Source: a virus. Taken from it: a stretch of 64,000 nucleotides of DNA. The stretch lies in the IMG/VR virus record IMGVR_UViG_3300030060_005695; one strand, 5' to 3'. The notes beneath the pieces are model-generated. The model made no database searches, had not been told where the DNA came from, and was given only the letters and a program-made list of their open reading frames with translations. Made by a program: the position numbers and the translations under genes. Positions 1-64,000 of the stretch are shown one piece after another (positions within the stretch are counted from its first letter, which is position 1; the number at the start of each line of letters is the position of its first letter).

Positions 1-1
1 G

Positions 2-1675
2 GATTGGTCTGTTAGTACTAGTTTAGAGTTTTTAGAAAGAAAAAAAGACGGTTCATTACAAAATTTTACAGGAGAACAAAGAAGAGAAACGGAAAAGTTT
101 ATAAAGGAATCTATTGGTACTATGAATGATTTTTTACTAACAGTTTTATCTACTGCTGGTAATCTAGAATCACTTATAGAGTCAAAACCTACAGAAAGAG
201 GTAATGTTTTAAGTAGATTTATAGGTCTAGAAGTTTTAAAAGACAAAGAAAAAACATGTAAAGAAATGTATTCCGCTTGGTCAAAAAAATTAATATCTAA
301 TGTTTATAATATTGAAGATTTAAAACAAGGTATTAAAAAAGAAGAGGAAACAAAAAATACCTTAACACAAAATAACATAGAGAATGAAAAAAATCTAAAA
401 AAAGTAGAGGTTGAACTGTTAAAGAACAATAAAAATAGGGATGAATTAATAAGTAAAAAATTTATTGATATAGATAGTGAAATAGAGAAGGTAAATCCTA
501 GGTTATTAAAAGAAAATTTAGATGAAAATAATTTAAATTTATTAAGTTTAGATTTAAAATTAAAAGCTTATGGGGACAAAGAAATTCCAGAAGAGATAGA
601 CTTAGAAATTTTAAGTCATAAGACAAAAGAAAGGGATAACACCTTACATAAAAAGATACAAAATACAACTAATTTAAAAAATTTAAATAAAACATTAAAA
701 AATTTAATAGAGGCAGAAATATGCCCTACTTGTAAACAACCTTTAAAAGATGTAGACCATACAGATGAGATTGAATCCTTAAAAAAAGAAGTAAATCAAC
801 TAACCACTACAATAAATAAGGAAGAAATAAAACTAACTAACTTAAATGAAGATGTAGATAAGCTCACCACCAAAAAAACAATTTTTGATGAGTACGAGAA
901 AGAAATGTTAAAAAAAGAAAGATTAGTATTAGAGATAAATAAAAAAGAATTAGATATAAGGGAGTTAAGAAATAAATTAGAAGAATGGGAAAGTAATAAA
1001 AATAAACTTGAAGAAAATGCGGAAATAGATAAAAAAATATTAACCACTAACTCCACCATAGATGTATTAAAAACAAATAAGGATTCTTTAATAAGAGATA
1101 TAGAAAGTAATATTAGTGGGATAAAAGTAGCAGAAGACACTATAGTAGAACATAATACTAAGATAAGTAAAATTAAAAAAGAAAATGAAGTTGAAGAAAT
1201 TTTTAGAGCTTATTTAACTGTATTTGGTAAGAATGGGATAATAAAAACAATAGTTAAAAGTGTCGTACCAAAACTTAATAGTGAATTAATGAGGTTATTA
1301 TCCGACGTAACTAATTTTATGGTTGAAATAAGGGTTAGTGATAAAAATGAAGTAGAGTTTTGGATGGTAGATAATAATACTGGCGTAGAAAAATTATTAG
1401 TTACTGGGAGTGGTTTTGAAAAAACACTAGCATCTCTTGCTATTAGAACGGTATTGACTAAGGTATCTTGTCTACCACGACCAAACATAACTGTATTTGA
1501 TGAAGTATTGGGTAAGGTAAGTAATGAAAATCTTGACCAGGTAGGTACATTTTTTAGTAGAGTTAAAGATTATTTTGAAAATATATTTTTAATCACACAT
1601 AATCCTTTAGTAAGAGAGTGGTCCGATAATATAATAACAATCACTAAAGAAAGTAATATTTCTAAATTAAAATAA
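2..1675 (+). CDS. SbcC/Rad50/T4 gp46-like recombination ATPase, 5'-truncated by the window edge
   Basis: Frame is open from base 2. Long coiled coil, CPTCKQ zinc hook, GSGFEK signature, Walker B ITVFDEVLG, LITH H-loop. Confidence 0.9.
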   Translation, partial: DWSVSTSLEFLERKKDGSLQNFTGEQRRETEKFIKESIGTMNDFLLTVLSTAGNLESLIESKPTERGNVLSRFIGLEVLKDKEKTCKEMYSAWSKKLISNVYNIEDLKQGIKKEEETKNTLTQNNIENEKNLKKVEVELLKNNKNRDELISKKFIDIDSEIEKVNPRLLKENLDENNLNLLSLDLKLKAYGDKEIPEEIDLEILSHKTKERDNTLHKKIQNTTNLKNLNKTLKNLIEAEICPTCKQPLKDVDHTDEIESLKKEVNQLTTTINKEEIKLTNLNEDVDKLTTKKTIFDEYEKEMLKKERLVLEINKKELDIRELRNKLEEWESNKNKLEENAEIDKKILTTNSTIDVLKTNKDSLIRDIESNISGIKVAEDTIVEHNTKISKIKKENEVEEIFRAYLTVFGKNGIIKTIVKSVVPKLNSELMRLLSDVTNFMVEIRVSDKNEVEFWMVDNNTGVEKLLVTGSGFEKTLASLAIRTVLTKVSCLPRPNITVFDEVLGKVSNENLDQVGTFFSRVKDYFENIFLITHNPLVREWSDNIITITKESNISKLK

Positions 1676-1687
1676 ATATTTATAAGT

Positions 1688-2245
1688 ATGGGACCAAGAG
1701 TTAAACAATACCTTTTATTTATGTTCGGTAATTGGAGTATGATTGAAAAAAATTCTGAAGTAGTTAATAATATTAGAGATGTTATGGAGACTATAGTTAC
1801 TGAAGAAGAATTTACTTTTATTACCGGAGACCATGTAATAATAATGTGTGTAAAATCTAGATTGTCTTTTGAAGAAATAGATGAAATACTAAAAGAATTT
1901 CTTTCACCATTTATAAATACTCTATTTCTAATGCCTAAACCTAGAAAACTAGCTTATAGAATGGACGAAAATTTAAAAAATCATTTGTTTGGAAAGGCAA
2001 AACCAAAATATAAAAACATAGACCCTAAAATTGCCGAGATACTAACTCAACAGTTACAATCAATAGTTAACGACAGAGTAAAAAAGTTGAAGAAAGACAT
2101 TGACAAAAGTAAAAATATTAGTACTTTTAAAAAAACAAAGTTAATTCCAATGACCATTGACGGACTTTTGGATAAAATAATAGAAGAGGGAATCGATAGT
2201 TTAACTATAGAAGAAAAAGAATTTTTAAATAAATTTAACAAGTAA
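1688..2245 (+). CDS. Hypothetical protein with C-terminal DUF6576-like helical motif
   Basis: C-terminus IDGLLDKIIEEGIDSLTIEEKEFL; TATTTATA at 1677-1684. Confidence 0.6.
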   Translation: MGPRVKQYLLFMFGNWSMIEKNSEVVNNIRDVMETIVTEEEFTFITGDHVIIMCVKSRLSFEEIDEILKEFLSPFINTLFLMPKPRKLAYRMDENLKNHLFGKAKPKYKNIDPKIAEILTQQLQSIVNDRVKKLKKDIDKSKNISTFKKTKLIPMTIDGLLDKIIEEGIDSLTIEEKEFLNKFNK

Positions 2246-2250
2246 AAAAA

Positions 2251-2589
2251 ATGAAATTAGATACTAGTAAATATAAAATAACTTTAATGACAGAAGCTGT
2301 TTGTCCTTCATGTCAAGAAATACAACAATTATTCGACAACAATCTTATTAAATACCAAAATAAATGTATTACAGCACAAATACCACCTGACTATACGGTT
2401 AATCAAGAAAATGCTGCTAATAGATGGGAATTTCATGATTTAGCTGACAAACATCCAGATAAAGTTAGTAATACTCCAGTAATGATAATAGAAGATGTTG
2501 ATGGGAATCAAGAAATATTTAGTGCTGGTGCAGGTTATGAAACAGCAGAAGAGGCTTTAGAATTAATACAAAAAAATTACTGCATATAA
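2251..2589 (+). CDS. Glutaredoxin/thioredoxin-fold protein
   Basis: CPSC motif near the N-terminus and a later TP motif. Confidence 0.65.
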   Translation: MKLDTSKYKITLMTEAVCPSCQEIQQLFDNNLIKYQNKCITAQIPPDYTVNQENAANRWEFHDLADKHPDKVSNTPVMIIEDVDGNQEIFSAGAGYETAEEALELIQKNYCI

Positions 2590-2606
2590 AATAAACCAAC
2601 AAATCC

Positions 2607-2637
2607 TTGTTGGCCACAAATTAATTTTTTATATTTG
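2607..2637 (+). promoter_or_regulatory. Bacteroidota sigmaA-type promoter upstream of the phage sigma gene
   Basis: TTG (2607-2609), N20, TATATTTG (2630-2637). Confidence 0.65.
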
Positions 2638-2653
2638 TACACATATAATATAT

Positions 2654-2694
2654 CTGACAAAAAGTCAGTTAATATTAAATGGTACGCTTATTGT
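2654..2694 (+). promoter_or_regulatory. Palindromic operator plus sigma54-like -24/-12 element
   Basis: CTGAC-AAAAA-GTCAG (2654-2668) followed by TGGTAC-N5-TTGT (2680-2694). Confidence 0.45.
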
Positions 2695-2727
2695 ACTATA
2701 GTATAGTAACTAATAAAAATTAATATA

Positions 2728-3525
2728 ATGGCAAAAAATACATTTATAAATCAGGCAGAAATATCACATTACTTAAAAGATGTGAGAAAAAGAAAAGTAC
2801 TAACACCAGCTAGAGAAAAAGAATTAGCTAAAATAATGTTAGATAAGAATACCCCGATAGAAAAAAGAGAAGAAGTACATTTAGAATTACTAGAGGGAAA
2901 CCTTAGATTTGTTATTAGTGTAGCGAAAGACTATCAAGGACAAGGGGTTGAACTTTCTGATTTAATTGCAGAAGGTAATTATGGTTTACTTAAAGCGATA
3001 AAAAACTTTGATTGGGATAAAGGTTTTAGGTTTATTTCTTACGCTGTCTGGTGGGTTAAACAATCTATACTACAATGTCTAAACGAAAACGCTAGGACTA
3101 TAAGACTACCGGTGAACATAATTCAAGAACTACAAAGAGAAAAGAAAAAAATTAGTCAGGAAATAGAAAAGTGGAATAGTAAACTTGCTATGTTACCAGT
3201 AACAATTAACTATGACCGACCAATAAATGAAGAAGGTGATACTCTCATAGATATATTAGTTAATCCAGATGCTGAAAATCCTGAAGATATTTTTGCAGAT
3301 GAAGTTAATTTAAAAGATGAACTTTATAAATTAATGTCTAGTCTAGATGAAAGAGAAAGAAACATTATTATAGACTATTATGGTCTATGTGGTACACCGA
3401 TGACCCTACAAGAAATTGGGGACGGACTAAGTCTAACTAAAGAAAGAGTAAGACAAATAAAAGAAAAAGTATTAAGAAAATTAAGAAATGACAGCTACCA
3501 ACTGTTAGAATACCTGGGTGATTAA
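2728..3525 (+). CDS. RNA polymerase sigma-70 factor, short RpoD/SigA type lacking region 1.1
   Basis: NLRFVISVAKDY, DLIAEGNYGL, GFRFISYAVWW, RTIRLP; region 4 MTLQEIG...ERVRQIKEK. Confidence 0.95.
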   Translation: MAKNTFINQAEISHYLKDVRKRKVLTPAREKELAKIMLDKNTPIEKREEVHLELLEGNLRFVISVAKDYQGQGVELSDLIAEGNYGLLKAIKNFDWDKGFRFISYAVWWVKQSILQCLNENARTIRLPVNIIQELQREKKKISQEIEKWNSKLAMLPVTINYDRPINEEGDTLIDILVNPDAENPEDIFADEVNLKDELYKLMSSLDERERNIIIDYYGLCGTPMTLQEIGDGLSLTKERVRQIKEKVLRKLRNDSYQLLEYLGD

Positions 3526-3546
3526 TATTTATCAATAAAGATAAAA

Positions 3547-4926
3547 ATGAAAAAAAGACTTTTTCCGTTATTAATTGCGTTATCTGCATTGGCAGTATCT
3601 GGTTCAGCAGCCTTCTATTCAGTGTTTGGATTAAGTAAACTATTCGCCGGAGCTTCCACCCAAGTAATAATAATGGCAGGTTCACTAGAATTCGCAAAAC
3701 TTGTAGTAGCTTCACTCTTATATCAATATTGGGACACAATTAACAGAGCTTTAAAAATATATCTTTCATTAGCCTGTTTTATACTTATCTTAATTACTAG
3801 TGGTGGTATATATGGATTCCTATCCGGAGCATATCAAGAAACAGCAACTAAATCTGAGTTATTAGACAAATCTTTAGCAATAATAAACCAAAAACAAATT
3901 AGATTTGAAGAACAAAAAACGGACTTAACACTCGAAAAAACACAATTAAACCAATCAATCTCAGAACTAAGAATATCCCTATCAAACCCAAGTTCAGTAT
4001 CGTATTATGATAAAGAGGCTGAACAGGTAATTACAACAACTTCTAGTTCTACAAGACGAGCTTTACAAAAAGAATTAGAAAACACAATAAAAGATAGAGA
4101 TGAGATTAACATAAAATTAGAAGCTGTTCTTGACTCTATAAATTCAACTGATGTATTATTGTTAGATAAAGAAGTTAGTAACGAAGCTGAAAGAGAATTA
4201 GGACCTTTAAAATACTTAGCGGAAACTACCGGTAAACCAATGAATGAGGTAGTTAATTGGTTTTTATTATTAATTATATTTGTATTTGACCCACTAGCAA
4301 TCGCATTAGTCGTAGCAGCGAATTTCGCATTTGCACAAATAAAACCAAAAAAAGAAGAATTCATAGTCCAAACCAGTGGGATTGACCCTAAAGATGTAAA
4401 AATGTCAAAACCAGACGGTTTAGAATTTGATACACCATATACTATGGAAGAAGTGTCAGAAGCTTTTGCAAGACAAGATAAAAAAGATGAAACTAAAGAG
4501 GAAGAACTATTTGAACAGGAAGTTATAGATGACCAATACTTTGAAGACTTAGAAAATTATATAAATTATACATCAGAAGAAAAACAGATGGATATAGATG
4601 AACAAAGAATGAATATCATAGGTCAAAACGGTAATGATGGTTTACATTACGACGAGACAGATATCCCATTAGATAGATTAACAGACACCACACAAACTTT
4701 AATAGTAGACAGTAAAAAAGATGTGAGGGTTATTAAAACTAATGATGATTTAGAAGAAGAAGAACTAATAGCTTTAAGTAAAGAAGTAGGTAAAAATGAA
4801 ATAATTGAAGAAATAAAACCAATAAATCCTACTGAAAAAGAACTTGAAAAATTAGCAGAAGCACTTAATATTAGTAAAAAAGAACAGGAAGATGACAACA
4901 AAACACTTAGATATAAGGGAAGATAA
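3547..4926 (+). CDS. Membrane protein with coiled coil and acidic tail
   Basis: Three N-terminal hydrophobic segments, coiled coil, LLLIIFVFDPLAIALVV segment; TATTTAT at 3526-3532. Confidence 0.7.
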   Translation: MKKRLFPLLIALSALAVSGSAAFYSVFGLSKLFAGASTQVIIMAGSLEFAKLVVASLLYQYWDTINRALKIYLSLACFILILITSGGIYGFLSGAYQETATKSELLDKSLAIINQKQIRFEEQKTDLTLEKTQLNQSISELRISLSNPSSVSYYDKEAEQVITTTSSSTRRALQKELENTIKDRDEINIKLEAVLDSINSTDVLLLDKEVSNEAERELGPLKYLAETTGKPMNEVVNWFLLLIIFVFDPLAIALVVAANFAFAQIKPKKEEFIVQTSGIDPKDVKMSKPDGLEFDTPYTMEEVSEAFARQDKKDETKEEELFEQEVIDDQYFEDLENYINYTSEEKQMDIDEQRMNIIGQNGNDGLHYDETDIPLDRLTDTTQTLIVDSKKDVRVIKTNDDLEEEELIALSKEVGKNEIIEEIKPINPTEKELEKLAEALNISKKEQEDDNKTLRYKGR

Positions 4927-5446
4927 GATAAATCAAATACTGTTATGTAATACTAATAGAGACATTAAAAATTACTTAAAGGGACTAAAATTTAGAAATA
5001 ACGGTAAATACGAAAAAATACCAAATTATATAATAGATAAAAAAGGTGAAATTCATACACCAACGGACAAAGATGTCTCTAAACACTATCTATTTGGTTA
5101 TAGAAACGAGGGTGTTATTGTAGTGTGTTTAGAAAATAGGGGTTGGTTAAAAAGAAGAAGTACTGACGGTAAGTATGTTGATTGGTTGGGGGATATTTAT
5201 AGTAGTAAAACATTCTCTAAAAAATGGAGAAATAAACTGTTTTGGGATAAATATACTGATAAACAAATAGAAACAACTAAAAAACTAATAGATAAAATAT
5301 GTAAAAATAAAAATATACCTAATGAATTTATAGGTCACAACGTTTTAGTTGATGGTATAGAAAATTTTAAAGGTATAGTATCTAGAAGTAATTATAATGA
5401 ATATTGGACAGACATAAACCCATCATTTAATTTTGAAATATTATGA
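4892..5446 (+). CDS. Amidase_2-like protein, probably lacking Zn ligands
   Basis: PNYIIDKKGEI, IVVCLEN, YTDKQIE and IGHN resemble Amidase_2, but the first His is absent (ILLCNT). Start uncertain. Confidence 0.5.
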   Translation: MTTKHLDIREDKINQILLCNTNRDIKNYLKGLKFRNNGKYEKIPNYIIDKKGEIHTPTDKDVSKHYLFGYRNEGVIVVCLENRGWLKRRSTDGKYVDWLGDIYSSKTFSKKWRNKLFWDKYTDKQIETTKKLIDKICKNKNIPNEFIGHNVLVDGIENFKGIVSRSNYNEYWTDINPSFNFEIL

Positions 5447-5982
5447 AAAAAATAAATAACATAAAAGATTATACCGAGTATACTAATAATAGATACGACG
5501 AAATGAAATCTTTATTAAACAAATCTAGAAGGTTAACTGAACAAGTCACAGATATTGAAGATATTACTTTAGATAGGGAAGAAGAAAAAACCAAAGAATA
5601 TGACGTATCTAGTGGAAAAATTATTGTTCATGGATACACCACTTCAGACATAACTTTAACGGACGAAGAAAAAAATACCTACCAAGAAACTATGGACGAC
5701 TTCATAGAACAAGTTTCTGATTTAGTAGACTATAACGCTTTAAATATATATGATAATAACGTAGAGTGGTCTGGTGTTTTAGTTAAGTTTGATACTGAAT
5801 TTTTTTACAGTGTAGGTGAAGAAAATGGTGTTTATATAACTGGAAGTATGGTTAAAATAGATAGTGAAGCATTAGAGATGCTTAATAAGTTAAAAGATTA
5901 TTATCAGATTTTTTCTGCAAAATGGGCAGCTGTATTAGCTGATAGAAAATCAACTAAAAAGATGGAGGAAGAAAACGAGTAA
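5443..5982 (+). CDS. Acidic hypothetical protein, possible head protein
   Basis: Coupled ORF; N-terminal EMKSLLNKSRRLTEQ tag-like segment. Confidence 0.6.
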   Translation: MKKINNIKDYTEYTNNRYDEMKSLLNKSRRLTEQVTDIEDITLDREEEKTKEYDVSSGKIIVHGYTTSDITLTDEEKNTYQETMDDFIEQVSDLVDYNALNIYDNNVEWSGVLVKFDTEFFYSVGEENGVYITGSMVKIDSEALEMLNKLKDYYQIFSAKWAAVLADRKSTKKMEEENE

Positions 5983-5983
5983 T

Positions 5984-6295
5984 ATGGAATTTTTAAAAAA
6001 ATCATGGAAATTTATAGTTGGTATCATTGGATTCTTTATAGGGTTTGTTTGGTTCATGAACGCTAACAGCAGTAAAAAAGTTAAAAAGATTAAAAGAAAT
6101 ATTAAATCTAACGAGAAGAAAACCAAAGAAGTTGATAAAAAAATAGAGAATGTAAAAAAGAAAAAGAAGAAGACAAAGAAAAAGATTGCGGATACAGATA
6201 AAGAACTCAAAGAACTTAAAACTAAAAAACCGGTAGTTAAAAAGAAAACAGGAAAACAGGCAACTAATTCCTTAAAAAATAGACTTAAAAAATGA
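5984..6295 (+). CDS. N-terminally anchored Lys-rich coiled-coil membrane protein
   Basis: FIVGIIGFFIGFVWF helix then a basic coiled coil. Confidence 0.6.
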   Translation: MEFLKKSWKFIVGIIGFFIGFVWFMNANSSKKVKKIKRNIKSNEKKTKEVDKKIENVKKKKKKTKKKIADTDKELKELKTKKPVVKKKTGKQATNSLKNRLKK

Positions 6296-6666
6296 AAAAA
6301 CTAATAATAATACTACTATTGTTTACTCCAGTATGGGTACTATCACAAACTCACACTTTTACAGAAAAAGAAGTAATTGAAATGGACTCCTTATTCCAGG
6401 TTTATGAACAAACTGATAGTTTACAGAAATTAGAAATTAAGTTACTTAAAACACAACTAGTAAATTACAAAACATTACACACCCAAGACAGTTTACATAT
6501 AGCTTTTATGGGTGAGAAAACAAACCTCTTAAATCAAAGAATAGATTTATATATAGATTTAACAAAAGAATTACAACCTAAATGGTATAATAAACCTGTA
6601 GTTCACTTCTTTTTAGGTGCTGCAACAATTGTTACTGCTTCTTGGGTCGTATCCAACGTTAAGTAG
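6292..6666 (+). CDS. Secreted coiled-coil protein with C-terminal hydrophobic helix
   Basis: Signal peptide ending VLS-Q; ATGA overlap with the upstream gene. Confidence 0.6.
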   Translation: MKKLIIILLLFTPVWVLSQTHTFTEKEVIEMDSLFQVYEQTDSLQKLEIKLLKTQLVNYKTLHTQDSLHIAFMGEKTNLLNQRIDLYIDLTKELQPKWYNKPVVHFFLGAATIVTASWVVSNVK

Positions 6667-6678
6667 TATTTATAGTAT

Positions 6679-6921
6679 ATGGCATTAACTAACACAGATA
6701 AAAGAGAAATCGAAAGAATCGCTCGTAAAGAGATAAAAGATTTCATGAATAAACCCCAGTTTAAAAACGAGGTACAAAAAGTTGTAGCGGATGAAATTAA
6801 AAAAGGGAGAAATACTAGGGCAGAAATCGTAGATATAGTTAGTAAGGTAATGTTAGAATTATATAAAACATTCTGGTTTAGACGTAGTATGTGGCAATCA
6901 GAAATTAAAAGAGTAAAATAA
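6679..6921 (+). CDS. Hypothetical protein
   Basis: ORF; TATTTATA at 6667-6674. Confidence 0.6.
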   Translation: MALTNTDKREIERIARKEIKDFMNKPQFKNEVQKVVADEIKKGRNTRAEIVDIVSKVMLELYKTFWFRRSMWQSEIKRVK

Positions 6922-7589
6922 TGGGGATAAAAAATAACTTTGAAAAAGCATTAAAAAAAGCAATAAGTAAAGACCCTATGGGTTATAAAGCTATTTTAGA
7001 TGAAGACCATGATTGTGAAAAGATTCATCCAGAAATGACTCATGAGGAATGGAGTAAAACCAAAGAAAAAGAAATGGATGAAGCGACTACCGCAGCAAGT
7101 GCTGGAGCTTTTGTGGCACCTATGGGATTTGACCCTAGATTTGCTGGGGAGAAAAAGAAAAAAAAGAAGAAACAAGAAGAATTTGATGAAGCAACTACAG
7201 CTGCAAGTTCTGGTGCATATGTCACACCACAAATGTGGGCAAAAGATGAAAAAAACTGGAGAGGAAAAGCAAAAACACAATGGCCAGGAGGAAAATTTGT
7301 AAAAGTAAAGAAAAAATGTAGTACTTTCCCTTATTGTAATCAGGGTGATATTAACGCTTTAGAATTAACAGATAATAAAATGGTTAAAGCTGCGATAACT
7401 GAAGTAGCAAAAAAAACAGGTAAAGATAAAACTTACATAAAAGAACTAGTTAAGAAAGAAATAGAAGAGATTATAAGAAGAAGTATCTATAAATCTCCTA
7501 TAACTAGTTTAGTTGGGACAGGTAAAATGAACACACCAATAGGACAAATATATACTATGGGGTCAAATGTTGGTGGAAAATACGAATAA
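6921..7589 (+). CDS. Hypothetical protein with duplicated DEATTAAS[AS]GA[FY]VxP motif
   Basis: Two copies of the motif visible in the translation. Confidence 0.65.
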   Translation: MGIKNNFEKALKKAISKDPMGYKAILDEDHDCEKIHPEMTHEEWSKTKEKEMDEATTAASAGAFVAPMGFDPRFAGEKKKKKKKQEEFDEATTAASSGAYVTPQMWAKDEKNWRGKAKTQWPGGKFVKVKKKCSTFPYCNQGDINALELTDNKMVKAAITEVAKKTGKDKTYIKELVKKEIEEIIRRSIYKSPITSLVGTGKMNTPIGQIYTMGSNVGGKYE

Positions 7590-7615
7590 ATAGATATTTA
7601 TAATAAAAAGAAATT

Positions 7616-8566
7616 ATGTCAATATTAGCACAAAGTCCGGATTTAGATAAAATAATCAGTAAAGCAGTTAAAAGAATTGGTGAAAACCATACATTAGCTA
7701 GAGATAATAAAGGGGTAGAAATGAAAGCTATGGAAATAGAAGAAGATAGAAAAAACTTCAGAAAAGGAAGAACTAATGAAGTAGGGAATGAAACAATGGA
7801 ATCTGTTATTGAGGAATCTTTAAAAGCAGTTGCTGATGAGATGGCAGAAAAAATGGTGTTGGAAAATACTATTGATGGTATGATTAAAGACGTTATCAAA
7901 CCAACAGAAGAAGTGATAGACACTAAAAAAGAAGTAAATGAAACAACTACAGACACAATTAAAAAACTAGTAAGTAAAAAATTAAAAAATAAATTAGAAG
8001 AAGCTAAGAATGTAAAAAGACATCCAGGTTACGACACTTATGAAAAGGCTGTTAAAAAATCTAAAAAAGAAAATGACGCAGCGATGAAAGAAACAGACAA
8101 AAAATTCAAAGAGTACGAAACTTTTGAAGGTAATGAAAGTCCAGCTTTCCCACATCAAGAAATGTCAAAAACTAACGCTGACGGACAATACCAATATTAT
8201 AGAAATAATGATGAAGACCAAGAATTTATTGATGATTTTGCGTACCCAGGATTAATAGATTTTGATGTAAATAATCAAAACATGGAAAGACTAACTAAAT
8301 ATTTAGAGGGCTCTAGTGAAACAGGAAACGCACAAACTGATGATGAGGGTGTAGCTCTAGGTAATGTAGTACCAAGTGACTTAGGTGAAAAAATGTTAAA
8401 ATCTAAAAAAAGAAGAGCGGAGAAAATAGCAGATGAAAAAGCTTCTATGACTAATTTACGAGGTTATACACCAGATGTACAAAAAGTAAAACAAGTAAAA
8501 GAAGGTGTTAACAAAGATATGGATACAATGAAAAAATTGTGGTCTTACAACAAAAAAACACAATAA
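7616..8566 (+). CDS. Hypothetical protein, possible prohead core/internal protein
   Basis: Charged helical ORF with several [LIV]-x-E sites; TATTTATA at 7595-7602. Confidence 0.6.
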   Translation: MSILAQSPDLDKIISKAVKRIGENHTLARDNKGVEMKAMEIEEDRKNFRKGRTNEVGNETMESVIEESLKAVADEMAEKMVLENTIDGMIKDVIKPTEEVIDTKKEVNETTTDTIKKLVSKKLKNKLEEAKNVKRHPGYDTYEKAVKKSKKENDAAMKETDKKFKEYETFEGNESPAFPHQEMSKTNADGQYQYYRNNDEDQEFIDDFAYPGLIDFDVNNQNMERLTKYLEGSSETGNAQTDDEGVALGNVVPSDLGEKMLKSKKRRAEKIADEKASMTNLRGYTPDVQKVKQVKEGVNKDMDTMKKLWSYNKKTQ

Positions 8567-9087
8567 CACTATTTCCTCTAGTAATCTCAGTACCTATCTT
8601 TAAAACTATGGAAGATATGGAAAGAAGACGATTATTGCCAGAACAATTTTTTAAATACGTGACTCAACCGTTAAGCCGCGAAGATATGAATTTATGGGTT
8701 AAGGCACATAATATTAATGTCTCTAAAGTAAGTTTATTTGGTGATTATTTAAATTCATTATACAATCTGGTAGAAGATACCTACTTAGGTATTGATGTTA
8801 TAAAAACTGATAAGGAAATCACAGGACACTTCAACTGGTGCTGGGAAAAAACTATAAATAACTTTAAAAAAGAGAATATAATATTTAACACTGAAGGTAC
8901 ACACTACGACTATTTTTTTCATTTTTTTTACGAATCTTTCTATAATAAGAAAAATGATGAACACCTAGAAAAATTAAGATATTTTTTAACTATACTTTTT
9001 ATATTACATACATCTAAAACCAAGTCTGAACTGGATATGTTATATGAGGTATATGTATTATTAAATGAAAGCTTGACAGTTAAATAA
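8539..9087 (+). CDS. Hypothetical protein
   Basis: ORF; the real start is probably a downstream ATG. Confidence 0.6.
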   Translation: MVLQQKNTITLFPLVISVPIFKTMEDMERRRLLPEQFFKYVTQPLSREDMNLWVKAHNINVSKVSLFGDYLNSLYNLVEDTYLGIDVIKTDKEITGHFNWCWEKTINNFKKENIIFNTEGTHYDYFFHFFYESFYNKKNDEHLEKLRYFLTILFILHTSKTKSELDMLYEVYVLLNESLTVK

Positions 9088-9107
9088 TAATTGACTAAAA
9101 TTAAAAT

Positions 9108-9320
9108 ATGAGAATAATTAATATCATAAATAATGAATTAATAGTACAAAAACAAAAGTTAGAATCTGAATTAGAAAGGATTCTTAATGTACAAGATATG
9201 AGCATCGAAGATAAACTAGAAAAATCATTAGACCTCATAAATAAATTAACAATGGTAAACCAAAGTTTTGTAACTTGGGAATCATACCAACAAAATGAAA
9301 AAGAAAATAAAGAAGAATAA
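9108..9320 (+). CDS. Hypothetical coiled-coil protein
   Basis: ORF in operon context. Confidence 0.55.
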   Translation: MRIINIINNELIVQKQKLESELERILNVQDMSIEDKLEKSLDLINKLTMVNQSFVTWESYQQNEKENKEE

Positions 9321-9321
9321 T

Positions 9322-9495
9322 ATGGAAACATTAACACAATTAGAAACACTAGTAACATCTATTAAAGTAGACGCTGAAAAATTTTTTGATAAAAAAAATA
9401 AAAGTGCAGGTATTAGAGCTAGAAAATCAGCACAAGAACTAAAATCAGTATTACAAACTCTAAGAAAAGAAATTCTAGAAGAAAGTAAAAAATAA
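9322..9495 (+). CDS. Histone H1-like (Hc1-family) small basic protein
   Basis: DAEKFFDKKNKSAGIRARKSAQELK matches the Hc1-like motif of Bacteroidota; ATG at 9322. Confidence 0.8.
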   Translation: METLTQLETLVTSIKVDAEKFFDKKNKSAGIRARKSAQELKSVLQTLRKEILEESKK

Positions 9496-9675
9496 ATGGA
9501 ACATTGGATATTCACATTTCTTTTTATATTTTCCTTATTAGTTATAGTGAGGAATATTATTATGTTAATAAGAAAACTATATGCGGATGAACCAACAACT
9601 TATAATTTACCATACCAGGAAGCTTTATTACTGGGGGTAAGTGTAGCTTACACTATAACATATATAATAAATTAA
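9496..9675 (+). CDS. Small two-helix membrane protein (59 aa, not in ORF track)
   Basis: ATG directly after the previous stop, TAA directly before the next ATG; MEHWIFTFLFIFSLLVIVRN... Confidence 0.6.
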   Translation: MEHWIFTFLFIFSLLVIVRNIIMLIRKLYADEPTTYNLPYQEALLLGVSVAYTITYIIN

Positions 9676-10131
9676 ATGACACTATACAAACAAATATCAA
9701 TTTTTGGGGATACTTTTAATAGTATTAGAATGCATGAAAATTTTGTTGTTGTAGATTTAAAAATACCTATAGGTTGGGAAGACCAGAAGATTATAACTAG
9801 TAGAGGTAGTAAAATACAAATTAAACCGGGGAATAGTAATGAAACACATAAACTAGTTTCTTTTTTTAGTGTGTTTACGGAAGAAGACTGTAATATTTTA
9901 ATAGAGGAAATAAAAGCTGTTATTAAATGGAATACAGATGTGGAGGAAAAAAATAATCTTTTAGAGTTGAAAATGTTAGAATTAAAAAAAGTATTTGCAG
10001 AAAATCCAGTAGATTCTTTAAGAAAATTAAACTTTGATTTTAATAAAATTAATTTAAATGGAGAAGAACAAAATAGAGGAATGGTTCCGTCGGGAAGTCT
10101 CGAAGGACCAGAAGGAAATCCTACAACATAA
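9676..10131 (+). CDS. Hypothetical protein
   Basis: Coupled ORF. Confidence 0.6.
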   Translation: MTLYKQISIFGDTFNSIRMHENFVVVDLKIPIGWEDQKIITSRGSKIQIKPGNSNETHKLVSFFSVFTEEDCNILIEEIKAVIKWNTDVEEKNNLLELKMLELKKVFAENPVDSLRKLNFDFNKINLNGEEQNRGMVPSGSLEGPEGNPTT

Positions 10132-10267
10132 GAAAAAAATAATAGAGGAAATAAAAAAAACTAGTGTCCAGGAAGTGGTAAATAGATACACCCAAACCAA
10201 AGAAAACTTAGAAAATAAAGAAAATAAAGGGATATGGAACAAAATCAAAAACAGTCTAAAATTCTAG
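10058..10267 (+). CDS. Hypothetical protein
   Basis: ORF overlapping both neighbours. Confidence 0.5.
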   Translation: MEKNKIEEWFRREVSKDQKEILQHKKKIIEEIKKTSVQEVVNRYTQTKENLENKENKGIWNKIKNSLKF

Positions 10268-10467
10268 AAGACTGTGCAACAATTGCTGAAAATTTAAAGT
10301 TAAATCCCTACGTCAATACCACACAAATTAAATTACACATAAAAGGCAGTCAATTTTTAGAAATATTATCAGAAATAGAAGACTACGTTAGAATAAAAGT
10401 AGATAGAAATCAAAATAAACTATCAATAGATATTAATGACGTAGAATTTATTTTTATTAAAGATTAA
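10234..10467 (+). CDS. Hypothetical protein
   Basis: ORF. Confidence 0.55.
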   Translation: MEQNQKQSKILEDCATIAENLKLNPYVNTTQIKLHIKGSQFLEILSEIEDYVRIKVDRNQNKLSIDINDVEFIFIKD

Positions 10468-11099
10468 TAAGTATATTGTTTTCTTAAAAATTCTCGTTTA
10501 TAACCAACAGATTCTAGTAAATTATATAACTGTTTTCTTTGAACAGTACTGTTATCAGTTACAAATAAACAATCATACCGACCATCATTTAAAAACTCTA
10601 ACTCTATTACAGTTAATAATCTAAGAGCGTCTGAAACTGTTTTTAAACTAAAAACATTGAAGTTACTATCTTTTTGAATTATAACTTTATTATTTAGGGT
10701 AAAAACTTGTTTAAATTCTTTATCCTCTAAATAATTTTTCATTAAAGTGACAAAATTAATTTTAGTTTGGGAGGTGTGGTCATATATCTTTTCCTCTTTC
10801 CAGTAAGGTAACATTTTTATAAATCTATAATCAGAATCACCTAGAGTAATCTCTCTTGTCCTACCAACAGAATCTTTAACATATAAACTATCAGTTGTGG
10901 ACTCTTTGGTTACAACGGCAAGTTCAAACATAACTTTTTTACGTGAAATATATTCCATTACGAATTTAGGCTTTTTTTCTTCAATAAATTTAGTATATTT
11001 CTTTAAGATACTTTTTTTACTGTTGGAAGAAAATAAAACTTTATTTCTTTCACCATTTTTAAATAAAACAATTTTATATTTATTTCTATCGTAAACCAT
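10464..11099 (-). CDS. Hypothetical protein
   Basis: 211-aa minus-strand ORF, head-to-head with dnaJ. Confidence 0.65.
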   Translation of the reverse strand: MVYDRNKYKIVLFKNGERNKVLFSSNSKKSILKKYTKFIEEKKPKFVMEYISRKKVMFELAVVTKESTTDSLYVKDSVGRTREITLGDSDYRFIKMLPYWKEEKIYDHTSQTKINFVTLMKNYLEDKEFKQVFTLNNKVIIQKDSNFNVFSLKTVSDALRLLTVIELEFLNDGRYDCLFVTDNSTVQRKQLYNLLESVGYKREFLRKQYTY

Positions 11100-12101
11100 A
11101 TGAATAAAGATTATTACAAAACTCTAAATATCAATAGAAATGCCACTCAAGATGAGATAAAAAAGGCATTTAGGAAATTATCCAAAACTCATCACCCAGA
11201 TAAAGGTGGTGATGAAAATACATTTAAAGAACTATCCGAAGCTTACGATACTTTAGGTGATGGTGGTAAACGTGCGGAGTATGATAATAAATTAAATAAC
11301 CCATTTCATGGTAGACAGGGAGGAGGTCCAAACATGGACGACATATTCAATCAATTTTTTGGTGGGAGACAACAACAAAGACAACAAAAAAAGGGTAGAA
11401 GTTTAAATATACCGTTAACTGTCACCTTAGAAGATGTATTTTTTGGTGAAATTAAAAAATTAAGATATAATAGACAGGTAAATTGTACAACTTGTAGAGG
11501 TAGTGGTGGTAACTCACACCCGTGTAATATGTGTAAGGGAAGGGGGTTTGTAGAAAAAGCCGTAGGTAATGCTTTTTTTAGGCAAATCCAAAGGGAACAA
11601 TGCCCCCAATGTAATGGGTCTGGTAAAATAGTAGTTGAAGCTTGTGGGGGTTGTGGTGGTATAGGCCAAACTAAACAACCCCAAACTGTAGACTTTAGAA
11701 TCCCTGTGGACTTAATGACAGGTCAAGTGTTTACCATTAGAAATCATGGGGATGAAATTGATGGTGGTATTCCAGGTGATTTAAATATACAAGTAGTAAT
11801 TGCAAGACATCCCCACTTTAAAGTTTTAGACAGAGACTTGGTGTATGATGTAGAAATACCAATAATAGACATGTTATTGGGCACAGATTTAGAAATACCA
11901 CATTTTAGTGGGCCTCTAAAAGCAAAAATACCACCACTTAGTAAAGTTACCGAAAGTTTTAATGTAAGGGGGAAAGGAATGAATTCTCAGAGAGGTAAGG
12001 GAGACTTAATAATTAAACCACAAGTTAAAATACCTAATTCATTAACAAAAGAGGAAGAAGAGTTACTAATGAATTTAAAAACAAAAGAAAATTTTAGTTA
12101 G
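11100..12101 (+). CDS. dnaJ: DnaJ chaperone
   Basis: J domain with HPD, G/F region, four CxxCxGxG repeats, C-terminal domain. Confidence 0.95.
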   Translation: MNKDYYKTLNINRNATQDEIKKAFRKLSKTHHPDKGGDENTFKELSEAYDTLGDGGKRAEYDNKLNNPFHGRQGGGPNMDDIFNQFFGGRQQQRQQKKGRSLNIPLTVTLEDVFFGEIKKLRYNRQVNCTTCRGSGGNSHPCNMCKGRGFVEKAVGNAFFRQIQREQCPQCNGSGKIVVEACGGCGGIGQTKQPQTVDFRIPVDLMTGQVFTIRNHGDEIDGGIPGDLNIQVVIARHPHFKVLDRDLVYDVEIPIIDMLLGTDLEIPHFSGPLKAKIPPLSKVTESFNVRGKGMNSQRGKGDLIIKPQVKIPNSLTKEEEELLMNLKTKENFS

Positions 12102-12334
12102 AAGAATGAAACTATAAATCTAATTATAGTGAAGTAACCAATTATCAAAGGAATCCAAGCAAATAGAATTATAACCAAACGTTCCCACATCCTAAGTTTA
12201 CCCATTGAAGAGTCCCAAGTCTTCTCTAAGATTTGTTTTTTTCTAGCTTCGGTGTCAAAATTAACATTTGCACCCATCTTATTTAACTGTTTTAAATATT
12301 TAGAAGTTTTTTCTTTACAATTTTTACAAGCCAT
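12098..12334 (-). CDS. Small membrane protein starting MACKNCK
   Basis: ATG at 12334 with minus-strand TATTTAT at 12351-12357; C-terminal TM helix. Confidence 0.55.
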   Translation of the reverse strand: MACKNCKEKTSKYLKQLNKMGANVNFDTEARKKQILEKTWDSSMGKLRMWERLVIILFAWIPLIIGYFTIIRFIVSFF

Positions 12335-12417
12335 TTGTTTTTCTTTAAACATAAATATTAAGATTTGACAAGTAAATAAAACTTGAAAACACCAACAAAA
12401 TATCTTATTATTAAACC

Positions 12418-13593
12418 ATGGGAGAACAAACAACAATATTTGATATTATAGAAAATGAAGAGATTTTTGACTTTGAAGGTCAAAAACAAAACTTAATAGA
12501 CAATCTTGATATGCTTAAAGAAATGTCTGTAGAAGAACAAACACTTTATAAAAAGTGGCAAGAAATGAATAAGGGTGGTAAAATGTCTAAGGTAAAGAAA
12601 AAGTTAGCCACATACCAAAACAATTTATGGGCACCAACTGACATTACTAATCTAGAAAAAACCATTAAAGAAATAGAGTCACTAGAACCTTATGTGGAAA
12701 TGGCAACACCAGGAAAGGGTGTTACTGAGTGGGTAAACTATCGTAAACTTATCCATACAATGGAATGGGTTGCAAATCCAGGACGAAACATGAAATTCTG
12801 GGTTAGAGATAGAAAAACTAATAAAGTCCTTGGTTTGATATGTTTAGGGTCTGATGTTACTAGTATTAAAGTTAGAGATGCCTACATAGGTTGGGATAAA
12901 ACAAACAAATTCGACCAACATAAATTAAATAATACCGCTATAGCAACAACTATATGCTCCACCCAACCAGGTGGTTATAATATGTTAATGGGTAAGTTAG
13001 TCGCAGCATTAACTACTTGTAAAGTTATTAGAGATGCTTGGGAAGAAAAATATGGTGATAAACTAATCGCTGTGGGAACAACCTCTTTATATGGAATTAA
13101 CTCAATGTATAATGGAATGCCACATTTTAAAACAATGGGTGAAACATCTGGTAAGGTGAGATTAAAACCAGATGATAGTGCTTACCTACCTTGGAACAAA
13201 TGGTTGAAAGATAACCATCCAGAAGAACATAAGAAAGCTATAAGTGCTACAGGACCTAAACAGAACATTCTTAACAAGGTTTTTAAACATTGTGGTATAA
13301 AGGGTTCAGATTATGACCACGGATTCAAGAGAGGGGTCTATCTTGCAATGATGTATGATAATGGTTCTGAGTTTTTAAGGGGAGAGATAGAAGAGAAAGA
13401 CCTAAAAATGAAGAAAAAATTCCAAGACGACATTCCATATACAGATAAGTGGTGGAAAAAGAAAGCAATTAGGAGATATAAAAATATGCACGAACAAGAT
13501 AGAATTAAACCAGAACAATTATTTTATTGGGATGTTATTGATTTATCATGGGAAGACACAAAAGAAAAATATATAAAAGAAGTAGGGAGATAA
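12418..13593 (+). CDS. DUF4338 / Druantia DruA-like protein
   Basis: PGRNMKFWV, LGLICLGS, RDAYIGW, YNMLMGKLVAAL, TTSLYG..SMYN motifs. Confidence 0.7.
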   Translation: MGEQTTIFDIIENEEIFDFEGQKQNLIDNLDMLKEMSVEEQTLYKKWQEMNKGGKMSKVKKKLATYQNNLWAPTDITNLEKTIKEIESLEPYVEMATPGKGVTEWVNYRKLIHTMEWVANPGRNMKFWVRDRKTNKVLGLICLGSDVTSIKVRDAYIGWDKTNKFDQHKLNNTAIATTICSTQPGGYNMLMGKLVAALTTCKVIRDAWEEKYGDKLIAVGTTSLYGINSMYNGMPHFKTMGETSGKVRLKPDDSAYLPWNKWLKDNHPEEHKKAISATGPKQNILNKVFKHCGIKGSDYDHGFKRGVYLAMMYDNGSEFLRGEIEEKDLKMKKKFQDDIPYTDKWWKKKAIRRYKNMHEQDRIKPEQLFYWDVIDLSWEDTKEKYIKEVGR

Positions 13594-13594
13594 G

Positions 13595-13789
13595 ATGAAC
13601 GACACAACATTATTAATAGCATTATTTATTTTAGAAGTAGTAGCCTTCGGATGGTTAATTTGGGAGGCAAAGGTAGGAAGAGAAAAAAGAGAACAAATAA
13701 TCCAACTAGAGAATCAAATACTAAAACTAGAAAGAGTTATAATAGCAATGGAAAAAACAATAATTAAAAAAATAGATAAAAAGAAATAA
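13595..13789 (+). CDS. Small membrane-anchored coiled-coil protein
   Basis: N-terminal TM helix. Confidence 0.55.
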   Translation: MNDTTLLIALFILEVVAFGWLIWEAKVGREKREQIIQLENQILKLERVIIAMEKTIIKKIDKKK

Positions 13790-13790
13790 A

Positions 13791-14351
13791 ATGGAAGAAA
13801 TATTAATTTACACACAACATTACGCAAATAGTATAACCGAAGTTTATTTAACAGAAGATAAAAAAACAGTAATCCAAAAAAAATGTCTATATTCTTCATG
13901 TGGTGAATATAGATATGATATAGATGAATACTTGGAGAAAAAAATGGTAGGGTATAGACAAATTAGAAAACAAGTTAATAAAGTTAATTATATTATAGAT
14001 ATTGACGGGACTATTTGTGATGACATTCCAAATGAACAATTTGAAAGAATGTCTACAGCAAAACCATACCATAATTCGATAGAAACAATTAATAAATGGT
14101 ATGAAGAAGGTAATATAATCACATTTTTTACATCGAGAAAAGAAGAACATAGAGAAATTACTGAACAATGGTTAAGAGACAATGAAGTAAGATGGCATTA
14201 TATAATTTTTGGTAAACCAAGAATCCACGAAGACGTTACAGAGTATCATTACATAGACAACCATAAAGTTAGAGCTACTAGGTATAAAAAAGATAGTGTG
14301 TGGGGCGATTTAGTAAGTACAACAAAAGAAATAAAAGTTTTTCCAAAATAA
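13791..14351 (+). CDS. HAD-superfamily phosphatase with N-terminal extension
   Basis: DIDGT motif I, FTSR motif II, GKP and IDN motifs. Confidence 0.8.
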   Translation: MEEILIYTQHYANSITEVYLTEDKKTVIQKKCLYSSCGEYRYDIDEYLEKKMVGYRQIRKQVNKVNYIIDIDGTICDDIPNEQFERMSTAKPYHNSIETINKWYEEGNIITFFTSRKEEHREITEQWLRDNEVRWHYIIFGKPRIHEDVTEYHYIDNHKVRATRYKKDSVWGDLVSTTKEIKVFPK

Positions 14352-14387
14352 TACACTAAAATAATAAAAAAGTCGTATATTTGTAGT

Positions 14388-14636
14388 ATGAAAGAAAGAA
14401 ACGCATCAAACTGGGATACAATGGATTTTCAAGACTGGGTAGAAAGAAATATACACCTTCTTTTATCCGGTAAACAATTAGAATTATTTATGAAAAATAA
14501 TTTTGGGTATGATGACCTAAAACTTTTTGGTAAAATAAAAGAAGCTGAAAATCTAAAAAGTGTGTACCAATCTAGTATGTTTGATAAGACAATTACTTAT
14601 AGTGGTAATTTACAATGGATGAGTATTAATTTTTAA
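14388..14636 (+). CDS. Hypothetical protein
   Basis: ORF; TATATTTG at 14376-14383. Confidence 0.55.
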   Translation: MKERNASNWDTMDFQDWVERNIHLLLSGKQLELFMKNNFGYDDLKLFGKIKEAENLKSVYQSSMFDKTITYSGNLQWMSINF

Positions 14637-14649
14637 AAAATAAAATAAA

Positions 14650-14934
14650 ATGGGTGGAAGTACAACAATGGAAAAAAGAGGTCACCACATCTGTAAGATG
14701 GTGAACTATGAGGTTAGACAAAAAATTACAAGAGAAACCTCGAAGAGAATAGGGGGTAAAATAGTAAAAACTCCAGGTAATGTAGAAGTTATGATTTACA
14801 AGACTAAAAGTAAGATAGAGGGGGGGATGAAAGATATAAAGGTCGCTGCACAAAAAATCTATGATATACTTAAAAAAGAGGGTAAAACAACAAACATAGA
14901 CAAAAGAATAGTTAAAAAATACAACTTGGTTTAG
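14650..14934 (+). CDS. Basic hypothetical protein
   Basis: ORF. Confidence 0.6.
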   Translation: MGGSTTMEKRGHHICKMVNYEVRQKITRETSKRIGGKIVKTPGNVEVMIYKTKSKIEGGMKDIKVAAQKIYDILKKEGKTTNIDKRIVKKYNLV

Positions 14935-14945
14935 TATTTATGTAT

Positions 14946-15269
14946 ATGGAAGTTGATATACAAATCTATTTACAAAAACTTAAAGAGTTCTTTAAAACTG
15001 ATAAAGAAGCATTTAGAGATATGTTTGGTTATGGTAAAATAGATATTGATGAGTTTTACAAAATGGTCGCTAAAAAAGCGACCATTAACTTTAAAAAGAA
15101 TGGTGACCCTATGTTAAGTTCTACAGAAATGTTAGAAATAGTTACTGATTTAGCAATACAAGATATAACCCAAGAAATAAATGTGGGTGAATTTGTAAAA
15201 CGTCAACAAGAAATAGAAAAATTATTCGTAAATATTAAAGACGGTTTCCCACCTTTTTGTCTTAATTAA
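14946..15269 (+). CDS. Hypothetical protein
   Basis: ORF; TATTTAT at 14935-14941 favours ATG 14946. Confidence 0.6.
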   Translation: MEVDIQIYLQKLKEFFKTDKEAFRDMFGYGKIDIDEFYKMVAKKATINFKKNGDPMLSSTEMLEIVTDLAIQDITQEINVGEFVKRQQEIEKLFVNIKDGFPPFCLN

Positions 15270-15319
15270 AATCACCCAGTACATATTGACTATATTTTTA
15301 ACTTTGTTTAAATTTTACT

Positions 15320-15658
15320 ATGTCTAAAGATATTACAAATACTGAAAGAATAGCGAACGAATTACTATTAGAAAAATATAGACCACTAATGGTGGTAAAA
15401 CTATCCAAACCAACTACACTAAGAATAGGAGATTTAGAAAAATTTGCTTTAGATTTAAGTGATAAGAGTGGTTATGAGGTATTACTTTTTCCCGACGAAG
15501 AAGACACCGATATTAAAATAGTAAGTGTTTGTGACAGCGAGTTTAAAGATATTGAAGAACTTAAAAATTACATCTATAAAAGATATGAAACTACATTATT
15601 AAGTAATTCTCAATACACAAAAGTAAAAGATTATATAAAAAAAGATAAAAATGAGTAA
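15320..15658 (+). CDS. Hypothetical protein
   Basis: ORF. Confidence 0.55.
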   Translation: MSKDITNTERIANELLLEKYRPLMVVKLSKPTTLRIGDLEKFALDLSDKSGYEVLLFPDEEDTDIKIVSVCDSEFKDIEELKNYIYKRYETTLLSNSQYTKVKDYIKKDKNE

Positions 15659-15911
15659 GTACCCTACAAACGAAGAAATAATAGAATTTAATCGTAAACA
15701 ATCAGAAAAGGTAAATCACCCAAATCACTACGGTGGGAAAGATAACCCATATGAAGCTATTAAAGTTATTGAAGCGTGGGACTTAGGATTTAACTTAGGT
15801 AACACAGTAAAATATATTTCTAGGGCAGGTAAAAAAATTAATACATTGGAAGACTTGGAAAAAGCAAGTTGGTATATAAACAGAGAAATTAATAAATTAA
15901 AAAAAAATTAA
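15651..15911 (+). CDS. DUF3310 protein (T7 gp1.7-like nucleotide kinase family)
   Basis: VNHPNHY...EAIKVIE...FNLGNTVKYISRAGKK...EDLEKASWY. Confidence 0.85.
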   Translation: MSKYPTNEEIIEFNRKQSEKVNHPNHYGGKDNPYEAIKVIEAWDLGFNLGNTVKYISRAGKKINTLEDLEKASWYINREINKLKKN

Positions 15912-15914
15912 AAA

Positions 15915-16346
15915 ATGGCAGAAGTACTAATTAATGACAAAGTAAAGACCCACGAAGAGGGCAAACACACTTACATAGGAAAGTATAAAGGAAAAGATTT
16001 TAAAGTGAGTATGGTAGATATGAATGACGAAAGAGAACTGGTCTACATGGAAGGTGAAGAAAATTTCAATGATGAAGACAAAGATGTAATTTTTGAACAA
16101 TTAGATGATATGTCTTATGTTGATACATTAGAAGAGGCTGGTGATGATAAAGTTTATGTTGAAAATAATTACGAAACTTGGTTCGCGTTTAAGTTTGAAG
16201 CTTATGGTTCTTATGGTGAACACAAGTTTATAGTAGAAGAGTATAGTGACGAACACGGTGGTGACGCTACATTTCTAGAAGGTGAGGAAAATTTTAATGA
16301 GGAAGAACAGGAATTGATATACGAAGCTGTTAATGAATATATGTAA
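15915..16346 (+). CDS. Highly acidic protein with internal duplication
   Basis: YMEGEENFNDEDKDVIFE and FLEGEENFNEEEQELIYE. Confidence 0.65.
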   Translation: MAEVLINDKVKTHEEGKHTYIGKYKGKDFKVSMVDMNDERELVYMEGEENFNDEDKDVIFEQLDDMSYVDTLEEAGDDKVYVENNYETWFAFKFEAYGSYGEHKFIVEEYSDEHGGDATFLEGEENFNEEEQELIYEAVNEYM

Positions 16347-16360
16347 TAAAAAATTAAAAA

Positions 16361-16789
16361 ATGAAAGGTAAAATTAATACAGATAAAGGAACTATGGTGG
16401 TAGAGTTCTACGAAAAAGACGCACCAAACACAGTAAACAATTTTGTTAAATTAGCAAAAGAAGGTTTCTATAAAGACCTTAATTTTCACAGAGTTATTCC
16501 AGGATTCGTAGCACAAGGAGGATGCCCAAATGGAAGAGGTGACGGAGGACCAGGATATAAGATTGATTGTGAGTTAAACGGAGAAAATCAATTTCACGAT
16601 AGAGGAGTTCTATCAATGGCACACGCTGGTAGAAATACAGGTGGTTCACAATTTTTTATTGTACATACCAGAAACGCTACACAACATTTAGACCGTAATC
16701 ATACATGTTTCGGGAAAGTAGTTGAAGGGCTAGACGTTATAGAAAAAATACAACAAGGAGACAAATTTAACGTAGAAATAGAAGACTAA
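16361..16789 (+). CDS. Cyclophilin-type peptidyl-prolyl isomerase
   Basis: [33 protein letters not shown]. Confidence 0.95.
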
Positions 16790-17685
16790 TGAAGAATAGA
16801 TTATCCCAATATGTAGGTAACACACCCCTTATTCCCATAAGGATTGGTAGATACACAGTATGGGGTAAGGCAGAATTTATGAATCCATCCGGTTCTGTAA
16901 AAGATAGGATGGCAACTTTTATAATTAACAACGCAGAAAAAAACGGTCTTTTAAGTCCAGGTGATACTATGTGTGAAGCTACTAGTGGTAATAGTGGGAT
17001 AGCATTTGCTATGTTAGCAGCAGAAAGAGGGTATAAGATGGTAATAGTAATGCCATCCAACATGTCTGAAGAAAGAAAAAAAATGTTTGAGTATTATGGG
17101 GCAGAATTAATTGAGGCACCTGAAGGAGACTTTGATGAAGCTATTAGGATGAGAGATGAACTATGTTACGTTAACGAATGGTTTAATTGTAATCAGTTCG
17201 CCAACCCACTAAATGTCCAAGCACACTACCAAACTACAGGTCCTGAGTTCTACAATCAATACAAAGAAATTAAAGGTGAAAAATCATCACCAGCAGTTTT
17301 TGTAGCTGGAACCGGGACTGGTGGTACTTTAATGGGTACTGATAAATTTTTAAAAGAAATGTGGCCTAAAATAAAATCAGTAGCTATTGAACCAGCAGAA
17401 AGTGCGGTAATGTCGGGTTTTGAACCTGGGTTACATGGAATACAAGGTATTGGGGACGGAAGTAAATTTTTAGTAAATTTAGATGTTGTTTCAGAAGTAA
17501 GAATAGTAAGTACAGAATGTGCTAAAGCATGTGCTAGACACTTAGCTAAAAATTATGGATTATTTGTTGGGATAAGTGCAGCAGCAAATGTATTTGCATC
17601 ATTCCAGTGGTTAAGAGATAATGATAAAACAGAAGCTATAACGATATTATGTGATAGAGGAGAAAGGTATTTTAGTTGTATGTAA
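16789..17685 (+). CDS. cysK: PLP-dependent cysteine synthase (CysK/CysM family)
   Basis: NPSGSVKDR (PLP lysine), EATSGNSG, GTGTGGT, HGIQGIG. Confidence 0.9.
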   Translation: MKNRLSQYVGNTPLIPIRIGRYTVWGKAEFMNPSGSVKDRMATFIINNAEKNGLLSPGDTMCEATSGNSGIAFAMLAAERGYKMVIVMPSNMSEERKKMFEYYGAELIEAPEGDFDEAIRMRDELCYVNEWFNCNQFANPLNVQAHYQTTGPEFYNQYKEIKGEKSSPAVFVAGTGTGGTLMGTDKFLKEMWPKIKSVAIEPAESAVMSGFEPGLHGIQGIGDGSKFLVNLDVVSEVRIVSTECAKACARHLAKNYGLFVGISAAANVFASFQWLRDNDKTEAITILCDRGERYFSCM

Positions 17686-17748
17686 ATAACTAGAGTTTAT
17701 TTATAGAGTAAGTCGTTTATGATTATATTTATTGTAAACGACTTTTTT

Positions 17749-18534
17749 ATGCGTATAATAATCACAGAAAACCAATATACTAAACTTGTAGAACAAGTTG
17801 GTGTTAGTTGTGTACCTACTGGAGAAACAGAATTTAACGAGGTAGATGTCTCTTTTTATGACATGGTAAGAAATGGTAGTATATTAAATTATGGTGATTA
17901 TGATTTAGATAAAACACACCCAATATACGTTATTCAAAAAAAATTAGGTATAAGTAGAGATGGTTATTATGGTAAAGACATGTTGAAAGCATTATCTACT
18001 AAATTAAACATAGATTTATGTAAACAAATAAATAACAATATTCCATTAGGACCTAACGGTTTAAAAAAATTAGGACTTTATGTGAACATTCCTAAAGATG
18101 ATGAAGATTATATTTTAGCTTCTACTTTAGTTGGTGAAAATCAAAGAGCTGGAACAAAAGAACTAAATGCGATACTATCCACAATAAAAAACCGAGCAGA
18201 TAAATGCGGATATAGTATGAAAGACTCTGTATTAAAAGGAAAACAATACTCTACTTGGAACTACTTTAATAGATTAGATAATGAAGGTAAGTTTGAGGAG
18301 TTACACAATAGGATAACTAACCAAAAAGTAAAAGGTTTTGATAAAATGTTAAAAATAGTTGAAGGCTTTGGTGATGGGGATGTTATTAAAGTTAATCACT
18401 ACGTTAACCCTAGTATAGTAGATTTAAGTACGGGTAGTACTAGAACTATCGCTAAATCTTACAATAACAATAAAAAGTCAGCTAAGAAAATAGGTGACCA
18501 TATATTTTGGTGGGATAAAAGACATCCGTGTTAA
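17749..18534 (+). CDS. SleB/Hydrolase_2-like cell-wall hydrolase with N-terminal MRIIITENQYTKLVEQ tag
   Basis: LASTLVGE, IKNR, QYSTWN, HYVNP, IGDHIFW; TATTTAT at 17726-17732. Confidence 0.7.
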   Translation: MRIIITENQYTKLVEQVGVSCVPTGETEFNEVDVSFYDMVRNGSILNYGDYDLDKTHPIYVIQKKLGISRDGYYGKDMLKALSTKLNIDLCKQINNNIPLGPNGLKKLGLYVNIPKDDEDYILASTLVGENQRAGTKELNAILSTIKNRADKCGYSMKDSVLKGKQYSTWNYFNRLDNEGKFEELHNRITNQKVKGFDKMLKIVEGFGDGDVIKVNHYVNPSIVDLSTGSTRTIAKSYNNNKKSAKKIGDHIFWWDKRHPC

Positions 18535-18559
18535 TCAAATAAGTAGATATTTATATAAT

Positions 18560-20005
18560 ATGAAAATCGAGATAACAGCAAAACAATTAGAACTTATTAA
18601 TGAGTCACTTATAAATGAAGGTGGGATTAGAGACATTAATAAGTTAGCTCAAAGATACCCAAAGGCAGAAATATATTTTCACCAGGATTTAGATGGGGTG
18701 GTATCCGCTTTAGGGATGAAGAACTACTTAGAAAAATATGGTATAGAAGTTATCGACACCCATGTAATACAATATGGTGACAAAGAATTTTCAGTAAAAA
18801 AACCACAAGCTAGTGAAGATGTAATGCCAGTATTAGTAGATTTTGCACACGGGAAACCAATATTTAAAATCCATACAGACCACCACGATTCACAAGCAGG
18901 GGTAGAAGATGATACTGCAACACAATTTAGAGGAGCAAGGTCAAACGTAGAAACTATTTCACAAACTATAAGTCCTAGTGATATTTTTACGGATGAAGAT
19001 ATAATGATGATTAATACTGTAGATTCTGCGGATTATGCAAAACACGATATTGAACCAGAACAAGTAATGAATCTAATTAGAGATTTTGAATCTGGTGACC
19101 AGACTTACGAAAAAAGATGGATGTTAGGTCTTTTAACTAATAAATTATTATTAGCTTATAAAAATAAACCAGGATTCCTAGAACATCTAGTTATGAATTC
19201 TTCACCATCCTTGATGAATATCTACCAAAACATAACCTCATACGCAAAAGAAAAAGGTTTTGCTTCACCAGAAGAAATGGCACAAAATCAAGCAGAATAT
19301 ATAAAATCCCAACAAGAAAGTGATAATCTAAATTTAGATGGTAATATAATAGTACAATATGGAGGTGGTAGATTATTTAAACCAGGTTCCTATGATAGAT
19401 ACACACCATTCAAAATTTATCCTGACGCTGACTTTTTTGTGGTGGCGTGGCCAATGGGACTTGTACAAGCTTCGTGTAATCCATTCAAAAAAGACAGAGC
19501 TCTTAAAGGTGTTAACTTAGGTGATATAGCACAAGAAGTACTTAAAGAAGTGGAACCACAACTTAAAAAACACCAAGTACCAGTCTCTGTGATTAAAAGA
19601 ATAGGGGAGACAAAAGCAGAAGGAGAAAGTATTGGGTTTAAAACTTCAGACTTATTCGCTCTCTATAAAGACCACCTACAAAATATGCCATCAACAGATT
19701 CTAAATACTATGATATGGCGGTTAGTATAATTGACACACCATGGGACAAGTTGAGTGAAAAACAAAAAGCAGTTTTAGATAAGATAACTGTACCAGCTTG
19801 GGATGTTATACAAGCTAATAGTGGCGGTCACAAATGTATAACTAATATTAGTGGGTTAAATTTCTTTAGTAGAGCAACTAGACAACCAGAAGGACCTTAC
19901 AAGAAAAAATCAGACGCCAAACCAACAAGATATGTAGAATTTGTAAAATGGGTACAGAAAGAAATGGTTAAGAAAATTAAAGAAAATATAGACGCTAATC
20001 AGTAA
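18560..20005 (+). CDS. DHH-family phosphoesterase with N-terminal tag
   Basis: HQDLDG, LVDFAH, TDHHD, GGH; TATTTATA at 18548-18555 before ATG 18560. Confidence 0.8.
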   Translation: MKIEITAKQLELINESLINEGGIRDINKLAQRYPKAEIYFHQDLDGVVSALGMKNYLEKYGIEVIDTHVIQYGDKEFSVKKPQASEDVMPVLVDFAHGKPIFKIHTDHHDSQAGVEDDTATQFRGARSNVETISQTISPSDIFTDEDIMMINTVDSADYAKHDIEPEQVMNLIRDFESGDQTYEKRWMLGLLTNKLLLAYKNKPGFLEHLVMNSSPSLMNIYQNITSYAKEKGFASPEEMAQNQAEYIKSQQESDNLNLDGNIIVQYGGGRLFKPGSYDRYTPFKIYPDADFFVVAWPMGLVQASCNPFKKDRALKGVNLGDIAQEVLKEVEPQLKKHQVPVSVIKRIGETKAEGESIGFKTSDLFALYKDHLQNMPSTDSKYYDMAVSIIDTPWDKLSEKQKAVLDKITVPAWDVIQANSGGHKCITNISGLNFFSRATRQPEGPYKKKSDAKPTRYVEFVKWVQKEMVKKIKENIDANQ

Positions 20006-20330
20006 ATTCTAATAAATCACCCTCACTTACATTAAATTGTCCAGAAGGTATCTCCAAAACCTTATCAGCAATGCCTTGATAGGATTCACAATTATTTTCA
20101 TAACAGGGTGGACAATTATAATGAACTTTAGTAACTTTATTATTAATGATAAAGATTATATCTAAAGAAATTAAACAATCTTTCATCCAGAAAGAACGTT
20201 CTGAAATCTCAGGAAAAACAAAAAGCATTCCACCATCAAGAAATTCCCTACCCATCATACCAGTACTAATAGCATTAGGGGTAGACATAATCTCTAGTGG
20301 GAGGACTTTATTATCTAAAATAACATTCAT
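19995..20330 (-). CDS. DUF192 family protein
   Basis: GMMGR...GMLFVF...FWMKDC..SLDIIFI...VLEI. Confidence 0.85.
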   Translation of the reverse strand: MNVILDNKVLPLEIMSTPNAISTGMMGREFLDGGMLFVFPEISERSFWMKDCLISLDIIFIINNKVTKVHYNCPPCYENNCESYQGIADKVLEIPSGQFNVSEGDLLEFTD

Positions 20331-20347
20331 ATTATTATAAATATAAA

Positions 20348-20500
20348 ATGACTAAGAAAGCGAAGGAAGATATACAAAAAGAAATAAGAGAAATACAAAA
20401 AATTCTCACAAGTTTAAAGTTGCAGGATTATAAAAGTAAAGAAGACGTACAAAAGTTGCAACAAAAACTAGATAAATTATATAACCAAATTGAAAAATGA
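20348..20500 (+). CDS. Small coiled-coil protein (50 aa, not in ORF track)
   Basis: MTKKAKEDIQKEIREIQK...; ATGA overlap with the glutamine synthetase gene. Confidence 0.5.
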   Translation: MTKKAKEDIQKEIREIQKILTSLKLQDYKSKEDVQKLQQKLDKLYNQIEK

Positions 20501-21543
20501 CAAAAATTAAAACAAAAATTGAATACATCTGGTTAGACGGAACCCAACCAGAACAAACACTAAGGAGTAAAACTAAGATTGTAGACTTAGACAGTACTAT
20601 TACGACACCCAAACCTGAAGACTTACCAGAATGGTCGTTTGATGGTAGCTCAACAGCACAAGCCGTTGGTAATAATTCCGATTGTATCTTAAGACCAGTA
20701 AGGGTTTATCCAGACCCACAGAGAATAGGTTCTTATCTTGCATTATGTGAAGTATTAAATGAAAAAGGAATGTCTCATAAGACTAACGAAAGAGCAGAAT
20801 TAGAAGATATAGATTTTCATAGACACAAAGAAGGGTGGTGGTTTGGATTTGAACAAGAGTACGTCTTAATGAAAGACGGTAAACCACTAGGATTCCCTAA
20901 AGAAGGATATCCAGAACCACAAGGAAAATATTATTGTGGTGTAGGAACAGATAGAGTTATTGGTAGAGAAATTGTGGAACAACATTTAGACGCTTGTATG
21001 AATATTGGTTTAGACATCACAGGTGTTAACGCGGAGGTAATGTTAGGTCAATGGGAGTACCAACTATTCGGTAAAGGAGCTCTAAAGGTTTCTGATGATT
21101 TATGGGTTAGTAGATATCTTTTATATAGAATTACTGAAAATCATGGAGTAACAGTAGACCTACGACCAAAACCAGTGGAAGGTGATTGGAACGGTTCAGG
21201 AATGCACGTAAACTTTTCTACTAAAGAAATGAGAGAAGAGGGTGGTAAAGATTTGATAGAAGGTATTTGTGATACATTATCATTCTACCATGAAGAACAC
21301 ATCAATAATTACGGTAGTGATAATGAAAAAAGGTTAACGGGATTACATGAAACACAAGCTATAGACAAATTTAGTTATGGTGTGTCTGACAGAGGAGCTA
21401 GTATTAGAATTCCAGTGTCTACAGTAAAAAATAATTGGAAAGGTTATGTTGAAGATAGAAGGCCGGGAAGTAACGGAGACCCATACAAAATAACTAAAAG
21501 ATTATTACAAACTTTACAACCTCAACCAGAATTAGTAGACTAG
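20497..21543 (+). CDS. glnII: Glutamine synthetase type II
   Basis: EYIWLDG, WSFDGSST, FGFEQEY, NAEVMLGQWEYQ, DWNGSGMH, RLTGLHET, RGASIRIP, EDRRP. Confidence 0.93.
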   Translation: MTKIKTKIEYIWLDGTQPEQTLRSKTKIVDLDSTITTPKPEDLPEWSFDGSSTAQAVGNNSDCILRPVRVYPDPQRIGSYLALCEVLNEKGMSHKTNERAELEDIDFHRHKEGWWFGFEQEYVLMKDGKPLGFPKEGYPEPQGKYYCGVGTDRVIGREIVEQHLDACMNIGLDITGVNAEVMLGQWEYQLFGKGALKVSDDLWVSRYLLYRITENHGVTVDLRPKPVEGDWNGSGMHVNFSTKEMREEGGKDLIEGICDTLSFYHEEHINNYGSDNEKRLTGLHETQAIDKFSYGVSDRGASIRIPVSTVKNNWKGYVEDRRPGSNGDPYKITKRLLQTLQPQPELVD

Positions 21544-21570
21544 TTAAAAAATAATTATTATATTTGTGAC

Positions 21571-21768
21571 ATGAAAAGTCCTAATATTAAAAAAGATGCT
21601 GATTTTGTACTAAAAGTACTAAATAATCCCCTTAATAAAGAAGTTCATAGACCAGCTTTAAAAAAGTTGATTGATAATTTTGAAAATAAGTGGAATGATT
21701 TATTAGGGCCAGGAGTAGCAGATTTTTATATTAACCTTTTAAATAAAAAATACAAAAATGCCATATAA
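21571..21768 (+). CDS. Hypothetical protein
   Basis: ORF; TATATTTG at 21559-21566. Confidence 0.55.
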   Translation: MKSPNIKKDADFVLKVLNNPLNKEVHRPALKKLIDNFENKWNDLLGPGVADFYINLLNKKYKNAI

Positions 21769-21952
21769 TATAGTAAAAGAAATGATAGACCCTAAAACAG
21801 GTAATAAATCGTTTGTCCTATTAACAGACGGATTATCTCAAATATGGGATGTAAAAAATGAAAAAGAAGCTCAAAGAATAGCTACAATGATGACAGAAAA
21901 TTCAGATAGTGGTTGGGTTTATAAAATTAGAAAAACTTGTAATATTAAATAG
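21758..21952 (+). CDS. Hypothetical protein
   Basis: ORF. Confidence 0.55.
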   Translation: MPYNIVKEMIDPKTGNKSFVLLTDGLSQIWDVKNEKEAQRIATMMTENSDSGWVYKIRKTCNIK

Positions 21953-21954
21953 AA

Positions 21955-22347
21955 ATGTTAAAAAAAACCACACATCAATATAAGTTTAACAGGAGAAGAG
22001 CTCTGGAATGTAAATTTGTAGAAAAAAGTAAAAATAATCCAGGATACCTGAAGTACTTGGTTACAATAGGTGAAAAAGATGGAACAAAACACACCCAACC
22101 AGTATACGGTAAAGATATGCAAGATGCACTAAGTAGACTAATAAACCAAGAAAGAACTGTTAAGGTGGAAAAGAAATTAGAAAATAATACAGGATTTATA
22201 TTTCTAATATGGTTGGTATTAATGGGTGTACCAGCATTTTTTGTTGAACACCACACACCGTGGTTCCTAGTATATACGATGGGGACACTATTAGTATTAA
22301 TATTAGCCGCAACTTGGTGGTATAATTATATTAGAAAAGGAGAATAA
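21955..22347 (+). CDS. Membrane protein
   Basis: Two C-terminal TM helices. Confidence 0.6.
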   Translation: MLKKTTHQYKFNRRRALECKFVEKSKNNPGYLKYLVTIGEKDGTKHTQPVYGKDMQDALSRLINQERTVKVEKKLENNTGFIFLIWLVLMGVPAFFVEHHTPWFLVYTMGTLLVLILAATWWYNYIRKGE

Positions 22348-22348
22348 T

Positions 22349-22570
22349 ATGTATAGAATAGTAAAAGAAGAAAATAGATTAAGTGGTAAAATACAATATA
22401 TTATAGAAAAACGTAAAAAGTTTTTATGGATGGTATCTTGGACAAGGGATTTAGATTTAGACGTACAACAGATAGGTCCTGTAGGGGCCCCTACATTAAG
22501 TGGTGCTAAATATAAAATGGACCAGATAATTGCATGGGATGGTAAAATTCTTAAAAAAACCACAGTTTAA
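22349..22570 (+). CDS. Hypothetical protein
   Basis: ORF. Confidence 0.55.
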   Translation: MYRIVKEENRLSGKIQYIIEKRKKFLWMVSWTRDLDLDVQQIGPVGAPTLSGAKYKMDQIIAWDGKILKKTTV

Positions 22571-22809
22571 TGATGTTAGACCCCTTAGAAAAAAATGCAG
22601 CTTTTAGATTAGCTTACGAATTTATTATAAGTTCTATGGAAGAAGATGAAGTATACGAAAACTTAGAATTTGTTAATAAAGACCTACCACACAAAACACT
22701 AGACAAACTTATTAACTTCTTTGAAAAAACAGAAGAGTACGAAAAATGCTCCAAACTTCAAAAAATAAAACATACTAGACTTTCCAACTATTCCAAATAT
22801 AACTTGTAA
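22570..22809 (+). CDS. Small protein with UVR-like EEYEKC motif
   Basis: FFEKTEEYEKCSKL. Confidence 0.55.
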   Translation: MMLDPLEKNAAFRLAYEFIISSMEEDEVYENLEFVNKDLPHKTLDKLINFFEKTEEYEKCSKLQKIKHTRLSNYSKYNL

Positions 22810-22835
22810 TTACTTTATATTTATAGTAGATAACT

Positions 22836-24461
22836 ATGAATATGTTAAACGAACAGGTAAATAAAAGAGTTGTATACGAGGATGATAAATATGAACTCGT
22901 ATTACCTTATAATATTGCATCTATTTGTTCTATAGCACCCCAATGGTGTAAGGACGAAAAAATTAAAGAAGCTACCGTAAACGCGTTTAAAAGTGGTGGG
23001 GTAACTTATATAATCATAGAAAAGGATAAAAATAAAGTAGGGATAGTACACGACACCAAAAGTAAAATACCTTTAAGATTTAGTGGGGAATACGCTCTTT
23101 TTGACCCGCTCAGAGACCACGCGTTAAATCCAAGTTGGTACCAGAAAAAAGACGCAAAAAAATTCTTTAGTGACAAACCCACACTAATAGAAAAACTAAA
23201 CATACCTTACTCCCTCAAAGAAAGATTAAAATTTGAAATGCCTTTTACTGAAAAGGAAATGAGACAATTTTCAGAAAAGAATGATTTTGCAAAAGCAGTT
23301 TATGATGAGATAAGAGGTGAGAAAGGACAAAATCTGGACTGGGAAAAGTTTGAAGGTAACGACAACACTACAGTATCTACAGATAGTTGGTTTTTTGATA
23401 ATATGAATGACGATGAAATAGGAATCATGCCTGATGGAGAAGGAATCTTAATAATCGCCAACGACGAAACTTTTAAAGATAAGTTTTTAGATTTAAGTCA
23501 GGATGATGACTGGGCATATAACGCAGCTATGGGTTACCGTGGTTATTATGATGATTGTGAGGAAATGGATACAGAGGAATTAAACTATATGAACGGTTAT
23601 TTAACCCCAGAAAACCGTGGACGATTACAAAATCTTAGAGAGTTAGTGGGAGAACCAAAATTTACAGAACAGGAATTACAACACGATGAAGGAACCGTAT
23701 ATGATTTCCTTGAGAAGTATTTTCCAATAGAAGCAGATGATATGGCTGATGAGTGGTTAAGTAGTTTAGGTTGTGCAGTTTGGAGAAGTAGAGCACAAGC
23801 TACTAAAGACGAGATAGATGAAGCAAAAGTATTTGACTGGGATGAAAGAGGTAGAAACACCGAAATGTATATAACATGGAAACAATTATTACAAGTTATT
23901 GGTACAAAGAGTGTTGAAAATTTTGCTGATTTGGGTGAAATAGAACTAAATGGGTTACCTAATTTATATGATGGTTGGTATGATGCGTGGGATGTAGATG
24001 ATGAAGGAAGTAATGATATGAATGCAGCTTTTACAAAAATGTTGGATGATATAGAAGAAGATGGGGTAGACACGATTATGGATAGAGTTAAAAGAAGAGA
24101 AAGTTTTCTTAAAACACTTGGTGAACTAGGATTTAAAAAAGCAACAGGATGGAATCCTGGATTCTCAAACAGAACAGATGTACATAATTGGAAAACTAGT
24201 GATGGTAAGTCTACTGTATTGGCAAATATAACAGTCGGAAATTATGACTCCAAAGACGAAACAGTATCATTTAAGGATGAAAGTCACAACTCAACCAATA
24301 CGGATAGAATGGACGATGTTAAATTAGAAGATTTCCTAGAGTACGTAACCAACCCAAGACTACCATTTAATCAAGAAGAAAAAGAAGTTAACGAAAACTA
24401 TACAAATAGAATTATTAATAATATTATTAATAATATAATCACAGAAAATGTACGTAAGTAA
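22836..24461 (+). CDS. Large acidic hypothetical protein, putative virion cargo
   Basis: MNMLNEQ start; VVYEDDKYELVLP...WC domain resembling part of ORF 25719; TATTTATA at 22818-22825. Confidence 0.7.
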   Translation: MNMLNEQVNKRVVYEDDKYELVLPYNIASICSIAPQWCKDEKIKEATVNAFKSGGVTYIIIEKDKNKVGIVHDTKSKIPLRFSGEYALFDPLRDHALNPSWYQKKDAKKFFSDKPTLIEKLNIPYSLKERLKFEMPFTEKEMRQFSEKNDFAKAVYDEIRGEKGQNLDWEKFEGNDNTTVSTDSWFFDNMNDDEIGIMPDGEGILIIANDETFKDKFLDLSQDDDWAYNAAMGYRGYYDDCEEMDTEELNYMNGYLTPENRGRLQNLRELVGEPKFTEQELQHDEGTVYDFLEKYFPIEADDMADEWLSSLGCAVWRSRAQATKDEIDEAKVFDWDERGRNTEMYITWKQLLQVIGTKSVENFADLGEIELNGLPNLYDGWYDAWDVDDEGSNDMNAAFTKMLDDIEEDGVDTIMDRVKRRESFLKTLGELGFKKATGWNPGFSNRTDVHNWKTSDGKSTVLANITVGNYDSKDETVSFKDESHNSTNTDRMDDVKLEDFLEYVTNPRLPFNQEEKEVNENYTNRIINNIINNIITENVRK

Positions 24462-24663
24462 AACAAGAAGTATTCTCAAAGCTATCAGTTGGAGAATCGT
24501 AGGAACATTGGATACAATGGCTCTAGGATGGATAATAACTGGTAACCCAGTAATGGGGTTAAAAATTGGTGCGTTAGAATTATGCACCAAGTTCGTATTA
24601 TACTATATCCATGAAAGAATCTGGGTAAAATCCCAATGGGGCACAAAAAAGAAAAAATCCTAA
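24448..24663 (+). CDS. DUF2061 membrane protein
   Basis: RSILKAISWRIVGTLDT...KFVLYYIHERIW. Confidence 0.85.
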   Translation: MYVSKTRSILKAISWRIVGTLDTMALGWIITGNPVMGLKIGALELCTKFVLYYIHERIWVKSQWGTKKKKS

Positions 24664-24972
24664 TATATATTTTGTTATTCTCAAAATTTTATTTATATTT
24701 GTCTTATGGAAAAATTAGTACAAATAATAGGTATAGCTTGGGTGATAATGTGTGTAGGGCTAATAACATGGACCTTTTTAGAATATCTATTTCTTAAATT
24801 TAAAGACCCAAAAATATGAAAGTAATAATCTGGATAGAAGAAGACCAACTAGACGAGTTAATTAAAGGTAATACAATAGACTACTGGGAAAGAGAACCAG
24901 GTATGTTTGAAAAAGTAATCCAAGTGACAGTAGATACTGACACGTACCAAAAATTAAAAGATAATAGAACAA

Positions 24973-25674
24973 ATGATAGACCAAATACAGACTAATAAAT
25001 TATTATTTATAGATATTGAGACGTGTGGTTGTTACGCAACTTTAGATGAGGTAAAAGAAAAAAATACTACTTTATTTAATTTGTGGAATAAAATGGGTGA
25101 TTCTTATTTTAGAAGACACTATCCTGAGGATTTAAGAATGTCTGAAGGTGAATTATTTAAAAAATACTCTGGTTTATTACCAGAATTTGGGAGAGTAGTT
25201 TGTGTAAGTGCTGGTTTTATAACAGGAGAAGATAGAAAAATACAATCATTCACAAAAGGGGGAGAAGACGACATTTTAAAAGAAACGGTAGAACTACTTA
25301 ACAGGGTAAATAAATTAGGTTTTTCTCTTTGTGGTCATAATATTAAAACTTTTGATTTACCTTATTTAGGTAAAAGAATGTTAATAAACAAGATTAAACC
25401 ATCACCTATAATGCCTTCTCATGACACCAAACCCTGGGAAATAAAAGCATTGGACACCAAAGAACTCTGGAACTTTGGTTCGTACAAAGGTTTGTCAGCC
25501 TTACACTTAATATGTAGTGTGTTAGGTTTTGAAACCCCTAAAGATGGAAAAGTAGATGGTTCTAACATCCATAAAAGTTATTACATGGATAATAATATTT
25601 CAGAGATAAAAGAATATTGTGAAAAAGATGTAAATGCATTGATGGATATAGTTTCTCACGTAAAATCTCTATAA
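24973..25674 (+). CDS. DEDD 3'-5' exonuclease, PolB-exo-like
   Basis: FIDIET, GHNIKTFDLPYL, YCEKDV. Confidence 0.85.
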   Translation: MIDQIQTNKLLFIDIETCGCYATLDEVKEKNTTLFNLWNKMGDSYFRRHYPEDLRMSEGELFKKYSGLLPEFGRVVCVSAGFITGEDRKIQSFTKGGEDDILKETVELLNRVNKLGFSLCGHNIKTFDLPYLGKRMLINKIKPSPIMPSHDTKPWEIKALDTKELWNFGSYKGLSALHLICSVLGFETPKDGKVDGSNIHKSYYMDNNISEIKEYCEKDVNALMDIVSHVKSL

Positions 25675-25718
25675 ATTCTTTCTAATTAACATATATTTAT
25701 ATAAAAACAGATTTAAAC

Positions 25719-27131
25719 ATGGCCTTTAACTTTAAGGAAATCTTAACTAATTTAATTATTGAGGACAGTCGTTACGATGTTCTCATGAAAAAGTACACCC
25801 AACCAAAAAAGAAAGGTAAGAAAGCTCAAATGGATAAGGATTTATTAATAGACCTTATGCAAGCAGACCCGACCACTAAAGGTGATTTTGATGGAGATAG
25901 AGATACTAGAGATGTTACTAAAGTAGGAGCTTATACTAACTGGTTAATTAAACAATGGTTAGGCTTACAACAAAAGGCAGACGCAGAACACGACTATGGG
26001 ACACCAGAATGGACTCAAAAGTTGGAGAGACTACAAGAATTATTTATGGAAGACCTTTATAAGGTAACTGAAGACTTAGAAAAATTCCATTACCTAAAGA
26101 AAACAAAAAAATATAAAGGACAAAAAGATATAGGACAAATAAAATCCGTAGATGACTTATATGACAATGTAAAAGACTATCAAGTCAGTAAGGATGAGAT
26201 AACTAAGACTAAAGCAGAAAGACTAAGAGATGATGTTGATAAAGTTTATGAAGATGATAAATGGTTAATCTTAGTACCTAAATCTAAAGAAGCTTCGTGT
26301 CATTACGGTGGTGGACAAACTAGATGGTGTACGGCCTCTAAGAGTAGTAATTATTATGACCACTATTCTAAACAAGGTCCTCTATATATGATGATGTATA
26401 AGGAAGATGCCGGTAAAGCCCCAGCTGAAAATAGAAGTCATCAGTTCCACTTTGAAAGTAATTCATTTTATAATGCAGAGGATAGAAGTATTGATTTAGG
26501 TTCGTTCTTTGCAACATATCCTGAACTTAAACCATTCTTTAAAGAAAAGTTTGCAACGTTTATGGGTAAAGATTATGGTAAACAAGTACAATTAAGATAC
26601 CCTAATGATACAGCATCTAAATATATTTCTATTTATGGTTTTGATGAGTTCTTTGAAGCTTTACCAGAAACCTTAGAGAGACTAGATATTGAGATATCAA
26701 ATAATAGAGGGTACGGTCAAAAAGACCAAAAAACACCAGCTTTTAGATTACCAGATGATATTACAAGATTTAAAAATTTAGAAATGTTACACATTGAAGG
26801 TATGTTAAGTGAGTTACCAGATGAGGTAGGTGAGTTAAAAAACTTACAATTTATATCCATACCTAACAACCCTAATTTAGTGCACATTCCAGAAGCGATA
26901 GCTAATCTACCAAACCTAGAAGTACTAAATGTTAAAAATAATAGTAAAATGGTTATACCACACAAAATTATGGAAAAAGCAGCTTGTGGTGAACTAGTAC
27001 TAATTAAAACACAACCCGACCAGTCCTTTGGAGTTGGAGAATGTCAAAATGGACAAAAAGTAGTAGTTAATTACGTTGATAAACAGGGTGATTACAAGAC
27101 TGCTGAAGAAGCAGAAGCTTCGATACAGTAA
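25719..27131 (+). CDS. Leucine-rich-repeat protein with N-terminal tag and central YGxxxxxWC domain
   Basis: C-terminal LRRs (LPDEVGELKNLQFISI, IPEAIANLPNLEVLNV); TATTTATA at 25694-25701. Confidence 0.75.
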   Translation: MAFNFKEILTNLIIEDSRYDVLMKKYTQPKKKGKKAQMDKDLLIDLMQADPTTKGDFDGDRDTRDVTKVGAYTNWLIKQWLGLQQKADAEHDYGTPEWTQKLERLQELFMEDLYKVTEDLEKFHYLKKTKKYKGQKDIGQIKSVDDLYDNVKDYQVSKDEITKTKAERLRDDVDKVYEDDKWLILVPKSKEASCHYGGGQTRWCTASKSSNYYDHYSKQGPLYMMMYKEDAGKAPAENRSHQFHFESNSFYNAEDRSIDLGSFFATYPELKPFFKEKFATFMGKDYGKQVQLRYPNDTASKYISIYGFDEFFEALPETLERLDIEISNNRGYGQKDQKTPAFRLPDDITRFKNLEMLHIEGMLSELPDEVGELKNLQFISIPNNPNLVHIPEAIANLPNLEVLNVKNNSKMVIPHKIMEKAACGELVLIKTQPDQSFGVGECQNGQKVVVNYVDKQGDYKTAEEAEASIQ

Positions 27132-27157
27132 AATCGTTAAATTTAAAAACATTATTT

Positions 27158-27346
27158 ATGGAAAATTTTCTATTAAGTTTAGATAGAAAAAAGCAAATCA
27201 AAATGCTAGAAGACGCATTAAAAGAGGATAGGTTCGATATATTTACAACCCTATCAAAAGTATTATTGGATGCACCTTTAGATAAAGGAGGTATACCAAC
27301 TGAAGTAATTGAGGACCTATTTAAAAAATACCAAAAAACTTACTAA
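27158..27346 (+). CDS. Hypothetical protein
   Basis: ORF. Confidence 0.5.
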   Translation: MENFLLSLDRKKQIKMLEDALKEDRFDIFTTLSKVLLDAPLDKGGIPTEVIEDLFKKYQKTY

Positions 27347-27402
27347 CTCTTCTTGTCTAAACACAAAATTTATTATATACTTATACTGAGTTAAAGACAC
27401 AT

Positions 27403-27475
27403 GCGGGTGTAGCTTAATGAAAAGCGGCATACATTCCAGTAGGTAGATGGTGATTCGTTTCACCCACCCGCTCTA
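27403..27475 (+). tRNA. Degenerate tRNA-Gly(TCC)-like RNA
   Basis: Acceptor stem GCGGGTG/CACCCGC, D stem GCTT/AAGC, TCC at 27435-27437, T stem GGTGA/TCACC. Anticodon and T loops are 6 nt, the D loop lacks GG and the 3' end is TCTA. Confidence 0.65.
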
Positions 27476-27491
27476 AAATTTAAAAATAATT

Positions 27492-27779
27492 ATGGCAAAA
27501 GTAAGAAAACACGGACAAACCAGTAGAAGTACAAGAAGAAAAGCTGCGGAACTTAGACAAGAGTATTATAATAGTTTAACACCCCAACAAAAATTAGATA
27601 GGTTACCTATTAATGGTGAATCAAAAAAAGAAATTAAAAGATTGACACATCTAATAAAATTTGGTAGAAAACTAAATGAAGCAGCGACACCTTCTAAAAC
27701 TAAAAAATTAAAAGATGCTAAACCATCAAGAAAAGAAAGGTGGGAAGCTAAACAGAAAATAAATAATAAAAATAATTAA
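27492..27779 (+). CDS. Basic hypothetical protein
   Basis: K/R-rich ORF. Confidence 0.6.
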   Translation: MAKVRKHGQTSRSTRRKAAELRQEYYNSLTPQQKLDRLPINGESKKEIKRLTHLIKFGRKLNEAATPSKTKKLKDAKPSRKERWEAKQKINNKNN

Positions 27780-27793
27780 AAAAAAAGAAAATT

Positions 27794-28030
27794 ATGAATT
27801 TACAAGTATACACCTTTTTAAAATCACAGGCTGAAGCAGATAAAAACAAAGCATTAGCTAGTTTACATTTATTAACTAATCACCCAGCAGGGATAGGTGA
27901 CCACTCAACTAAAGACTATTGGGATAATTGTAACGAAGCAATTAGATTACTAGCTTCAGCAGATGAAAGGTTGGAGACACTAGAAAGATATTTTACTAAA
28001 CCTACAGAAACAACAAGTACAGAAGAGTAG
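27794..28030 (+). CDS. Hypothetical protein
   Basis: ORF with HPAGIGDHS motif. Confidence 0.6.
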   Translation: MNLQVYTFLKSQAEADKNKALASLHLLTNHPAGIGDHSTKDYWDNCNEAIRLLASADERLETLERYFTKPTETTSTEE

Positions 28031-28111
28031 TAAAATATATAACTAGAAACTTGACAGACAAAAAAAATTAATATATAATTAAAGAACGTTTTAAACTTTA
28101 AAAAGATAACT

Positions 28112-29545
28112 ATGAATCTAATCGACGCTTTACAAACAAAAGACACACTGACAGAAAATGGTATGAGTACAAACTCATCCTCTTTAAATCACTGTGTCAA
28201 TCTTTTTTTCCAAATCGGAGCAATGCGAGGTATGGATAAGAAGAGACTACTCGCCAAAGTCTCTAAAGCGTTTAATGAAGACCCTCTCACAACAATTAAA
28301 ATTATTTTTTGGACACGTGATGTCCGTGGTGGAGCTGGTGAGAGACAAATCTTCAGAGATTGTTTATTATGGTTATGTGACAACCACAGAAATGTACTTA
28401 ATAAAAACATTCACTTAATTAGTGAATACGGTAGATGGGATGATGTATTAACATTAGTGGGTACAATGAATTGTTGGGAATCTGCTTTACACATAATTAA
28501 AACTGCGTTAGACAAACAAGATGGGTTATGTGCAAAGTGGATGCCAAGAAAAGGACCAAAAGCGAATATTATTCGTAGGTATTTAAAATTGTCACCCAAA
28601 CAATATCGTAAGTTATTAGTAGGACTTACAAATGTGGTTGAAACCAAGATGTGTGCAAAGGACTGGTCAAGTATCGAGTATTCGAAACTTCCGTCCCTAG
28701 CATCGTCAAGGTATCAGAAAACTTTCATGAAGAATGACGAGGAGAGGTATGAGGAGTACAAAAGAGCTTTAGTTGATGGTAAAACTACCATCAACTCTGG
28801 AGCTATATACCCTTATGACATTACTAAATCCATTAAATATGGTGGAGAAAAGGATGTTGCACAAGCACAATGGGAGTCTCTTCCAAATTACATGGAAGGA
28901 ATTAGTGAAAGAGTGTTACCTGTAGTTGATACCTCAGGTTCAATGACTACATCAGCAGGAAATAACGGTAAAGTTACTTGTATGGATGTGTCAACATCAT
29001 TGGGTCTGTATATCTCAGAGAGAAACGAAGGTGTATTCAAAAACACATTCATAACCTTCTCTTCGAGACCACAACTACAATTACTTGAAGGTTCGTTAGC
29101 CGATAGGTTAGACCAACTGGAGAGAGCAGATTGGGGAATGAATACTGATTTAAAAGCAACGTTTGAGTTAATCTTGGACCAAGCAGTAAAACATAATGTT
29201 CCACTATCACAGATGCCAACCAAAGTTCTTGTCCTTTCGGATATGGAGTTTGATGAAGCAATTGGTAGTAGAATGTATGATATATCAGATTGGAATCCAA
29301 CTGCACAAGAAATGATTAAAGGGATGTATGAGGAAGCTGGTTACGAAATGCCAGGAATTGTTTACTGGAATATCCAAAGTAGACAAGACAATGTACCAAC
29401 TCGTTTCGACGAGATGGGAACAGCATTAGTATCAGGATTCTCACCCTCAATCATGAAAAGTATTTTAAGCTGTGAGGAACTTACTCCTTATAATATGATG
29501 ATGGAGACTATTGGGTCCGCTCGATACGAATCTATTACGGTCTAA
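28112..29545 (+). CDS. DUF2828 family protein: helical N-terminal region plus C-terminal vWA domain
   Basis: RDVRGGAGER, YGRWDD, AKWMPR, MIDAS motif DTSGSM, LSDMEFD, VYWN, LVSGFSP. Confidence 0.85.
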   Translation: MNLIDALQTKDTLTENGMSTNSSSLNHCVNLFFQIGAMRGMDKKRLLAKVSKAFNEDPLTTIKIIFWTRDVRGGAGERQIFRDCLLWLCDNHRNVLNKNIHLISEYGRWDDVLTLVGTMNCWESALHIIKTALDKQDGLCAKWMPRKGPKANIIRRYLKLSPKQYRKLLVGLTNVVETKMCAKDWSSIEYSKLPSLASSRYQKTFMKNDEERYEEYKRALVDGKTTINSGAIYPYDITKSIKYGGEKDVAQAQWESLPNYMEGISERVLPVVDTSGSMTTSAGNNGKVTCMDVSTSLGLYISERNEGVFKNTFITFSSRPQLQLLEGSLADRLDQLERADWGMNTDLKATFELILDQAVKHNVPLSQMPTKVLVLSDMEFDEAIGSRMYDISDWNPTAQEMIKGMYEEAGYEMPGIVYWNIQSRQDNVPTRFDEMGTALVSGFSPSIMKSILSCEELTPYNMMMETIGSARYESITV

Positions 29546-29661
29546 TGGGTAGACCAAAGAATCTCTTCGGCAAATTAAACTAACAAAGAGAGAGAGGTGG
29601 ACATTATCCCCCACCTTAACGATAAAATAAACTAGGGATAAAAAATGATTCTGACTACCCA
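29546..29661 (+). ncRNA. Candidate structured RNA 1 with pseudoknot
   Basis: TGGGTAG/CTACCCA, AGAATC/GATTCT and AGGTGG/CCACCT helices; loop TTATCCC complementary to GGGATAA. Confidence 0.55.
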
Positions 29662-29702
29662 AAAGATTAAAATTCTTCACCCCAGGGTGATTTTTATATG
29701 AA

Positions 29703-29758
29703 AGGAAGATTACTGCAATCTTTACAATTACTAAAATTAAATTGAAACCTCTTCCTGA
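29703..29758 (+). ncRNA. Candidate structured RNA 2
   Basis: AGGAAGA/TCTTCCT closing stem; TTACTGCAAT follows the 5' arm, as CTTCGGCAAAT does in element 1. Confidence 0.45.
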
Positions 29759-29759
29759 G

Positions 29760-29795
29760 AATCCTCGTATTTAACCATACGGGGATTTTTCTTTT
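29760..29795 (+). terminator. Intrinsic terminator
   Basis: AATCCTCGTAT-loop-ATACGGGGATT followed by a T-rich tract. Confidence 0.7.
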
Positions 29796-29823
29796 ATGAG
29801 AATTTTTTCTATATTTATTATAT

Positions 29824-30384
29824 ATGAGAAAGTTATTAACAATATTACTAATGGTGTTGTCGTTTACATCCTATTCACAATGTGTAATTAATCAGTCACA
29901 TGTTATATCTCCAGCTGGTCCTTATTCTCCAGGACAAACTGTGACAGTGTGGTATACACTACAAGATTATACCGGGATAAATATAAACTGGATACATGCC
30001 ATCCAAATCAATCTAGGAATTGGGTGGGTGAACCTAACACCAACACAAGCTCCAGGTAATCCATTAGGCTCAACAGGTAATTGGTTGTGGGATTTACAAC
30101 ATACATACCCCGGAGGGTTTAACTTTGGGCCAGGTTGGAGATTTGTTAATGCAGGAACAGCTGGATGGGGAACCAGTTCTAACGGTCCATTTATCACTAG
30201 TTTTCAAATAACAGTTGGACAAACATGTACAAACGAAGATTTAAGTATTAGTATAGAGGTTTTCGATGATTGTACAACAGGAGGTTGGGCTAACGGAAAT
30301 TGTTGTAACGACCCAGCATATCAAATATACAACGGAACCGTTCAAGTAGTGATACCCACTACATCGAACATAAATCATTATTAA
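29824..30384 (+). CDS. Secreted beta-rich protein ending PTTSNINHY
   Basis: Signal peptide ending SYS-Q; TATTTAT at 29812-29818. Confidence 0.7.
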   Translation: MRKLLTILLMVLSFTSYSQCVINQSHVISPAGPYSPGQTVTVWYTLQDYTGININWIHAIQINLGIGWVNLTPTQAPGNPLGSTGNWLWDLQHTYPGGFNFGPGWRFVNAGTAGWGTSSNGPFITSFQITVGQTCTNEDLSISIEVFDDCTTGGWANGNCCNDPAYQIYNGTVQVVIPTTSNINHY

Positions 30385-30395
30385 AAAAATAAATT

Positions 30396-30935
30396 ATGAA
30401 AAGAATTTTAACAGTTTTATTAATCCTAATAGGATTAACGACTTACGGTCAAACAACAATCAACCCAGACACAGTATGTGCAAACGCAGTAGGTGAACAG
30501 TATTTTGTTACTAATACCCCTACATCAACTTATAACTGGACTATCACAGGTGGTGGTGGTGTTTTACAAACAGGACAAGGAACCAATTCAATCACAGTAG
30601 ATTGGGGAGGTGTTAGTGGACTTTTTCCAAACGCTGTTGAAGTTATTGAAACCAATGCAGCCAACTGTCCTGGAACACCCGTATTATTAGATGTGTTTGT
30701 ACTAGATTTAAATGGGAATGCAATTGGACCATTCTGTCCAGGAGACCCAACAACTCCATTAGTAGGAACACCAGCAGGTGGAACATGGTCAGGAACAGGT
30801 GTAGTAGCAAATTCATTCCAACCATCAACAGGGGTGGGGAATTACGTATTAACTTATTCTATGGCTGGTTGTAACACAACAATAAATGTGGTCGTTAATA
30901 ACGGACCAGTTACAGGACCAATCCAACACTACTAA
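30396..30935 (+). CDS. Secreted PKD/Ig-like protein ending PVTGPIQHY
   Basis: Signal peptide ending TYG-Q; YNWTITGG...NSITVDW; PAGGTWSG. Confidence 0.75.
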   Translation: MKRILTVLLILIGLTTYGQTTINPDTVCANAVGEQYFVTNTPTSTYNWTITGGGGVLQTGQGTNSITVDWGGVSGLFPNAVEVIETNAANCPGTPVLLDVFVLDLNGNAIGPFCPGDPTTPLVGTPAGGTWSGTGVVANSFQPSTGVGNYVLTYSMAGCNTTINVVVNNGPVTGPIQHY

Positions 30936-30936
30936 T

Positions 30937-31467
30937 ATGAGATGGTTAGTATATATACTACTACCACTTCAATTATTTGCTCAAGAAACTTACACTAATT
31001 GTGAGGGGATAGCACCACAAAATTATCAAGTAAGTTATGATGCGGATAAGGTATATTATTGGGATATAATAGGTGGAGAAATACTATACAATAATAATAA
31101 TTCTATTACTGTACAATGGCCTGATTCTATAGGTACCTATATTTTATCGGTACACACAACTAGATTTGGTTGTGAAGGAGATACATCCTACCATGAAGTA
31201 ATTGTGGAGGATTGTCCTTATCTACAAATATTTGTGCCTAACTCGTTCACACCAAACCAGGACGATTACAATGAAACATTTTATGTTCACGGTGCTGATA
31301 AAGACGATATAGAGTTAATGGTTATATATAATAGATGGGGTGAAGTGATATATCAAACAACAGATAACATTCCATGGGATGGAAAGAATTGCCAGGTAGG
31401 GGTCTACACATACTCGATTAGGACACACAACCAACATTATACAGGACACGTTACTTTGATAAGGTAG
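30937..31467 (+). CDS. Secreted protein with T9SS type B (gliding-motility-associated) C-terminal domain
   Basis: Signal peptide LFA-Q; VPNSFTPNQDDYNETF...IYNRWGE...WDG...GVYTY...GHVTLIR. Confidence 0.85.
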   Translation: MRWLVYILLPLQLFAQETYTNCEGIAPQNYQVSYDADKVYYWDIIGGEILYNNNNSITVQWPDSIGTYILSVHTTRFGCEGDTSYHEVIVEDCPYLQIFVPNSFTPNQDDYNETFYVHGADKDDIELMVIYNRWGEVIYQTTDNIPWDGKNCQVGVYTYSIRTHNQHYTGHVTLIR

Positions 31468-31573
31468 TTTGAACTTGTAAGATTTTGAAAATCAAAAATA
31501 ATCTAATAGTGGACAATCTTAATTATTTTTTCTATTTATTATATGAAATAATAATTAAATTAAAAATTAAAAA

Positions 31574-32365
31574 ATGAAAAGAATTTTATTAGCACTATTA
31601 GTCTTGCTTGGACTACAAACACAAGCACAAATCAATCTTTGTGACTCAATGACTGCATCGGGAGCACAAACTCAGCTAGTACTCCAAGTTAATAATGCAA
31701 ATACATTTATTGATTATTGGTGTACAAATTCCACATGTGGTTCATTACTAGGAGAGGATAGTATGAGTTTATATCATAATGTATATAACTCAAACCTTCA
31801 TGATACAATTGTTACTTGTATTACTTATGGTATGGGAGCCACTAATACATGTTGTGTAACCTGGATATGGGATGCAAATATGTGGTTAAAAATGAGTATG
31901 CAACAACAACCTTATTTTTGTTGTGACTCAATAACATACTGGACAGACCAAAGTCAAGGATTAACTGTTGGTCTTGATACAACAAACATGGTTCATAATC
32001 CTGACTCTATGACAGTATACTGGGGAGTATGTACTGGATATGCAGGAGCTGGTATATGTTATGCAGGAAATGGTATAAGTGATTATTTTCCTCAAGTCAC
32101 AACATCAGATACAATAAAGGTTGGTTATGATGTGTCTATTTACGAAAATGGTTCAGTAGAATACTGTAGTATGGAAGAATGGTTAATATTTGACCAAAAC
32201 ACATATTCATGGGTATTACTTAATATGTTACCAACTTCAATAAATGAATTAACATTTAATAGAAGTAATGATGGTAAAATTTATGATTTACTAGGTAGAG
32301 AATTAACTGAAATACCAGTAGGTAAATTATATATTAGAAATCAAAAATTATATATTACTAGATAA
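31574..32365 (+). CDS. Secreted Cys-containing protein with abbreviated T9SS type A-like CTD
   Basis: Signal peptide TQA-Q; TSINE...KIYDLLGRE...GKLYIRNQKLYI. Confidence 0.7.
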   Translation: MKRILLALLVLLGLQTQAQINLCDSMTASGAQTQLVLQVNNANTFIDYWCTNSTCGSLLGEDSMSLYHNVYNSNLHDTIVTCITYGMGATNTCCVTWIWDANMWLKMSMQQQPYFCCDSITYWTDQSQGLTVGLDTTNMVHNPDSMTVYWGVCTGYAGAGICYAGNGISDYFPQVTTSDTIKVGYDVSIYENGSVEYCSMEEWLIFDQNTYSWVLLNMLPTSINELTFNRSNDGKIYDLLGRELTEIPVGKLYIRNQKLYITR

Positions 32366-32387
32366 TAGTTACCACTATAAAATAATT

Positions 32388-32419
32388 AAACCGAAACTTA
32401 AAACTTTCGGTTTTTTTTT
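32388..32419 (+). terminator. Intrinsic terminator
   Basis: AAACCGAAA/TTTCGGTTT hairpin plus T run. Confidence 0.65.
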
Positions 32420-32432
32420 ATATATTTGTAAT

Positions 32433-33338
32433 ATGAACTTAGGATATGCTTGTATAAACATGACACTTGGGGGACAGAAACCCAAGATTACTACTAATAG
32501 GTCTATGATTAAAAAAACCTTTATAGATAGGGGTATAGACTATGCGGGAGAACTTTCCCTACTTAATTCCAGAGATTTATGTGAAATAGTAAAATGGAAT
32601 GTAGAGAACGGAATTAATTTTTTTAGAATCTCTTCCGATATTTTTCCTTGGGCGTCAGAATACAACATAGAAGACCTACCTCAATATCAAAGAATCAAGA
32701 CTGTTCTTTCTAGTTGTGGTAATTACGCTAGAGATAATGGTGTTAGATTAACTTCACACCCAGGACCATTTAATGTCCTGGTTTCACCCCGAGAACATGT
32801 GGTACAAAATACAATAACGGACCTAACCAACCACGGTAAGGTATTTGATTTACTGGGACTAGATAGAACACCATACAATAAAATCAATATACATTGTAAT
32901 GGTGTATATGGGGATAAACAATCTGCTCTAGATAGATTCTGTAAAAACTTTGAGTTACTTCCTGAATCAGTACAGACACGTCTTACAGTTGAAAATGATG
33001 ATAAGGCAACTATGTACTCAGTAAAAGACTTAATGTATATACATGAACGTATTGGTATTCCTATTGTATTTGATTATCACCACCATAAGTTTTGTACGGG
33101 TGACATGACAGAACAAGAAGCCCTTGAGTTAGCCATCTCTACATGGCCTAAAGGTATAACACCAGTGGTGCATTATTCAGAGTCCAAAGCTTTACACGAA
33201 AGTAATGATAAATTAAAACCACAAGCACACTCAGACTACATAAATGACCTACCAAATACATATGGTAATAAGGTAGATATTATGGTGGAATCTAAAGCAA
33301 AAGAATTGTCTATTTTACCTCACATAAATTTAATATAG
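32433..33338 (+). CDS. uvsE: UV-damage endonuclease
   Basis: LGYACIN, FFRISS, HPGPF, INIH, VENDD, FDYHHH, HYSE, AHSD, MVESKAKE. Confidence 0.93.
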   Translation: MNLGYACINMTLGGQKPKITTNRSMIKKTFIDRGIDYAGELSLLNSRDLCEIVKWNVENGINFFRISSDIFPWASEYNIEDLPQYQRIKTVLSSCGNYARDNGVRLTSHPGPFNVLVSPREHVVQNTITDLTNHGKVFDLLGLDRTPYNKINIHCNGVYGDKQSALDRFCKNFELLPESVQTRLTVENDDKATMYSVKDLMYIHERIGIPIVFDYHHHKFCTGDMTEQEALELAISTWPKGITPVVHYSESKALHESNDKLKPQAHSDYINDLPNTYGNKVDIMVESKAKELSILPHINLI

Positions 33339-33388
33339 ATTTAACGATTTCTTAACATTGAATGCTCCAACTAATCCTATTTATTAGT

Positions 33389-33472
33389 ATGGAACAAGAA
33401 GTAAAAAAAATAGACATAGCCCCAATTATTTACATTGTATTAATGGTTGTGGTTTTTAGTTTAGCGTTATAA
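33389..33472 (+). CDS. 27-aa single-helix membrane peptide
   Basis: MEQEVKKIDIAPIIYIVLMVVVFSLAL; TATTTAT at 33378-33384. Confidence 0.45.
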   Translation: MEQEVKKIDIAPIIYIVLMVVVFSLAL

Positions 33473-33531
33473 CATTAGTAGGTCTCAGTATACGGAGGTT
33501 CAACAACCATAAGGGTTCTGAAAATGTTGTT

Positions 33532-33553
33532 AGAGGTTCATACCTCTTTTTTT
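33532..33553 (+). terminator. Intrinsic terminator
   Basis: AGAGGT/ACCTCT hairpin plus T run. Confidence 0.55.
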
Positions 33554-33603
33554 ATGCCTTATTGTTTGGTCACTTCTTTAATTTTTCTTATCTTTGTACT
33601 ATA

Positions 33604-33706
33604 CAAGGAGGTGGCACACAGGGTCTGATAACTAATAGATTATTTCATAGCTGGTGTAGATTGGGCAGAACTCTAAAGGAGAAAGGAACCCCCCTCCTTG
33701 TTTTTT
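33604..33706 (+). ncRNA. Candidate ~97-nt ncRNA with its own promoter
   Basis: TTTG-N20-TATCTTTG (33565-33596), then CAAGGAGG...CCTCCTTG terminal stem and T6. Confidence 0.55.
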
Positions 33707-33718
33707 AAAAATTAATAT

Positions 33719-33937
33719 ATGATGGATAACTTTATAAACACAGGTATAGTAAATTCTTACAAGTTAATTGTGGGAGAAAAAACAATGGATGAATTGGTGG
33801 AAAAATCAAAAATACCAATATTCTTTATCCACCCAGAAGAAAATTACGATAATGAAGATTTGGATACCATGATAGATTATTTCATATCTACAGAAGAATA
33901 TGAGAAATGTGCGACATTAACTAAACTAAAGAAATAA
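33719..33937 (+). CDS. Small protein with UVR-like EEYEKC motif
   Basis: YFISTEEYEKCATL, similar to ORF 22570. Confidence 0.6.
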   Translation: MMDNFINTGIVNSYKLIVGEKTMDELVEKSKIPIFFIHPEENYDNEDLDTMIDYFISTEEYEKCATLTKLKK

Positions 33938-34067
33938 GTGTGAAAGAGATAGATATACTCCTAGAACGGTGGATACCCGTAAATACCATAATAAGAGCTG
34001 AAGTACGAGCTGCTATAGTTAAAGAAATAGAAAAACAAAGAAACGAAGAAAGAATAAAAATAAGAAA

Positions 34068-35372
34068 ATGAACGAAAGCAAAGATTTAAAAAGAATACAA
34101 GAATTTGTGGATAAACTAAAAGCCACCAACTCAACTAATGATAAGATTGATATTATTAAAGAGTACAAGGATGACTATCTGATTAACCAGGTTTTAAAAT
34201 ACACATATTCACCATTCAAACAATTTCATTTAACTAGTACAACAGTAAAGAAGAATAAAAAATTAGAATCTAAAATAGGTTATAATGATTTGTTTTATTT
34301 GTTGGACGCATTAAGTAAACGTACGATAACAGGACATGACGCAATCCAGTATACCAAAGGTTATATTGCTGCTATGGAGGATTGGCAAAAAGATTTAATA
34401 TTCTGTATTTTAGATAAAAACTTAAAGACAAGAACGGGAGCGGACCTAATCAACAAAGCAATTCCAAAATGTGTCCCTACTTTCAAGGTAGCACTAGCTA
34501 ACTCTTATGATAAACAAAAGGGTAAAGTTGATTTTAATAAACAAACTTGGTTCGCCTCCCAAAAGTTAGACGGTGTAAGATGTTTAGCGATAGTAGATGA
34601 AAATGGTAAATGTAATTTCTATTCAAGACAAGGTAAAACATTTGATACTTTAGATACCCTTAGAAAAGAAATAGAGAGTTTAGGACTAACTAATGTTGTA
34701 TTTGATGGTGAGGTATGTATTGTGGATGATAATGGTGTAGAAGACTTCCAAGGGATTATGAAGGAAATTAAAAGAAAAGACCACACCATTGAAAATCCTA
34801 AATATAAAATATTTGATTATCTTACACTAGAAGAATTTGACACACAAACCAGTACAAGAAATTTAAGTTTAAGATTAAGTACTTGTGTTAGACCTAAACT
34901 AAATTGTATAGAAATGTTAGAACAATGGAAAGTAGAGTCAGATGAACACTTCCAAGAGTTGGCAGAACTAGCAACTAAAAATAACTGGGAAGGTTTAATG
35001 TTACGTAAAGATTGTGAGTACAAAGGAAAAAGAAGTAATGACTTATTAAAAGTTAAGAAATTCTTTGATGAAGAATATGTGGTAAAAGGTGTTGAAGTTG
35101 CGGTTCACAGAATTATTGTAGATGGTTTAGAAGTAGAAGAAGAAATGTTAAGTAACGTTATAATAGAACATAAGGGTTGTGAAGTAAGAGTAGGTTCTGG
35201 TTTTGACCATGAAGAAAGAAGAATGTATTATGTTCCTGATTTTCACCCAGACAGTTTAGTCGGAAAAACAATTACAGTACAATACTTTGAAGAAACCCTT
35301 AACCAGGATGGTTGTCACTCATTAAGATTTCCCGTTGTAAAACATGTGTATGATGGGGAGAGAACTACTTAA
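34068..35372 (+). CDS. ATP-dependent DNA ligase
   Basis: KLDGVR, FDGE, EGLMLR, LLKVK, VGSG, SLRFP. Confidence 0.95.
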   Translation: MNESKDLKRIQEFVDKLKATNSTNDKIDIIKEYKDDYLINQVLKYTYSPFKQFHLTSTTVKKNKKLESKIGYNDLFYLLDALSKRTITGHDAIQYTKGYIAAMEDWQKDLIFCILDKNLKTRTGADLINKAIPKCVPTFKVALANSYDKQKGKVDFNKQTWFASQKLDGVRCLAIVDENGKCNFYSRQGKTFDTLDTLRKEIESLGLTNVVFDGEVCIVDDNGVEDFQGIMKEIKRKDHTIENPKYKIFDYLTLEEFDTQTSTRNLSLRLSTCVRPKLNCIEMLEQWKVESDEHFQELAELATKNNWEGLMLRKDCEYKGKRSNDLLKVKKFFDEEYVVKGVEVAVHRIIVDGLEVEEEMLSNVIIEHKGCEVRVGSGFDHEERRMYYVPDFHPDSLVGKTITVQYFEETLNQDGCHSLRFPVVKHVYDGERTT

Positions 35373-36258
35373 AGTTACCCAAGAAAGGCCACAATTCATC
35401 ATCAATAAGAACCTTAGTAACCGAAGGTAACAACCAAGGAGAAACGTTTGATAATTTCATACCATTAGTTAACCATAAAAATACTTGTTGATTTTTAAGT
35501 GCTGACACCTGAGCTTCACCAAATGTACCAGCTCCAGCTGTACCATCAAAGTTAATGAGATTAGTATCACATACTTGTAACATATATAAATCTTGGTGTA
35601 CAATTTGTTCCCTTATTTTTTCTTGAAATATTTTAAATTCTTCTGGTGTTAATTCGTTAGATTTCCATTTTTTAAACATGTCTTTAAATTCTGTATCAGC
35701 TTCTCTAACAGTTTCTGCTCTCATAGGATTTAAAAGTACTGGTGGAGTCAACCCTTCATAACTTAGTTCCCCTGTTGTTACAAGAGTAAGTAGTCTTTCA
35801 TCCTTTACAACATGACTAGGACCATAAAAATCTTCTACCTGAGTCCTCCAAGAAACAGCGTCTTTTGCAAAATCAATTCCCCCACCAAGATACATAGCCT
35901 TAGGGGTGAATATACCAACAGTAGAAGTAGGGTCCATCACATCTAAAATATCAATGGTCTGTTTAATTTCATCCATTGATGCGTTAATTAAAAAATTAGT
36001 TGCTTTATCAGTGATATAACGTTTAACCCACTTTAATAGTTTTCCTATTGTAGTTTTCGCTTTAATTTCTGGTATACCTTTATAGGATATTTGTTCGTCT
36101 ATGTCCGTATATTCTTCTTCAGAATTCATACTAACTGTATCGGTTAAATCATCACGTAGTTTTTGACGAGCATCTAAAGGCATCATCAATAGTTCATCTT
36201 GAATGTCTGTGATATCTACAACTTCTTCTTTTAAAATTTTTCTAATTAAGTTTTTCAT
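35365..36258 (-). CDS. Nucleoside 2-deoxyribosyltransferase/Rcl-like N-glycosidase with N-terminal MKNLIRKILKEE tag
   Basis: YLGGGI...SWR...LNP...DLYMLQVCD...GTFGE...VFLW pattern. Confidence 0.7.
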   Translation of the reverse strand: MKNLIRKILKEEVVDITDIQDELLMMPLDARQKLRDDLTDTVSMNSEEEYTDIDEQISYKGIPEIKAKTTIGKLLKWVKRYITDKATNFLINASMDEIKQTIDILDVMDPTSTVGIFTPKAMYLGGGIDFAKDAVSWRTQVEDFYGPSHVVKDERLLTLVTTGELSYEGLTPPVLLNPMRAETVREADTEFKDMFKKWKSNELTPEEFKIFQEKIREQIVHQDLYMLQVCDTNLINFDGTAGAGTFGEAQVSALKNQQVFLWLTNGMKLSNVSPWLLPSVTKVLIDDELWPFLGNFK

Positions 36259-37064
36259 TAATAATCTGTATTAGCTTTTTCACCTTTCATTATTTCTAAT
36301 CCTGCAGAAGTACCTATTCGGGAAGCTCCAGCATCAACCATTTTTTCAAGGTCTTCTCTACTATAAATACCCCCAGAAGCTTTAACTTTTAATGGACCTG
36401 CATTTATAGACATTATTGATACGTCATCTACAGTTGCCCCACCAGGACCACCATCTTCAGGTTTATAAAATCCTGTGGAAGTTTTTACAAAAACATCACT
36501 TGCTTTTTGTTCCCCAACTGTTTCTATAACGACATCTCTAATTAAACTTGTTAATTCAGCAACTTGGTCTGAAGTTAACGCTGCAGACTCTATAATCCAT
36601 TTCACCACTCTACCCTCATCTATCCCTATAGATGTACCTTCACTAACCTCATTCTTAACTTTATCCAAATCACCATTTTTAAAAGCATTGTAGTCAACAA
36701 CAAAATCTAATTCATCAACATTATTGTTAATAGCTTCCATAGCTTCACTTATTTTTTCACTAATACTAGCATCCCCACCAGGGAAACCAATAACAGTACC
36801 AACTAGAAGGTCTGAATCATACTCTTTAATCATTTGGTCAGCTAAACTAACAAACTCAGGTCTTATCATAACTAACTTCATATTGTGGTCTATAGCATCT
36901 TGAATAGTTTTGGAGACTAATCTAGTAGTCTCATCATCACTAATACCTGCTTGGTCCGAGGTTTTTAAATAAGTAGAGTCTATATATTGACCTATATTAT
37001 CCCCTTCTGTTAGTCTAATTAGTTCTTTAATCCTTCGGATGTCTTCTGTAATCATATCTTTCAT
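36258..37064 (-). CDS. deoC: Deoxyribose-phosphate aldolase with N-terminal extension
   Basis: TVIGFP, ELDFV, KWIIE, FVKTSTGF (Schiff-base Lys), VKASGGI, RIGTS. Confidence 0.93.
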   Translation of the reverse strand: MKDMITEDIRRIKELIRLTEGDNIGQYIDSTYLKTSDQAGISDDETTRLVSKTIQDAIDHNMKLVMIRPEFVSLADQMIKEYDSDLLVGTVIGFPGGDASISEKISEAMEAINNNVDELDFVVDYNAFKNGDLDKVKNEVSEGTSIGIDEGRVVKWIIESAALTSDQVAELTSLIRDVVIETVGEQKASDVFVKTSTGFYKPEDGGPGGATVDDVSIMSINAGPLKVKASGGIYSREDLEKMVDAGASRIGTSAGLEIMKGEKANTDY

Positions 37065-37126
37065 TATTAATAAATATATTTAAATCCTTTAATATTATCT
37101 AGGACTATTTATAATAAAAAAGAATT

Positions 37127-37285
37127 ATGAAAATCAATTGGATAAACGGTTTCGATGCCGGTAACAAAAAAGAAAAGTATAGTTTAACCCTAAGATGTGG
37201 TACATTAACCCTTCTAGAACTCAAAGTTGATAAAACACAACTTAGGTTTATGTTAGTAAACTTTGGTTTTGAAATTTATTTTTAA
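37127..37285 (+). CDS. Small hypothetical protein (52 aa, not in ORF track)
   Basis: MKINWINGFDAGNKKEKY...; TATTTATA at 37106-37113. Confidence 0.55.
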   Translation: MKINWINGFDAGNKKEKYSLTLRCGTLTLLELKVDKTQLRFMLVNFGFEIYF

Positions 37286-37287
37286 AA

Positions 37288-37689
37288 ATGGACAAATATA
37301 TTTACAGAGGTAAGTTAGAAAGAGTTGTAGATGGAGATACTATTGATGCTCTTATTGATGTTGGTTTTGATATCTGGGTTAAGAAAAGAATCAGATACAA
37401 AGGAATTGATACTTGGGAGTCTAGAACTAGAAATCTAGAGGAAAAAAAATTAGGTTTAGCAGCTAAAGAAAGAAATAGACAGCTATTAGAAGAAGTAAGT
37501 ACTAAATCAGGATTTTTTAGATTAAAATCTTACGGTGTTGGAAAGTACGGAAGAGTGTTGGCAGAAATATTTATCATGGATGAAAATGATAATACTATAT
37601 CTATAAATAACCAACTTATTGTAGAAGGTCACGCATACATATATGATGGTGGAAAGAAAAAAGTATTAACAGAGGTAAAAAATGGCTAA
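37288..37689 (+). CDS. Thermonuclease (SNase-like)
   Basis: RVVDGDTID, RYKGIDTWE, GKYGRVLA, EGHA. Confidence 0.88.
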   Translation: MDKYIYRGKLERVVDGDTIDALIDVGFDIWVKKRIRYKGIDTWESRTRNLEEKKLGLAAKERNRQLLEEVSTKSGFFRLKSYGVGKYGRVLAEIFIMDENDNTISINNQLIVEGHAYIYDGGKKKVLTEVKNG

Positions 37690-38035
37690 ACAAACACAAA
37701 CTGAAATATTAAATGAAGTTTTAATAGAACTACAAGAGATTAAAAGAGGTCTACCTAACGGTGAACTAGCTTTAATGCAAAAATCTTTAGAAGATTTAGA
37801 GGAAGGACAAAAAGCTTTAAAAAGTGAAATCAGGACAGTTCAAAAAAGACTATTTAATCCAGATAGTGGTGTTATAGTAGAAGTAAATAAAAATACAGAA
37901 TTCATGAAAGAAACTCAACCAAAACTAAAGGAGGTAGATAATGTAGTTTCATGGAAAGGGAATGTTACAAAAGCACTCTGGGTTGTTTATTCCGCAATAA
38001 TAGGTGTTATCATTAAGTTATTATTTTGGAATTAA
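37682..38035 (+). CDS. Coiled-coil protein with C-terminal TM helix
   Basis: ORF; ALWVVYSAIIGVIIKLLFW. Confidence 0.6.
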   Translation: MAKQTQTEILNEVLIELQEIKRGLPNGELALMQKSLEDLEEGQKALKSEIRTVQKRLFNPDSGVIVEVNKNTEFMKETQPKLKEVDNVVSWKGNVTKALWVVYSAIIGVIIKLLFWN

Positions 38036-38281
38036 TAGTTACCATAATCATATCTCTTGTCTTAGGTAAGGCAATTTGTTATTTTGCTCACCAGAGAGAC
38101 TCAAAATAATAACTTGTCAAACCCAATAAAATTTACTATTATTAAAATAAAATTATGAGTGAAAGAAAATTAAATACCACACACCAAACTAACAAAGATT
38201 TGTTAGATAAGTCTAAACAAATGATGGAAAGACTTAAAACCACAAAAAAAGAGTACAACCCAGCACCTAAAGAATCTAAAA

Positions 38282-38584
38282 ATGGAAAGGTACAAAAATA
38301 AGTGGTTTAGACTTACACTAGAAAAAGACCTAAAAACTCAAGACTTAGGTGTAAACGTACATTGTAAAGAAGATGGTATATATTTAACAGTTCCACCCTA
38401 CCCACCTACCGGAGACAAATTTACAGATGATTACGCAAAAGAAAGTTTAAGGGAAGACCATGACACCAAAAGGTTAGTAGATAGAGTAAAAAACTTAGTT
38501 AAAGACTATGAAATTAATGTAGATATAGAAAAAGCTCTTTATGGTGATAATATTAAAATAAAACTTAAAGTAGAAAATGCTTGA
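38282..38584 (+). CDS. Hypothetical protein
   Basis: ORF. Confidence 0.55.
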   Translation: MERYKNKWFRLTLEKDLKTQDLGVNVHCKEDGIYLTVPPYPPTGDKFTDDYAKESLREDHDTKRLVDRVKNLVKDYEINVDIEKALYGDNIKIKLKVENA

Positions 38585-38795
38585 ACAAATTAAACTAACA
38601 TTATTAACTTGGGGGATTATCTTTATGATGATTCTAATGTTTATAACCTTTAGTCTTTGGTCTCTCTTTTCTATTTGGTGGTTGATAACCAACAATATGA
38701 TAGATAGGAATTTATTTGTAATCTTATCTTTTTCTTCCTCATTTATTCTATCCCTCATCCTGGTATTACTTAGTATAGTATCTAAAGAAAAATAA
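38577..38795 (+). CDS. Small two-helix membrane protein
   Basis: Hydrophobic ORF. Confidence 0.5.
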   Translation: MLEQIKLTLLTWGIIFMMILMFITFSLWSLFSIWWLITNNMIDRNLFVILSFSSSFILSLILVLLSIVSKEK

Positions 38796-38870
38796 AATCA
38801 CTCCCTTCTTGTTTATTTAATTATAATTGTTTATCTTTGTGGTACAAATTTAATCTAATATATAAAATAA

Positions 38871-39647
38871 ATGAAAAATAACAATTCACTCACAAGAACC
38901 GAACTACTAGAATTAGTCCCATCCGCTTTCGCAAGTCAACAATCCCCAAAAGTTTCTAACAAGTACACTTTTATCTCTACTGCAACAGTATTAGATGATA
39001 TGGAAAAATTAGGTTGGGAACCATTTAACGCATCACAAAGAAAATCTAGAAAAAGTCAAGATGCTATGTTTACAAAACATATGATAAGATTACGTAATGG
39101 CGATGTGGGTAAAATAGGAGACTCAATTCCAGAAGTAGTATTAACAAACTCACACGATGGTAGAAATGCTTTTACACTACACGCGGGACTCTTTAGAATG
39201 GTATGTTCTAATGGATTGGTTATTGCGGACACTACGTTTGAACAGGTAAAAATTAAACACCAATGGTATAGTTTTGATGAAATTAGAAAAATTATGGATG
39301 GTATGTTAGAAGTGGTACCTAAAGTTATCACACAAGTACAAGAATTAAACTCAGTAACTTTAAGTGATGACCAACAGATAGATTTCGCTTCACAAGCTTT
39401 ACTTACACGTTACCCAAAAGGTAATGAAAATTTAAACGTAGAAGATTTATTATCCCCAATAAGACAAGGAGATAGAGGTGACCAACTATGGAAAATATTT
39501 AATGTAGTCCAAGAAAAACTTATAAAAGGTGGCTTAGTATTTAATGACAAAAAAGAAAAAATGCAAAAACTAAGACCAATCGTCAATATTGACAGAAGAA
39601 TCGAAGTTAACAAAAAACTATGGGAACTTACCGAAGCTTACGTCTAA
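38871..39647 (+). CDS. DUF932/DUF945 family protein
   Basis: KHMIRLR, LTNSHDG, GLFRMVCSNGLV, LWKIFNVVQE; promoter TTG-N20-TATCTTTG (38809-38839). Confidence 0.85.
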   Translation: MKNNNSLTRTELLELVPSAFASQQSPKVSNKYTFISTATVLDDMEKLGWEPFNASQRKSRKSQDAMFTKHMIRLRNGDVGKIGDSIPEVVLTNSHDGRNAFTLHAGLFRMVCSNGLVIADTTFEQVKIKHQWYSFDEIRKIMDGMLEVVPKVITQVQELNSVTLSDDQQIDFASQALLTRYPKGNENLNVEDLLSPIRQGDRGDQLWKIFNVVQEKLIKGGLVFNDKKEKMQKLRPIVNIDRRIEVNKKLWELTEAYV

Positions 39648-39648
39648 T

Positions 39649-41355
39649 ATGGAAACCATAGTATTACATAAATTATCACATGAAGAGTATTGGACCCAAG
39701 AATACGAAAAGTTCAATACTCTTCAACCTGGAAGTAGAACCCATAAAAATACAAACTTATTTAATGTAGGTTCCAGAGATAATCCAGATTTAGTCGTTTT
39801 TAAATTTAAAAAACAACACACTAACCTTAATGATGAAGAGTGGAAAAAATTATGTTTTTCACCATATGTCCACACTAAACTAAAAAGAATTACTGTAGTA
39901 GTAGAAAAAGTGGTAGACGAGGGTCTAACTAAAAAAGTTAGGATTAGTAGATATTTTACAGTTAAAGGTAGAAAATGTGGTGCAAAATATTTTTGGAAGC
40001 AAAGAGAAGTAGTTCATGTAACATTTGATTTGGTTAATAATAATGTGTATAAAACCACAACACAGTATATCGGTAGAAAAAAGAATACTACTGTAATGAA
40101 GAACCCATTTAAATACTGGAAAAAAGACCACTTCAACCTAGGAGAAATATTATTTGACATAGACTTAAGTGTAAATATGCCACTCAACAACCTAAATAAG
40201 TTTATTGAGAATCCACAATATTATGATAAAAGAGATAAAATAAGTGTGGGTTTATTTAAATGTAAAAAATCACTTATTAATGAGTTATGTGCGAAAGATT
40301 TTAAATTTAACACAAAACTAAACAAAACTGCAAATATTCTAGAACTATCTAGTATGTGGTTTACAAAGGTAAGAGGTATTAAAACACCAGATAAATGGAT
40401 GCATTATTTTACACATAACTATCCAGGTATTAAACAATTAAAAAAGAAAGGAAACAATCTAATACAAACAATATTAAAAGAAGAGGGGATATACTCTAAG
40501 TACGCGATAAAGGTATTCAATACGTATACCGATATTAAACTACCATCATATCAGATAATGTTAGAAGTTTTAGGTATACACCTATTAAGGGAATTAAACC
40601 CTGAACTACTTACCCAAAAATATAATATGGGATGGCAGATGAATATGGAACTAACCCCCAAAGAAAAAAGAAACTTTGTATCAATATTAAACTCCTTGTT
40701 AACTGATTATAATTTTGAACCACAAAATGTAAATAATGTTATTTCTGATTTAGTTTCAGACCACCTAGGAAGATTAAAATTTAGATTACAAACAGAGGGG
40801 TTAAACCCTAAACTTAAAGCCACTAACTATGACGAGTTTGTTGAAGAACACCAAGAATGGACAAATTTAGTGGATGAGATTAATAATACCACATCAATAA
40901 CTCATATCTATGATAAAGATTTTTTAAACCACATACAACAACCTATTACTATTGGTAATAAAACAATGACACCAGTAGTTTTAAGGGACACTTATGAATA
41001 TAGAGATGAAAGTAGTGTACAAAGTAATTGTGTTAAGACTTATATTGAACATAGAGATACTTGTATTATTTCATTAAGAGATGGTAAGGGTAACAGAATA
41101 ACTAATGAATTTGTCCCTAGAGGTAAAAATAAAATAATGAGTAACGTACAAAGTAGGGCTAGATTCAATCAAACAGTCTCAGAGGATTTACAACCATTTG
41201 TTAATGTGTTAAATTTAAAAATAAAAGAAACATCGAAAGAAGGGTTATATAAAAAGACTCAGGTGATTAAAGAATGTAAATTTACAGGTAGATTAGAAAA
41301 TGTAGAAAAAAGAGGTAGATACAACTACCGATTTGAGGATGATTTACCATTTTAA
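39649..41355 (+). CDS. PcfJ-like domain protein
   Basis: C-terminal ESSVQSNCVKTY...IISLR...QSRARFNQ; ends DDLPF. Confidence 0.7.
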   Translation: METIVLHKLSHEEYWTQEYEKFNTLQPGSRTHKNTNLFNVGSRDNPDLVVFKFKKQHTNLNDEEWKKLCFSPYVHTKLKRITVVVEKVVDEGLTKKVRISRYFTVKGRKCGAKYFWKQREVVHVTFDLVNNNVYKTTTQYIGRKKNTTVMKNPFKYWKKDHFNLGEILFDIDLSVNMPLNNLNKFIENPQYYDKRDKISVGLFKCKKSLINELCAKDFKFNTKLNKTANILELSSMWFTKVRGIKTPDKWMHYFTHNYPGIKQLKKKGNNLIQTILKEEGIYSKYAIKVFNTYTDIKLPSYQIMLEVLGIHLLRELNPELLTQKYNMGWQMNMELTPKEKRNFVSILNSLLTDYNFEPQNVNNVISDLVSDHLGRLKFRLQTEGLNPKLKATNYDEFVEEHQEWTNLVDEINNTTSITHIYDKDFLNHIQQPITIGNKTMTPVVLRDTYEYRDESSVQSNCVKTYIEHRDTCIISLRDGKGNRITNEFVPRGKNKIMSNVQSRARFNQTVSEDLQPFVNVLNLKIKETSKEGLYKKTQVIKECKFTGRLENVEKRGRYNYRFEDDLPF

Positions 41356-41363
41356 TAAAAAAT

Positions 41364-42416
41364 ATGAAAGAAGAAAAAATACAATATTATGAAGGTGCCT
41401 ACGCGGACGAATTCCCAATAGGACCATACTTTAGAGACCGGTTTAACGTGGTTCCTAGTAGTTTAAGATATGATTATTCGTTTAAGTATAAAGAACTGAT
41501 TAATTATTTAACTAAAAACCAATACTTAGAAAATTTAGCAACCTATGAGATTGTTAGTGATAAAAATAACGATGGTACGACTAAAATATTTTCCTCTAAA
41601 CAACATCAAAAATTTTTAGTTAGGGTAGAAAATGTTAAGGAAGAAAAAGAAGGTTGGATGTCAATATATTATACTAATAGAAGTACAATAGATACCTTGT
41701 TAGAGGATGTTGAAGAGTTTAGAAGTAGTTCCTCTAATAAAAAAGTAGGGTTGATAGTAAAAGACGAATACGGACTTACACTCCAAAAGTTCGATATCAG
41801 TGGTAAAGAGAAGTTAAGTATTGATAAAAATTATAATAAGGGGTTTAAGAAAATCTCAAAAAAGATAGTTAGTAAATTAAATGAAAAAGACGGTAAAGGT
41901 ATCATTTTACTTCACGGTAAACCCGGTACAGGAAAAACAACATATATTCGTCATTTAACTAAACTCATAAATAAAGAAGTTATATTTTTACCCAACAACA
42001 TGGTAGATATGTTAGCTACACCAGAATTTGTACCTTTTATGATGAAACACCCAAACTCGGTCCTAATAATTGAAGACGCTGAAAAGGTAGTAAAAAATAG
42101 AAGTGGAAATGGTAATGAAACAGCGGTGTCTAACCTACTCAATTTAAGTGACGGTATTTTGGGTGATTGTTTAAAAACACAGATTGTAGCGACATTTAAT
42201 ACTGATAGACAATTAATTGACGAAGCTCTACTTAGAAAAGGTAGACTTATAGCAGAATATAAATTTGATAACTTATCTGTTGACAAAAGTAATAAATTAC
42301 TTAAATCATTAAATATAGACCATAAAACATCTCTACCGATGCCCTTATCTGATATATATAATTACGAGGATAACCTAGGTATCGATAATAATAAAAAAAC
42401 TAAAATAGGTTTTTAA
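41364..42416 (+). CDS. AAA+ ATPase
   Basis: GKPGTGKT, LIIEDAE, TFN, DEALLRKGRL. Confidence 0.9.
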   Translation: MKEEKIQYYEGAYADEFPIGPYFRDRFNVVPSSLRYDYSFKYKELINYLTKNQYLENLATYEIVSDKNNDGTTKIFSSKQHQKFLVRVENVKEEKEGWMSIYYTNRSTIDTLLEDVEEFRSSSSNKKVGLIVKDEYGLTLQKFDISGKEKLSIDKNYNKGFKKISKKIVSKLNEKDGKGIILLHGKPGTGKTTYIRHLTKLINKEVIFLPNNMVDMLATPEFVPFMMKHPNSVLIIEDAEKVVKNRSGNGNETAVSNLLNLSDGILGDCLKTQIVATFNTDRQLIDEALLRKGRLIAEYKFDNLSVDKSNKLLKSLNIDHKTSLPMPLSDIYNYEDNLGIDNNKKTKIGF

Positions 42417-42417
42417 A

Positions 42418-42711
42418 ATGACAAAAAAAATTCACGTATATTCCACAAAAGACTGTCCTTATTGTACAGAACTAAAACAAATGTTAGATAATTATCCACT
42501 TCCTTATGAAGTTACTGATGTAGACGAAAATGAAAAAGAATGGGATGAAATGTGTAAAACATTAAATATTGAATTTGTACCTACTGTCATTATAGTAGAT
42601 GACCACTTAGACACAGCAAAATTATTAACACCAGATATTCACTTCGATGAAGTACAAGAATGTTTTGACCAAATAGTCGAAGACATCAACAATAATGCCC
42701 ATACTTACTAA
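42418..42711 (+). CDS. Glutaredoxin
   Basis: CPYC and VP motifs. Confidence 0.85.
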   Translation: MTKKIHVYSTKDCPYCTELKQMLDNYPLPYEVTDVDENEKEWDEMCKTLNIEFVPTVIIVDDHLDTAKLLTPDIHFDEVQECFDQIVEDINNNAHTY

Positions 42712-42732
42712 ACCACCGGATATTTATATTTG

Positions 42733-44955
42733 ATGGAGAATTCAATCAATATAGATTTAGTTAATAGGTACATGAGAGATTTTTGGCCGAAGCATGGTCG
42801 TCAGTTATATAGTGACCTATACAATACTTATCACCCCTCAGCATATGGAGAAGGTTTCAGTAGACCCAGTGCTAACTTTGAACAGGCTTTAGATAATCTA
42901 GCAATAGGTGTTCATGACGGAAAAAAATTCGGACTCTTAGATTCTAGTGTAGCTTGGTCTGACATATTTAATTATGATGCTCTAGACCTAGATTCTGATG
43001 AAAAAGTAAAACGAGTAGTAGACGAAACCGGACTACCAACTCTCCATAACCAATTAGAAATATTAGATAATACAAACTTAGATTGGATTCACTCAATTCT
43101 ACTATTTGATGTATTATATGATATAGTAGAAGAATTTAGATGTTATTGTGGTGAAAATGGTATTGACCCTAATTGTGAAGGGAAATGTATGGACGAGTTT
43201 CCACCACCATATGGTTATTTATCTAGAGAATTGTATCCTAAAAGTGATGGTACCTTAAAACAAGATTACTACACACTCTATAACTTTATGAAAAAATTAG
43301 AAAGTGCTGGAGTCCCAGTAAGTAAAATTATAGAACCATATAAATTAACACCAATTAAATTAACTGATACTGGTACTTCTGACTACAATGAAGAAGGTGA
43401 ACCAAGAATACAAAACCCAATAGGAGATTGGGAAAATATGATGGATGCAGAGGCAATAGCTATGGACGCTCCTGATAGACTAGAGGAACAATACCCAGAA
43501 CAAGAACCTACAAAATCCATGTTCCAAAAAACCCTTTCAGACATGGGAGTACAACTACAATTCGTAGGAACATTTGGTTTTGGAATTAGTGGGATGTTTG
43601 GGTTCGTTAAAGAACTACTAGAAGGACAATACCCAACACTAAGTGAAGGAGAAATAATCTTAATATTTTTATCCGCATTATCTTACCTAAGTATTAATAC
43701 AATAAAAGATATCCAAAGACTGAGAGAAGAAGTTAAGGGTAGAGGTTTAGGGGGTTATGTAAATAAAGTAGTAGAATTATTAAAAGATTTTGAAAATATA
43801 TCATTAAAAGTTGTTGAGAAAGCTGGATTTACTGTATCATCTTTAGCTGAACTTTTGGGGTATACATTCTTACTGGTACCGATACTAGACATTACTAATA
43901 GAATTATAGATGAGGTTGGATTTGATATTACAGCATTATCTTCTTATTTAAAAGGTGCTTTGGTATCGGTGGGTATATTCTACATTAAAAATTTATTTAA
44001 CTCTTTAGTTTTAAGATTAAAAAAAATAAGAACAGATAAAATGATTGATGATGAACTTGAAGATGATGTTGTAGAAGAAGGTGTGTGGGTAGGAAAAGTA
44101 TTAAGTGAAAGATTTAAAGATAGTAGAGTCATTACAGATGAAAGAATAGGTAAATTAAGTTTGATTGATGAAAGTTTAAATAATAAAAACCTTAAATGGT
44201 TAGTGGAACAAGAAAACAAAATAAATTGGTTAAACATACCACTAACCAAATCACTAGAAAATGTTGATACTAAAAACCTAAATCAATATAAATCTATTTT
44301 AGAACTCAACATCATTAAAAACAGAAAACTTAATGAAAGTAAATTACATGAAGAAGTTTACATGGCTAGGATTGCAGAAAAAGCAACTACCGATGTCGTT
44401 AAAGATATTTTTGAAGTAGTAAAACTTTTTGAAGGTGGTGATGAGATAGTTTTGTTACCGGACTATTATAGTGATATTGACGGTGATGAGTACGAATACG
44501 GAGAACTTAAGTTTAATCTAGAGTTAAATATTTTAGAAAATCCAGAAGAAGACAATTTTACTGTAGACGCGTACATGGGAGGAGAGTTCGACGATACTAT
44601 ATATGTGGATATATCACTATCCCCAAACTTCAACGAAAAACACTATGAAAGTTTATATATTGTATTATCCGAATATGTAAGGCATGAAATAGAACATATC
44701 CTCCAAGAACTCGACCCAGAAAGACCAGATTTACCGGATGAAGACTTAACGCAAAAAAGTTTAAATTTAACACCTTTTGAGTACTACACTCAAGACTATG
44801 AGTTAGGTGCACAAAAAGCAGGTTTTGAAAGAAGAGCTAAAATGGAGGATAAATCGGTAGAAGATGTAGTACGTGACTATATTGAATATAGACAACACAT
44901 AGATAAGTTGAGTGATTATGAAAAACAAGAATTAATTAGTAGATTAACTACCTAA
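42733..44955 (+). CDS. Multidomain protein: N-terminal domain, hydrophobic central domain, C-terminal HExxH domain
   Basis: RHEIEH...YELGA; TATTTATA at 42721-42728. Confidence 0.65.
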   Translation: MENSINIDLVNRYMRDFWPKHGRQLYSDLYNTYHPSAYGEGFSRPSANFEQALDNLAIGVHDGKKFGLLDSSVAWSDIFNYDALDLDSDEKVKRVVDETGLPTLHNQLEILDNTNLDWIHSILLFDVLYDIVEEFRCYCGENGIDPNCEGKCMDEFPPPYGYLSRELYPKSDGTLKQDYYTLYNFMKKLESAGVPVSKIIEPYKLTPIKLTDTGTSDYNEEGEPRIQNPIGDWENMMDAEAIAMDAPDRLEEQYPEQEPTKSMFQKTLSDMGVQLQFVGTFGFGISGMFGFVKELLEGQYPTLSEGEIILIFLSALSYLSINTIKDIQRLREEVKGRGLGGYVNKVVELLKDFENISLKVVEKAGFTVSSLAELLGYTFLLVPILDITNRIIDEVGFDITALSSYLKGALVSVGIFYIKNLFNSLVLRLKKIRTDKMIDDELEDDVVEEGVWVGKVLSERFKDSRVITDERIGKLSLIDESLNNKNLKWLVEQENKINWLNIPLTKSLENVDTKNLNQYKSILELNIIKNRKLNESKLHEEVYMARIAEKATTDVVKDIFEVVKLFEGGDEIVLLPDYYSDIDGDEYEYGELKFNLELNILENPEEDNFTVDAYMGGEFDDTIYVDISLSPNFNEKHYESLYIVLSEYVRHEIEHILQELDPERPDLPDEDLTQKSLNLTPFEYYTQDYELGAQKAGFERRAKMEDKSVEDVVRDYIEYRQHIDKLSDYEKQELISRLTT

Positions 44956-45140
44956 TCCATTTCATCTAGATATTGTTGACGATATCTAGCTTTTTGTAAT
45001 TGTAATCTTTTTCTTTGAGATTTTTTGGTAAAATGTTTTCCATTACGTAATTTGAAAAGTTGTTTAGTTAGTTTAACTTTTCTCCTCATTATTTTTAGAG
45101 CACGGTCCACATTTCCTTTTTTTACTTCTACTATTAGCAT
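44952..45140 (-). CDS. rpsU: Ribosomal protein bS21
   Basis: MLIVEVKKGNVDRALK..RRKV...HFTKKSQRKR. Confidence 0.85.
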   Translation of the reverse strand: MLIVEVKKGNVDRALKIMRRKVKLTKQLFKLRNGKHFTKKSQRKRLQLQKARYRQQYLDEMD

Positions 45141-45166
45141 ATATTAGTTTTCATGGTTAATAAATA

Positions 45167-45814
45167 TCACTTTAAACCTATAACCTCATCAATAATACCA
45201 TAATCTAGAGATTCTGAAGCAGTTAACCACTTATCCCTAGTAGAGTCTTCCATTACTTGTTTTGGGTCTTTATCACAATACCCCCCTAAAAGTTCGAACA
45301 ATATATCGTTAGTTTTTTCCCATTCTTTCATACTAATTCTAGCGTCCTGGATATTACCCACAGCACCACCAGAACTTTGATGTAACATGGTTTTACTAAA
45401 TCTTAATGAAGACCTTTTACCTTTAGTACCAGCTCCTAGAAGTACTGACCCCATACTTGCAGCCATACCCGTATTAACTGTAGCTATATCACATTTTACA
45501 TAATCCATTACATCTACAATTCCTAGTCCAGATTTTACACTACCACCAGGTGTGTCCACATGTAATGTAATATCATCCATTCCTATAGAATCTAAAAACA
45601 TTAATTGAGCTTGTACAATAGTACTCATCCTATCATTTACTGGACCAGCACACCATATAATTCTTTCCATCATTAACCTATCGAATACACTCATCGATAC
45701 AGCTCTCATTTCTCTTTCTTCTATAACCATAGGAGTCATAGAGTTCTTGTAATCATAAAGTGTGGTAGAGCTAACACCAAAGTCACTTTTTACGTATTTT
45801 TCAAATTCAGTCAT
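45167..45814 (-). CDS. clpP: ClpP protease subunit
   Basis: SVFDRLMMERII, TPGGSV, AASMG, MLHQ, RDKWL, YGIID. Confidence 0.95.
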   Translation of the reverse strand: MTEFEKYVKSDFGVSSTTLYDYKNSMTPMVIEEREMRAVSMSVFDRLMMERIIWCAGPVNDRMSTIVQAQLMFLDSIGMDDITLHVDTPGGSVKSGLGIVDVMDYVKCDIATVNTGMAASMGSVLLGAGTKGKRSSLRFSKTMLHQSSGGAVGNIQDARISMKEWEKTNDILFELLGGYCDKDPKQVMEDSTRDKWLTASESLDYGIIDEVIGLK

Positions 45815-45882
45815 AAGTTTATTTTTATAGTTAAATGTAGTAAATATAATTTATAAATTCAAAGGGTTAGATAAATAAATTA

Positions 45883-46071
45883 TTAAGATTTGTCTGGGGA
45901 ATACCATCCACCTTCTTCAGCATTCTTTAACATTTCTACACTGGCTTTACCCCACAAATCATTTAATTCGTTTACATACCTACTAATAAGGTCACTATCA
46001 TTTTTTTCGTTAGCTTCTTTTAATTTAGTTTTTAGTAAAGATAATTGTTCTTGTAGTTCTTCGTTAGTCAT
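45883..46071 (-). CDS. Hypothetical protein
   Basis: ORF. Confidence 0.55.
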   Translation of the reverse strand: MTNEELQEQLSLLKTKLKEANEKNDSDLISRYVNELNDLWGKASVEMLKNAEEGGWYSPDKS

Positions 46072-46072
46072 A

Positions 46073-46273
46073 TTATTCTATAATAGAAAATCCTGAATTA
46101 TGGAAAACAGTTTCCACATTATGTCTATCAGCAAGTTCTTGGGCTATTTCTGACTTCTCTTTATTATTCATAGCCACCTGACTTTCTAAAGGGTGACCAT
46201 TATAATCGACAAGATTAACCAGGTAACAAATCTGGTCCTCTTTAATTCGAAATTTGTGAGTTACTATTTTCAT
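46073..46273 (-). CDS. Hypothetical protein
   Basis: ORF. Confidence 0.55.
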   Translation of the reverse strand: MKIVTHKFRIKEDQICYLVNLVDYNGHPLESQVAMNNKEKSEIAQELADRHNVETVFHNSGFSIIE

Positions 46274-46306
46274 ATTCTTTTAATTTGATAAAAAATTACG
46301 AAAAAG

Positions 46307-46330
46307 AAAAAGAGGGGTAAACCCTCTTTT
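46307..46330 (-). terminator. Intrinsic terminator, possibly bidirectional
   Basis: AAAAGAGGG/CCCTCTTTT hairpin. Confidence 0.6.
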
Positions 46331-46353
46331 AATAATAAAATATATTTTATTAT

Positions 46354-46980
46354 TTAAACAATATCTTTTGAAGATAGTAGAGTGTAAGAGAATGAATTAC
46401 CATGAATATCTTTAGCTCTTTCACATATCGCCATAAATTTCTTCCAATCATCATTAGATGCGATTACTTGACATCCCGCTGACCATTTATCTACATAGGT
46501 AGAAGTTTTACCTTCTCTAGACGTTGCTCTATGAATATTAATACCAAATAAACCCTCATCTATTGTAGCTTCATTTCTATCATATTTACCATCTCTATCA
46601 TTATCTCTATATACTTTAACATTCTTCTTTTGTCCTAAAGCTGGGTATTTTCCCTGATGTAATCTAATTTTATGAGAACCTCTGTATTGTCCTTCTTTTA
46701 AAATAGCACAACCTTTTGATTTTACTATTGGGTCATCCATATAATCATCACCAGGGTCAGTAGTTGCCTCAAAACAGAAGAACTTCCATTCACCATTTTT
46801 TTTATATGATACAGTAACACAATCATCAAATCTATTAGTAACTCTATCGCCAGTATCAGCATTTCTAACACCTACAATATTAACATCGTATCCTTTATTG
46901 TTCGCATCATCGAACCACTTGTAACCCTTTTCCTTCACAGCAGTCTCAATCTGCTCTCTTGTGTAACAATTTTTTGCCAT
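46354..46980 (-). CDS. Putative peptidoglycan-active enzyme, YkuD/L,D-transpeptidase-like
   Basis: GINIH...WSAGCQV (H...SxGC) catalytic pattern. Confidence 0.55.
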   Translation of the reverse strand: MAKNCYTREQIETAVKEKGYKWFDDANNKGYDVNIVGVRNADTGDRVTNRFDDCVTVSYKKNGEWKFFCFEATTDPGDDYMDDPIVKSKGCAILKEGQYRGSHKIRLHQGKYPALGQKKNVKVYRDNDRDGKYDRNEATIDEGLFGINIHRATSREGKTSTYVDKWSAGCQVIASNDDWKKFMAICERAKDIHGNSFSYTLLSSKDIV

Positions 46981-47013
46981 CTTTTTAGTTTTTAATTTTT
47001 ATTTTATTATTAC

Positions 47014-47103
47014 TTATACAGTACAAATTACATGTACCATAATACCTATTGATAGTATGGTCATCACTAGTAAACCCCATGATTTTTCTGTCCAGTTTTT
47101 CAT
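47014..47103 (-). CDS. 29-aa membrane peptide
   Basis: MKNWTEKSWGLLVMTILSIGIMVHVICTV; minus-strand TATTTAT at 47112-47118. Confidence 0.4.
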   Translation of the reverse strand: MKNWTEKSWGLLVMTILSIGIMVHVICTV

Positions 47104-47109
47104 CTTATT

Positions 47110-48228
47110 TTATAAATAGTCCCACAATAACTCTTGGTACTGATTTTTTACTTCTTCTTCATCATAAGGGTAGTTATCTACACTAGGACAAAGACGATTA
47201 TAATCGTACTCATCTAGAAGATTTAGAAAATCCTCAGGACTATCTATATCATGTGCATGTCTAGTTATTACAGTTCTAGCCAAATCAGTTACATCAAAGG
47301 ACTTAAAGGGAACTTCACGTTTTTTCTCTTCTCTTTGTCCTGTTTCAGGATTTTTCACCCAGTTATAAACCGGAGCGTAACCTTGTTTTATCGGTGGACC
47401 CAATAACTCTTCAAGGGCATCATTATAGTCCTCATAATACTGATTAATAATAGCATCATTATATGCTCTACTATAAGCATGTCCTATCTCAATTTCTAAA
47501 TCAGCTAACTCAGGAGTGTTACCAATAAGAACAGCTAAATTATATCTAGTACTTTCATTGTCCGGAAGAAAACCATTCATAAAACGAGGGGTTATAATCA
47601 CTTTACCATTATCCTCTCTAACCTGGTCAAACTCTTCTCTCCAAGCATCTACTTCTTGATTTTGAAATTCTATTCCTATATGTCTAACTAACTTAATATA
47701 ATTTTCTGGTGATAACATTTCTATTAAATCTTCTAATTTCTCATCTATATCATAAGGTTCCCACTCCAAACCTTCTTCACTGAATATTTGTTCAGCAACA
47801 TATCTACAATCATCACCATTATAATTTGAACCACCAAATAATTTGTGTTCCTCACCATCTAATAATTCTAATATAATTCGGTCTTTATCGTAACTAAGAT
47901 TTGAAATTTCCTCTATATAAGGTTGATGAACGTATATGTCTAGTAAATCATTATCTAACATTCCCCGTCTCCATCTATTCATACCCCCTAAAGCGTCAAT
48001 AACGTGGGTCATAGGTTGTTCATCCCAAGGCCAGGTATAACTTATATGTCTAATAAAATCTTCCCCTTTACCCATCTTTTCCAAAGCCTTATAAATTTCA
48101 TGTAAATCACCACCAAACATTTTTGTTATTGGCCATAGTGATTCAAAGTCCTCACTCTCGAAAACTTTAACATACCAAGGAGTAGTTTGTTCTAAAATAA
48201 TATTATGTAAATTGTTAAATAATTTCAT
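47110..48228 (-). CDS. Acidic hypothetical protein with N-terminal MKLFNNLHNIILEQ tag
   Basis: ORF; minus-strand TATTTAT at 48237-48243. Confidence 0.7.
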   Translation of the reverse strand: MKLFNNLHNIILEQTTPWYVKVFESEDFESLWPITKMFGGDLHEIYKALEKMGKGEDFIRHISYTWPWDEQPMTHVIDALGGMNRWRRGMLDNDLLDIYVHQPYIEEISNLSYDKDRIILELLDGEEHKLFGGSNYNGDDCRYVAEQIFSEEGLEWEPYDIDEKLEDLIEMLSPENYIKLVRHIGIEFQNQEVDAWREEFDQVREDNGKVIITPRFMNGFLPDNESTRYNLAVLIGNTPELADLEIEIGHAYSRAYNDAIINQYYEDYNDALEELLGPPIKQGYAPVYNWVKNPETGQREEKKREVPFKSFDVTDLARTVITRHAHDIDSPEDFLNLLDEYDYNRLCPSVDNYPYDEEEVKNQYQELLWDYL

Positions 48229-48255
48229 TACAACATATAAATATTTGGCAAAAAG

Positions 48256-48277
48256 AAAGGCACTACTAAGTGCCTTT
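48256..48277 (-). terminator. Intrinsic terminator
   Basis: AAAGGCACT/AGTGCCTTT hairpin. Confidence 0.55.
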
Positions 48278-48300
48278 ATTTTCTTGGTTGTTTTAACTTA

Positions 48301-48501
48301 TTATCTTTTAGGTGTTCGTTTACGTCTCTTTATATCCATAAGTTGTTTAAGAGCGTCTCTTACTTTACCTTGATATTCTTTATTTTCTTGTACTGCGTTA
48401 ACATTTGCTTCACCTGGATTTACAGGTTGATTCATAGTCCTAGCTTGTGCAGTTTGAGCTGCAGCAGCTTGAGATTTTTTCTTTTTACATCCACATCCCA
48501 T
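48301..48501 (-). CDS. Small basic protein starting MGCGCKKK
   Basis: ORF. Confidence 0.6.
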   Translation of the reverse strand: MGCGCKKKKSQAAAAQTAQARTMNQPVNPGEANVNAVQENKEYQGKVRDALKQLMDIKRRKRTPKR

Positions 48502-48502
48502 T

Positions 48503-48727
48503 TTATTTCATGTATTTATCGAAAGTACCAGCTTTAATTTCATTAACGAAAAGTCCAAACTCTTCCTTAGTAAATTCTGTATAACCTTCATCTTTTCCGC
48601 CAATAATAATTTTATCACGGTTTAGGTCCATATCTATTGATGGACATTTGCATTTTCCTTTCCCACAGAAAGTAATCTCTATACGTTCTGTTGTTAAATT
48701 GTGAGGTAAATCTTTGTTTAATAACAT
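48503..48727 (-). CDS. Small Cys-containing protein
   Basis: FCGKGKCKCP. Confidence 0.55.
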   Translation of the reverse strand: MLLNKDLPHNLTTERIEITFCGKGKCKCPSIDMDLNRDKIIIGGKDEGYTEFTKEEFGLFVNEIKAGTFDKYMK

Positions 48728-48848
48728 TGTTTTGTTTTTTATTAATTATATAATCCTTTTTTTAAAAGATAAAGTGAATACTCAAGCTTTTTACTTTAAT
48801 AATAAATATACAACTAATAGATATTTATGTATAGAACAAATTTAAATT

Positions 48849-51800
48849 ATGTCAGAATGTCTTACATTAGATTACGGAGGTATACTAGAATATTATGGTG
48901 ATGTATGGGAACCATTATGTTGTTATTCTGTCCCAACCCAAACTTACGATGACTTTGTTAGTGGTCTAACAGAATATTATAACAATGCTTGTATAAAGGA
49001 TAGGGTATTTTCTGACTACGTAACTAAACTATATAATAATTGTCTATCTGGTAGTTCTGGTGGTGGTACTGGAGGTACTGGTGTTTATGTGACCGGGGGT
49101 ACAGCAAATGGAGCCAATTCTACACTTAATTTTACAAATAGTACGGGTGGTACATTTACCGTAACAAATAGTGCACTCTTATTTAACGACGCTTTTGTTA
49201 CGGGAGGTACGTTAAATCAAGCAACTGGAGTTGTTACATTTACCAATTCTTCTGGAGGTACTTTTACCGTAAGTGGTTTTGATGATTTTGCCTCCTATTG
49301 GTCAGGTAGTAGTGACGGTACTAGTATTACAACTTCTGGTTCAAATACAACAACTAATGTTAATCTACCGGGTCTTTTAGGTGTAACTGGAGACACCACT
49401 ATAAATGGAGATTTATTTGTCACAGAATACATCAAACATAAAGGTGATGTAAATACAGCAATCCGTTTTACTAATAATAAGATTAGCTTTGATGCTGGTG
49501 GTATGACTTTCTTTGCAGTTCATGACGATGATAGTGCTCCTTTTACTGCTACAGTTAATGGTGGAGGTAACACAATTAACTTCAGGGCTTTAGATGAAAA
49601 TCAAGATATACTTTTAAAAACTGATTCTGAAGAAAACAAAGTTAATCTATACCATGCAGGTAATCAAAAACTGGAAACTACTTCTACCGGTATTAATATA
49701 TCAGGCAGTACACTTAATCAGGGTAACTTAGGAGTTAGTGGGATAACTTACAGTAATGTAGTATCGGCAAACACACAACATATAGCAAGCACATTAGGAA
49801 TATCTGGAAAAACTTATTTAGGTAGTGTAGACACAGCAACTGCAACAGCATCAGACAAAATATTAGTAGTACAATCAACAGGAGAAATAGAATCTATAAC
49901 CACAGCTGCTCTTACAGCATTTACCTCAGATTATTGGGTAGGAAACGGAAGTGGAACTGGAATAAAACCGTCAGGTACCACAACAAATGTCGATGTGACT
50001 GGAGTATTAGGGGTAACTGGCAATTCAACTTTTGGTGGAAGTATATTAGTGGGTGATGGTAGTGTCAGTGCTAACTATGCAGGATTTGGTAATAATGCTG
50101 ACCTAAAGATATTTCACAATGGAAGTCATTCAATAATAAGAGAAACAGGAACCGGAAGCCTCTACCTACAAAGTGACAATAATGTTATAATTTCTAAGGA
50201 TAGTAGTACAGAACTTATGGTGAAGGGTATTGCCGATGGAGCAGTTGAACTCTACTACGATAATGTTAAAAAGTTTGAAACTACATCAGCGGGTGTTAAT
50301 GTTTCAGGAAATACTTTAATCAAGAATGAATTAGGGGTATCAGGTAGGACTTACCTAGGAACTATAGATGCTGCGGGAGATAGTTACTCAGCAAATCAAA
50401 TACTTGTAGCTCAAGGAGATGGTGAGGTAGAATACTTAACAACAGCACAACTAAAAGCAGATATTGCAGATGCTGATTATTGGACTGGTAATACAGATGG
50501 TACTAGCATAACACCTTCCGGTGGTACAACAAATACCGATATAAAATTAAATGGGGGTCTAACAGCACAAACTTTAAATATTAGTGGTAATACCAGTTTA
50601 GGGGATAACGATAAAATAATGTTAGGTGCTGACAATGATTTAGAGGTTTATGCTAATAGTAGTGGTGGAAGGATAGCGGTTGGGAGTAGTACATTACAGG
50701 TTGAAGGTAATACATTAGATTTTACGGATGGTAGTGCTACCAGTTATCTTTTTAGAGGGGTAGCTTCGGGTGCCGTTTCCTTATATCATTCCGGTACAAA
50801 GAAATTTGAAACCACATCAAGTGGAATTAACGTGTCAGGTAATACCCTAGTTAAAAATGAGTTGGGTGTGTCTGGTAAGACTTATCTCGGAACTATAGAT
50901 GCAGCAGGAGGGAGTTATTCGGCAGATAAAATACTTGTAGCTCAAGGTGACGGTGAAATAGAATATCTAACTACAGCTGAATTAAAAGCAGATATTGGTG
51001 ATAACGATTATTGGACTGGTAATACTGACGGAACCAGCATAACTCCTTCAGGGGGTACAACAAATACGGATATAAAATTAAACGGTGGACTTACAGCACA
51101 AACTCTAAACATTAGTGGTAACACGATATTAGTGGATGATGCTAAACTAATGTTAGGTGACGCTAATGACCTACAAATCTATCATGACGGAAGTAACTCT
51201 ATAATACAAGATAATGGTACAGGACATGTACAAGTTAGGTCCGGTACCTTTACAATCTTAAATGCTGCAGGAAGTAAAACATCGGCAATCTTCAACTCCG
51301 GTAGTGAACAGGCTTTTTATTATGATAACGTTCAAAAACTGGAAACTACTTCTACCGGTATTAATATATCAGGTAGTACACTCAATCAAGGTAACTTAGG
51401 TGTTACCGGAGTAACTTACAGTAATGTAGTATCTGCCAACACCCAACATATAGCAAGTACATTAGGTGTATCAGGTAAAACATTCTTAGGAAGTGTAGAT
51501 ACAGCAACAGCAACAGCATCAGACAAAATCTTAGTTGTACAATCAACAGGAGAAATTGAAAGTATAACCACAGGTGCTCTTACAGCATTTACCTCAGATT
51601 ACTGGATAGGAAATGGTAGTGGAACCGGAATAAAACCATCAGGTGGTACTGTTAATGTTGATGTGACGGGCCAATTAGGGGTGAGCGGTGATACCACTAT
51701 AAATGGAAATTTATATGTTAGTCAATACATTAAACATAATGGTGACCCTAATACTTATCTTGAATTTTATGATGATAGACTTTTATTTAATATTGGTGGC

Positions 51801-54800
51801 ATATCATATCTAGATTTAAATGACGCTTCTTCTGCTCCACATGATATTATATTCAATAATGGTAATAATGATGTAGATTTAACCATTAAAGGTGGTTCTA
51901 GTACTATATTATTTACTGATGCTTCTACTCATAGAGTTGGTATAGGAACAGAAACACCTACAGTAAAATTAGATGTTAATGGTGATGTAAAAATAAGTGG
52001 TGACACTTCTATCAAAACTAATCTAGGAGTTACTGGGGTAACATATAGTAATATAGTATCTGCCAACACTCAACATATAGCAAGTACATTAGGAATATCT
52101 GGAAGAACCTTCTTAGGTACTGTAGATGCAGCTTCACCTACACCAACAAGTACAGACAAGATACTTGTAGTACAATCAACTGGTGAAATAGAATCTATTA
52201 CCAAAGCACAACTTACTGGGTTTACTGAAAATTACTGGTCATCCAATACAGATAGTCTTAGTATATCTCCATCTGGAAGTACAAATATTTTATTAAGTGG
52301 TGGTTCTGGTACAGGTTATCCACTAACAATAGATAGAGAAGATAATGGGCACTTCTTAAAATTTCACTCAAACTCAAATCCACATCAAGACTATACATTT
52401 GAGTCAGAATCTAGTGGTTCATTTTATGGGTTAAATTTAAAAAATAAAGACGGGGATACAATAGTTAATTTTGCTGCAAACCAAATGTTTGGGGTAGGTA
52501 CTATTAATCCAACAGTAGCTGTTGATATAGATAGTGGTCTATCGGGAGCGGATGCAGTACAAGTAAGAATCGCGGGTAGAACTGGTATAGGACACACTAA
52601 CGCGGGTCAACAACGTAGTATTTTTGGTAACTCTTATGGTCATGATGATACACGTATGGGGTTTGTTATTGGTGGTTATACCACAGCAGATGAGAAAATA
52701 ACAGTTATGGGTACTGGTGATGTTGGAATTGGTACTGCTGATGCAGCTTCAGGTATAAGAGCAAGACTCCATGTTTCAGGGTCTACCATACTAACCGATA
52801 GTTTAGGTGTGAGTGGTAATACAAATATAAATGGTGTATTATCTGGTGTTACAGATGCAAGATTTGGGGGTAATTTAGGGGTATCAGGTAGAACCTTCCT
52901 AGGTACTGTAGATACAGCAACAGCAACAGCATCAGACAAAATCTTAGTGGTACAATCCACAGGAGAAATAGAATCCATCACTACTGGAGCACTTACAGCA
53001 TTTACATCAGATTATTGGGTAGGTAATGGAAGTGGTACGGGTATTAAACCATCAGGTACCACAACAAATGTAGATGTGACAGGAATACTAGGGGTTAGTG
53101 GTAAAACATTTTTAACTGGATTAGTGGGTGTGGGTACAACTACACCAGACTCCTTACTAGAAATAAGTAGTAGTGATGGTTCGACTACAGATTATTTAAA
53201 ATTAACTTCAGCAAACAGTGGTAATAATCCTATAAAACTTATATTTGAAAAATCAGGGTCAGAACAAGGTATAATAGAATACAATAGAAACGGTGATTTA
53301 GAGATATACAATAATGATGGGGATGGTGGTGTGATGATTGACGGGTCCGCCTCAGCTGGTGGAGACTTATATGTTGCTAATTCAGGCAACGTGGGAGTAA
53401 AAACAACAAATCCTAGTGTAGAACTTGATGTTAATGGTAGTGTTAAAATAACAGGTAACACTCTCAATCAAGGTAATCTAGGAGTTACTGGGGTGACATA
53501 TAGTAATATAGTATCAGCAAATACCCAACATATAGCAAGTACATTAGGTGTATCCGGAAGAACTTATCTGGGAACTATAGATGCAGCAGGAGGTAGTTAC
53601 TCCGCAGATAAAATATTGGTAGCTCAATCAAATGGTGAAGTAGAATATCTAACTACCGCAGAATTAAAAGCAGATATAGGTGACAACGATTATTGGACCG
53701 GTAATACAGATGGTACTAGTATAACGCCTTCAGGGGGGACAACAAATACCGATATAAAATTAAATGGTGGACTTACAGCACAAACCCTAAACATTAGTGG
53801 TGATACTATTTTAGGGGATGACGATAAAATAATGTTAGGTGACGCTAACGACTTACAAATATTCCACAATGGTAGTCATAGTATAATAAAAGATGTTGGA
53901 ACAGGCCATTTATCTTTACAAGGAAATGATTTAAGATTAAATAACGCAGATTGGAGTGCAAATTATCTAACAGCAGCTAACGGAGGTGAAGTTGCTATTT
54001 TCCATAATAATAGTTTAAAATTAGAAACTACTTCTTCAGGGCTTAATGTTTCCGGAAATACCTTAGTTAAGAATGAGTTAGGGGTATCTGGTAGAACTTA
54101 TCTCGGAACTATAGATGCAGCAGGAGGGAGTTATTCGGCAGATAAAATACTTGTAGCTCAAGGAGATGGGGAGGTAGAATATCTAACCACCGCTCAATTA
54201 AAAGCTGACATCGGAGACAATGATTATTGGGTAGGAAATGGTTCTGGAACTGGTGTAAAACCTTCGGGAACTACAACCAACGTAGATGTAACAGGAGTAC
54301 TTGGGGTTTCAGGCAAAACTAACATTACAGGAGATTTAGATGTTGATGGAACATCAAACCTAGACGCAGTAGATATAGATGGTAATGTTCAGTTAGATGG
54401 TACACTAACTGTTGGTGTAGATGACACTGGGCATGATGTTAAGTTTTATGGTGCAACTACTAGTAGGTTTTTACATTGGGATGAAAGTGAAGATTACTTA
54501 TTATTTAGAGATAATGTTAAAGGTGTTTTTGGTAATGGAGCTGATTTAAAACTATATCATGATTCTAATAATAGTTATATAGAAAATGGTACTGGTGCTC
54601 TTTATATTATGCAACGTGCTGATGGTGCAGACATGTCATTTCAATGTGATGCTGGTGATGGTACAGACGCAGAATATTTTAGACTAGATGGAGGTGATGT
54701 TAAAACTATATTTTCAAAACCAATTCAAGTTGGTGTAGATGACACTGGTTATGATGTAAAATTCTTTGGTGATACCGCAAGTTCCTATATGTTATGGGAT

Positions 54801-57800
54801 ACATCAGAAGATAGATTAGAAGTAGGTTCTGATACTTCCCCTAAAATTAGATTAAACAGAAGTGGTACCGGACAAGTATGGCAACAAGAAATAGACTCCA
54901 GTGGAAGATTCCAACTAAAAGAAGCTGCTAGTGCTGGTGGTACATTATACGTAAGATTACAAATTGATGATACTGGGGAAGTAGATTTGTATAACACACT
55001 TACTGTTGGTGGTGGGGATGTAATAATAAGTGGTGACACATTTAATAAAGGTGATTTAGGGGTAACTGGTATAACCTATAGTAATACAGTATCTGCCCAC
55101 ACCCAACATATAGCAAGTACATTAGGAATATCCGGAAGAACTTATTTGGGTACAATAGATGCAGCGGGAGATTCATACAGTAATGATAAAATCCTTGTAG
55201 CTCAATCTAATGGAGAGGTGGAATATCTAACCACTGCTGAATTAAAAGCAGATATTGGTGATAATGATTACTGGCAAGGTAATGGTTCAGGTACTGGAAT
55301 AAAACCTTCTGGTACAACTACGAATGTAGATGTAACTGGTGTACTAGGGGTAACGGGAAAAACATTTATAAGTGGTGATGTCGGTATAGGAACCACTACT
55401 CCAGCTACAAATTTAGAAATAAAATCTACTAGTGATACAACTGTAAGAATATCAACTGATGGTGATTCAGGTGATGTGCCAACTTTACAATTGTATAGAA
55501 ATGGTGCTGCTTATTCACAATTTCATTATGAAGCAGGTGGAGGTGCTAATTCAGGATTACATATAACAGATTTTAGAGATGATGCAAATTCTCATATTAT
55601 TTTTAATACTCGAGGAGATAATGAAAGAGTAAGAATAGAAAGCGATGGGAAAGTTGGTATAGGAACATCAACCCCAACCGCAAAACTTGATATTGATGGT
55701 GATGTAAAAATAAGTGGTGATACTTCTATCAAAACTAATCTAGGAGTTACTGGAAATACATATGTCAAAGGTAATACATTTATTGATGGTACCCTTTCCG
55801 CTATGGGTAACACTACATTAAGTGGTACGTTAGACTTAAACAGTGTAGCAGCAATTACACCTACACCGACTAGTACAGAAGTTATATTAGTTAAAGATAC
55901 TTCCGGAGTAGTAAAATCTATAACAAAAGCACAACTGACAGGTATTACTGAAGGACTATATTGGGAAGAGGATGGGACTGGTACGGGTATTAAACCATCA
56001 GGGGCTACTACAAATATAAAATTAGGTGGTGGACTAACAGCACAAACTCTAAACATTAGTGGTAATACCATATTAGGTGATAATGATAAAATAATGTTAG
56101 GTGCTGATAATGATTTAGAAATTTATAGTGATAGTACTAACGGTAGGATAGCAGCGGGTAGTGGGGTGTTACAGATTGAGGCAGATACGTTAGATTTTAC
56201 TGATGGTGCTGCAACGGAATATTATATAAGATGTGTCGCAAACGGTTCAGTCTCCCTATATCATGATGCAAATAAAAAGTTTGAAACCACAGTAGCCGGT
56301 ATTAATGTTTCCGGAAATACTTTAGTTAAGAATGAGTTAGGTGTGTCTGGTAAGACTTATCTAGGGGATATAGGTGCAGCAGGAGATGGGTACTCCGCAG
56401 ATAAAATATTAGTAGCACAAGGCGATGGTGAAGTAGAATATTTAACAACCGCACAACTCAAAGCGGATATAGGAGACAATGATTATTGGCAAGGAAATGG
56501 TAGTGGAACAGGAATAAAACCGTCAGGTACAACAACTAATGTAGACGTAACAGGTCAATTAGGGGTGAGTGGTGATACCACTATAAGTGGAGACCTACTC
56601 GTTGCTGAATATATTAAACATGCTGGTGACAGTGACACATTCATACAATTCGCCGATGACTCTATTGGGATTAACGCAGGGAATGAACAACTTATTACTA
56701 TATCTGAGTCTCCAACCTTTGTGAAAATTGGTGACGGAGGTGATGTTGATTTTCAAGTGAGAACTAATTCCGACGACAACACGTTGTATGTTGAAGGTAG
56801 TACAGATAATGTAGGTATCGGTACTAACACACCTACAGTAAAATTAGATGTTAATGGTAGTGTTAGAATAACTGGGGATACATTTACTAAAGGAAATCTT
56901 GGTGTAACTGGAAATACATATGTCAAAGGTAACACATACATTGATGGTACCCTTTCCGCTATGGGTAATACAACAATTACAGGAGATTTAGATGTTGATG
57001 GAACCTCCAACCTAGATAACACTGATATAGACGGAACCTTAGTAGTAGACGGTACTAATATATCTCTAGACTCCACTAGTACATTAAATATAGATAACTC
57101 AAATACAACTAATGGTATTACCATTGGTACAGCTACATCCGCTGTACCTATCTCGATAGGACATACTACATCTGAAACTACTATAAACGATAACTTAACA
57201 GTAACCGGTACTTTAGATTTAGATAGTGTAGCAGCAATTACACCAACACCTACTAGTACAGAGGTAATATTGGTTAAAGATAGTAGTGGGGTAGTTAAAT
57301 CTATAACAAAAGCACAATTAACTGGTGTTACTGAAGGTTTATACTGGGTAGAGGATGGTACGGGAACTGGAATAAAACCATCAGGGACCACAACCAACAT
57401 AAAATTAGGAGCTGGATTAACCGCACAAACTCTAAACATTAGTGGTAATACTATTTTAGGGGATGACGATAAAATAATGTTAGGTGACGCTAACGATTTA
57501 AAGATTTATCACGATGGTACGGACAATCATATAGAATCAACAGGAGATTTAAATATTGATACAACAGGTAGTGGTGATATAATATTAGACGCTGTTGGTG
57601 AGATAAAGTTTGAAACAGCCGATGGAGATATCCGAGGAGATGCATCCAATTACTTCTTTAGTTCTTCTGTTAGTGGTAGACCAAGGTTATATTTACTGAA
57701 CACTAATACTGATGCTAATGGTGCTGAGTTTGTATTTGATAAAACGTCAGTAGCTGGAGCTGATGGTGACGATATTGGTAAAATCAAATGGGACGCTGAA

Positions 57801-60800
57801 GACGACTCTGGTACTGGACCACACACTTACGGTCAAATATTAGGTGAGATAGCTGAAGCTGCTTCAGGTCAGGCAGGTGGTAAATTAAGTTTACAGATAG
57901 CTTCTCATGATGGAGATTTAGAAAACGGTTTAATATTACAAGAAGGTAATGTTGATGGAGAAGTTGATGTAACTGTAGGTAATGGAGCAAATTCAATAAC
58001 AACTATTAGTGGTAATTTAAAGGTTACGGGTGATACGTTTACTAAAGGTAACGTAGGTGTAACTGGTAACACCTATGTTAAAGGTAATACATACATTGAT
58101 GGCACCCTTTCTGCTATGGGTAATACCACATTAAGTGGTACTTTAGATTTAAATAGTGTAGCAGCGATTACACCAACCCCAACCAGTACAGAAGTAATAT
58201 TAGTTAAAGATTCGAGTGGGGTAGTTAAATCTATAACCAAAGCACAACTGACAGGGATTACTGAAGGTTTATACTGGGTAGAGGATGGTGTTGGTACAGG
58301 AATTAAACCATCAGGAGCCACAACCAATATAACAATAGCTGGTGATATATACGCAAATGGAAACATTGATGGTGACGGTTCAACAAATATCACAGATATA
58401 AATCAATTAGAAGTTTCAACAATATATGGTTATAATGGTGACACTGATACTAAAATAACATTTACTGACGATGACATAAATCTTACAGTTGCTGGTAAAA
58501 CCGCGATAGACCTTACTTGGGATGGTGGTGGTGGCAGTGATATAAGAGAAATAACTTTTAATGAAGGTCAAGAAGATTTTGATGTTAGAATGGAAGGTAA
58601 TACCGACGATTATTTATTCTTTTTAGATGCAGGAAATGATAAAATAGCGATAGGAACTGATACTGTTAGTAGTTCATTATTAACCGTGGATGGTTCGATA
58701 CAAGCAGGTAGTGCTGGTTTTATCGTTGGCAACGCAACCTTAACTTCAGCTGAATTAGATATTTCTTCTGGTAACTTCACTCTTGATGTTGAAGGAGACA
58801 TAACACTAGATGCGAATGGTGCTGATATTATACTAAGTGATAACGGTACGGACTTCGGTAGATTTAAAAGAGACTCTTCACACTTCATCATCAAGGCAGA
58901 GGATAACAACAAAGATATTATATTTAGAGGTCAGGACGCTGCAAGTACAATAGATGCCTTATTACTTGATATGTCTGAAGCAGGAAGTGCAACATTTAAT
59001 AGGGATGTAAATGTTAGTGGTGTAACTTCTGGTAGAACAGATGCAAGATTTGGTGGTGATTTAAGTGTAACCGGAAGAACATTCCTAGGTACGGTAGATA
59101 CAGCAACCGCTACTGCTAGTGATAAAATATTGGTAGTCCAATCCAATGGAGAAATAGAATCAATAACTACAGCTGCTTTAACAGGATTTACATCTGATTA
59201 TTGGGTAGGTAATGGGACGGGCACAGGAATTAAACCATCAGGCACAACAACTAATGTGGACGTTATAGGCCAACTAGGCGTTTCTGGAGAAACTCTATTT
59301 AATGGTAAAGTAACTGGAAACGGTGATTTTAAAATAGAAAACCTAATAGTATTTGAAACAGGAAGTACAAGTGCAAACACCTACATAGGATATCAAGCAG
59401 GTAACCCAGGACAAAACACAACACAACATCAATACAACACCGCGATAGGGTACCAAGCTTTATATAGTCAAGAAGGTGGTCAAGACGTTGACGAGAATAC
59501 AGCAATAGGTTACAAATCTTTATATTCTCTTACGACTGGTGAATGGAATACGGCAATAGGAACAAACACCTTAAGATACATAACAACTCAAAACGGAAAT
59601 ACCGCTATAGGAAAAAGTGCGATGGGTAATAGTGTTGCAACATCAGGTCAATACAATGTTGTAGTAGGTTATCTTGCTGGTTATAATGTTAAAGGTACAG
59701 GAAATCTTTTCTTTGGTATAGGTACTGGTGCTGGTAACAATGGAGGTTCTAACACCGGAGGTGATAATGTTGGGATGGGTAATTATTCGGTTGGTGGTGG
59801 TTCTAGTGCTGGGGTAGGTACACTAACTAGTGGTGATAGAAATTTAGGTGTAGGTAGTAACGCTTTAGGTACTCTTACCAGTGGTAACGATAATATTGGT
59901 ATAGGGTCACAAGCTGGTGATGCTATTACATCAGGAGACTTTAATATTGTAATAGGTCCGGGACAAGATGTTCCATCCGCGACAGGAGACTACCAAATGA
60001 ATATAGGTGGTATTATTCACGGTAAGGATTTACAAATGAGTACCGGTGAAATACAAATTTCTGGTAATACAATATTAACTAATGATTTGGGTGTATCTGG
60101 AGATACAAATATAAACGGTACCTTATCTGCTATGGGTAATACTACGATAGGGGGTACTTTAGACTTAGATAGTGTTGCAACTACAACCCCTACTCCGACT
60201 AGTGCAGAAAGAATTTTGGTAAAACAAACTTCTGGTGTTGTAGAATCAATAACAAAAGCACAATTAACCGGACTTACAGACTTCTCTTCAGTTGCTACAT
60301 ATTGGCAAGGTAATGGAAGTGGAACCGGAATTAAACCATCAGGTACAACAACAAACGTTGATGTAACCGGTGTATTAGGGGTTTCTGGAAAAACTAATAT
60401 TGACGGTGTGTTAAATTTAGAAGGGGGAACTTCAGGTGCGGCACCAACACCACAACTTAGATTCGGTCCATATACTGATAGTAGTGGTGGACCTAGTGTC
60501 TCACATATAGATTTATATGGTGGTTTATATGGTTTTGGTGTTACTTCCGCTGATTTAGATTATATTACTGATAGAAATCATAAATTCTATTCTGATGGTA
60601 CAACATCTGCAGCAGTAACAATAAACCCAGATACTTTCTATGATGGTATAATGGGTATCAACACAGAAATTCCAGCTTTTGATTTAGATGTTTTTGGTGA
60701 TATTAGAATTAGTGGTGGGTCAATAGGAGTTAATATAAATCCATCAGCAACAGACGGTAGAATTGACGCTAGTAATGATGTAGTAGCATATTCATCGTCA

Positions 60801-61097
60801 GATAAAAGATGGAAAGAAAATATCCAACCAATAGAAAACGCTCTGGATAAAGTTTCTCAAATAAGTGGGGTAGAATTTGATTGGAAAAAATTAACTAAAG
60901 AAGAAAGGAAAACACAACATGGTAATGAAGGACATGATATCGGAGTTATAGCACAAGAAATAGAAAAAGTTTTACCTGAGATAGTAACCACAAGAGAAAA
61001 TGGGTATAAAGGTGTGAGGTATGAAAAAATAGTTCCACTATTGATTGAATCAATTAAAGAACTAAAAGCCGAAATCGAAGAATTAAAGAATAAGTAA
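48849..61097 (+). CDS. Giant modular tail fibre with C-terminal peptidase S74 intramolecular chaperone
   Basis: G/T/S/D-rich with about 16 YW-anchored repeats; SDKRWKENI...IGVIAQEIE..LPE...VRYEKIVPLLIESIKEL; TATTTAT at 48822-48828. Confidence 0.88.
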   Translation: MSECLTLDYGGILEYYGDVWEPLCCYSVPTQTYDDFVSGLTEYYNNACIKDRVFSDYVTKLYNNCLSGSSGGGTGGTGVYVTGGTANGANSTLNFTNSTGGTFTVTNSALLFNDAFVTGGTLNQATGVVTFTNSSGGTFTVSGFDDFASYWSGSSDGTSITTSGSNTTTNVNLPGLLGVTGDTTINGDLFVTEYIKHKGDVNTAIRFTNNKISFDAGGMTFFAVHDDDSAPFTATVNGGGNTINFRALDENQDILLKTDSEENKVNLYHAGNQKLETTSTGINISGSTLNQGNLGVSGITYSNVVSANTQHIASTLGISGKTYLGSVDTATATASDKILVVQSTGEIESITTAALTAFTSDYWVGNGSGTGIKPSGTTTNVDVTGVLGVTGNSTFGGSILVGDGSVSANYAGFGNNADLKIFHNGSHSIIRETGTGSLYLQSDNNVIISKDSSTELMVKGIADGAVELYYDNVKKFETTSAGVNVSGNTLIKNELGVSGRTYLGTIDAAGDSYSANQILVAQGDGEVEYLTTAQLKADIADADYWTGNTDGTSITPSGGTTNTDIKLNGGLTAQTLNISGNTSLGDNDKIMLGADNDLEVYANSSGGRIAVGSSTLQVEGNTLDFTDGSATSYLFRGVASGAVSLYHSGTKKFETTSSGINVSGNTLVKNELGVSGKTYLGTIDAAGGSYSADKILVAQGDGEIEYLTTAELKADIGDNDYWTGNTDGTSITPSGGTTNTDIKLNGGLTAQTLNISGNTILVDDAKLMLGDANDLQIYHDGSNSIIQDNGTGHVQVRSGTFTILNAAGSKTSAIFNSGSEQAFYYDNVQKLETTSTGINISGSTLNQGNLGVTGVTYSNVVSANTQHIASTLGVSGKTFLGSVDTATATASDKILVVQSTGEIESITTGALTAFTSDYWIGNGSGTGIKPSGGTVNVDVTGQLGVSGDTTINGNLYVSQYIKHNGDPNTYLEFYDDRLLFNIGGISYLDLNDASSAPHDIIFNNGNNDVDLTIKGGSSTILFTDASTHRVGIGTETPTVKLDVNGDVKISGDTSIKTNLGVTGVTYSNIVSANTQHIASTLGISGRTFLGTVDAASPTPTSTDKILVVQSTGEIESITKAQLTGFTENYWSSNTDSLSISPSGSTNILLSGGSGTGYPLTIDREDNGHFLKFHSNSNPHQDYTFESESSGSFYGLNLKNKDGDTIVNFAANQMFGVGTINPTVAVDIDSGLSGADAVQVRIAGRTGIGHTNAGQQRSIFGNSYGHDDTRMGFVIGGYTTADEKITVMGTGDVGIGTADAASGIRARLHVSGSTILTDSLGVSGNTNINGVLSGVTDARFGGNLGVSGRTFLGTVDTATATASDKILVVQSTGEIESITTGALTAFTSDYWVGNGSGTGIKPSGTTTNVDVTGILGVSGKTFLTGLVGVGTTTPDSLLEISSSDGSTTDYLKLTSANSGNNPIKLIFEKSGSEQGIIEYNRNGDLEIYNNDGDGGVMIDGSASAGGDLYVANSGNVGVKTTNPSVELDVNGSVKITGNTLNQGNLGVTGVTYSNIVSANTQHIASTLGVSGRTYLGTIDAAGGSYSADKILVAQSNGEVEYLTTAELKADIGDNDYWTGNTDGTSITPSGGTTNTDIKLNGGLTAQTLNISGDTILGDDDKIMLGDANDLQIFHNGSHSIIKDVGTGHLSLQGNDLRLNNADWSANYLTAANGGEVAIFHNNSLKLETTSSGLNVSGNTLVKNELGVSGRTYLGTIDAAGGSYSADKILVAQGDGEVEYLTTAQLKADIGDNDYWVGNGSGTGVKPSGTTTNVDVTGVLGVSGKTNITGDLDVDGTSNLDAVDIDGNVQLDGTLTVGVDDTGHDVKFYGATTSRFLHWDESEDYLLFRDNVKGVFGNGADLKLYHDSNNSYIENGTGALYIMQRADGADMSFQCDAGDGTDAEYFRLDGGDVKTIFSKPIQVGVDDTGYDVKFFGDTASSYMLWDTSEDRLEVGSDTSPKIRLNRSGTGQVWQQEIDSSGRFQLKEAASAGGTLYVRLQIDDTGEVDLYNTLTVGGGDVIISGDTFNKGDLGVTGITYSNTVSAHTQHIASTLGISGRTYLGTIDAAGDSYSNDKILVAQSNGEVEYLTTAELKADIGDNDYWQGNGSGTGIKPSGTTTNVDVTGVLGVTGKTFISGDVGIGTTTPATNLEIKSTSDTTVRISTDGDSGDVPTLQLYRNGAAYSQFHYEAGGGANSGLHITDFRDDANSHIIFNTRGDNERVRIESDGKVGIGTSTPTAKLDIDGDVKISGDTSIKTNLGVTGNTYVKGNTFIDGTLSAMGNTTLSGTLDLNSVAAITPTPTSTEVILVKDTSGVVKSITKAQLTGITEGLYWEEDGTGTGIKPSGATTNIKLGGGLTAQTLNISGNTILGDNDKIMLGADNDLEIYSDSTNGRIAAGSGVLQIEADTLDFTDGAATEYYIRCVANGSVSLYHDANKKFETTVAGINVSGNTLVKNELGVSGKTYLGDIGAAGDGYSADKILVAQGDGEVEYLTTAQLKADIGDNDYWQGNGSGTGIKPSGTTTNVDVTGQLGVSGDTTISGDLLVAEYIKHAGDSDTFIQFADDSIGINAGNEQLITISESPTFVKIGDGGDVDFQVRTNSDDNTLYVEGSTDNVGIGTNTPTVKLDVNGSVRITGDTFTKGNLGVTGNTYVKGNTYIDGTLSAMGNTTITGDLDVDGTSNLDNTDIDGTLVVDGTNISLDSTSTLNIDNSNTTNGITIGTATSAVPISIGHTTSETTINDNLTVTGTLDLDSVAAITPTPTSTEVILVKDSSGVVKSITKAQLTGVTEGLYWVEDGTGTGIKPSGTTTNIKLGAGLTAQTLNISGNTILGDDDKIMLGDANDLKIYHDGTDNHIESTGDLNIDTTGSGDIILDAVGEIKFETADGDIRGDASNYFFSSSVSGRPRLYLLNTNTDANGAEFVFDKTSVAGADGDDIGKIKWDAEDDSGTGPHTYGQILGEIAEAASGQAGGKLSLQIASHDGDLENGLILQEGNVDGEVDVTVGNGANSITTISGNLKVTGDTFTKGNVGVTGNTYVKGNTYIDGTLSAMGNTTLSGTLDLNSVAAITPTPTSTEVILVKDSSGVVKSITKAQLTGITEGLYWVEDGVGTGIKPSGATTNITIAGDIYANGNIDGDGSTNITDINQLEVSTIYGYNGDTDTKITFTDDDINLTVAGKTAIDLTWDGGGGSDIREITFNEGQEDFDVRMEGNTDDYLFFLDAGNDKIAIGTDTVSSSLLTVDGSIQAGSAGFIVGNATLTSAELDISSGNFTLDVEGDITLDANGADIILSDNGTDFGRFKRDSSHFIIKAEDNNKDIIFRGQDAASTIDALLLDMSEAGSATFNRDVNVSGVTSGRTDARFGGDLSVTGRTFLGTVDTATATASDKILVVQSNGEIESITTAALTGFTSDYWVGNGTGTGIKPSGTTTNVDVIGQLGVSGETLFNGKVTGNGDFKIENLIVFETGSTSANTYIGYQAGNPGQNTTQHQYNTAIGYQALYSQEGGQDVDENTAIGYKSLYSLTTGEWNTAIGTNTLRYITTQNGNTAIGKSAMGNSVATSGQYNVVVGYLAGYNVKGTGNLFFGIGTGAGNNGGSNTGGDNVGMGNYSVGGGSSAGVGTLTSGDRNLGVGSNALGTLTSGNDNIGIGSQAGDAITSGDFNIVIGPGQDVPSATGDYQMNIGGIIHGKDLQMSTGEIQISGNTILTNDLGVSGDTNINGTLSAMGNTTIGGTLDLDSVATTTPTPTSAERILVKQTSGVVESITKAQLTGLTDFSSVATYWQGNGSGTGIKPSGTTTNVDVTGVLGVSGKTNIDGVLNLEGGTSGAAPTPQLRFGPYTDSSGGPSVSHIDLYGGLYGFGVTSADLDYITDRNHKFYSDGTTSAAVTINPDTFYDGIMGINTEIPAFDLDVFGDIRISGGSIGVNINPSATDGRIDASNDVVAYSSSDKRWKENIQPIENALDKVSQISGVEFDWKKLTKEERKTQHGNEGHDIGVIAQEIEKVLPEIVTTRENGYKGVRYEKIVPLLIESIKELKAEIEELKNK

Positions 61098-61099
61098 GT

Positions 61100-62767
61100 A
61101 TGGGTTCTACTACAATAAAAGGGGTACACGATAACCTCCAGACTTTTATTTCAGGAACTAGTGCATTAGACACAAATATTAGTCTAGCTACTATGGCAGA
61201 TTTAACTGGTATGGAAGCTGCTATTCCCAGTTCTACAATTACGGGTGGTGGTGATGATTTAAGTTTAAATAACTTTGAAATCTTAGGAACTAACGCTGTA
61301 GGTAATACTACTGGGTACTATAAATATATGAAAAACGGTGCAGCTTTAGGAGATTTCTCCAATATGTTTTTTATTAGTGTTGCTGGAACTTATAAATTTA
61401 GAGCTTTTAAAAATTCTACAACCATTTACAAAAATGGTTCATCTTTAGCAACCATAACTACTGCGATGTCTTCTACTACTGCTAGTTTAGCGGTGGGTGA
61501 TAGAATTGAAGGTAATAAACCTTTTATGTTAAATAGTACTAGTTATCCAGCATTAACTGGTGCATACGCTGGATTCGCAGGATATACTTTTGCGACAAGA
61601 GTCGACAGAAACGCACTAATGGGATTACTAATAATATCTCTAGAAGCCTCCAACTCAATACAAGTAGCTTATACTACAGTCGGTAATTCTGAGGTAACAA
61701 GTCTAACTGTTGAACAAACTTTTAATAGTGTAACACAGTATAGTGCGGTTACCTGTAATTTAAGTCAAACTAGAAATTATTTTATATACGCCACTAAACC
61801 AATATGTGTTTATAGAATGAGAGCTTCTTTAGATAGTATGCCTTTATACCCTATGACTTCCGAACCTAAATTCGGATGGTACTCAACCAACGGACATATT
61901 TTAATGACTAATAACGCTACAGCAAATAGAGCTGGAACTACAACTCAAAGAAAAATTCTAATAGGAAATTCTAATGGTGTATTAACAACCGAGGTAAATA
62001 CCACCCCAGCAGCAGTGTCAGTAAGAATTGATACAGACATTAGTACCACAGCTAAAGGAGGGCATAGGTTTTTAGGTCCAGGAGTAAAAACCTTTTCAGA
62101 CCCTAATGATGGGGGTACAGCTGACCCTATGCAATTATTTGCTTGTGAACAACAAGCGGACGGTGATGGTTCAGAGATGTCACCACATGTTGCATATGGA
62201 GCAATGCAAAAATTTACAGTAATGCCAGACGCAACATCAAATTATATAGCATTCATAGCTAAATCTCCTGGAAGTATATCACGTTATGACTCAAACGGTT
62301 GTTTACATGGGACACAAACATTTACAGGTTCATCCACCTATACTGTTTATACAACAAGATTTACAACTGCTATTGAAGGTGATTTCTTTTCAGCAAACAC
62401 AGAGTGTTTTGGGTTTACAGACTTAAATGCATCACAAGATGATGAAACACTTTTATTTATGGGTGACTCTATTGATGCACCAACCTGTGGTACAGGAGGA
62501 ACTGACTGTAATGTGATTAATTTAGCATATGCTGGTACTGCCGGTTGTGAGAGAGCGTGTTCACTGGACTGTCAGGAATTTTATACGGATGCACCAGCAG
62601 GTGATGTCCCATCGACAGGTCATCATATTTATGATAACGGGTCTTGTGAATGTGAAGGTGGTGAGGGTACCGTTTACTACTCAAATAAATGTGGTATGAG
62701 AAGCGGTCAATGTTTTACTGTTAGGCAAGTAAATTGTTCAATAATAGAAATAACAGATTGTGAATAG
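61100..62767 (+). CDS. Putative tail-associated protein with Cys-rich C-terminus
   Basis: Starts 2 nt after the fibre gene; T/S/G-rich. Confidence 0.6.
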   Translation: MGSTTIKGVHDNLQTFISGTSALDTNISLATMADLTGMEAAIPSSTITGGGDDLSLNNFEILGTNAVGNTTGYYKYMKNGAALGDFSNMFFISVAGTYKFRAFKNSTTIYKNGSSLATITTAMSSTTASLAVGDRIEGNKPFMLNSTSYPALTGAYAGFAGYTFATRVDRNALMGLLIISLEASNSIQVAYTTVGNSEVTSLTVEQTFNSVTQYSAVTCNLSQTRNYFIYATKPICVYRMRASLDSMPLYPMTSEPKFGWYSTNGHILMTNNATANRAGTTTQRKILIGNSNGVLTTEVNTTPAAVSVRIDTDISTTAKGGHRFLGPGVKTFSDPNDGGTADPMQLFACEQQADGDGSEMSPHVAYGAMQKFTVMPDATSNYIAFIAKSPGSISRYDSNGCLHGTQTFTGSSTYTVYTTRFTTAIEGDFFSANTECFGFTDLNASQDDETLLFMGDSIDAPTCGTGGTDCNVINLAYAGTAGCERACSLDCQEFYTDAPAGDVPSTGHHIYDNGSCECEGGEGTVYYSNKCGMRSGQCFTVRQVNCSIIEITDCE

Positions 62768-63307
62768 ATGGGTAATTATATATTTTTAGAGGATAGAATA
62801 TTAGATGAAACAGGTGCAGAAGTAATGATGTCCTGGGAAACTCCTATGATGAAAAAACATGCAGAAATTGTTACAGAAAATGGAGGTGACATTTTAGAGA
62901 TAGGATTTGGAATGGGTATATGTTCTAATTTTATACAAAAACATAATGTAAAATCCCACACGATAATAGAGATTCACAACCAAGTATTTGAAAAACTTTT
63001 AGAATGGGCAGAAGATAAACCAAATGTAATACCCATTAAAGGAGATTGGTTAGATTCTATACCTAATAAACAATATGATGGTATTATGTACGATACTTGG
63101 AAAGATAACAGGGTTGGAACATTCAAAAAACTAATAACCCAACATACTAAAACAGGAACAATATTTACATTCTATAACTCCTATCAAAAAGAGATAAATG
63201 GGTTTAATTATAAAGCTGAATATACTATATTAAATGTAGAACCAGAGTCACAAAATAAAAATTACTTCTCATCCAAAAAATACTATTTACCTAAAGTTGT
63301 TTTTTAA
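62768..63307 (+). CDS. Class I SAM-dependent methyltransferase, RMT2/GAMT-like
   Basis: VMMSWETPMM, ILEIGFGMGI, HTIIE, GDW, YDGIMYDTW. Confidence 0.85.
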   Translation: MGNYIFLEDRILDETGAEVMMSWETPMMKKHAEIVTENGGDILEIGFGMGICSNFIQKHNVKSHTIIEIHNQVFEKLLEWAEDKPNVIPIKGDWLDSIPNKQYDGIMYDTWKDNRVGTFKKLITQHTKTGTIFTFYNSYQKEINGFNYKAEYTILNVEPESQNKNYFSSKKYYLPKVVF

Positions 63308-63320
63308 ATATAATTGTTAT

Positions 63321-63581
63321 ATGAATAAAACAAAACTTACAATTGATGAAATAGCAGAGATAAATCCTGAAGCTATGATGGCTGATGGGTTCGATGAAGC
63401 AATATTAGGGATGTGTATTCAGTTTGGTACAGAACCTATTGTGGCTTATGATTATGAAAAATGTCTAAATATACTCATGGAAAGAGACGACCTCACTAGG
63501 ACTGACGCAATTGATTTTATGGAGTTTAATGTGATAGGTTCATATGTTGGTTTACATACTCCAGTTTTTATAATGATATGA
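63321..63581 (+). CDS. Hypothetical phage protein
   Basis: DGFDEAILG...AYDYEKC...EFNVIGSYVG..TP. Confidence 0.65.
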   Translation: MNKTKLTIDEIAEINPEAMMADGFDEAILGMCIQFGTEPIVAYDYEKCLNILMERDDLTRTDAIDFMEFNVIGSYVGLHTPVFIMI

Positions 63582-63850
63582 ACCAGATAACTGAGAAACA
63601 GTTAAGAAAAATACGACACTTATTATTTGAAGCAATGGATAAAAAAATAATAGAGTTTTCATACAACAAAGACGTAAAAGAAATACAGGACCATACACTC
63701 GTAAATGATGTGGTAAAATATGTAGGTTTAGAACCTACCTCCGACCTTACTAAACAATTGAAAGCCGAGTACAAAACTTGGAAACAACAAATGAATAGTA
63801 ACGTAAAAGAATTAAGAGACCACGAAAAAAATTCCAATACAAACATATAG
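63578..63850 (+). CDS. Hypothetical protein
   Basis: ORF. Confidence 0.55.
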   Translation: MNQITEKQLRKIRHLLFEAMDKKIIEFSYNKDVKEIQDHTLVNDVVKYVGLEPTSDLTKQLKAEYKTWKQQMNSNVKELRDHEKNSNTNI

Positions 63851-63892
63851 GTATCATTTCTAATTAAAGGATATTTATTTTAAAAGATATTT

Positions 63893-64000
63893 ATGCGAAA
63901 TTTTTTATTAACCCTGTTTACTTTCTTGACCTTTGGTTCTTTTGCACAGACTGATAGTTGGATAAAGATAGATGTACAACTAGATAATTGGCCTGAAGAA
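63893..64000 (+). CDS. Secreted protein, 3'-truncated by the window edge
   Basis: MRNFLLTLFTFLTFGSFA-Q signal peptide; TATTTAT at 63872-63878. Confidence 0.6.
   Translation, partial: MRNFLLTLFTFLTFGSFAQTDSWIKIDVQLDNWPEE

Follow-up and report, generated by a model that had tools for sequence, protein, structure and literature searches.

N-Terminal Leaders Ending in [LIV]-x-E on Unrelated Proteins of a T4-Type Marine Jumbo Phage: Candidate Capsid-Targeting Sequences

Introduction

Do unrelated proteins of a marine phage share short N-terminal addresses that direct them into the virion? The question is raised by a 64,000-nt stretch of the IMG/VR record IMGVR_UViG_3300030060_005695 (the whole stretch is called the window here, and all ORF counts refer to its 84 ORFs), which stems from an uncultured marine jumbo phage of the T4 type with a Bacteroidota-like host. 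In an initial annotation, seven of its proteins had been singled out as carriers of one portable tag ending in [LI]-x-E and linked to a TATTTAT promoter motif, by which captured enzymes would be recruited into the head.

In phage T4, foreign proteins can be packaged by means of a 10-residue capsid-targeting sequence (CTS) alone, which gp21 cleaves off (PMC9026906, PMC5694885, PMC3012670). The protease gp21 itself carries LIE-9, and the CTS has already been suggested as the means by which T4-like phages recruit varied proteins (PMC9026906). In the jumbo phages phiKZ, 201phi2-1 and SPN3US, head, inner-body and ejection proteins are cut by the gp21-related proteases gp175 and gp245, and 8–19 head proteins lose N-terminal propeptides after a Glu (PMC5694885, PMC9026906). 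For the phiKZ-type propeptides, a role in targeting to the prohead has been proposed, and a propeptide can contain several cut sites (PMC5694885, PMC9026906). The T4 system used for reference comprised the CTS of IPI, IPII, IPIII and Alt together with the short propeptides found on gp24 and further head proteins, all of which gp21 removes. Two related IMG/VR phage contigs, G002 and G003 (210 and 297 kb), served as the comparison set; the mean identity between window proteins and those of the relatives was 54–63%.

Results

The Loose Motif

All seven N-termini were present at the annotated starts. Six have TATTTAT 5–18 nt 5' of the start, and the seventh gene was indeed coupled to deoC. As a tag signal, [LI]-x-E near the N-terminus failed: 33 of the 84 window ORFs (39%) had it among their first 25 residues, which is not above chance, and it showed no association with TATTTAT within the window (8/17 ORFs with the box vs. 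24/67 others, p = 0.41). Since the motif is common in a K/I/L/E-rich proteome, the presence of [LIV]-x-E where a leader ends carries little weight alone, and [LI]-x-E by itself cannot pick out cargo.

Families of N-Terminal Leaders

Five families of N-terminal leaders of 12–26 residues were found to be common to unrelated proteins of G002 and G003. Leader length varied by family, from about 11 to 26 residues with the window members counted, and the single tag that had been proposed gives way to at least five leader families of differing length. In G003, 30 pairs scored at least 30 among N-terminal 12-mers vs. 2 pairs among internal ones. The leaders form charged, amphipathic helices, hydrophobic with basic flanks, and often contain two or three [LI]-x-E sites. 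The N-termini clustered into recurrent leader classes, and true signal peptides formed a cluster apart from these (window starts 6292, 29824 and 31574). A Sec or lipoprotein signal peptide was rejected as the identity of the leaders because they lack an uncharged core of about 10–15 hydrophobic residues after a basic N-terminus.

The 45 leader proteins fell into 40 cargo homology groups, with only cross-genome orthologs grouping together, and class A leaders alone were found on 17 cargo groups. By a conservative count, about 6–9% of the genes in the related contigs bear a leader. No significant match to the leader profiles was obtained in Flavobacterium phage immuto, the nearest relative in culture. 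These profiles were trained on G002 and G003 only, with the window proteins left out of training. Of the seven proteins of the initial annotation, they recovered four (18560 and 17749 on the plus strand, 36258 and 48228 on the minus strand), with the match at the first Met in every case, and yielded no internal match in the window. At least six window proteins appear to carry leaders, four as judged by profile and the LRR protein and DeoC as judged by ortholog sets. The leaders are thus real and portable: they end in [LIV]-x-E and have been added to the N-termini of proteins that are otherwise unrelated.

Leader Genes of the Window

The endolysin-like gene on the plus strand starts at 17749 and not at the ATG at 17719, with the class E profile matching from this Met (iE 2.3e-5). 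A TATTTAT box lies 16 nt 5' of the start (17726–17732), and the class E leader comprises 15 residues ending in L-V-E (17749–17793). The cargo (17794–18534) is weakly endolysin-like; the label SleB-like comes down to one weak endolysin PHROG match (phrog_938, E 5e-4), and no Pfam or NCBIfam match was found. The gene at the matching position of G002 has only about 27 N-terminal residues in common with that at 17749, followed by a different cargo, a phage lysozyme. At this locus, the leader was apparently kept and the cargo swapped between the window and G002.

At 18560 (plus strand), the TATTTAT box lies 5 nt 5' of the ATG (18548–18554) and is kept in 18 of 21 related loci. The leader (18560–18619; profile iE 2.7e-3) is a class A leader of 20 residues that contains two I-N-E sites and has G-G directly behind it. 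The E/[SG]G junction was kept in all 15 distinct N-termini of the orthologs, while the leader itself varied between class A, class C-like and a short form. Here, the leader is swapped between orthologs and the Glu junction stays constant. The cargo (18620–20005) resembles DHH phosphoesterases weakly, with a Pfam DHH match from residue 38 that is below the cut-off (E 1.3e-3), and it gave no sequence match to solved structures.

The gene for the LRR protein at 25719 (plus strand) has TATTTAT 18 nt 5' of its ATG (25694–25700), and the box is also present 5' of 50 of 51 distinct orthologs. Its leader of 15 residues ending in I-I-E (25719–25763) is class B/C-like and was recognized by ortholog conservation: [LIV]-x-E was found at the leader end in 52/53 distinct N-termini, at overall identities down to 34%, and the ortholog in G003 belongs to class B (iE 5e-4). 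The cargo (25764–27131) consists of a conserved central domain and C-terminal leucine-rich repeats (LRR_14, E 4e-8), an assignment that is real, if under the Pfam cut-offs.

The deoC gene on the minus strand carries TATTTAT 5 nt 5' of its ATG at 37064 (37070–37076). The class D leader of DeoC (37005–37064) comprises 20 residues with [LI]-x-E sites at E7, E14 and E20; E7 and E20 were invariant across 37 aligned homologues, and the leader was conserved in 120 protein clusters. The cargo (36258–37004) is solidly identified as deoxyribose-phosphate aldolase (TIGR00126, 143.8 bits vs. the cut-off of 117.3). The alignment began at residue 33 with TIGR00126 and at residues 22–25 with solved aldolases, and the expectation that the tag is an addition relative to cellular homologues was borne out for DeoC. 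In the AF2 model, the barrel had a pLDDT above 90, and residues 2–19 were modelled as a detached helix (pLDDT 45–60) with a break around T-E-G-D, at residues 20–23. On alignment and model, the DeoC leader is an addition to the aldolase fold. In the DeoC of G003, the leader is replaced by a 108-residue domain ending in L-K-E.

The start of the partner gene (36258, minus strand) shares one base with the stop of deoC. Its class B leader of 11 residues ends in L-K-E (36226–36258; profile iE 8e-4), and all 7 orthologs keep [IL][LI]-R-E. For the cargo (35365–36225), "NDT-like" is only a lead, based on Atlas neighbours with Nuc_deoxyrib_tr (score 0.84); no Pfam or NCBIfam match was found, and the AF2 model was unusable (pLDDT 39.5).

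A further gene on the minus strand (47110–48228) encodes a protein of 372 aa and has TATTTAT 8 nt 5' of its ATG at 48228 (48237–48243). Its class C leader (48190–48228; profile iE 3.1e-3) comprises 13 residues ending in I-L-E, followed by T-T-P-W, and both the leader and the T-T-P-W junction are retained in the G003 ortholog.

Two N-termini on the plus strand are candidates only. At 22836, a TATTTAT box (22818–22824) precedes a putative tag of six residues ending in L-N-E (22836–22853) on a 541-aa protein, and M-N-x-L-x-E is retained in relatives at 34–42% identity, found in a search seeded with MNMLNEQ itself. Because the search was seeded with that peptide, MNMLNEQ is weakly supported as a leader and stands as an unproven candidate. 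An additional candidate, absent from the initial annotation, is the 23-residue N-terminus ending in I-G-E of a 316-aa protein (TATTTAT at 7595–7601, feature 7595–7684). Its G002 ortholog retains both TATTTAT and R-I-G-E/N-H, and it is ranked as a candidate because no profile matches its N-terminus.

The TATTTAT Box

In the window, 17 of the 60 TATTTAT copies lay in sense 0–30 nt 5' of gene starts, compared to 1–5 such placements for composition-matched control heptamers chosen to have no overlap with it. The proposed link between tag and box depended on how the tag was defined: absent for the loose motif, it held for leader genes. TATTTAT was found directly 5' of 19/37 leader genes vs. 90/455 other genes in G002 and G003 (OR 4.3, p = 4.6e-5), and of 3/4 vs. 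14/80 in the window (p = 0.025). About half of the leader genes in the relatives have no TATTTAT directly 5', and most genes with TATTTAT have no leader. In the window, the box also lies 5' of the genes for tail fibre, bS21 and DnaJ, and in the relatives 5' of those for terminase, core and protease. Rather than the tag's own promoter, TATTTAT appears to be a general late-type, promoter-like box of the lineage that is enriched at leader genes and not specific to them.

Head Module and Leaderless Proteins

No head module lies within the window, and the protease is known from the relatives only. G002 and G003 share a terminase-portal-core-protease-scaffold-gp23 module and encode a Peptidase_S77 protein (PF03420, gp21-family protease) that scored above the cut-off (92.4 and 90.4 bits, respectively). 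The protease and the capsid protein of the relatives start with short segments ending in L-L-E or I-L-E, and the capsid protein has L-I-N-E/A directly ahead of its conserved core. Their portal, terminase, sheath, baseplate and tail proteins have no such leader.

Ligase, UvsE, GlnII, CysK and ClpP of the window had been described as featureless. Their identities as ligase, UvdE, glutamine synthetase, PALP/CysK and ClpP were confirmed. The domains of UvdE, glutamine synthetase and CysK begin at residues 3–7 and therefore have no N-terminal extension; the DNA ligase has I-Q-E at residues 9–11, and for this protein the description did not hold.

Discussion

The leaders are probably an enlarged, multi-class version of the T4 capsid-targeting sequence, which would load proteins into the head and then be clipped off. 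As with the T4 CTS, a short N-terminal peptide that ends in [LI]-x-Glu and lies outside the cargo fold is found on unrelated, putatively late proteins, and as in T4, the lineage has a gp21-family protease, whose N-terminus bears the motif, and a gp23-type capsid protein. Class C leaders beginning with M-K-L-[FIY] may resemble the T4 CTS. In contrast to the one CTS of T4, there are at least five leader families, and most leaders exceed the CTS in length (up to about 26 residues), are helical and often have two or three [LI]-x-E sites. Also unlike T4, the cargo includes recognizable enzymes (deoxyribose-phosphate aldolase, lysozymes) and the host is Bacteroidota-like. The phages phiKZ and SPN3US differ more: their motif is S/A/G-x-E and their propeptides, mostly longer than 100 residues, are not common to unrelated proteins, whereas the leaders of the window lineage are short (11–26 residues), end in [LIV]-x-E and are interchangeable. 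A long propeptide of the phiKZ/SPN3US type was ruled out by leader length, by [LIV] two residues before the Glu and by the sharing among unrelated proteins.

By analogy with T4, we infer docking, cleavage after the Glu, packaging and injection. While the prohead is being assembled, the leader would dock a putatively late protein into its scaffold core. Cleavage behind the Glu by the gp21-family protease would follow, and the released cargo would remain in the head until it is injected along with the DNA. In the window, this cargo would comprise the cell-wall-hydrolase-like, DHH-like and LRR proteins, deoxyribose-phosphate aldolase with its coupled partner, and the 372-aa protein. TATTTAT would time the leader genes together with head and tail genes without being part of the tag.

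Some of this cargo, e.g., deoxyribose-phosphate aldolase, is odd for injection, which counts against head loading. That the leaders are real and portable and serve some other purpose is a minor but real possibility. They might recruit DnaJ/Hsp70, tag proteins for ClpP and a host unfoldase, act as oligomerisation helices or address another virion part. Possible readers of an N-terminal helix are at hand, since ClpP and DnaJ are encoded in the window and an apparent Hsp70-like gene, as read from sequence, lies beside the head module in the relatives; hydrophobic helices with basic flanks would suit such a role. However, another purpose leaves unexplained why the Glu at the leader-cargo junction is invariant, and why the motif occurs on both protease and capsid protein when no such leaders are present on tail, portal and terminase proteins. 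The swapping of leaders around a constant junction also suits a cleavage site better.

Could the first codons instead be part of a promoter or initiation region of short-leader or leaderless mRNAs, with the peptide as a by-product? The AT-rich N-terminal coding sequence and the short distance of TATTTAT from the ATG (its end only 4–6 nt away in 7 of 17 window cases) would fit, but this is very improbable. At the conserved Leu and Thr columns, several synonymous codons are used, including both Leu families (TTA and CTN), and therefore constraint acts on the peptide. Moreover, conservation is class-specific and spans at least 20 residues, and leader and box frequently occur without each other. 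Chance, by which a K/I/L/E/N-rich proteome would yield amphipathic [LI]-x-E N-termini and an AT-rich heptamer would be common, accounts for the frequency of the loose motif and its independence from TATTTAT in the window, but is largely refuted and highly unlikely, given the excess of N-terminal over internal similarity, the independent profiles matching only first Mets in the window, the essentially fixed Glu in the LRR, DHH and DeoC ortholog sets, and the placement of TATTTAT 5' of starts and its retention among LRR orthologs.

If the leaders are T4-like capsid-targeting sequences, the proteins carried into the host by abundant uncultured marine jumbo phages could be listed from sequence. 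As a detector, [LI]-x-E alone is useless, but leader profiles together with ortholog conservation do work. Proteins carried in this way would be prime candidates for counter-defence or takeover because they would be active before any phage gene expression. Several short natural tags would also become available, with which foreign proteins could be loaded into large capsids.

An extension that we regard as unlikely is that the leader classes form a sorting code, in which class-specific core or scaffold partners would set copy number, position or ejection order and thereby deliver a pre-made enzyme kit. If this were true, the injected proteome of uncultured T4-type phages might be readable from sequence alone. 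The kit would consist of cell-wall hydrolases, deoxyribose-phosphate aldolase and its partner, the DHH-like phosphoesterase and the LRR protein.

The LRR protein also speaks for the capsid-targeting reading. Its central domain (residues 81–259) matches the central domain of EST35_0205 of Pseudomonas phage PA5oct (E 3e-8), with identity of only 26% and coverage of 38% of the protein. EST35_0205 is annotated as "structural protein, ESI-MS/MS", and its N-terminus starts with M-K-L-F and reaches L-Y-E at residue 11.

Recurrent N-Terminal Leaders on Unrelated Proteins

At least seven unrelated proteins of the window had been proposed in the initial annotation to share an N-terminal [LI]-x-E tag linked to one promoter motif, TATTTAT. 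The seven N-termini were all found: SleB-like at 17749, DHH-like at 18560, a protein at 22836, LRR at 25719, and, on the minus strand, DeoC at 37064, its NDT-like partner at 36258 and a 372-residue protein at 48228. The TATTTAT boxes were likewise present upstream of six of the genes, and the partner gene is coupled to deoC as described, overlapping its stop codon by one base. As a detector, [LI]-x-E within residues 1-25 was rejected: it is uninformative, being present in 33 of the 84 window ORFs (39%), and is not linked to TATTTAT there (8/17 vs. 24/67, p = 0.41). A modest link was seen over the full contigs of two related IMG/VR phages, G002 and G003 (OR 2.2-2.6, p about 0.01).

N-terminal 12-mers of all proteins of at least 80 residues were therefore compared within each contig, with internal 12-mers as the control. 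Pairs scoring at least 30 numbered 30 N-terminal vs. 2 internal in G003 and 15 vs. 5 in G002. Among the N-terminal pairs were true signal peptides and a small number of paralogue pairs; the others made up five recurrent leader families (A to E), which are charged, amphipathic segments of 12-26 residues with [LIV]-x-E at their end.

Leader profiles were built and iterated from G002 and G003 members, with the window sequence excluded. Four window proteins were matched, namely those at 18560 (class A), 17749 (class E), 36258 (class B) and 48228 (class C), with iE values of 2e-5 to 3e-3. All four matches begin at the first Met, and internal matches in the window numbered zero. At 17749, the class E match fixes the start codon, as it opens with the second in-frame Met. 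Over the window, G002 and G003, nearly all significant matches were N-terminal. The few internal ones were a class D copy in a G002 protein of 945 residues (residues 304-317; locus L048:3234-6071, minus strand), a class A copy that stands second in a tandem in a G003 protein of 100 residues (residues 32-52; 279416-279718, minus strand) and a copy at the C-terminus of one G003 protein. Met-less profiles, run as a control for start-codon bias, left few non-training matches, 8 at iE ≤0.1, 5 of which start within the first 30 residues, with 9.6% expected; this lends thin support to an N-terminal preference. The leader profiles gave no significant match in the cultured Flavobacterium phage immuto, of which about 150 of 160 kb were scanned, so that this phage offers no ready test system. 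By a conservative count, each related contig carries 18-19 leader genes. That portable leader families exist as such is close to certain.

Ligase, UvdE, glutamine synthetase, a CysK-like protein and ClpP, named at the outset as lacking tag and box, were confirmed as negative examples; in UvdE, glutamine synthetase and CysK, the domains start at residues 3-7.

Leader and Fold

DeoC is a true deoxyribose-phosphate aldolase, as labelled, judged by TIGR00126 and by alignments to solved aldolases. The alignment to TIGR00126 starts at residue 33, and solved aldolases align from residues 22-25. In the AF2 model (37 sequences; mean pLDDT 89), the confident barrel begins at about residue 28 and is preceded by a separate low-confidence helix at residues 2-19, with a break at 20-23 that coincides exactly with the L-T-E|G-D junction. 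Alignments and model thus indicate that in DeoC the leader is an extra segment outside the fold. With 3-4 seeds from G002, the class D profile failed to match the window DeoC; the protein was assigned to class D because its N-terminal set, drawn from 120 protein clusters, bridges to the class D consensus.

The labels of the other proteins stood in part. The LRR region is real and scores under the Pfam cut-offs. The DHH label corresponds to a weak match, and a comparison of this protein with solved structures returned no sequence match. The name SleB-like is backed by a single weak PHROG match and NDT-like by a language-model lead (Atlas, score 0.84); the AF2 model of the latter protein, at pLDDT 39.5, was too low for use.

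The Head Module and a Possible Role of the Leaders

Both G002 and G003 encode a Peptidase_S77 protease of the T4 gp21 (prohead protease) type above the Pfam cut-off, located inside a module of terminase, portal, core, protease, scaffold and capsid genes. The capsid protein belongs to the gp23 type, with matches to the solved structure of T4 gp23 and to 2,526 phage records; its closest cultured relative is that of phage immuto (36% identity). The protease itself begins with a short segment ending in I-L-E or L-L-E. The capsid protein starts M-G-A-L-L-E, and a second motif, L-I-N-E|A, lies immediately ahead of its part alignable with mature T4 gp23. In contrast, the conserved sequence starts at the very N-terminus in portal, terminase, sheath, baseplate and tail-completion proteins. 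This distribution of the motif, on protease and capsid protein and not on portal, terminase or tail proteins, mirrors the set of processed proteins in T4.

In T4, foreign proteins can be brought into the prohead by no more than the first 10 residues of IPIII, and gp21, which itself carries LIE-9, cuts this capsid-targeting sequence (CTS) off after [LI]-x-E; according to a proposal by reviewers, the CTS is the means by which T4-like phages draw in a variety of head proteins (PMC9026906, PMC5694885, PMC3012670). These points agree, along with the cargo and the PA5oct match given below, with head loading followed by clipping, a role that we consider fairly likely by analogy: the leader would bring its cargo into the head and would then be clipped off. 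As the main rival reading, the leaders might instead be real but read by the phage DnaJ/Hsp70 chaperones, by ClpP with a host unfoldase, or at another assembly step. This explanation appears less likely; it leaves unexplained both the fixed Glu junction and the occurrence of the motif on protease and capsid protein.

Head loading by an N-terminal leader is of a kind already known from the T4 CTS. What is new here, relative to T4, is that there are several leader families, along with their greater length, their number, the enzyme cargo and the uncultured marine lineage. Among the cargo that could be recognised are several cell-wall enzymes (lysozymes, an M23 peptidase that also has a tail-lysozyme domain, and proteins with PG-binding domains); most cargo belongs to no known family. 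In the literature searched, no description of this kind of leader system was found for T4-type jumbo phages of Bacteroidota or of marine origin.

Conservation and Portability of the Leaders

With 167 relatives, the LRR protein belongs to a widespread family. In 80 of these relatives, representing 53 distinct N-termini, [LIV]-x-E was found at the same position in 52 of the 53, down to 34% overall identity, and TATTTAT lay upstream of 50 of 51 distinct orthologs. The central domain of the window LRR protein matches a PA5oct protein annotated in its record as a structural protein detected by ESI-MS/MS. The DeoC leader is kept across the 120 protein clusters (68-99% identity), with E7 and E20 invariant in the 37-sequence alignment. 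Five relatives, retrieved by a search seeded with the tag peptide itself, retain the six-residue tag of the protein at 22836, which is no more than a putative leader. A further candidate is the 23-residue N-terminus, ending in I-G-E, of a 316-residue protein starting at 7616; both this ending and TATTTAT are kept in G002.

After removal of the leaders, 45 leader proteins fell into 40 homology groups, and the two-member groups consisted of cross-genome orthologs only. Leaders also vary between orthologs: DHH-like proteins carry a 20-residue class A leader, a short form of 6-8 residues or a class C-like one, while 15 of 15 distinct sequences retain the junction ..E|[SG]G-I-R. At 17749, the leader is all that the gene shares with the G002 gene in the corresponding position, whose cargo is a phage lysozyme. 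In the G003 DeoC ortholog (L025:6690-7790, minus strand), the 20-residue leader is replaced by an unrelated N-terminal domain of 108 residues ending in L-K-E, which may be an internal processing site.

Shared N-termini could also reflect a feature of the mRNA. This is disfavoured, as synonymous variation speaks against it: the conserved Leu and Thr columns are encoded by several synonymous codons, both Leu codon families included, and selection therefore acts on the peptide.

TATTTAT as a Probable Late-Type Promoter Box

Of 60 TATTTAT copies in the window, 17 are in sense orientation within the 0-30 nt ahead of a start. Composition-matched control heptamers gave 1-12 such copies, the higher counts coming from controls that overlap the box. 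Chance, as an explanation of the shared N-termini, is disfavoured, since the internal 12-mer, profile and heptamer controls all speak against it.

The proposed tie between tag and promoter held in so far as leader genes are enriched for the box: 19/37 vs. 90/455 other genes in G002 and G003 (OR 4.3, p = 4.6e-5), and 3/4 vs. 14/80 in the window (p = 0.025). Leader genes without TATTTAT, such as the deoC partner, often lie downstream in the same transcription unit. The box is not specific to the tag. In the window, it also precedes genes for a probable tail fibre of 4,082 residues, bS21, DnaJ and DUF192; in the relatives, terminase, prohead-core and protease genes; and in immuto, terminase and portal genes. 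TATTTAT thus behaves like a late-type promoter box of the lineage. The distance between box and ATG has a bimodal distribution, with classes of 4-6 nt and 11-20 nt (window boxes at, e.g., 18548, 37070, 42721, 29812, 6667 and 1677), and no conserved element further upstream was found in the window. If TATTTAT is a -10-like element, late mRNAs of the short-spacing class would be leaderless or almost so.

Some window genes, UvdE among them, are instead found behind TAnnTTTG-like boxes such as TATATTTG (loci 32433-33338, plus strand; 14388; 21571). This motif, which we take to be of the housekeeping -7 type of Bacteroidota, points to a second class of promoters that resembles the host's. The window encodes a sigma-70 family protein with regions 1.2, 2 and 4 (2728-3525, plus strand), which could read one phage promoter class.

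Lineage of the Phage

The 64-kb window has a G+C content of ~30%, and megablast found no near match to it in the phage collection. An IMG/VR scan with the DHH-like protein as query returned 21 related loci with identities of 55-98%; several lie on contigs 150-298 kb in length. As single queries, the window DeoC gave a single relative and the 372-residue protein none; an alignment-seeded scan of the latter family returned G003 only. G002 (210,568 bp) and G003 (297,623 bp; CheckV completeness 93%) were compared whole, and contain homologues of 36 and 53 of the 84 window ORFs at mean identities of 63% and 54%, respectively. Homologues of the window DeoC come mostly from marine assemblies, Tara included. 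Together, these findings and the head module of the relatives place the window in an uncultured T4-type jumbo phage of marine origin, with a probable host among the Bacteroidota; the hosts of the lineage are probably marine Flavobacteriia.

Other Genes in the Window

Full-length ClpP (45167-45814, minus strand; E 2.6e-52) and a three-domain DnaJ (11100-12101, plus strand) are encoded in the window; in the relatives, Hsp70-like and ClpB-like genes appear to adjoin the head module, as judged from N-terminal sequences only. The bS21 gene (44952-45140, minus strand) scored 35.2 bits against TIGR00030 (cut-off 28.95), with TATTTAT 19 nt upstream. The 4,082-residue ORF (48849-61097, plus strand), with TATTTAT 20 nt upstream, is probably a giant tail fibre, since it ends in a Peptidase_S74 intramolecular chaperone domain. 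The protein at 12418-13593 (plus strand) contains a DruA (Druantia defence) domain (E 1.3e-25). A DUF2828 and DUF7788/VWA protein (28112-29545, plus strand), matching PHROG 850 'RNA-binding protein' with E 2e-150, was read as putatively Ro60/TROVE-like. At 38871-42416 (plus strand), DUF932, a PcfJ-like protein and an AAA/STAND-like ATPase follow in a row, a run that in composition looks like a mobile-element or defence-related module.

Follow-up and report, generated by a model that had tools for sequence, protein, structure and literature searches.

The window (the whole 64,000-nt stretch of viral DNA analysed) contains an operon of two genes that is conserved in marine jumbo phages of the T4 superfamily. 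Judged by its complete set of catalytic residues, the first gene is a true deoC encoding a deoxyribose-phosphate aldolase; the second probably represents a new, divergent branch of the nucleoside 2'-deoxyribosyltransferase (NDT) superfamily, in which, judged by motifs and their spacing, the Tyr/Asp/Glu set for a covalent glycosyl-enzyme mechanism is retained. With moderate confidence we propose that this is a late operon for the conversion of 2'-deoxynucleoside 5'-monophosphates (dNMPs) to base and deoxyribose-5-phosphate and for the breakdown of the latter, and that both enzymes would be packaged in the capsid, trimmed and ejected. Within this explanation, the substrate, the packaging and the purpose are the parts that we infer.

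Organisation and conservation of the operon

The gene deoC (268 aa, class I aldolase) is located at positions 36258-37064 on the minus strand, and the gene for an NDT-superfamily protein of 297 aa follows at 35365-36258 on the same strand. They overlap by 1 nt, since base 36258 is common to the stop codon TAA of deoC and the ATG of the second gene (TAATG). Both flanks of the pair are on the plus strand, with a ligase gene at 34068-35372 on one side and ORFs at 37127 and 37288 on the other. A sequence-only reading had described a tagged minus-strand pair oriented opposite to its neighbours, preceded by a promoter-like motif and containing the DeoC lysine in KTSTG and an NDT-like glutamate in GTFGE. 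This observation was confirmed, Lys194 being found in FVKTSTGF and Glu248 in AGAGTFGE, and its interpretation as an Rcl-like plus DeoC pathway is supported. DNA-repair and nuclease genes near the pair in the window encode UvdE, the ATP-dependent ligase and an SNase-like nuclease.

The same reading had made its proposal dependent on linkage of the two genes in relatives. The pair is adjacent in 21/21 close-relative loci and in several deeply diverged lineages. In every locus of the close clade the NDT-like gene comes after deoC, at a spacing that ranges from -17 to +9 nt. Adjacency is also seen in several lineages with only 23-35% identity, in which the order is rearranged and the flanks differ. 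Outside the close clade, L029 and L031 (NDT-like identity 28-35%) have deoC first and +15 nt between the two genes, and L039 has the NDT-like gene first, at a spacing of +1 nt. In L002, deoC and a neighbouring NDT-like paralog are arranged divergently. The flanking genes of the pair are conserved only as far as L006, L007 and L011. The synteny of distant homologues was taken from an IMG/VR scan, because most contigs retrieved for individual homologues were too short for this purpose. This repeated and rearranged linkage to DeoC suggests that the product of the NDT-like enzyme is a deoxyribose compound. To our knowledge, deoxyribose-5-phosphate is the sole metabolite that joins the two families without a mutase or kinase.

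The NDT-like family was also found without a nearby DeoC in eight loci, and DeoC was not found in the 316-kb record G006 (78% complete). A tblastn search for the NDT-like family found no cultured phage, its only match being a 735-kb uncultured one, in which the two genes are 99 kb apart. The gene under study is absent from the nearest record (G001), a 61-kb fragment with a CheckV completeness of 19%. Beside the NDT-like gene of two distant phages a HAD-like family is encoded, which we tried as a dNMP nucleotidase; it folds most like the 3'-phosphatase domain of T4 Pnkp (Z 11.3) and adds nothing for dNMP targeting.

The first gene encodes a deoxyribose-phosphate aldolase

Comparison of the 268-aa protein with the PDB revealed 5dbu as a match over residues 41-268 (E 5.3e-32), and more than 25 further structures of deoxyribose-phosphate aldolases (DERA) match as well. 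The active-site motifs align to 5dbu (e.g. fvKTSTGF with yvKTSTGF), and the Schiff-base Lys in KTSTG (Lys194; motif at 36471-36485, minus strand), the second Lys in KASGG, the relay Lys, the catalytic Asp and the C-terminal Tyr are all present. Asp120, Lys155, Lys194, Lys228 and the C-terminal Tyr268 are invariant among 10 phage DeoC homologues. The DeoC proteins of close relatives carry the precomputed annotation PF01791, which a direct Pfam scan with E up to 0.1 did not list for the protein of the window, although its PDB matches are decisive. According to tblastn, the identity to DeoC genes of phage-collection records is about 38%.

The second gene encodes a divergent NDT-like protein

The sequence-only reading had assigned the 297-aa protein to an NDT/Rcl-type fold, and this agrees with the AlphaFold2 model (pLDDT 83.9), in which residues 117-297 (35368-35910, minus strand) are predicted to fold as a five-stranded alpha/beta domain of the NDT superfamily. 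The model superimposes on 7o62 with Z 12.7 and an rmsd of 2.7 over 128 aligned residues, followed by 6evs (Z 12.0), 1f8x (Z 11.2), MilB (Z 10.3) and Rcl (Z 8.2), and NDT-family entries occupy nine of the ten top ranks. The next-best folds are those of TIR and ThsB domains (Z 9-9.6). The top Foldseek matches are all NDT, MilB or DNPH1, and the model matches NDT clusters of the ESM Atlas at 0.93. The viral fold matches are phage NDTs (E 1.5e-5), including a 161-aa protein of phage Ghobes, whose identity with the enzyme DmtZ of that phage is only a candidate one.

At the level of sequence, searches of the PDB with the full-length protein, its C-terminal domain, a family profile and a short homologue gave no significant match, the family profile (A1) reaching NDT at E 0.1 only. 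Residues 211-266 align to positions 44-100 of the PF05014 profile with E 0.085 and 13.4 bits, as compared to a cut-off of 28.8, while two or three of the 30 family members score as well as E 1.3e-5 with PF05014 and 4.8e-7 with PF15891. Thus, the assignment is based on the predicted fold and on the motifs described next.

Two motifs are conserved in the family: YLGGGID with Tyr123 and Asp129 at the end of strand 1 (35872-35892, minus strand), and AGAGTFGE with the predicted nucleophile Glu248 (35515-35538, minus strand), 25 residues upstream of which Asp223 is located. In an alignment of 30 family members Asp223, Gly244, Thr245 and Glu248 are invariant, and conservation is 90% or more for Tyr123, Gly126 and Asp129. 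The spacing of Tyr123/Asp129/Asp223/Glu248 matches that of Tyr6/Asp12/Asn77/Glu103 in DmtZ, a dAMP hydrolase of Gordonia phage Ghobes in which Asn77 and Glu103 are 26 residues apart (PMC12884076); since the PDB searches by sequence gave no significant match, these equivalences are judged by motif spacing and by the range of the PF05014 alignment, and not by residue-level structural alignment. The conserved residues Arg138, Lys199 and Lys282, together with the Gly-rich YLGGGID loop, could bind phosphate. The N-terminal part of the protein also contains a conserved helical region beyond the leader described below.

A probable late-promoter motif and leaders that resemble capsid-targeting sequences

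The promoter-like motif ATATTTAT is located at 37070-37077 on the minus strand, 5 nt upstream of the deoC start codon. It is present in 27 copies in the window as compared to 15.9 expected, and none of 100 shuffles reached this number. In close relatives it is kept upstream of DeoC at a distance of 4-22 nt from the ATG. Its core TATTTAT also precedes the prohead-protease gene in the relatives G002 and G003, which suggests that ATATTTAT is probably a late promoter. The operon would then probably be expressed late.

Both proteins begin with a leader. In DeoC it comprises residues 1-20 (MKDMITEDIRRIKELIRLTE; 37005-37064, minus strand), was delimited by homologue comparison and ends with L-T-E before Gly21; the homology to DERA starts around residue 20-25, query residue 25 corresponding to residue 6 of the 6d33 chain. 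In the NDT-like protein, pLDDT and family conservation predict a longer propeptide (residues 1-55; 36094-36258, minus strand) consisting of MKNLIRKILKE (ending with L-K-E11), a conserved helix with PL..R..L, and an acidic disordered linker, with I-D-E55 before Gln56. In the model, the pLDDT of residues 1-9 and 47-68 does not reach 50, and the helix at 28-46 is predicted with confidence. An [LI]-x-E motif is found in the window leaders at ITE7, IKE14 and LTE20 of DeoC and at LKE11 and IDE55 of the NDT-like protein.

The leader is present in every phage DeoC homologue compared, with the form M..Y..F[LIV]NE in distant ones, and [LIV]-x-E is conserved at both propeptide positions across the NDT-like family (e.g. 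...SLNE-G and ...DLNE-I). Distant homologues in both families begin with M-K-x-x-x-Y-x-x-F-[LI]-N-E. The capsid-targeting sequence (CTS) of phage T4 is MKTYQEFIAE (PMC8442874), in which residues 4 and 7 serve targeting and residues 8 and 10 serve processing (PMC9026906).

How much weight can the leaders of the window bear? Of 758 ORFs, 23.6% show a loose pattern (hydrophobic-hydrophobic-x-E) within their first 22 residues, as compared to 12.3% of internal windows, and a strict CTS pattern is about five-fold enriched at N-termini (5.7% vs. 1.2%). The two leaders of the window fit the loose pattern only. Since this pattern is found at about 24% of ORF N-termini, [LI]-x-E in the window was rejected as a sufficient signal, and the weight comes from the homologues. 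Of the claim that both proteins are tagged, the existence of [LI]-x-E leaders and the CTS-like form in distant homologues stand, but the tag of the window by itself is not significant. The idea of a tag is strengthened, as far as sequences can tell, by the leaders of the distant homologues together with the gp21-type prohead protease (Peptidase_S77) encoded by the relatives G002 (E 1.5e-26), G003 and G006. Relatives also carry a T4-like gp23, and at the position of the T4 gp23 cleavage site their major capsid proteins show [LI]-N-E. An Acb1-like 2H phosphoesterase is among the further proteins of relatives that bear a leader.

CTS-like propeptides ending in [LI]-x-E, a gp21-type site, suggest that both proteins are probably loaded into the prohead. 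There DeoC would be trimmed after Glu20 and the NDT-like protein after Glu11 and Glu55, and the mature enzymes would be ejected with the DNA into the next host. The same dNMP breakdown could instead take place unpackaged in the cytoplasm of the producing cell, for clearance of unwanted or modified dNMPs that stem from degraded host DNA or for recovery of carbon and energy, with the leaders being plain N-terminal helices or having a role in oligomerisation or regulation. In line with this, enzymes of the DNPH1 type are pool sanitisers, the loose motif is common, and several ATATTTAT-driven genes of the window lack a leader; within the window, leader-bearing ORFs and ATATTTAT coincide to a modest extent only (7/17 vs. 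14/66, own count). In addition, the phage enzyme T5 Dmp works in the cytoplasm (bioRxiv 10.1101/2024.12.20.629578). However, the length of the DeoC leader is exactly what cellular DERA lacks, it ends with L-x-E, leaders are kept in both families across 23-35% identity with the distant ones matching the T4 CTS residue for residue, and destruction of dNMPs would be costly while a 300-kb genome is replicated. We therefore regard the cytoplasmic role as unlikely, although it is the strongest of the alternatives.

Proposed pathway and alternative activities

Enzymes of the Rcl/DNPH1 type cleave dNMPs to base and deoxyribose-5-phosphate. In the reading that we prefer, the NDT-like enzyme would likewise hydrolyse the N-glycosidic bond of a dNMP, and DeoC would split the released deoxyribose-5-phosphate into glyceraldehyde-3-phosphate and acetaldehyde, which would make the loss of the nucleotide irreversible. 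The main indirect support for the dNMP N-glycosidase role is the operon linkage to DeoC. The action of DeoC on deoxyribose-5-phosphate is the standard coupled assay for enzymes of the DNPH1/DmtZ type (PMC12884076). Sequence and fold data do not separate a nucleotide from a nucleoside substrate, or a hydrolase from a transferase.

The NDT-like enzyme could be mainly a transferase, placing deoxyribose or deoxyribose-5-phosphate onto a non-canonical base for modified DNA, while DeoC removes sugar phosphate lost by hydrolysis or runs in reverse to provide deoxyribose-5-phosphate. The DeoC reaction is reversible, and the best fold matches (7o62, 6evs, 1f8x) are true transferases; moreover, DmtZ, a phage enzyme of the NDT family, both hydrolyses and transfers (PMC12884076). 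Base swapping in the style of DmtZ/PurZ or of deazaguanine was nevertheless set aside, because PurZ (PF00709) and TGT/DpdA (PF01702) were not found in five related records, two of them 93-97% complete. Nor did G002 and G003, two close relatives, yield a gene of the thymidylate-synthase family. Cells contain little acetaldehyde, and a capsid-targeting leader would be superfluous in a biosynthetic enzyme. A transferase role appears rather improbable to us.

We give still less credit to cleavage of another N-glycoside, either NAD+/ADP-ribose signals as by TIR- and CD38-like enzymes or ribonucleotides as by MilB- and LOG-like enzymes, with DeoC linked for some other reason. The TIR and ThsB matches, the match to the ribonucleotide hydrolase MilB and the Acb1-like leader-bearing protein of relatives would fit such an activity, but the NDT-type Tyr/Asp/Glu are intact, the NDT matches are about 3 Z units above those to TIRs, and the rearranged linkage to DeoC speaks for a deoxyribose product. 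Further, the conserved Tyr is a feature which in DmtZ is said to exclude ribo-substrates, i.e. those with a 2'-OH (PMC12884076).

Finally, that both enzymes act on DNA, the NDT-like protein as a base-removing glycosylase and DeoC as a Schiff-base lyase at abasic or 5'-deoxyribose-phosphate sites, has formal DNA analogues for both chemistries and would suit the UvdE, ligase and nuclease neighbours, but is very improbable, since this neighbourhood is kept only in the two or three nearest relatives, DeoC retains the full residue set for a free-sugar aldolase including the C-terminal Tyr, and we know of no NDT-fold DNA glycosylase.

If dNMP breakdown by injected enzymes is assumed, it may serve the early depletion of host or modified dNMPs, for instance to forestall dNMP-derived immune signalling, the disposal of nucleotides from degraded host DNA, or the supply of carbon. 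If a few hundred enzyme molecules are injected, this number may be too small to change a nucleotide pool. It is tempting to speculate further that the pair is an injected dNMP-destroying module in a head-loaded, leader-addressed enzyme toolkit of marine T4-superfamily jumbo phages, inhibited by its propeptides until these are cut, which in the first moments of infection erases modified dNMPs or the deoxynucleotide precursors of immune signals such as Kongming-type dITP; in this extended form we consider the idea doubtful.

The pair is of interest for several reasons. With hundreds of metagenomic members, its second protein defines a new and widespread marine branch of the NDT superfamily, and the pair offers a testable link to deoxynucleotide-based immunity. 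If it works as proposed, it would be a complete virus-encoded route from nucleotides to central metabolism, possibly as protein cargo, and, if the speculative erasure of signal precursors by injected enzymes is also true, a virion-delivered metabolic counter-defence pathway. DeoC, the dNMP hydrolases of the NDT family (including phage DmtZ, published in 2026) and the capsid-targeting leaders of T4 are each known separately, and in the literature we found no report combining the three.

Comparison with known systems

All catalytic residues of the phage DeoC are common to the cellular DeoC/DERA of the deo operon, to which the phage form adds a leader of 20 residues; in distant homologues this leader has about 10 to about 90 residues. 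The phage DeoC is paired with an NDT-fold enzyme and not with DeoA, DeoB or DeoD as in cells, implying that the phosphopentomutase step is not needed.

With DNPH1/Rcl and DmtZ the second protein shares the NDT-superfamily fold and a similar spacing of the catalytic Tyr, Asp/Asn and Glu, and in DmtZ, too, an Asp follows six residues after the Tyr. It differs from DNPH1 and DmtZ by about 115 additional N-terminal residues (propeptide plus conserved helical region), by an insertion of some 30 residues, as estimated from the Tyr-to-Glu spacing, with conserved P.LLNP.R.E and KWK, by the lack of a significant sequence match to either, and by its operon with DeoC, which was not reported for DNPH1 or DmtZ. 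A PurZ-type context was not seen in the five related records. The nucleoside 2'-deoxyribosyltransferases (PF05014; 7o62, 6evs, 1f8x) are the best structural matches (Z 11.2-12.7 over about 130 residues) and have the GT..E nucleophile motif in common with the window protein, which is below the Pfam cut-off; they act on nucleosides and free no sugar phosphate.

DmtZ and T5 Dmp are phage precedents for the destruction of dNMPs. By removing dAMP early in infection, Dmp defeats the dITP signalling of Kongming (bioRxiv 10.1101/2024.12.20.629578). Like the proposed pathway, it is a case of a phage enzyme removing dNMPs at the start of infection, and for Dmp the counter-defence is proven. In contrast to the proposed N-glycosidase, however, Dmp is a phosphatase yielding nucleosides, is expressed from first-step-transfer DNA instead of being virion-borne, and is not homologous to either protein of the window.

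The closest parallel for the proposed delivery is provided by the internal proteins and Alt of T4. In both systems the leaders are short, with hydrophobic residues at P7, P4 and P3 and Glu at P1, and are portable across unrelated proteins. The leaders of T4 are cut by gp21, and here a gp21-type protease is encoded by relatives. The propeptide of the NDT-like protein is longer than those of T4 and has two sites, as in giant phages (PMC5694885). The packaging proposed here is deduced from sequence. The cargo would be ordinary metabolic enzymes, and if the pair works as suggested, the concept of T4 internal proteins would extend from small inhibitors and Alt to enzymes of metabolism.

Genomic context and linkage of the gene pair

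In the AT-rich window (32% GC), deoC (36258-37064, minus strand, 268 aa) and a gene for a nucleoside deoxyribosyltransferase (NDT)-like protein (35365-36258, minus strand, 297 aa) share one base within TAATG. The neighbouring genes are located on the plus strand: those for UvdE and an ATP-dependent ligase on one side, a small ORF plus the gene for an SNase-like nuclease on the other. ATATTTAT is found 5 nt upstream of the DeoC ATG. The sequence-only reading, in which the two genes were proposed to form a tagged operon for a candidate injected dNMP-destroying pathway, had described this arrangement correctly (1-nt overlap, TATTTAT upstream, orientation opposite to the neighbours), and the DeoC lysine in KTSTG and the NDT-like glutamate (Glu248) are also present as claimed. 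Other cargo of the window (16789-17685, 20497-21543, 28112-29545, 29824-32365 and 48849-61097) includes a PLP-dependent enzyme resembling cysteine synthase, a protein similar to glutamine synthetase, a DUF2828/DUF7788 protein, four secreted proteins whose signal peptides are of the Bacteroidota style, and an ORF of 4,082 aa.

A scan of IMG/VR gave 37 loci. In the close clade, DeoC is directly upstream of the NDT-like gene in 21 of 21 loci (54-89% identity, gap of -17 to +9 nt), two of which are interrupted by a contig end. Among the deeply diverged loci, the same order with a gap of +15 nt is found in L029 and L031 and the inverse order with a gap of +1 nt in L039, while the two genes are separated by 1.1 kb in L040, and in L002 and L028 a divergent DeoC adjoins an NDT-like paralog. 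Thus, the predicted linkage in relatives is borne out by strict adjacency in the close clade and rearranged adjacency in several diverged phages. Since the ligase and SNase neighbours are kept only in L006, L007 and L011, the pair travels as a unit. The linkage is not universal: no DeoC was found within 10 kb of the NDT-like gene at eight loci or in the 316-kb record G006, and a distance of 99 kb separates them in a 735-kb phage. Distant phages also harbour a second, leader-bearing NDT-like paralog of approximately 305 aa, which usually adjoins DeoC (L002:2443-3357, L027:442-1362, L028:6760-7680 and L029:7493-8410).

Identity of the two proteins

Structures of more than 25 deoxyribose-phosphate aldolases match the window DeoC (top match 5dbu, E 5.3e-32). 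An alignment of ten phage homologues with identity down to 27% shows no variation at Asp120, Lys155, the Schiff-base Lys194 (KTSTG), Lys228 (KASGG) or the C-terminal Tyr268. By its sequence, the first gene is a real DeoC. Because similarity to cellular enzymes begins at approximately residue 20-25, residues 1-20 (MKDMITEDIRRIKELIRLTE), which terminate in L-T-E, are an added leader. In the related phage record G002, the DeoC frame (L011:8917-10017) comprises 367 aa; the additional stretch of about 100 aa at its N-terminus reflects either an added domain or a start codon that was called wrongly.

The 297-aa protein is hardly visible to sequence methods: it reached PF05014 only at E 0.085, and PDB sequence searches with it gave no match. 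An exhaustive search revealed 57 family representatives at 50% clustering, and the family is small and apparently viral; a word-indexed search gave hundreds of near-identical marine metagenome copies, some on 220-300 kb contigs. Four motifs (YLGGGID..WR, P.LLNP.R.E, KWK and DL..L..CDTNL..D..AGAGT.GE.Q) are conserved in an alignment of 30 family sequences, in which Pro178, Asp223, Gly244, Thr245 and Glu248 are invariant. In the AlphaFold2 model built from this alignment (pLDDT 83.9, pTM 0.79; residues 1-9 and 47-68 disordered), the best structural matches of residues 117-297 are nucleoside deoxyribosyltransferases (7o62, Z 12.7; 6evs, 12.0; 1f8x, 11.2), followed by MilB (10.3), TIR domains (approximately 9.5) and Rcl (8.2). 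The Foldseek top list contains NDT, MilB or DNPH1 throughout, the fold matches in a viral library include phage NDTs (E 1.5e-5) and a protein of Gordonia phage Ghobes (1.3e-3), and NDT clusters are the neighbours in the ESM Atlas. Direct matches to PF05014 or PF15891 are seen for a few members of the family. In DmtZ, a dAMP hydrolase from a phage, the catalytic residues are Tyr6, Asn77 and Glu103, plus Asp12, and the Tyr was proposed to exclude ribo-substrates (PMC12884076). Compared to DmtZ, Tyr123, Asp129, Asp223 and Glu248 of the window protein keep their relative spacing, save one insertion. Based on the fold matches, the NDT-cluster neighbours and this spacing, we place the protein as a divergent member of the NDT superfamily and a predicted enzyme, outside the strict Pfam family PF05014. 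The model agrees with the NDT/Rcl-like fold expected previously.

Variant architectures were found in the family members P0242, P0243, P0296 and P0295: two carry Cys-rich N-terminal extensions of 130-216 aa ahead of a leader-like segment, one is preceded by a LAGLIDADG endonuclease domain (PF03161, 1.1e-27), and in one the NDT-like domain is part of a 2,639-aa protein.

Leaders and prohead protease

The window's own [LI]-x-E leaders are by themselves weak evidence for a tag, since a loose motif of this type is present at 23.6% of ORF N-termini versus 12.3% of internal windows. Much stronger evidence comes from the sequences of distant homologues of both DeoC and the NDT-like protein, which open with M-K-x-x-x-Y-x-x-F-[LI]-N-E (for example, MKIITNYGDFLNE, MKLKKYNQFINE and MLTIKYNDFVNE). 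They have the pattern Y-x-x-F-I-x-E in common with the T4 capsid-targeting sequence (CTS) MKTYQEFIAE (PMC8442874), in which positions 4 and 7 function in targeting and positions 8 and 10 in processing (PMC9026906). N-termini show an approximately five-fold enrichment of the strict CTS-like pattern (5.7% versus 1.2%). A second [LIV]-x-E, which closes a helical pro-region, is retained across the NDT-like family; in the window it corresponds to I-D-E55 and falls in a disordered linker of the model. Long propeptides with multiple sites are documented for giant phages (PMC5694885).

The relatives encode a T4 gp21-type protease with homologues in 2,486 phage records, mainly T4-like. Their gp23-type major capsid proteins (L049:1456-3294 and L051:1432-3195, both on the minus strand; L050:427-2259; L052:1240-2934) carry H-x-[LI]-N-E at residues 41-60, directly before the conserved mature region. 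[LI]-N-E stands at the position where T4 gp23 is cut, and it is likely a site of maturation cleavage, similar in type to the sites in the leaders. Thus, the tag proposed previously gains support from the homologues and the protease of the relatives, but little from the window itself.

The CTS-like leader was also detected on several unrelated proteins in distant relatives. This supports a transferable address tag, carried by enzymes that probably act on the host, but says nothing specific about dNMPs. A 181-aa protein beginning with MIIKNYIQFVNE (L039:17578-18123) matches 2H phosphoesterases/Acb1 (anti-CBASS; PF13563 at 1.7e-10, PF23474 at 30.9 bits, exceeding its cut-off) and is a candidate packaged enzyme that could degrade signals or repair RNA. 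Further CTS-like N-termini (L039:18965-19753, L002:73-810, L031:1231-1854 and L028:1570-2241) belong to a DEDD/RNase T-type exonuclease, two SAM methyltransferases, one opening with MKTFKEFIEE, and an ankyrin-repeat protein. A leader-bearing HAD-type family (L040:11694-12524; L047:614-1504) has more than 370 metagenomic members and no match in Pfam. Nearly all members start with MKKYxxFxxE, approximately 10 residues ahead of a DxDxN motif, and the model (pLDDT 88.8) is closest in fold to the 3'-phosphatase domain of T4 Pnkp (5uj0, Z 11.3). In L047 (735-kb phage LR756501), the HAD-type gene stops 4 nt inside the NDT-like gene.

Promoter-like motifs

The window contains 27 copies of ATATTTAT versus 15.9 expected, a number attained in 0 of 100 shuffles, and many start codons have a co-oriented copy 11-27 nt upstream. 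Such upstream copies are located at 1676-1683, 3525-3532, 7594-7601, 11076-11083, 17725-17732, 18547-18554, 22817-22824, 25693-25700, 29811-29818, 42720-42727 and 48821-48828 on the plus strand, and at 20337-20344, 45160-45167 and 48237-48244 on the minus strand. Upstream of DeoC the motif is kept in the close clade, and in the related records G002 and G003 the core, TATTTAT, is likewise found ahead of the prohead-protease gene. It probably represents a phage promoter class with very short leaders, possibly a late one, and the shared motif would fit late co-expression of the pair and the head genes. Distant clades have instead a conserved TTAATATATA 15-25 nt upstream of leader-bearing genes, including DeoC and NDT-like genes in L002, L028, L032, L033, L039 and L040, and even when these are unlinked.

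Proposed mechanism and comparison with known systems

We infer the substrate, packaging and purpose of the pair as follows. The operon would be transcribed late, the leaders would carry both proteins into the scaffolding core and be trimmed by the prohead protease, and the mature enzymes would exit the head along with the DNA. In the new cell, dNMP would be cleaved to base and deoxyribose-5-phosphate, and the latter converted to glyceraldehyde-3-phosphate and acetaldehyde. We favour dNMP as the substrate, because deoxyribose-5-phosphate is, to our knowledge, the sole product of NDT-family hydrolases used directly by DeoC. A role in base swapping is less likely, since a search for PurZ and TGT genes in five related records found none. 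As a speculation, the conserved pro-helix may also block hydrolase activity until the protein has left the cell that makes it, so that an enzyme destroying dNMPs would not be a burden while the phage replicates.

Deliberate destruction of dNMPs has precedents in phages, namely DmtZ (PMC12884076) and T5 Dmp, which removes dAMP early and so defeats Kongming dITP signalling (bioRxiv 10.1101/2024.12.20.629578). The pair described here is a new combination assembled from known parts.
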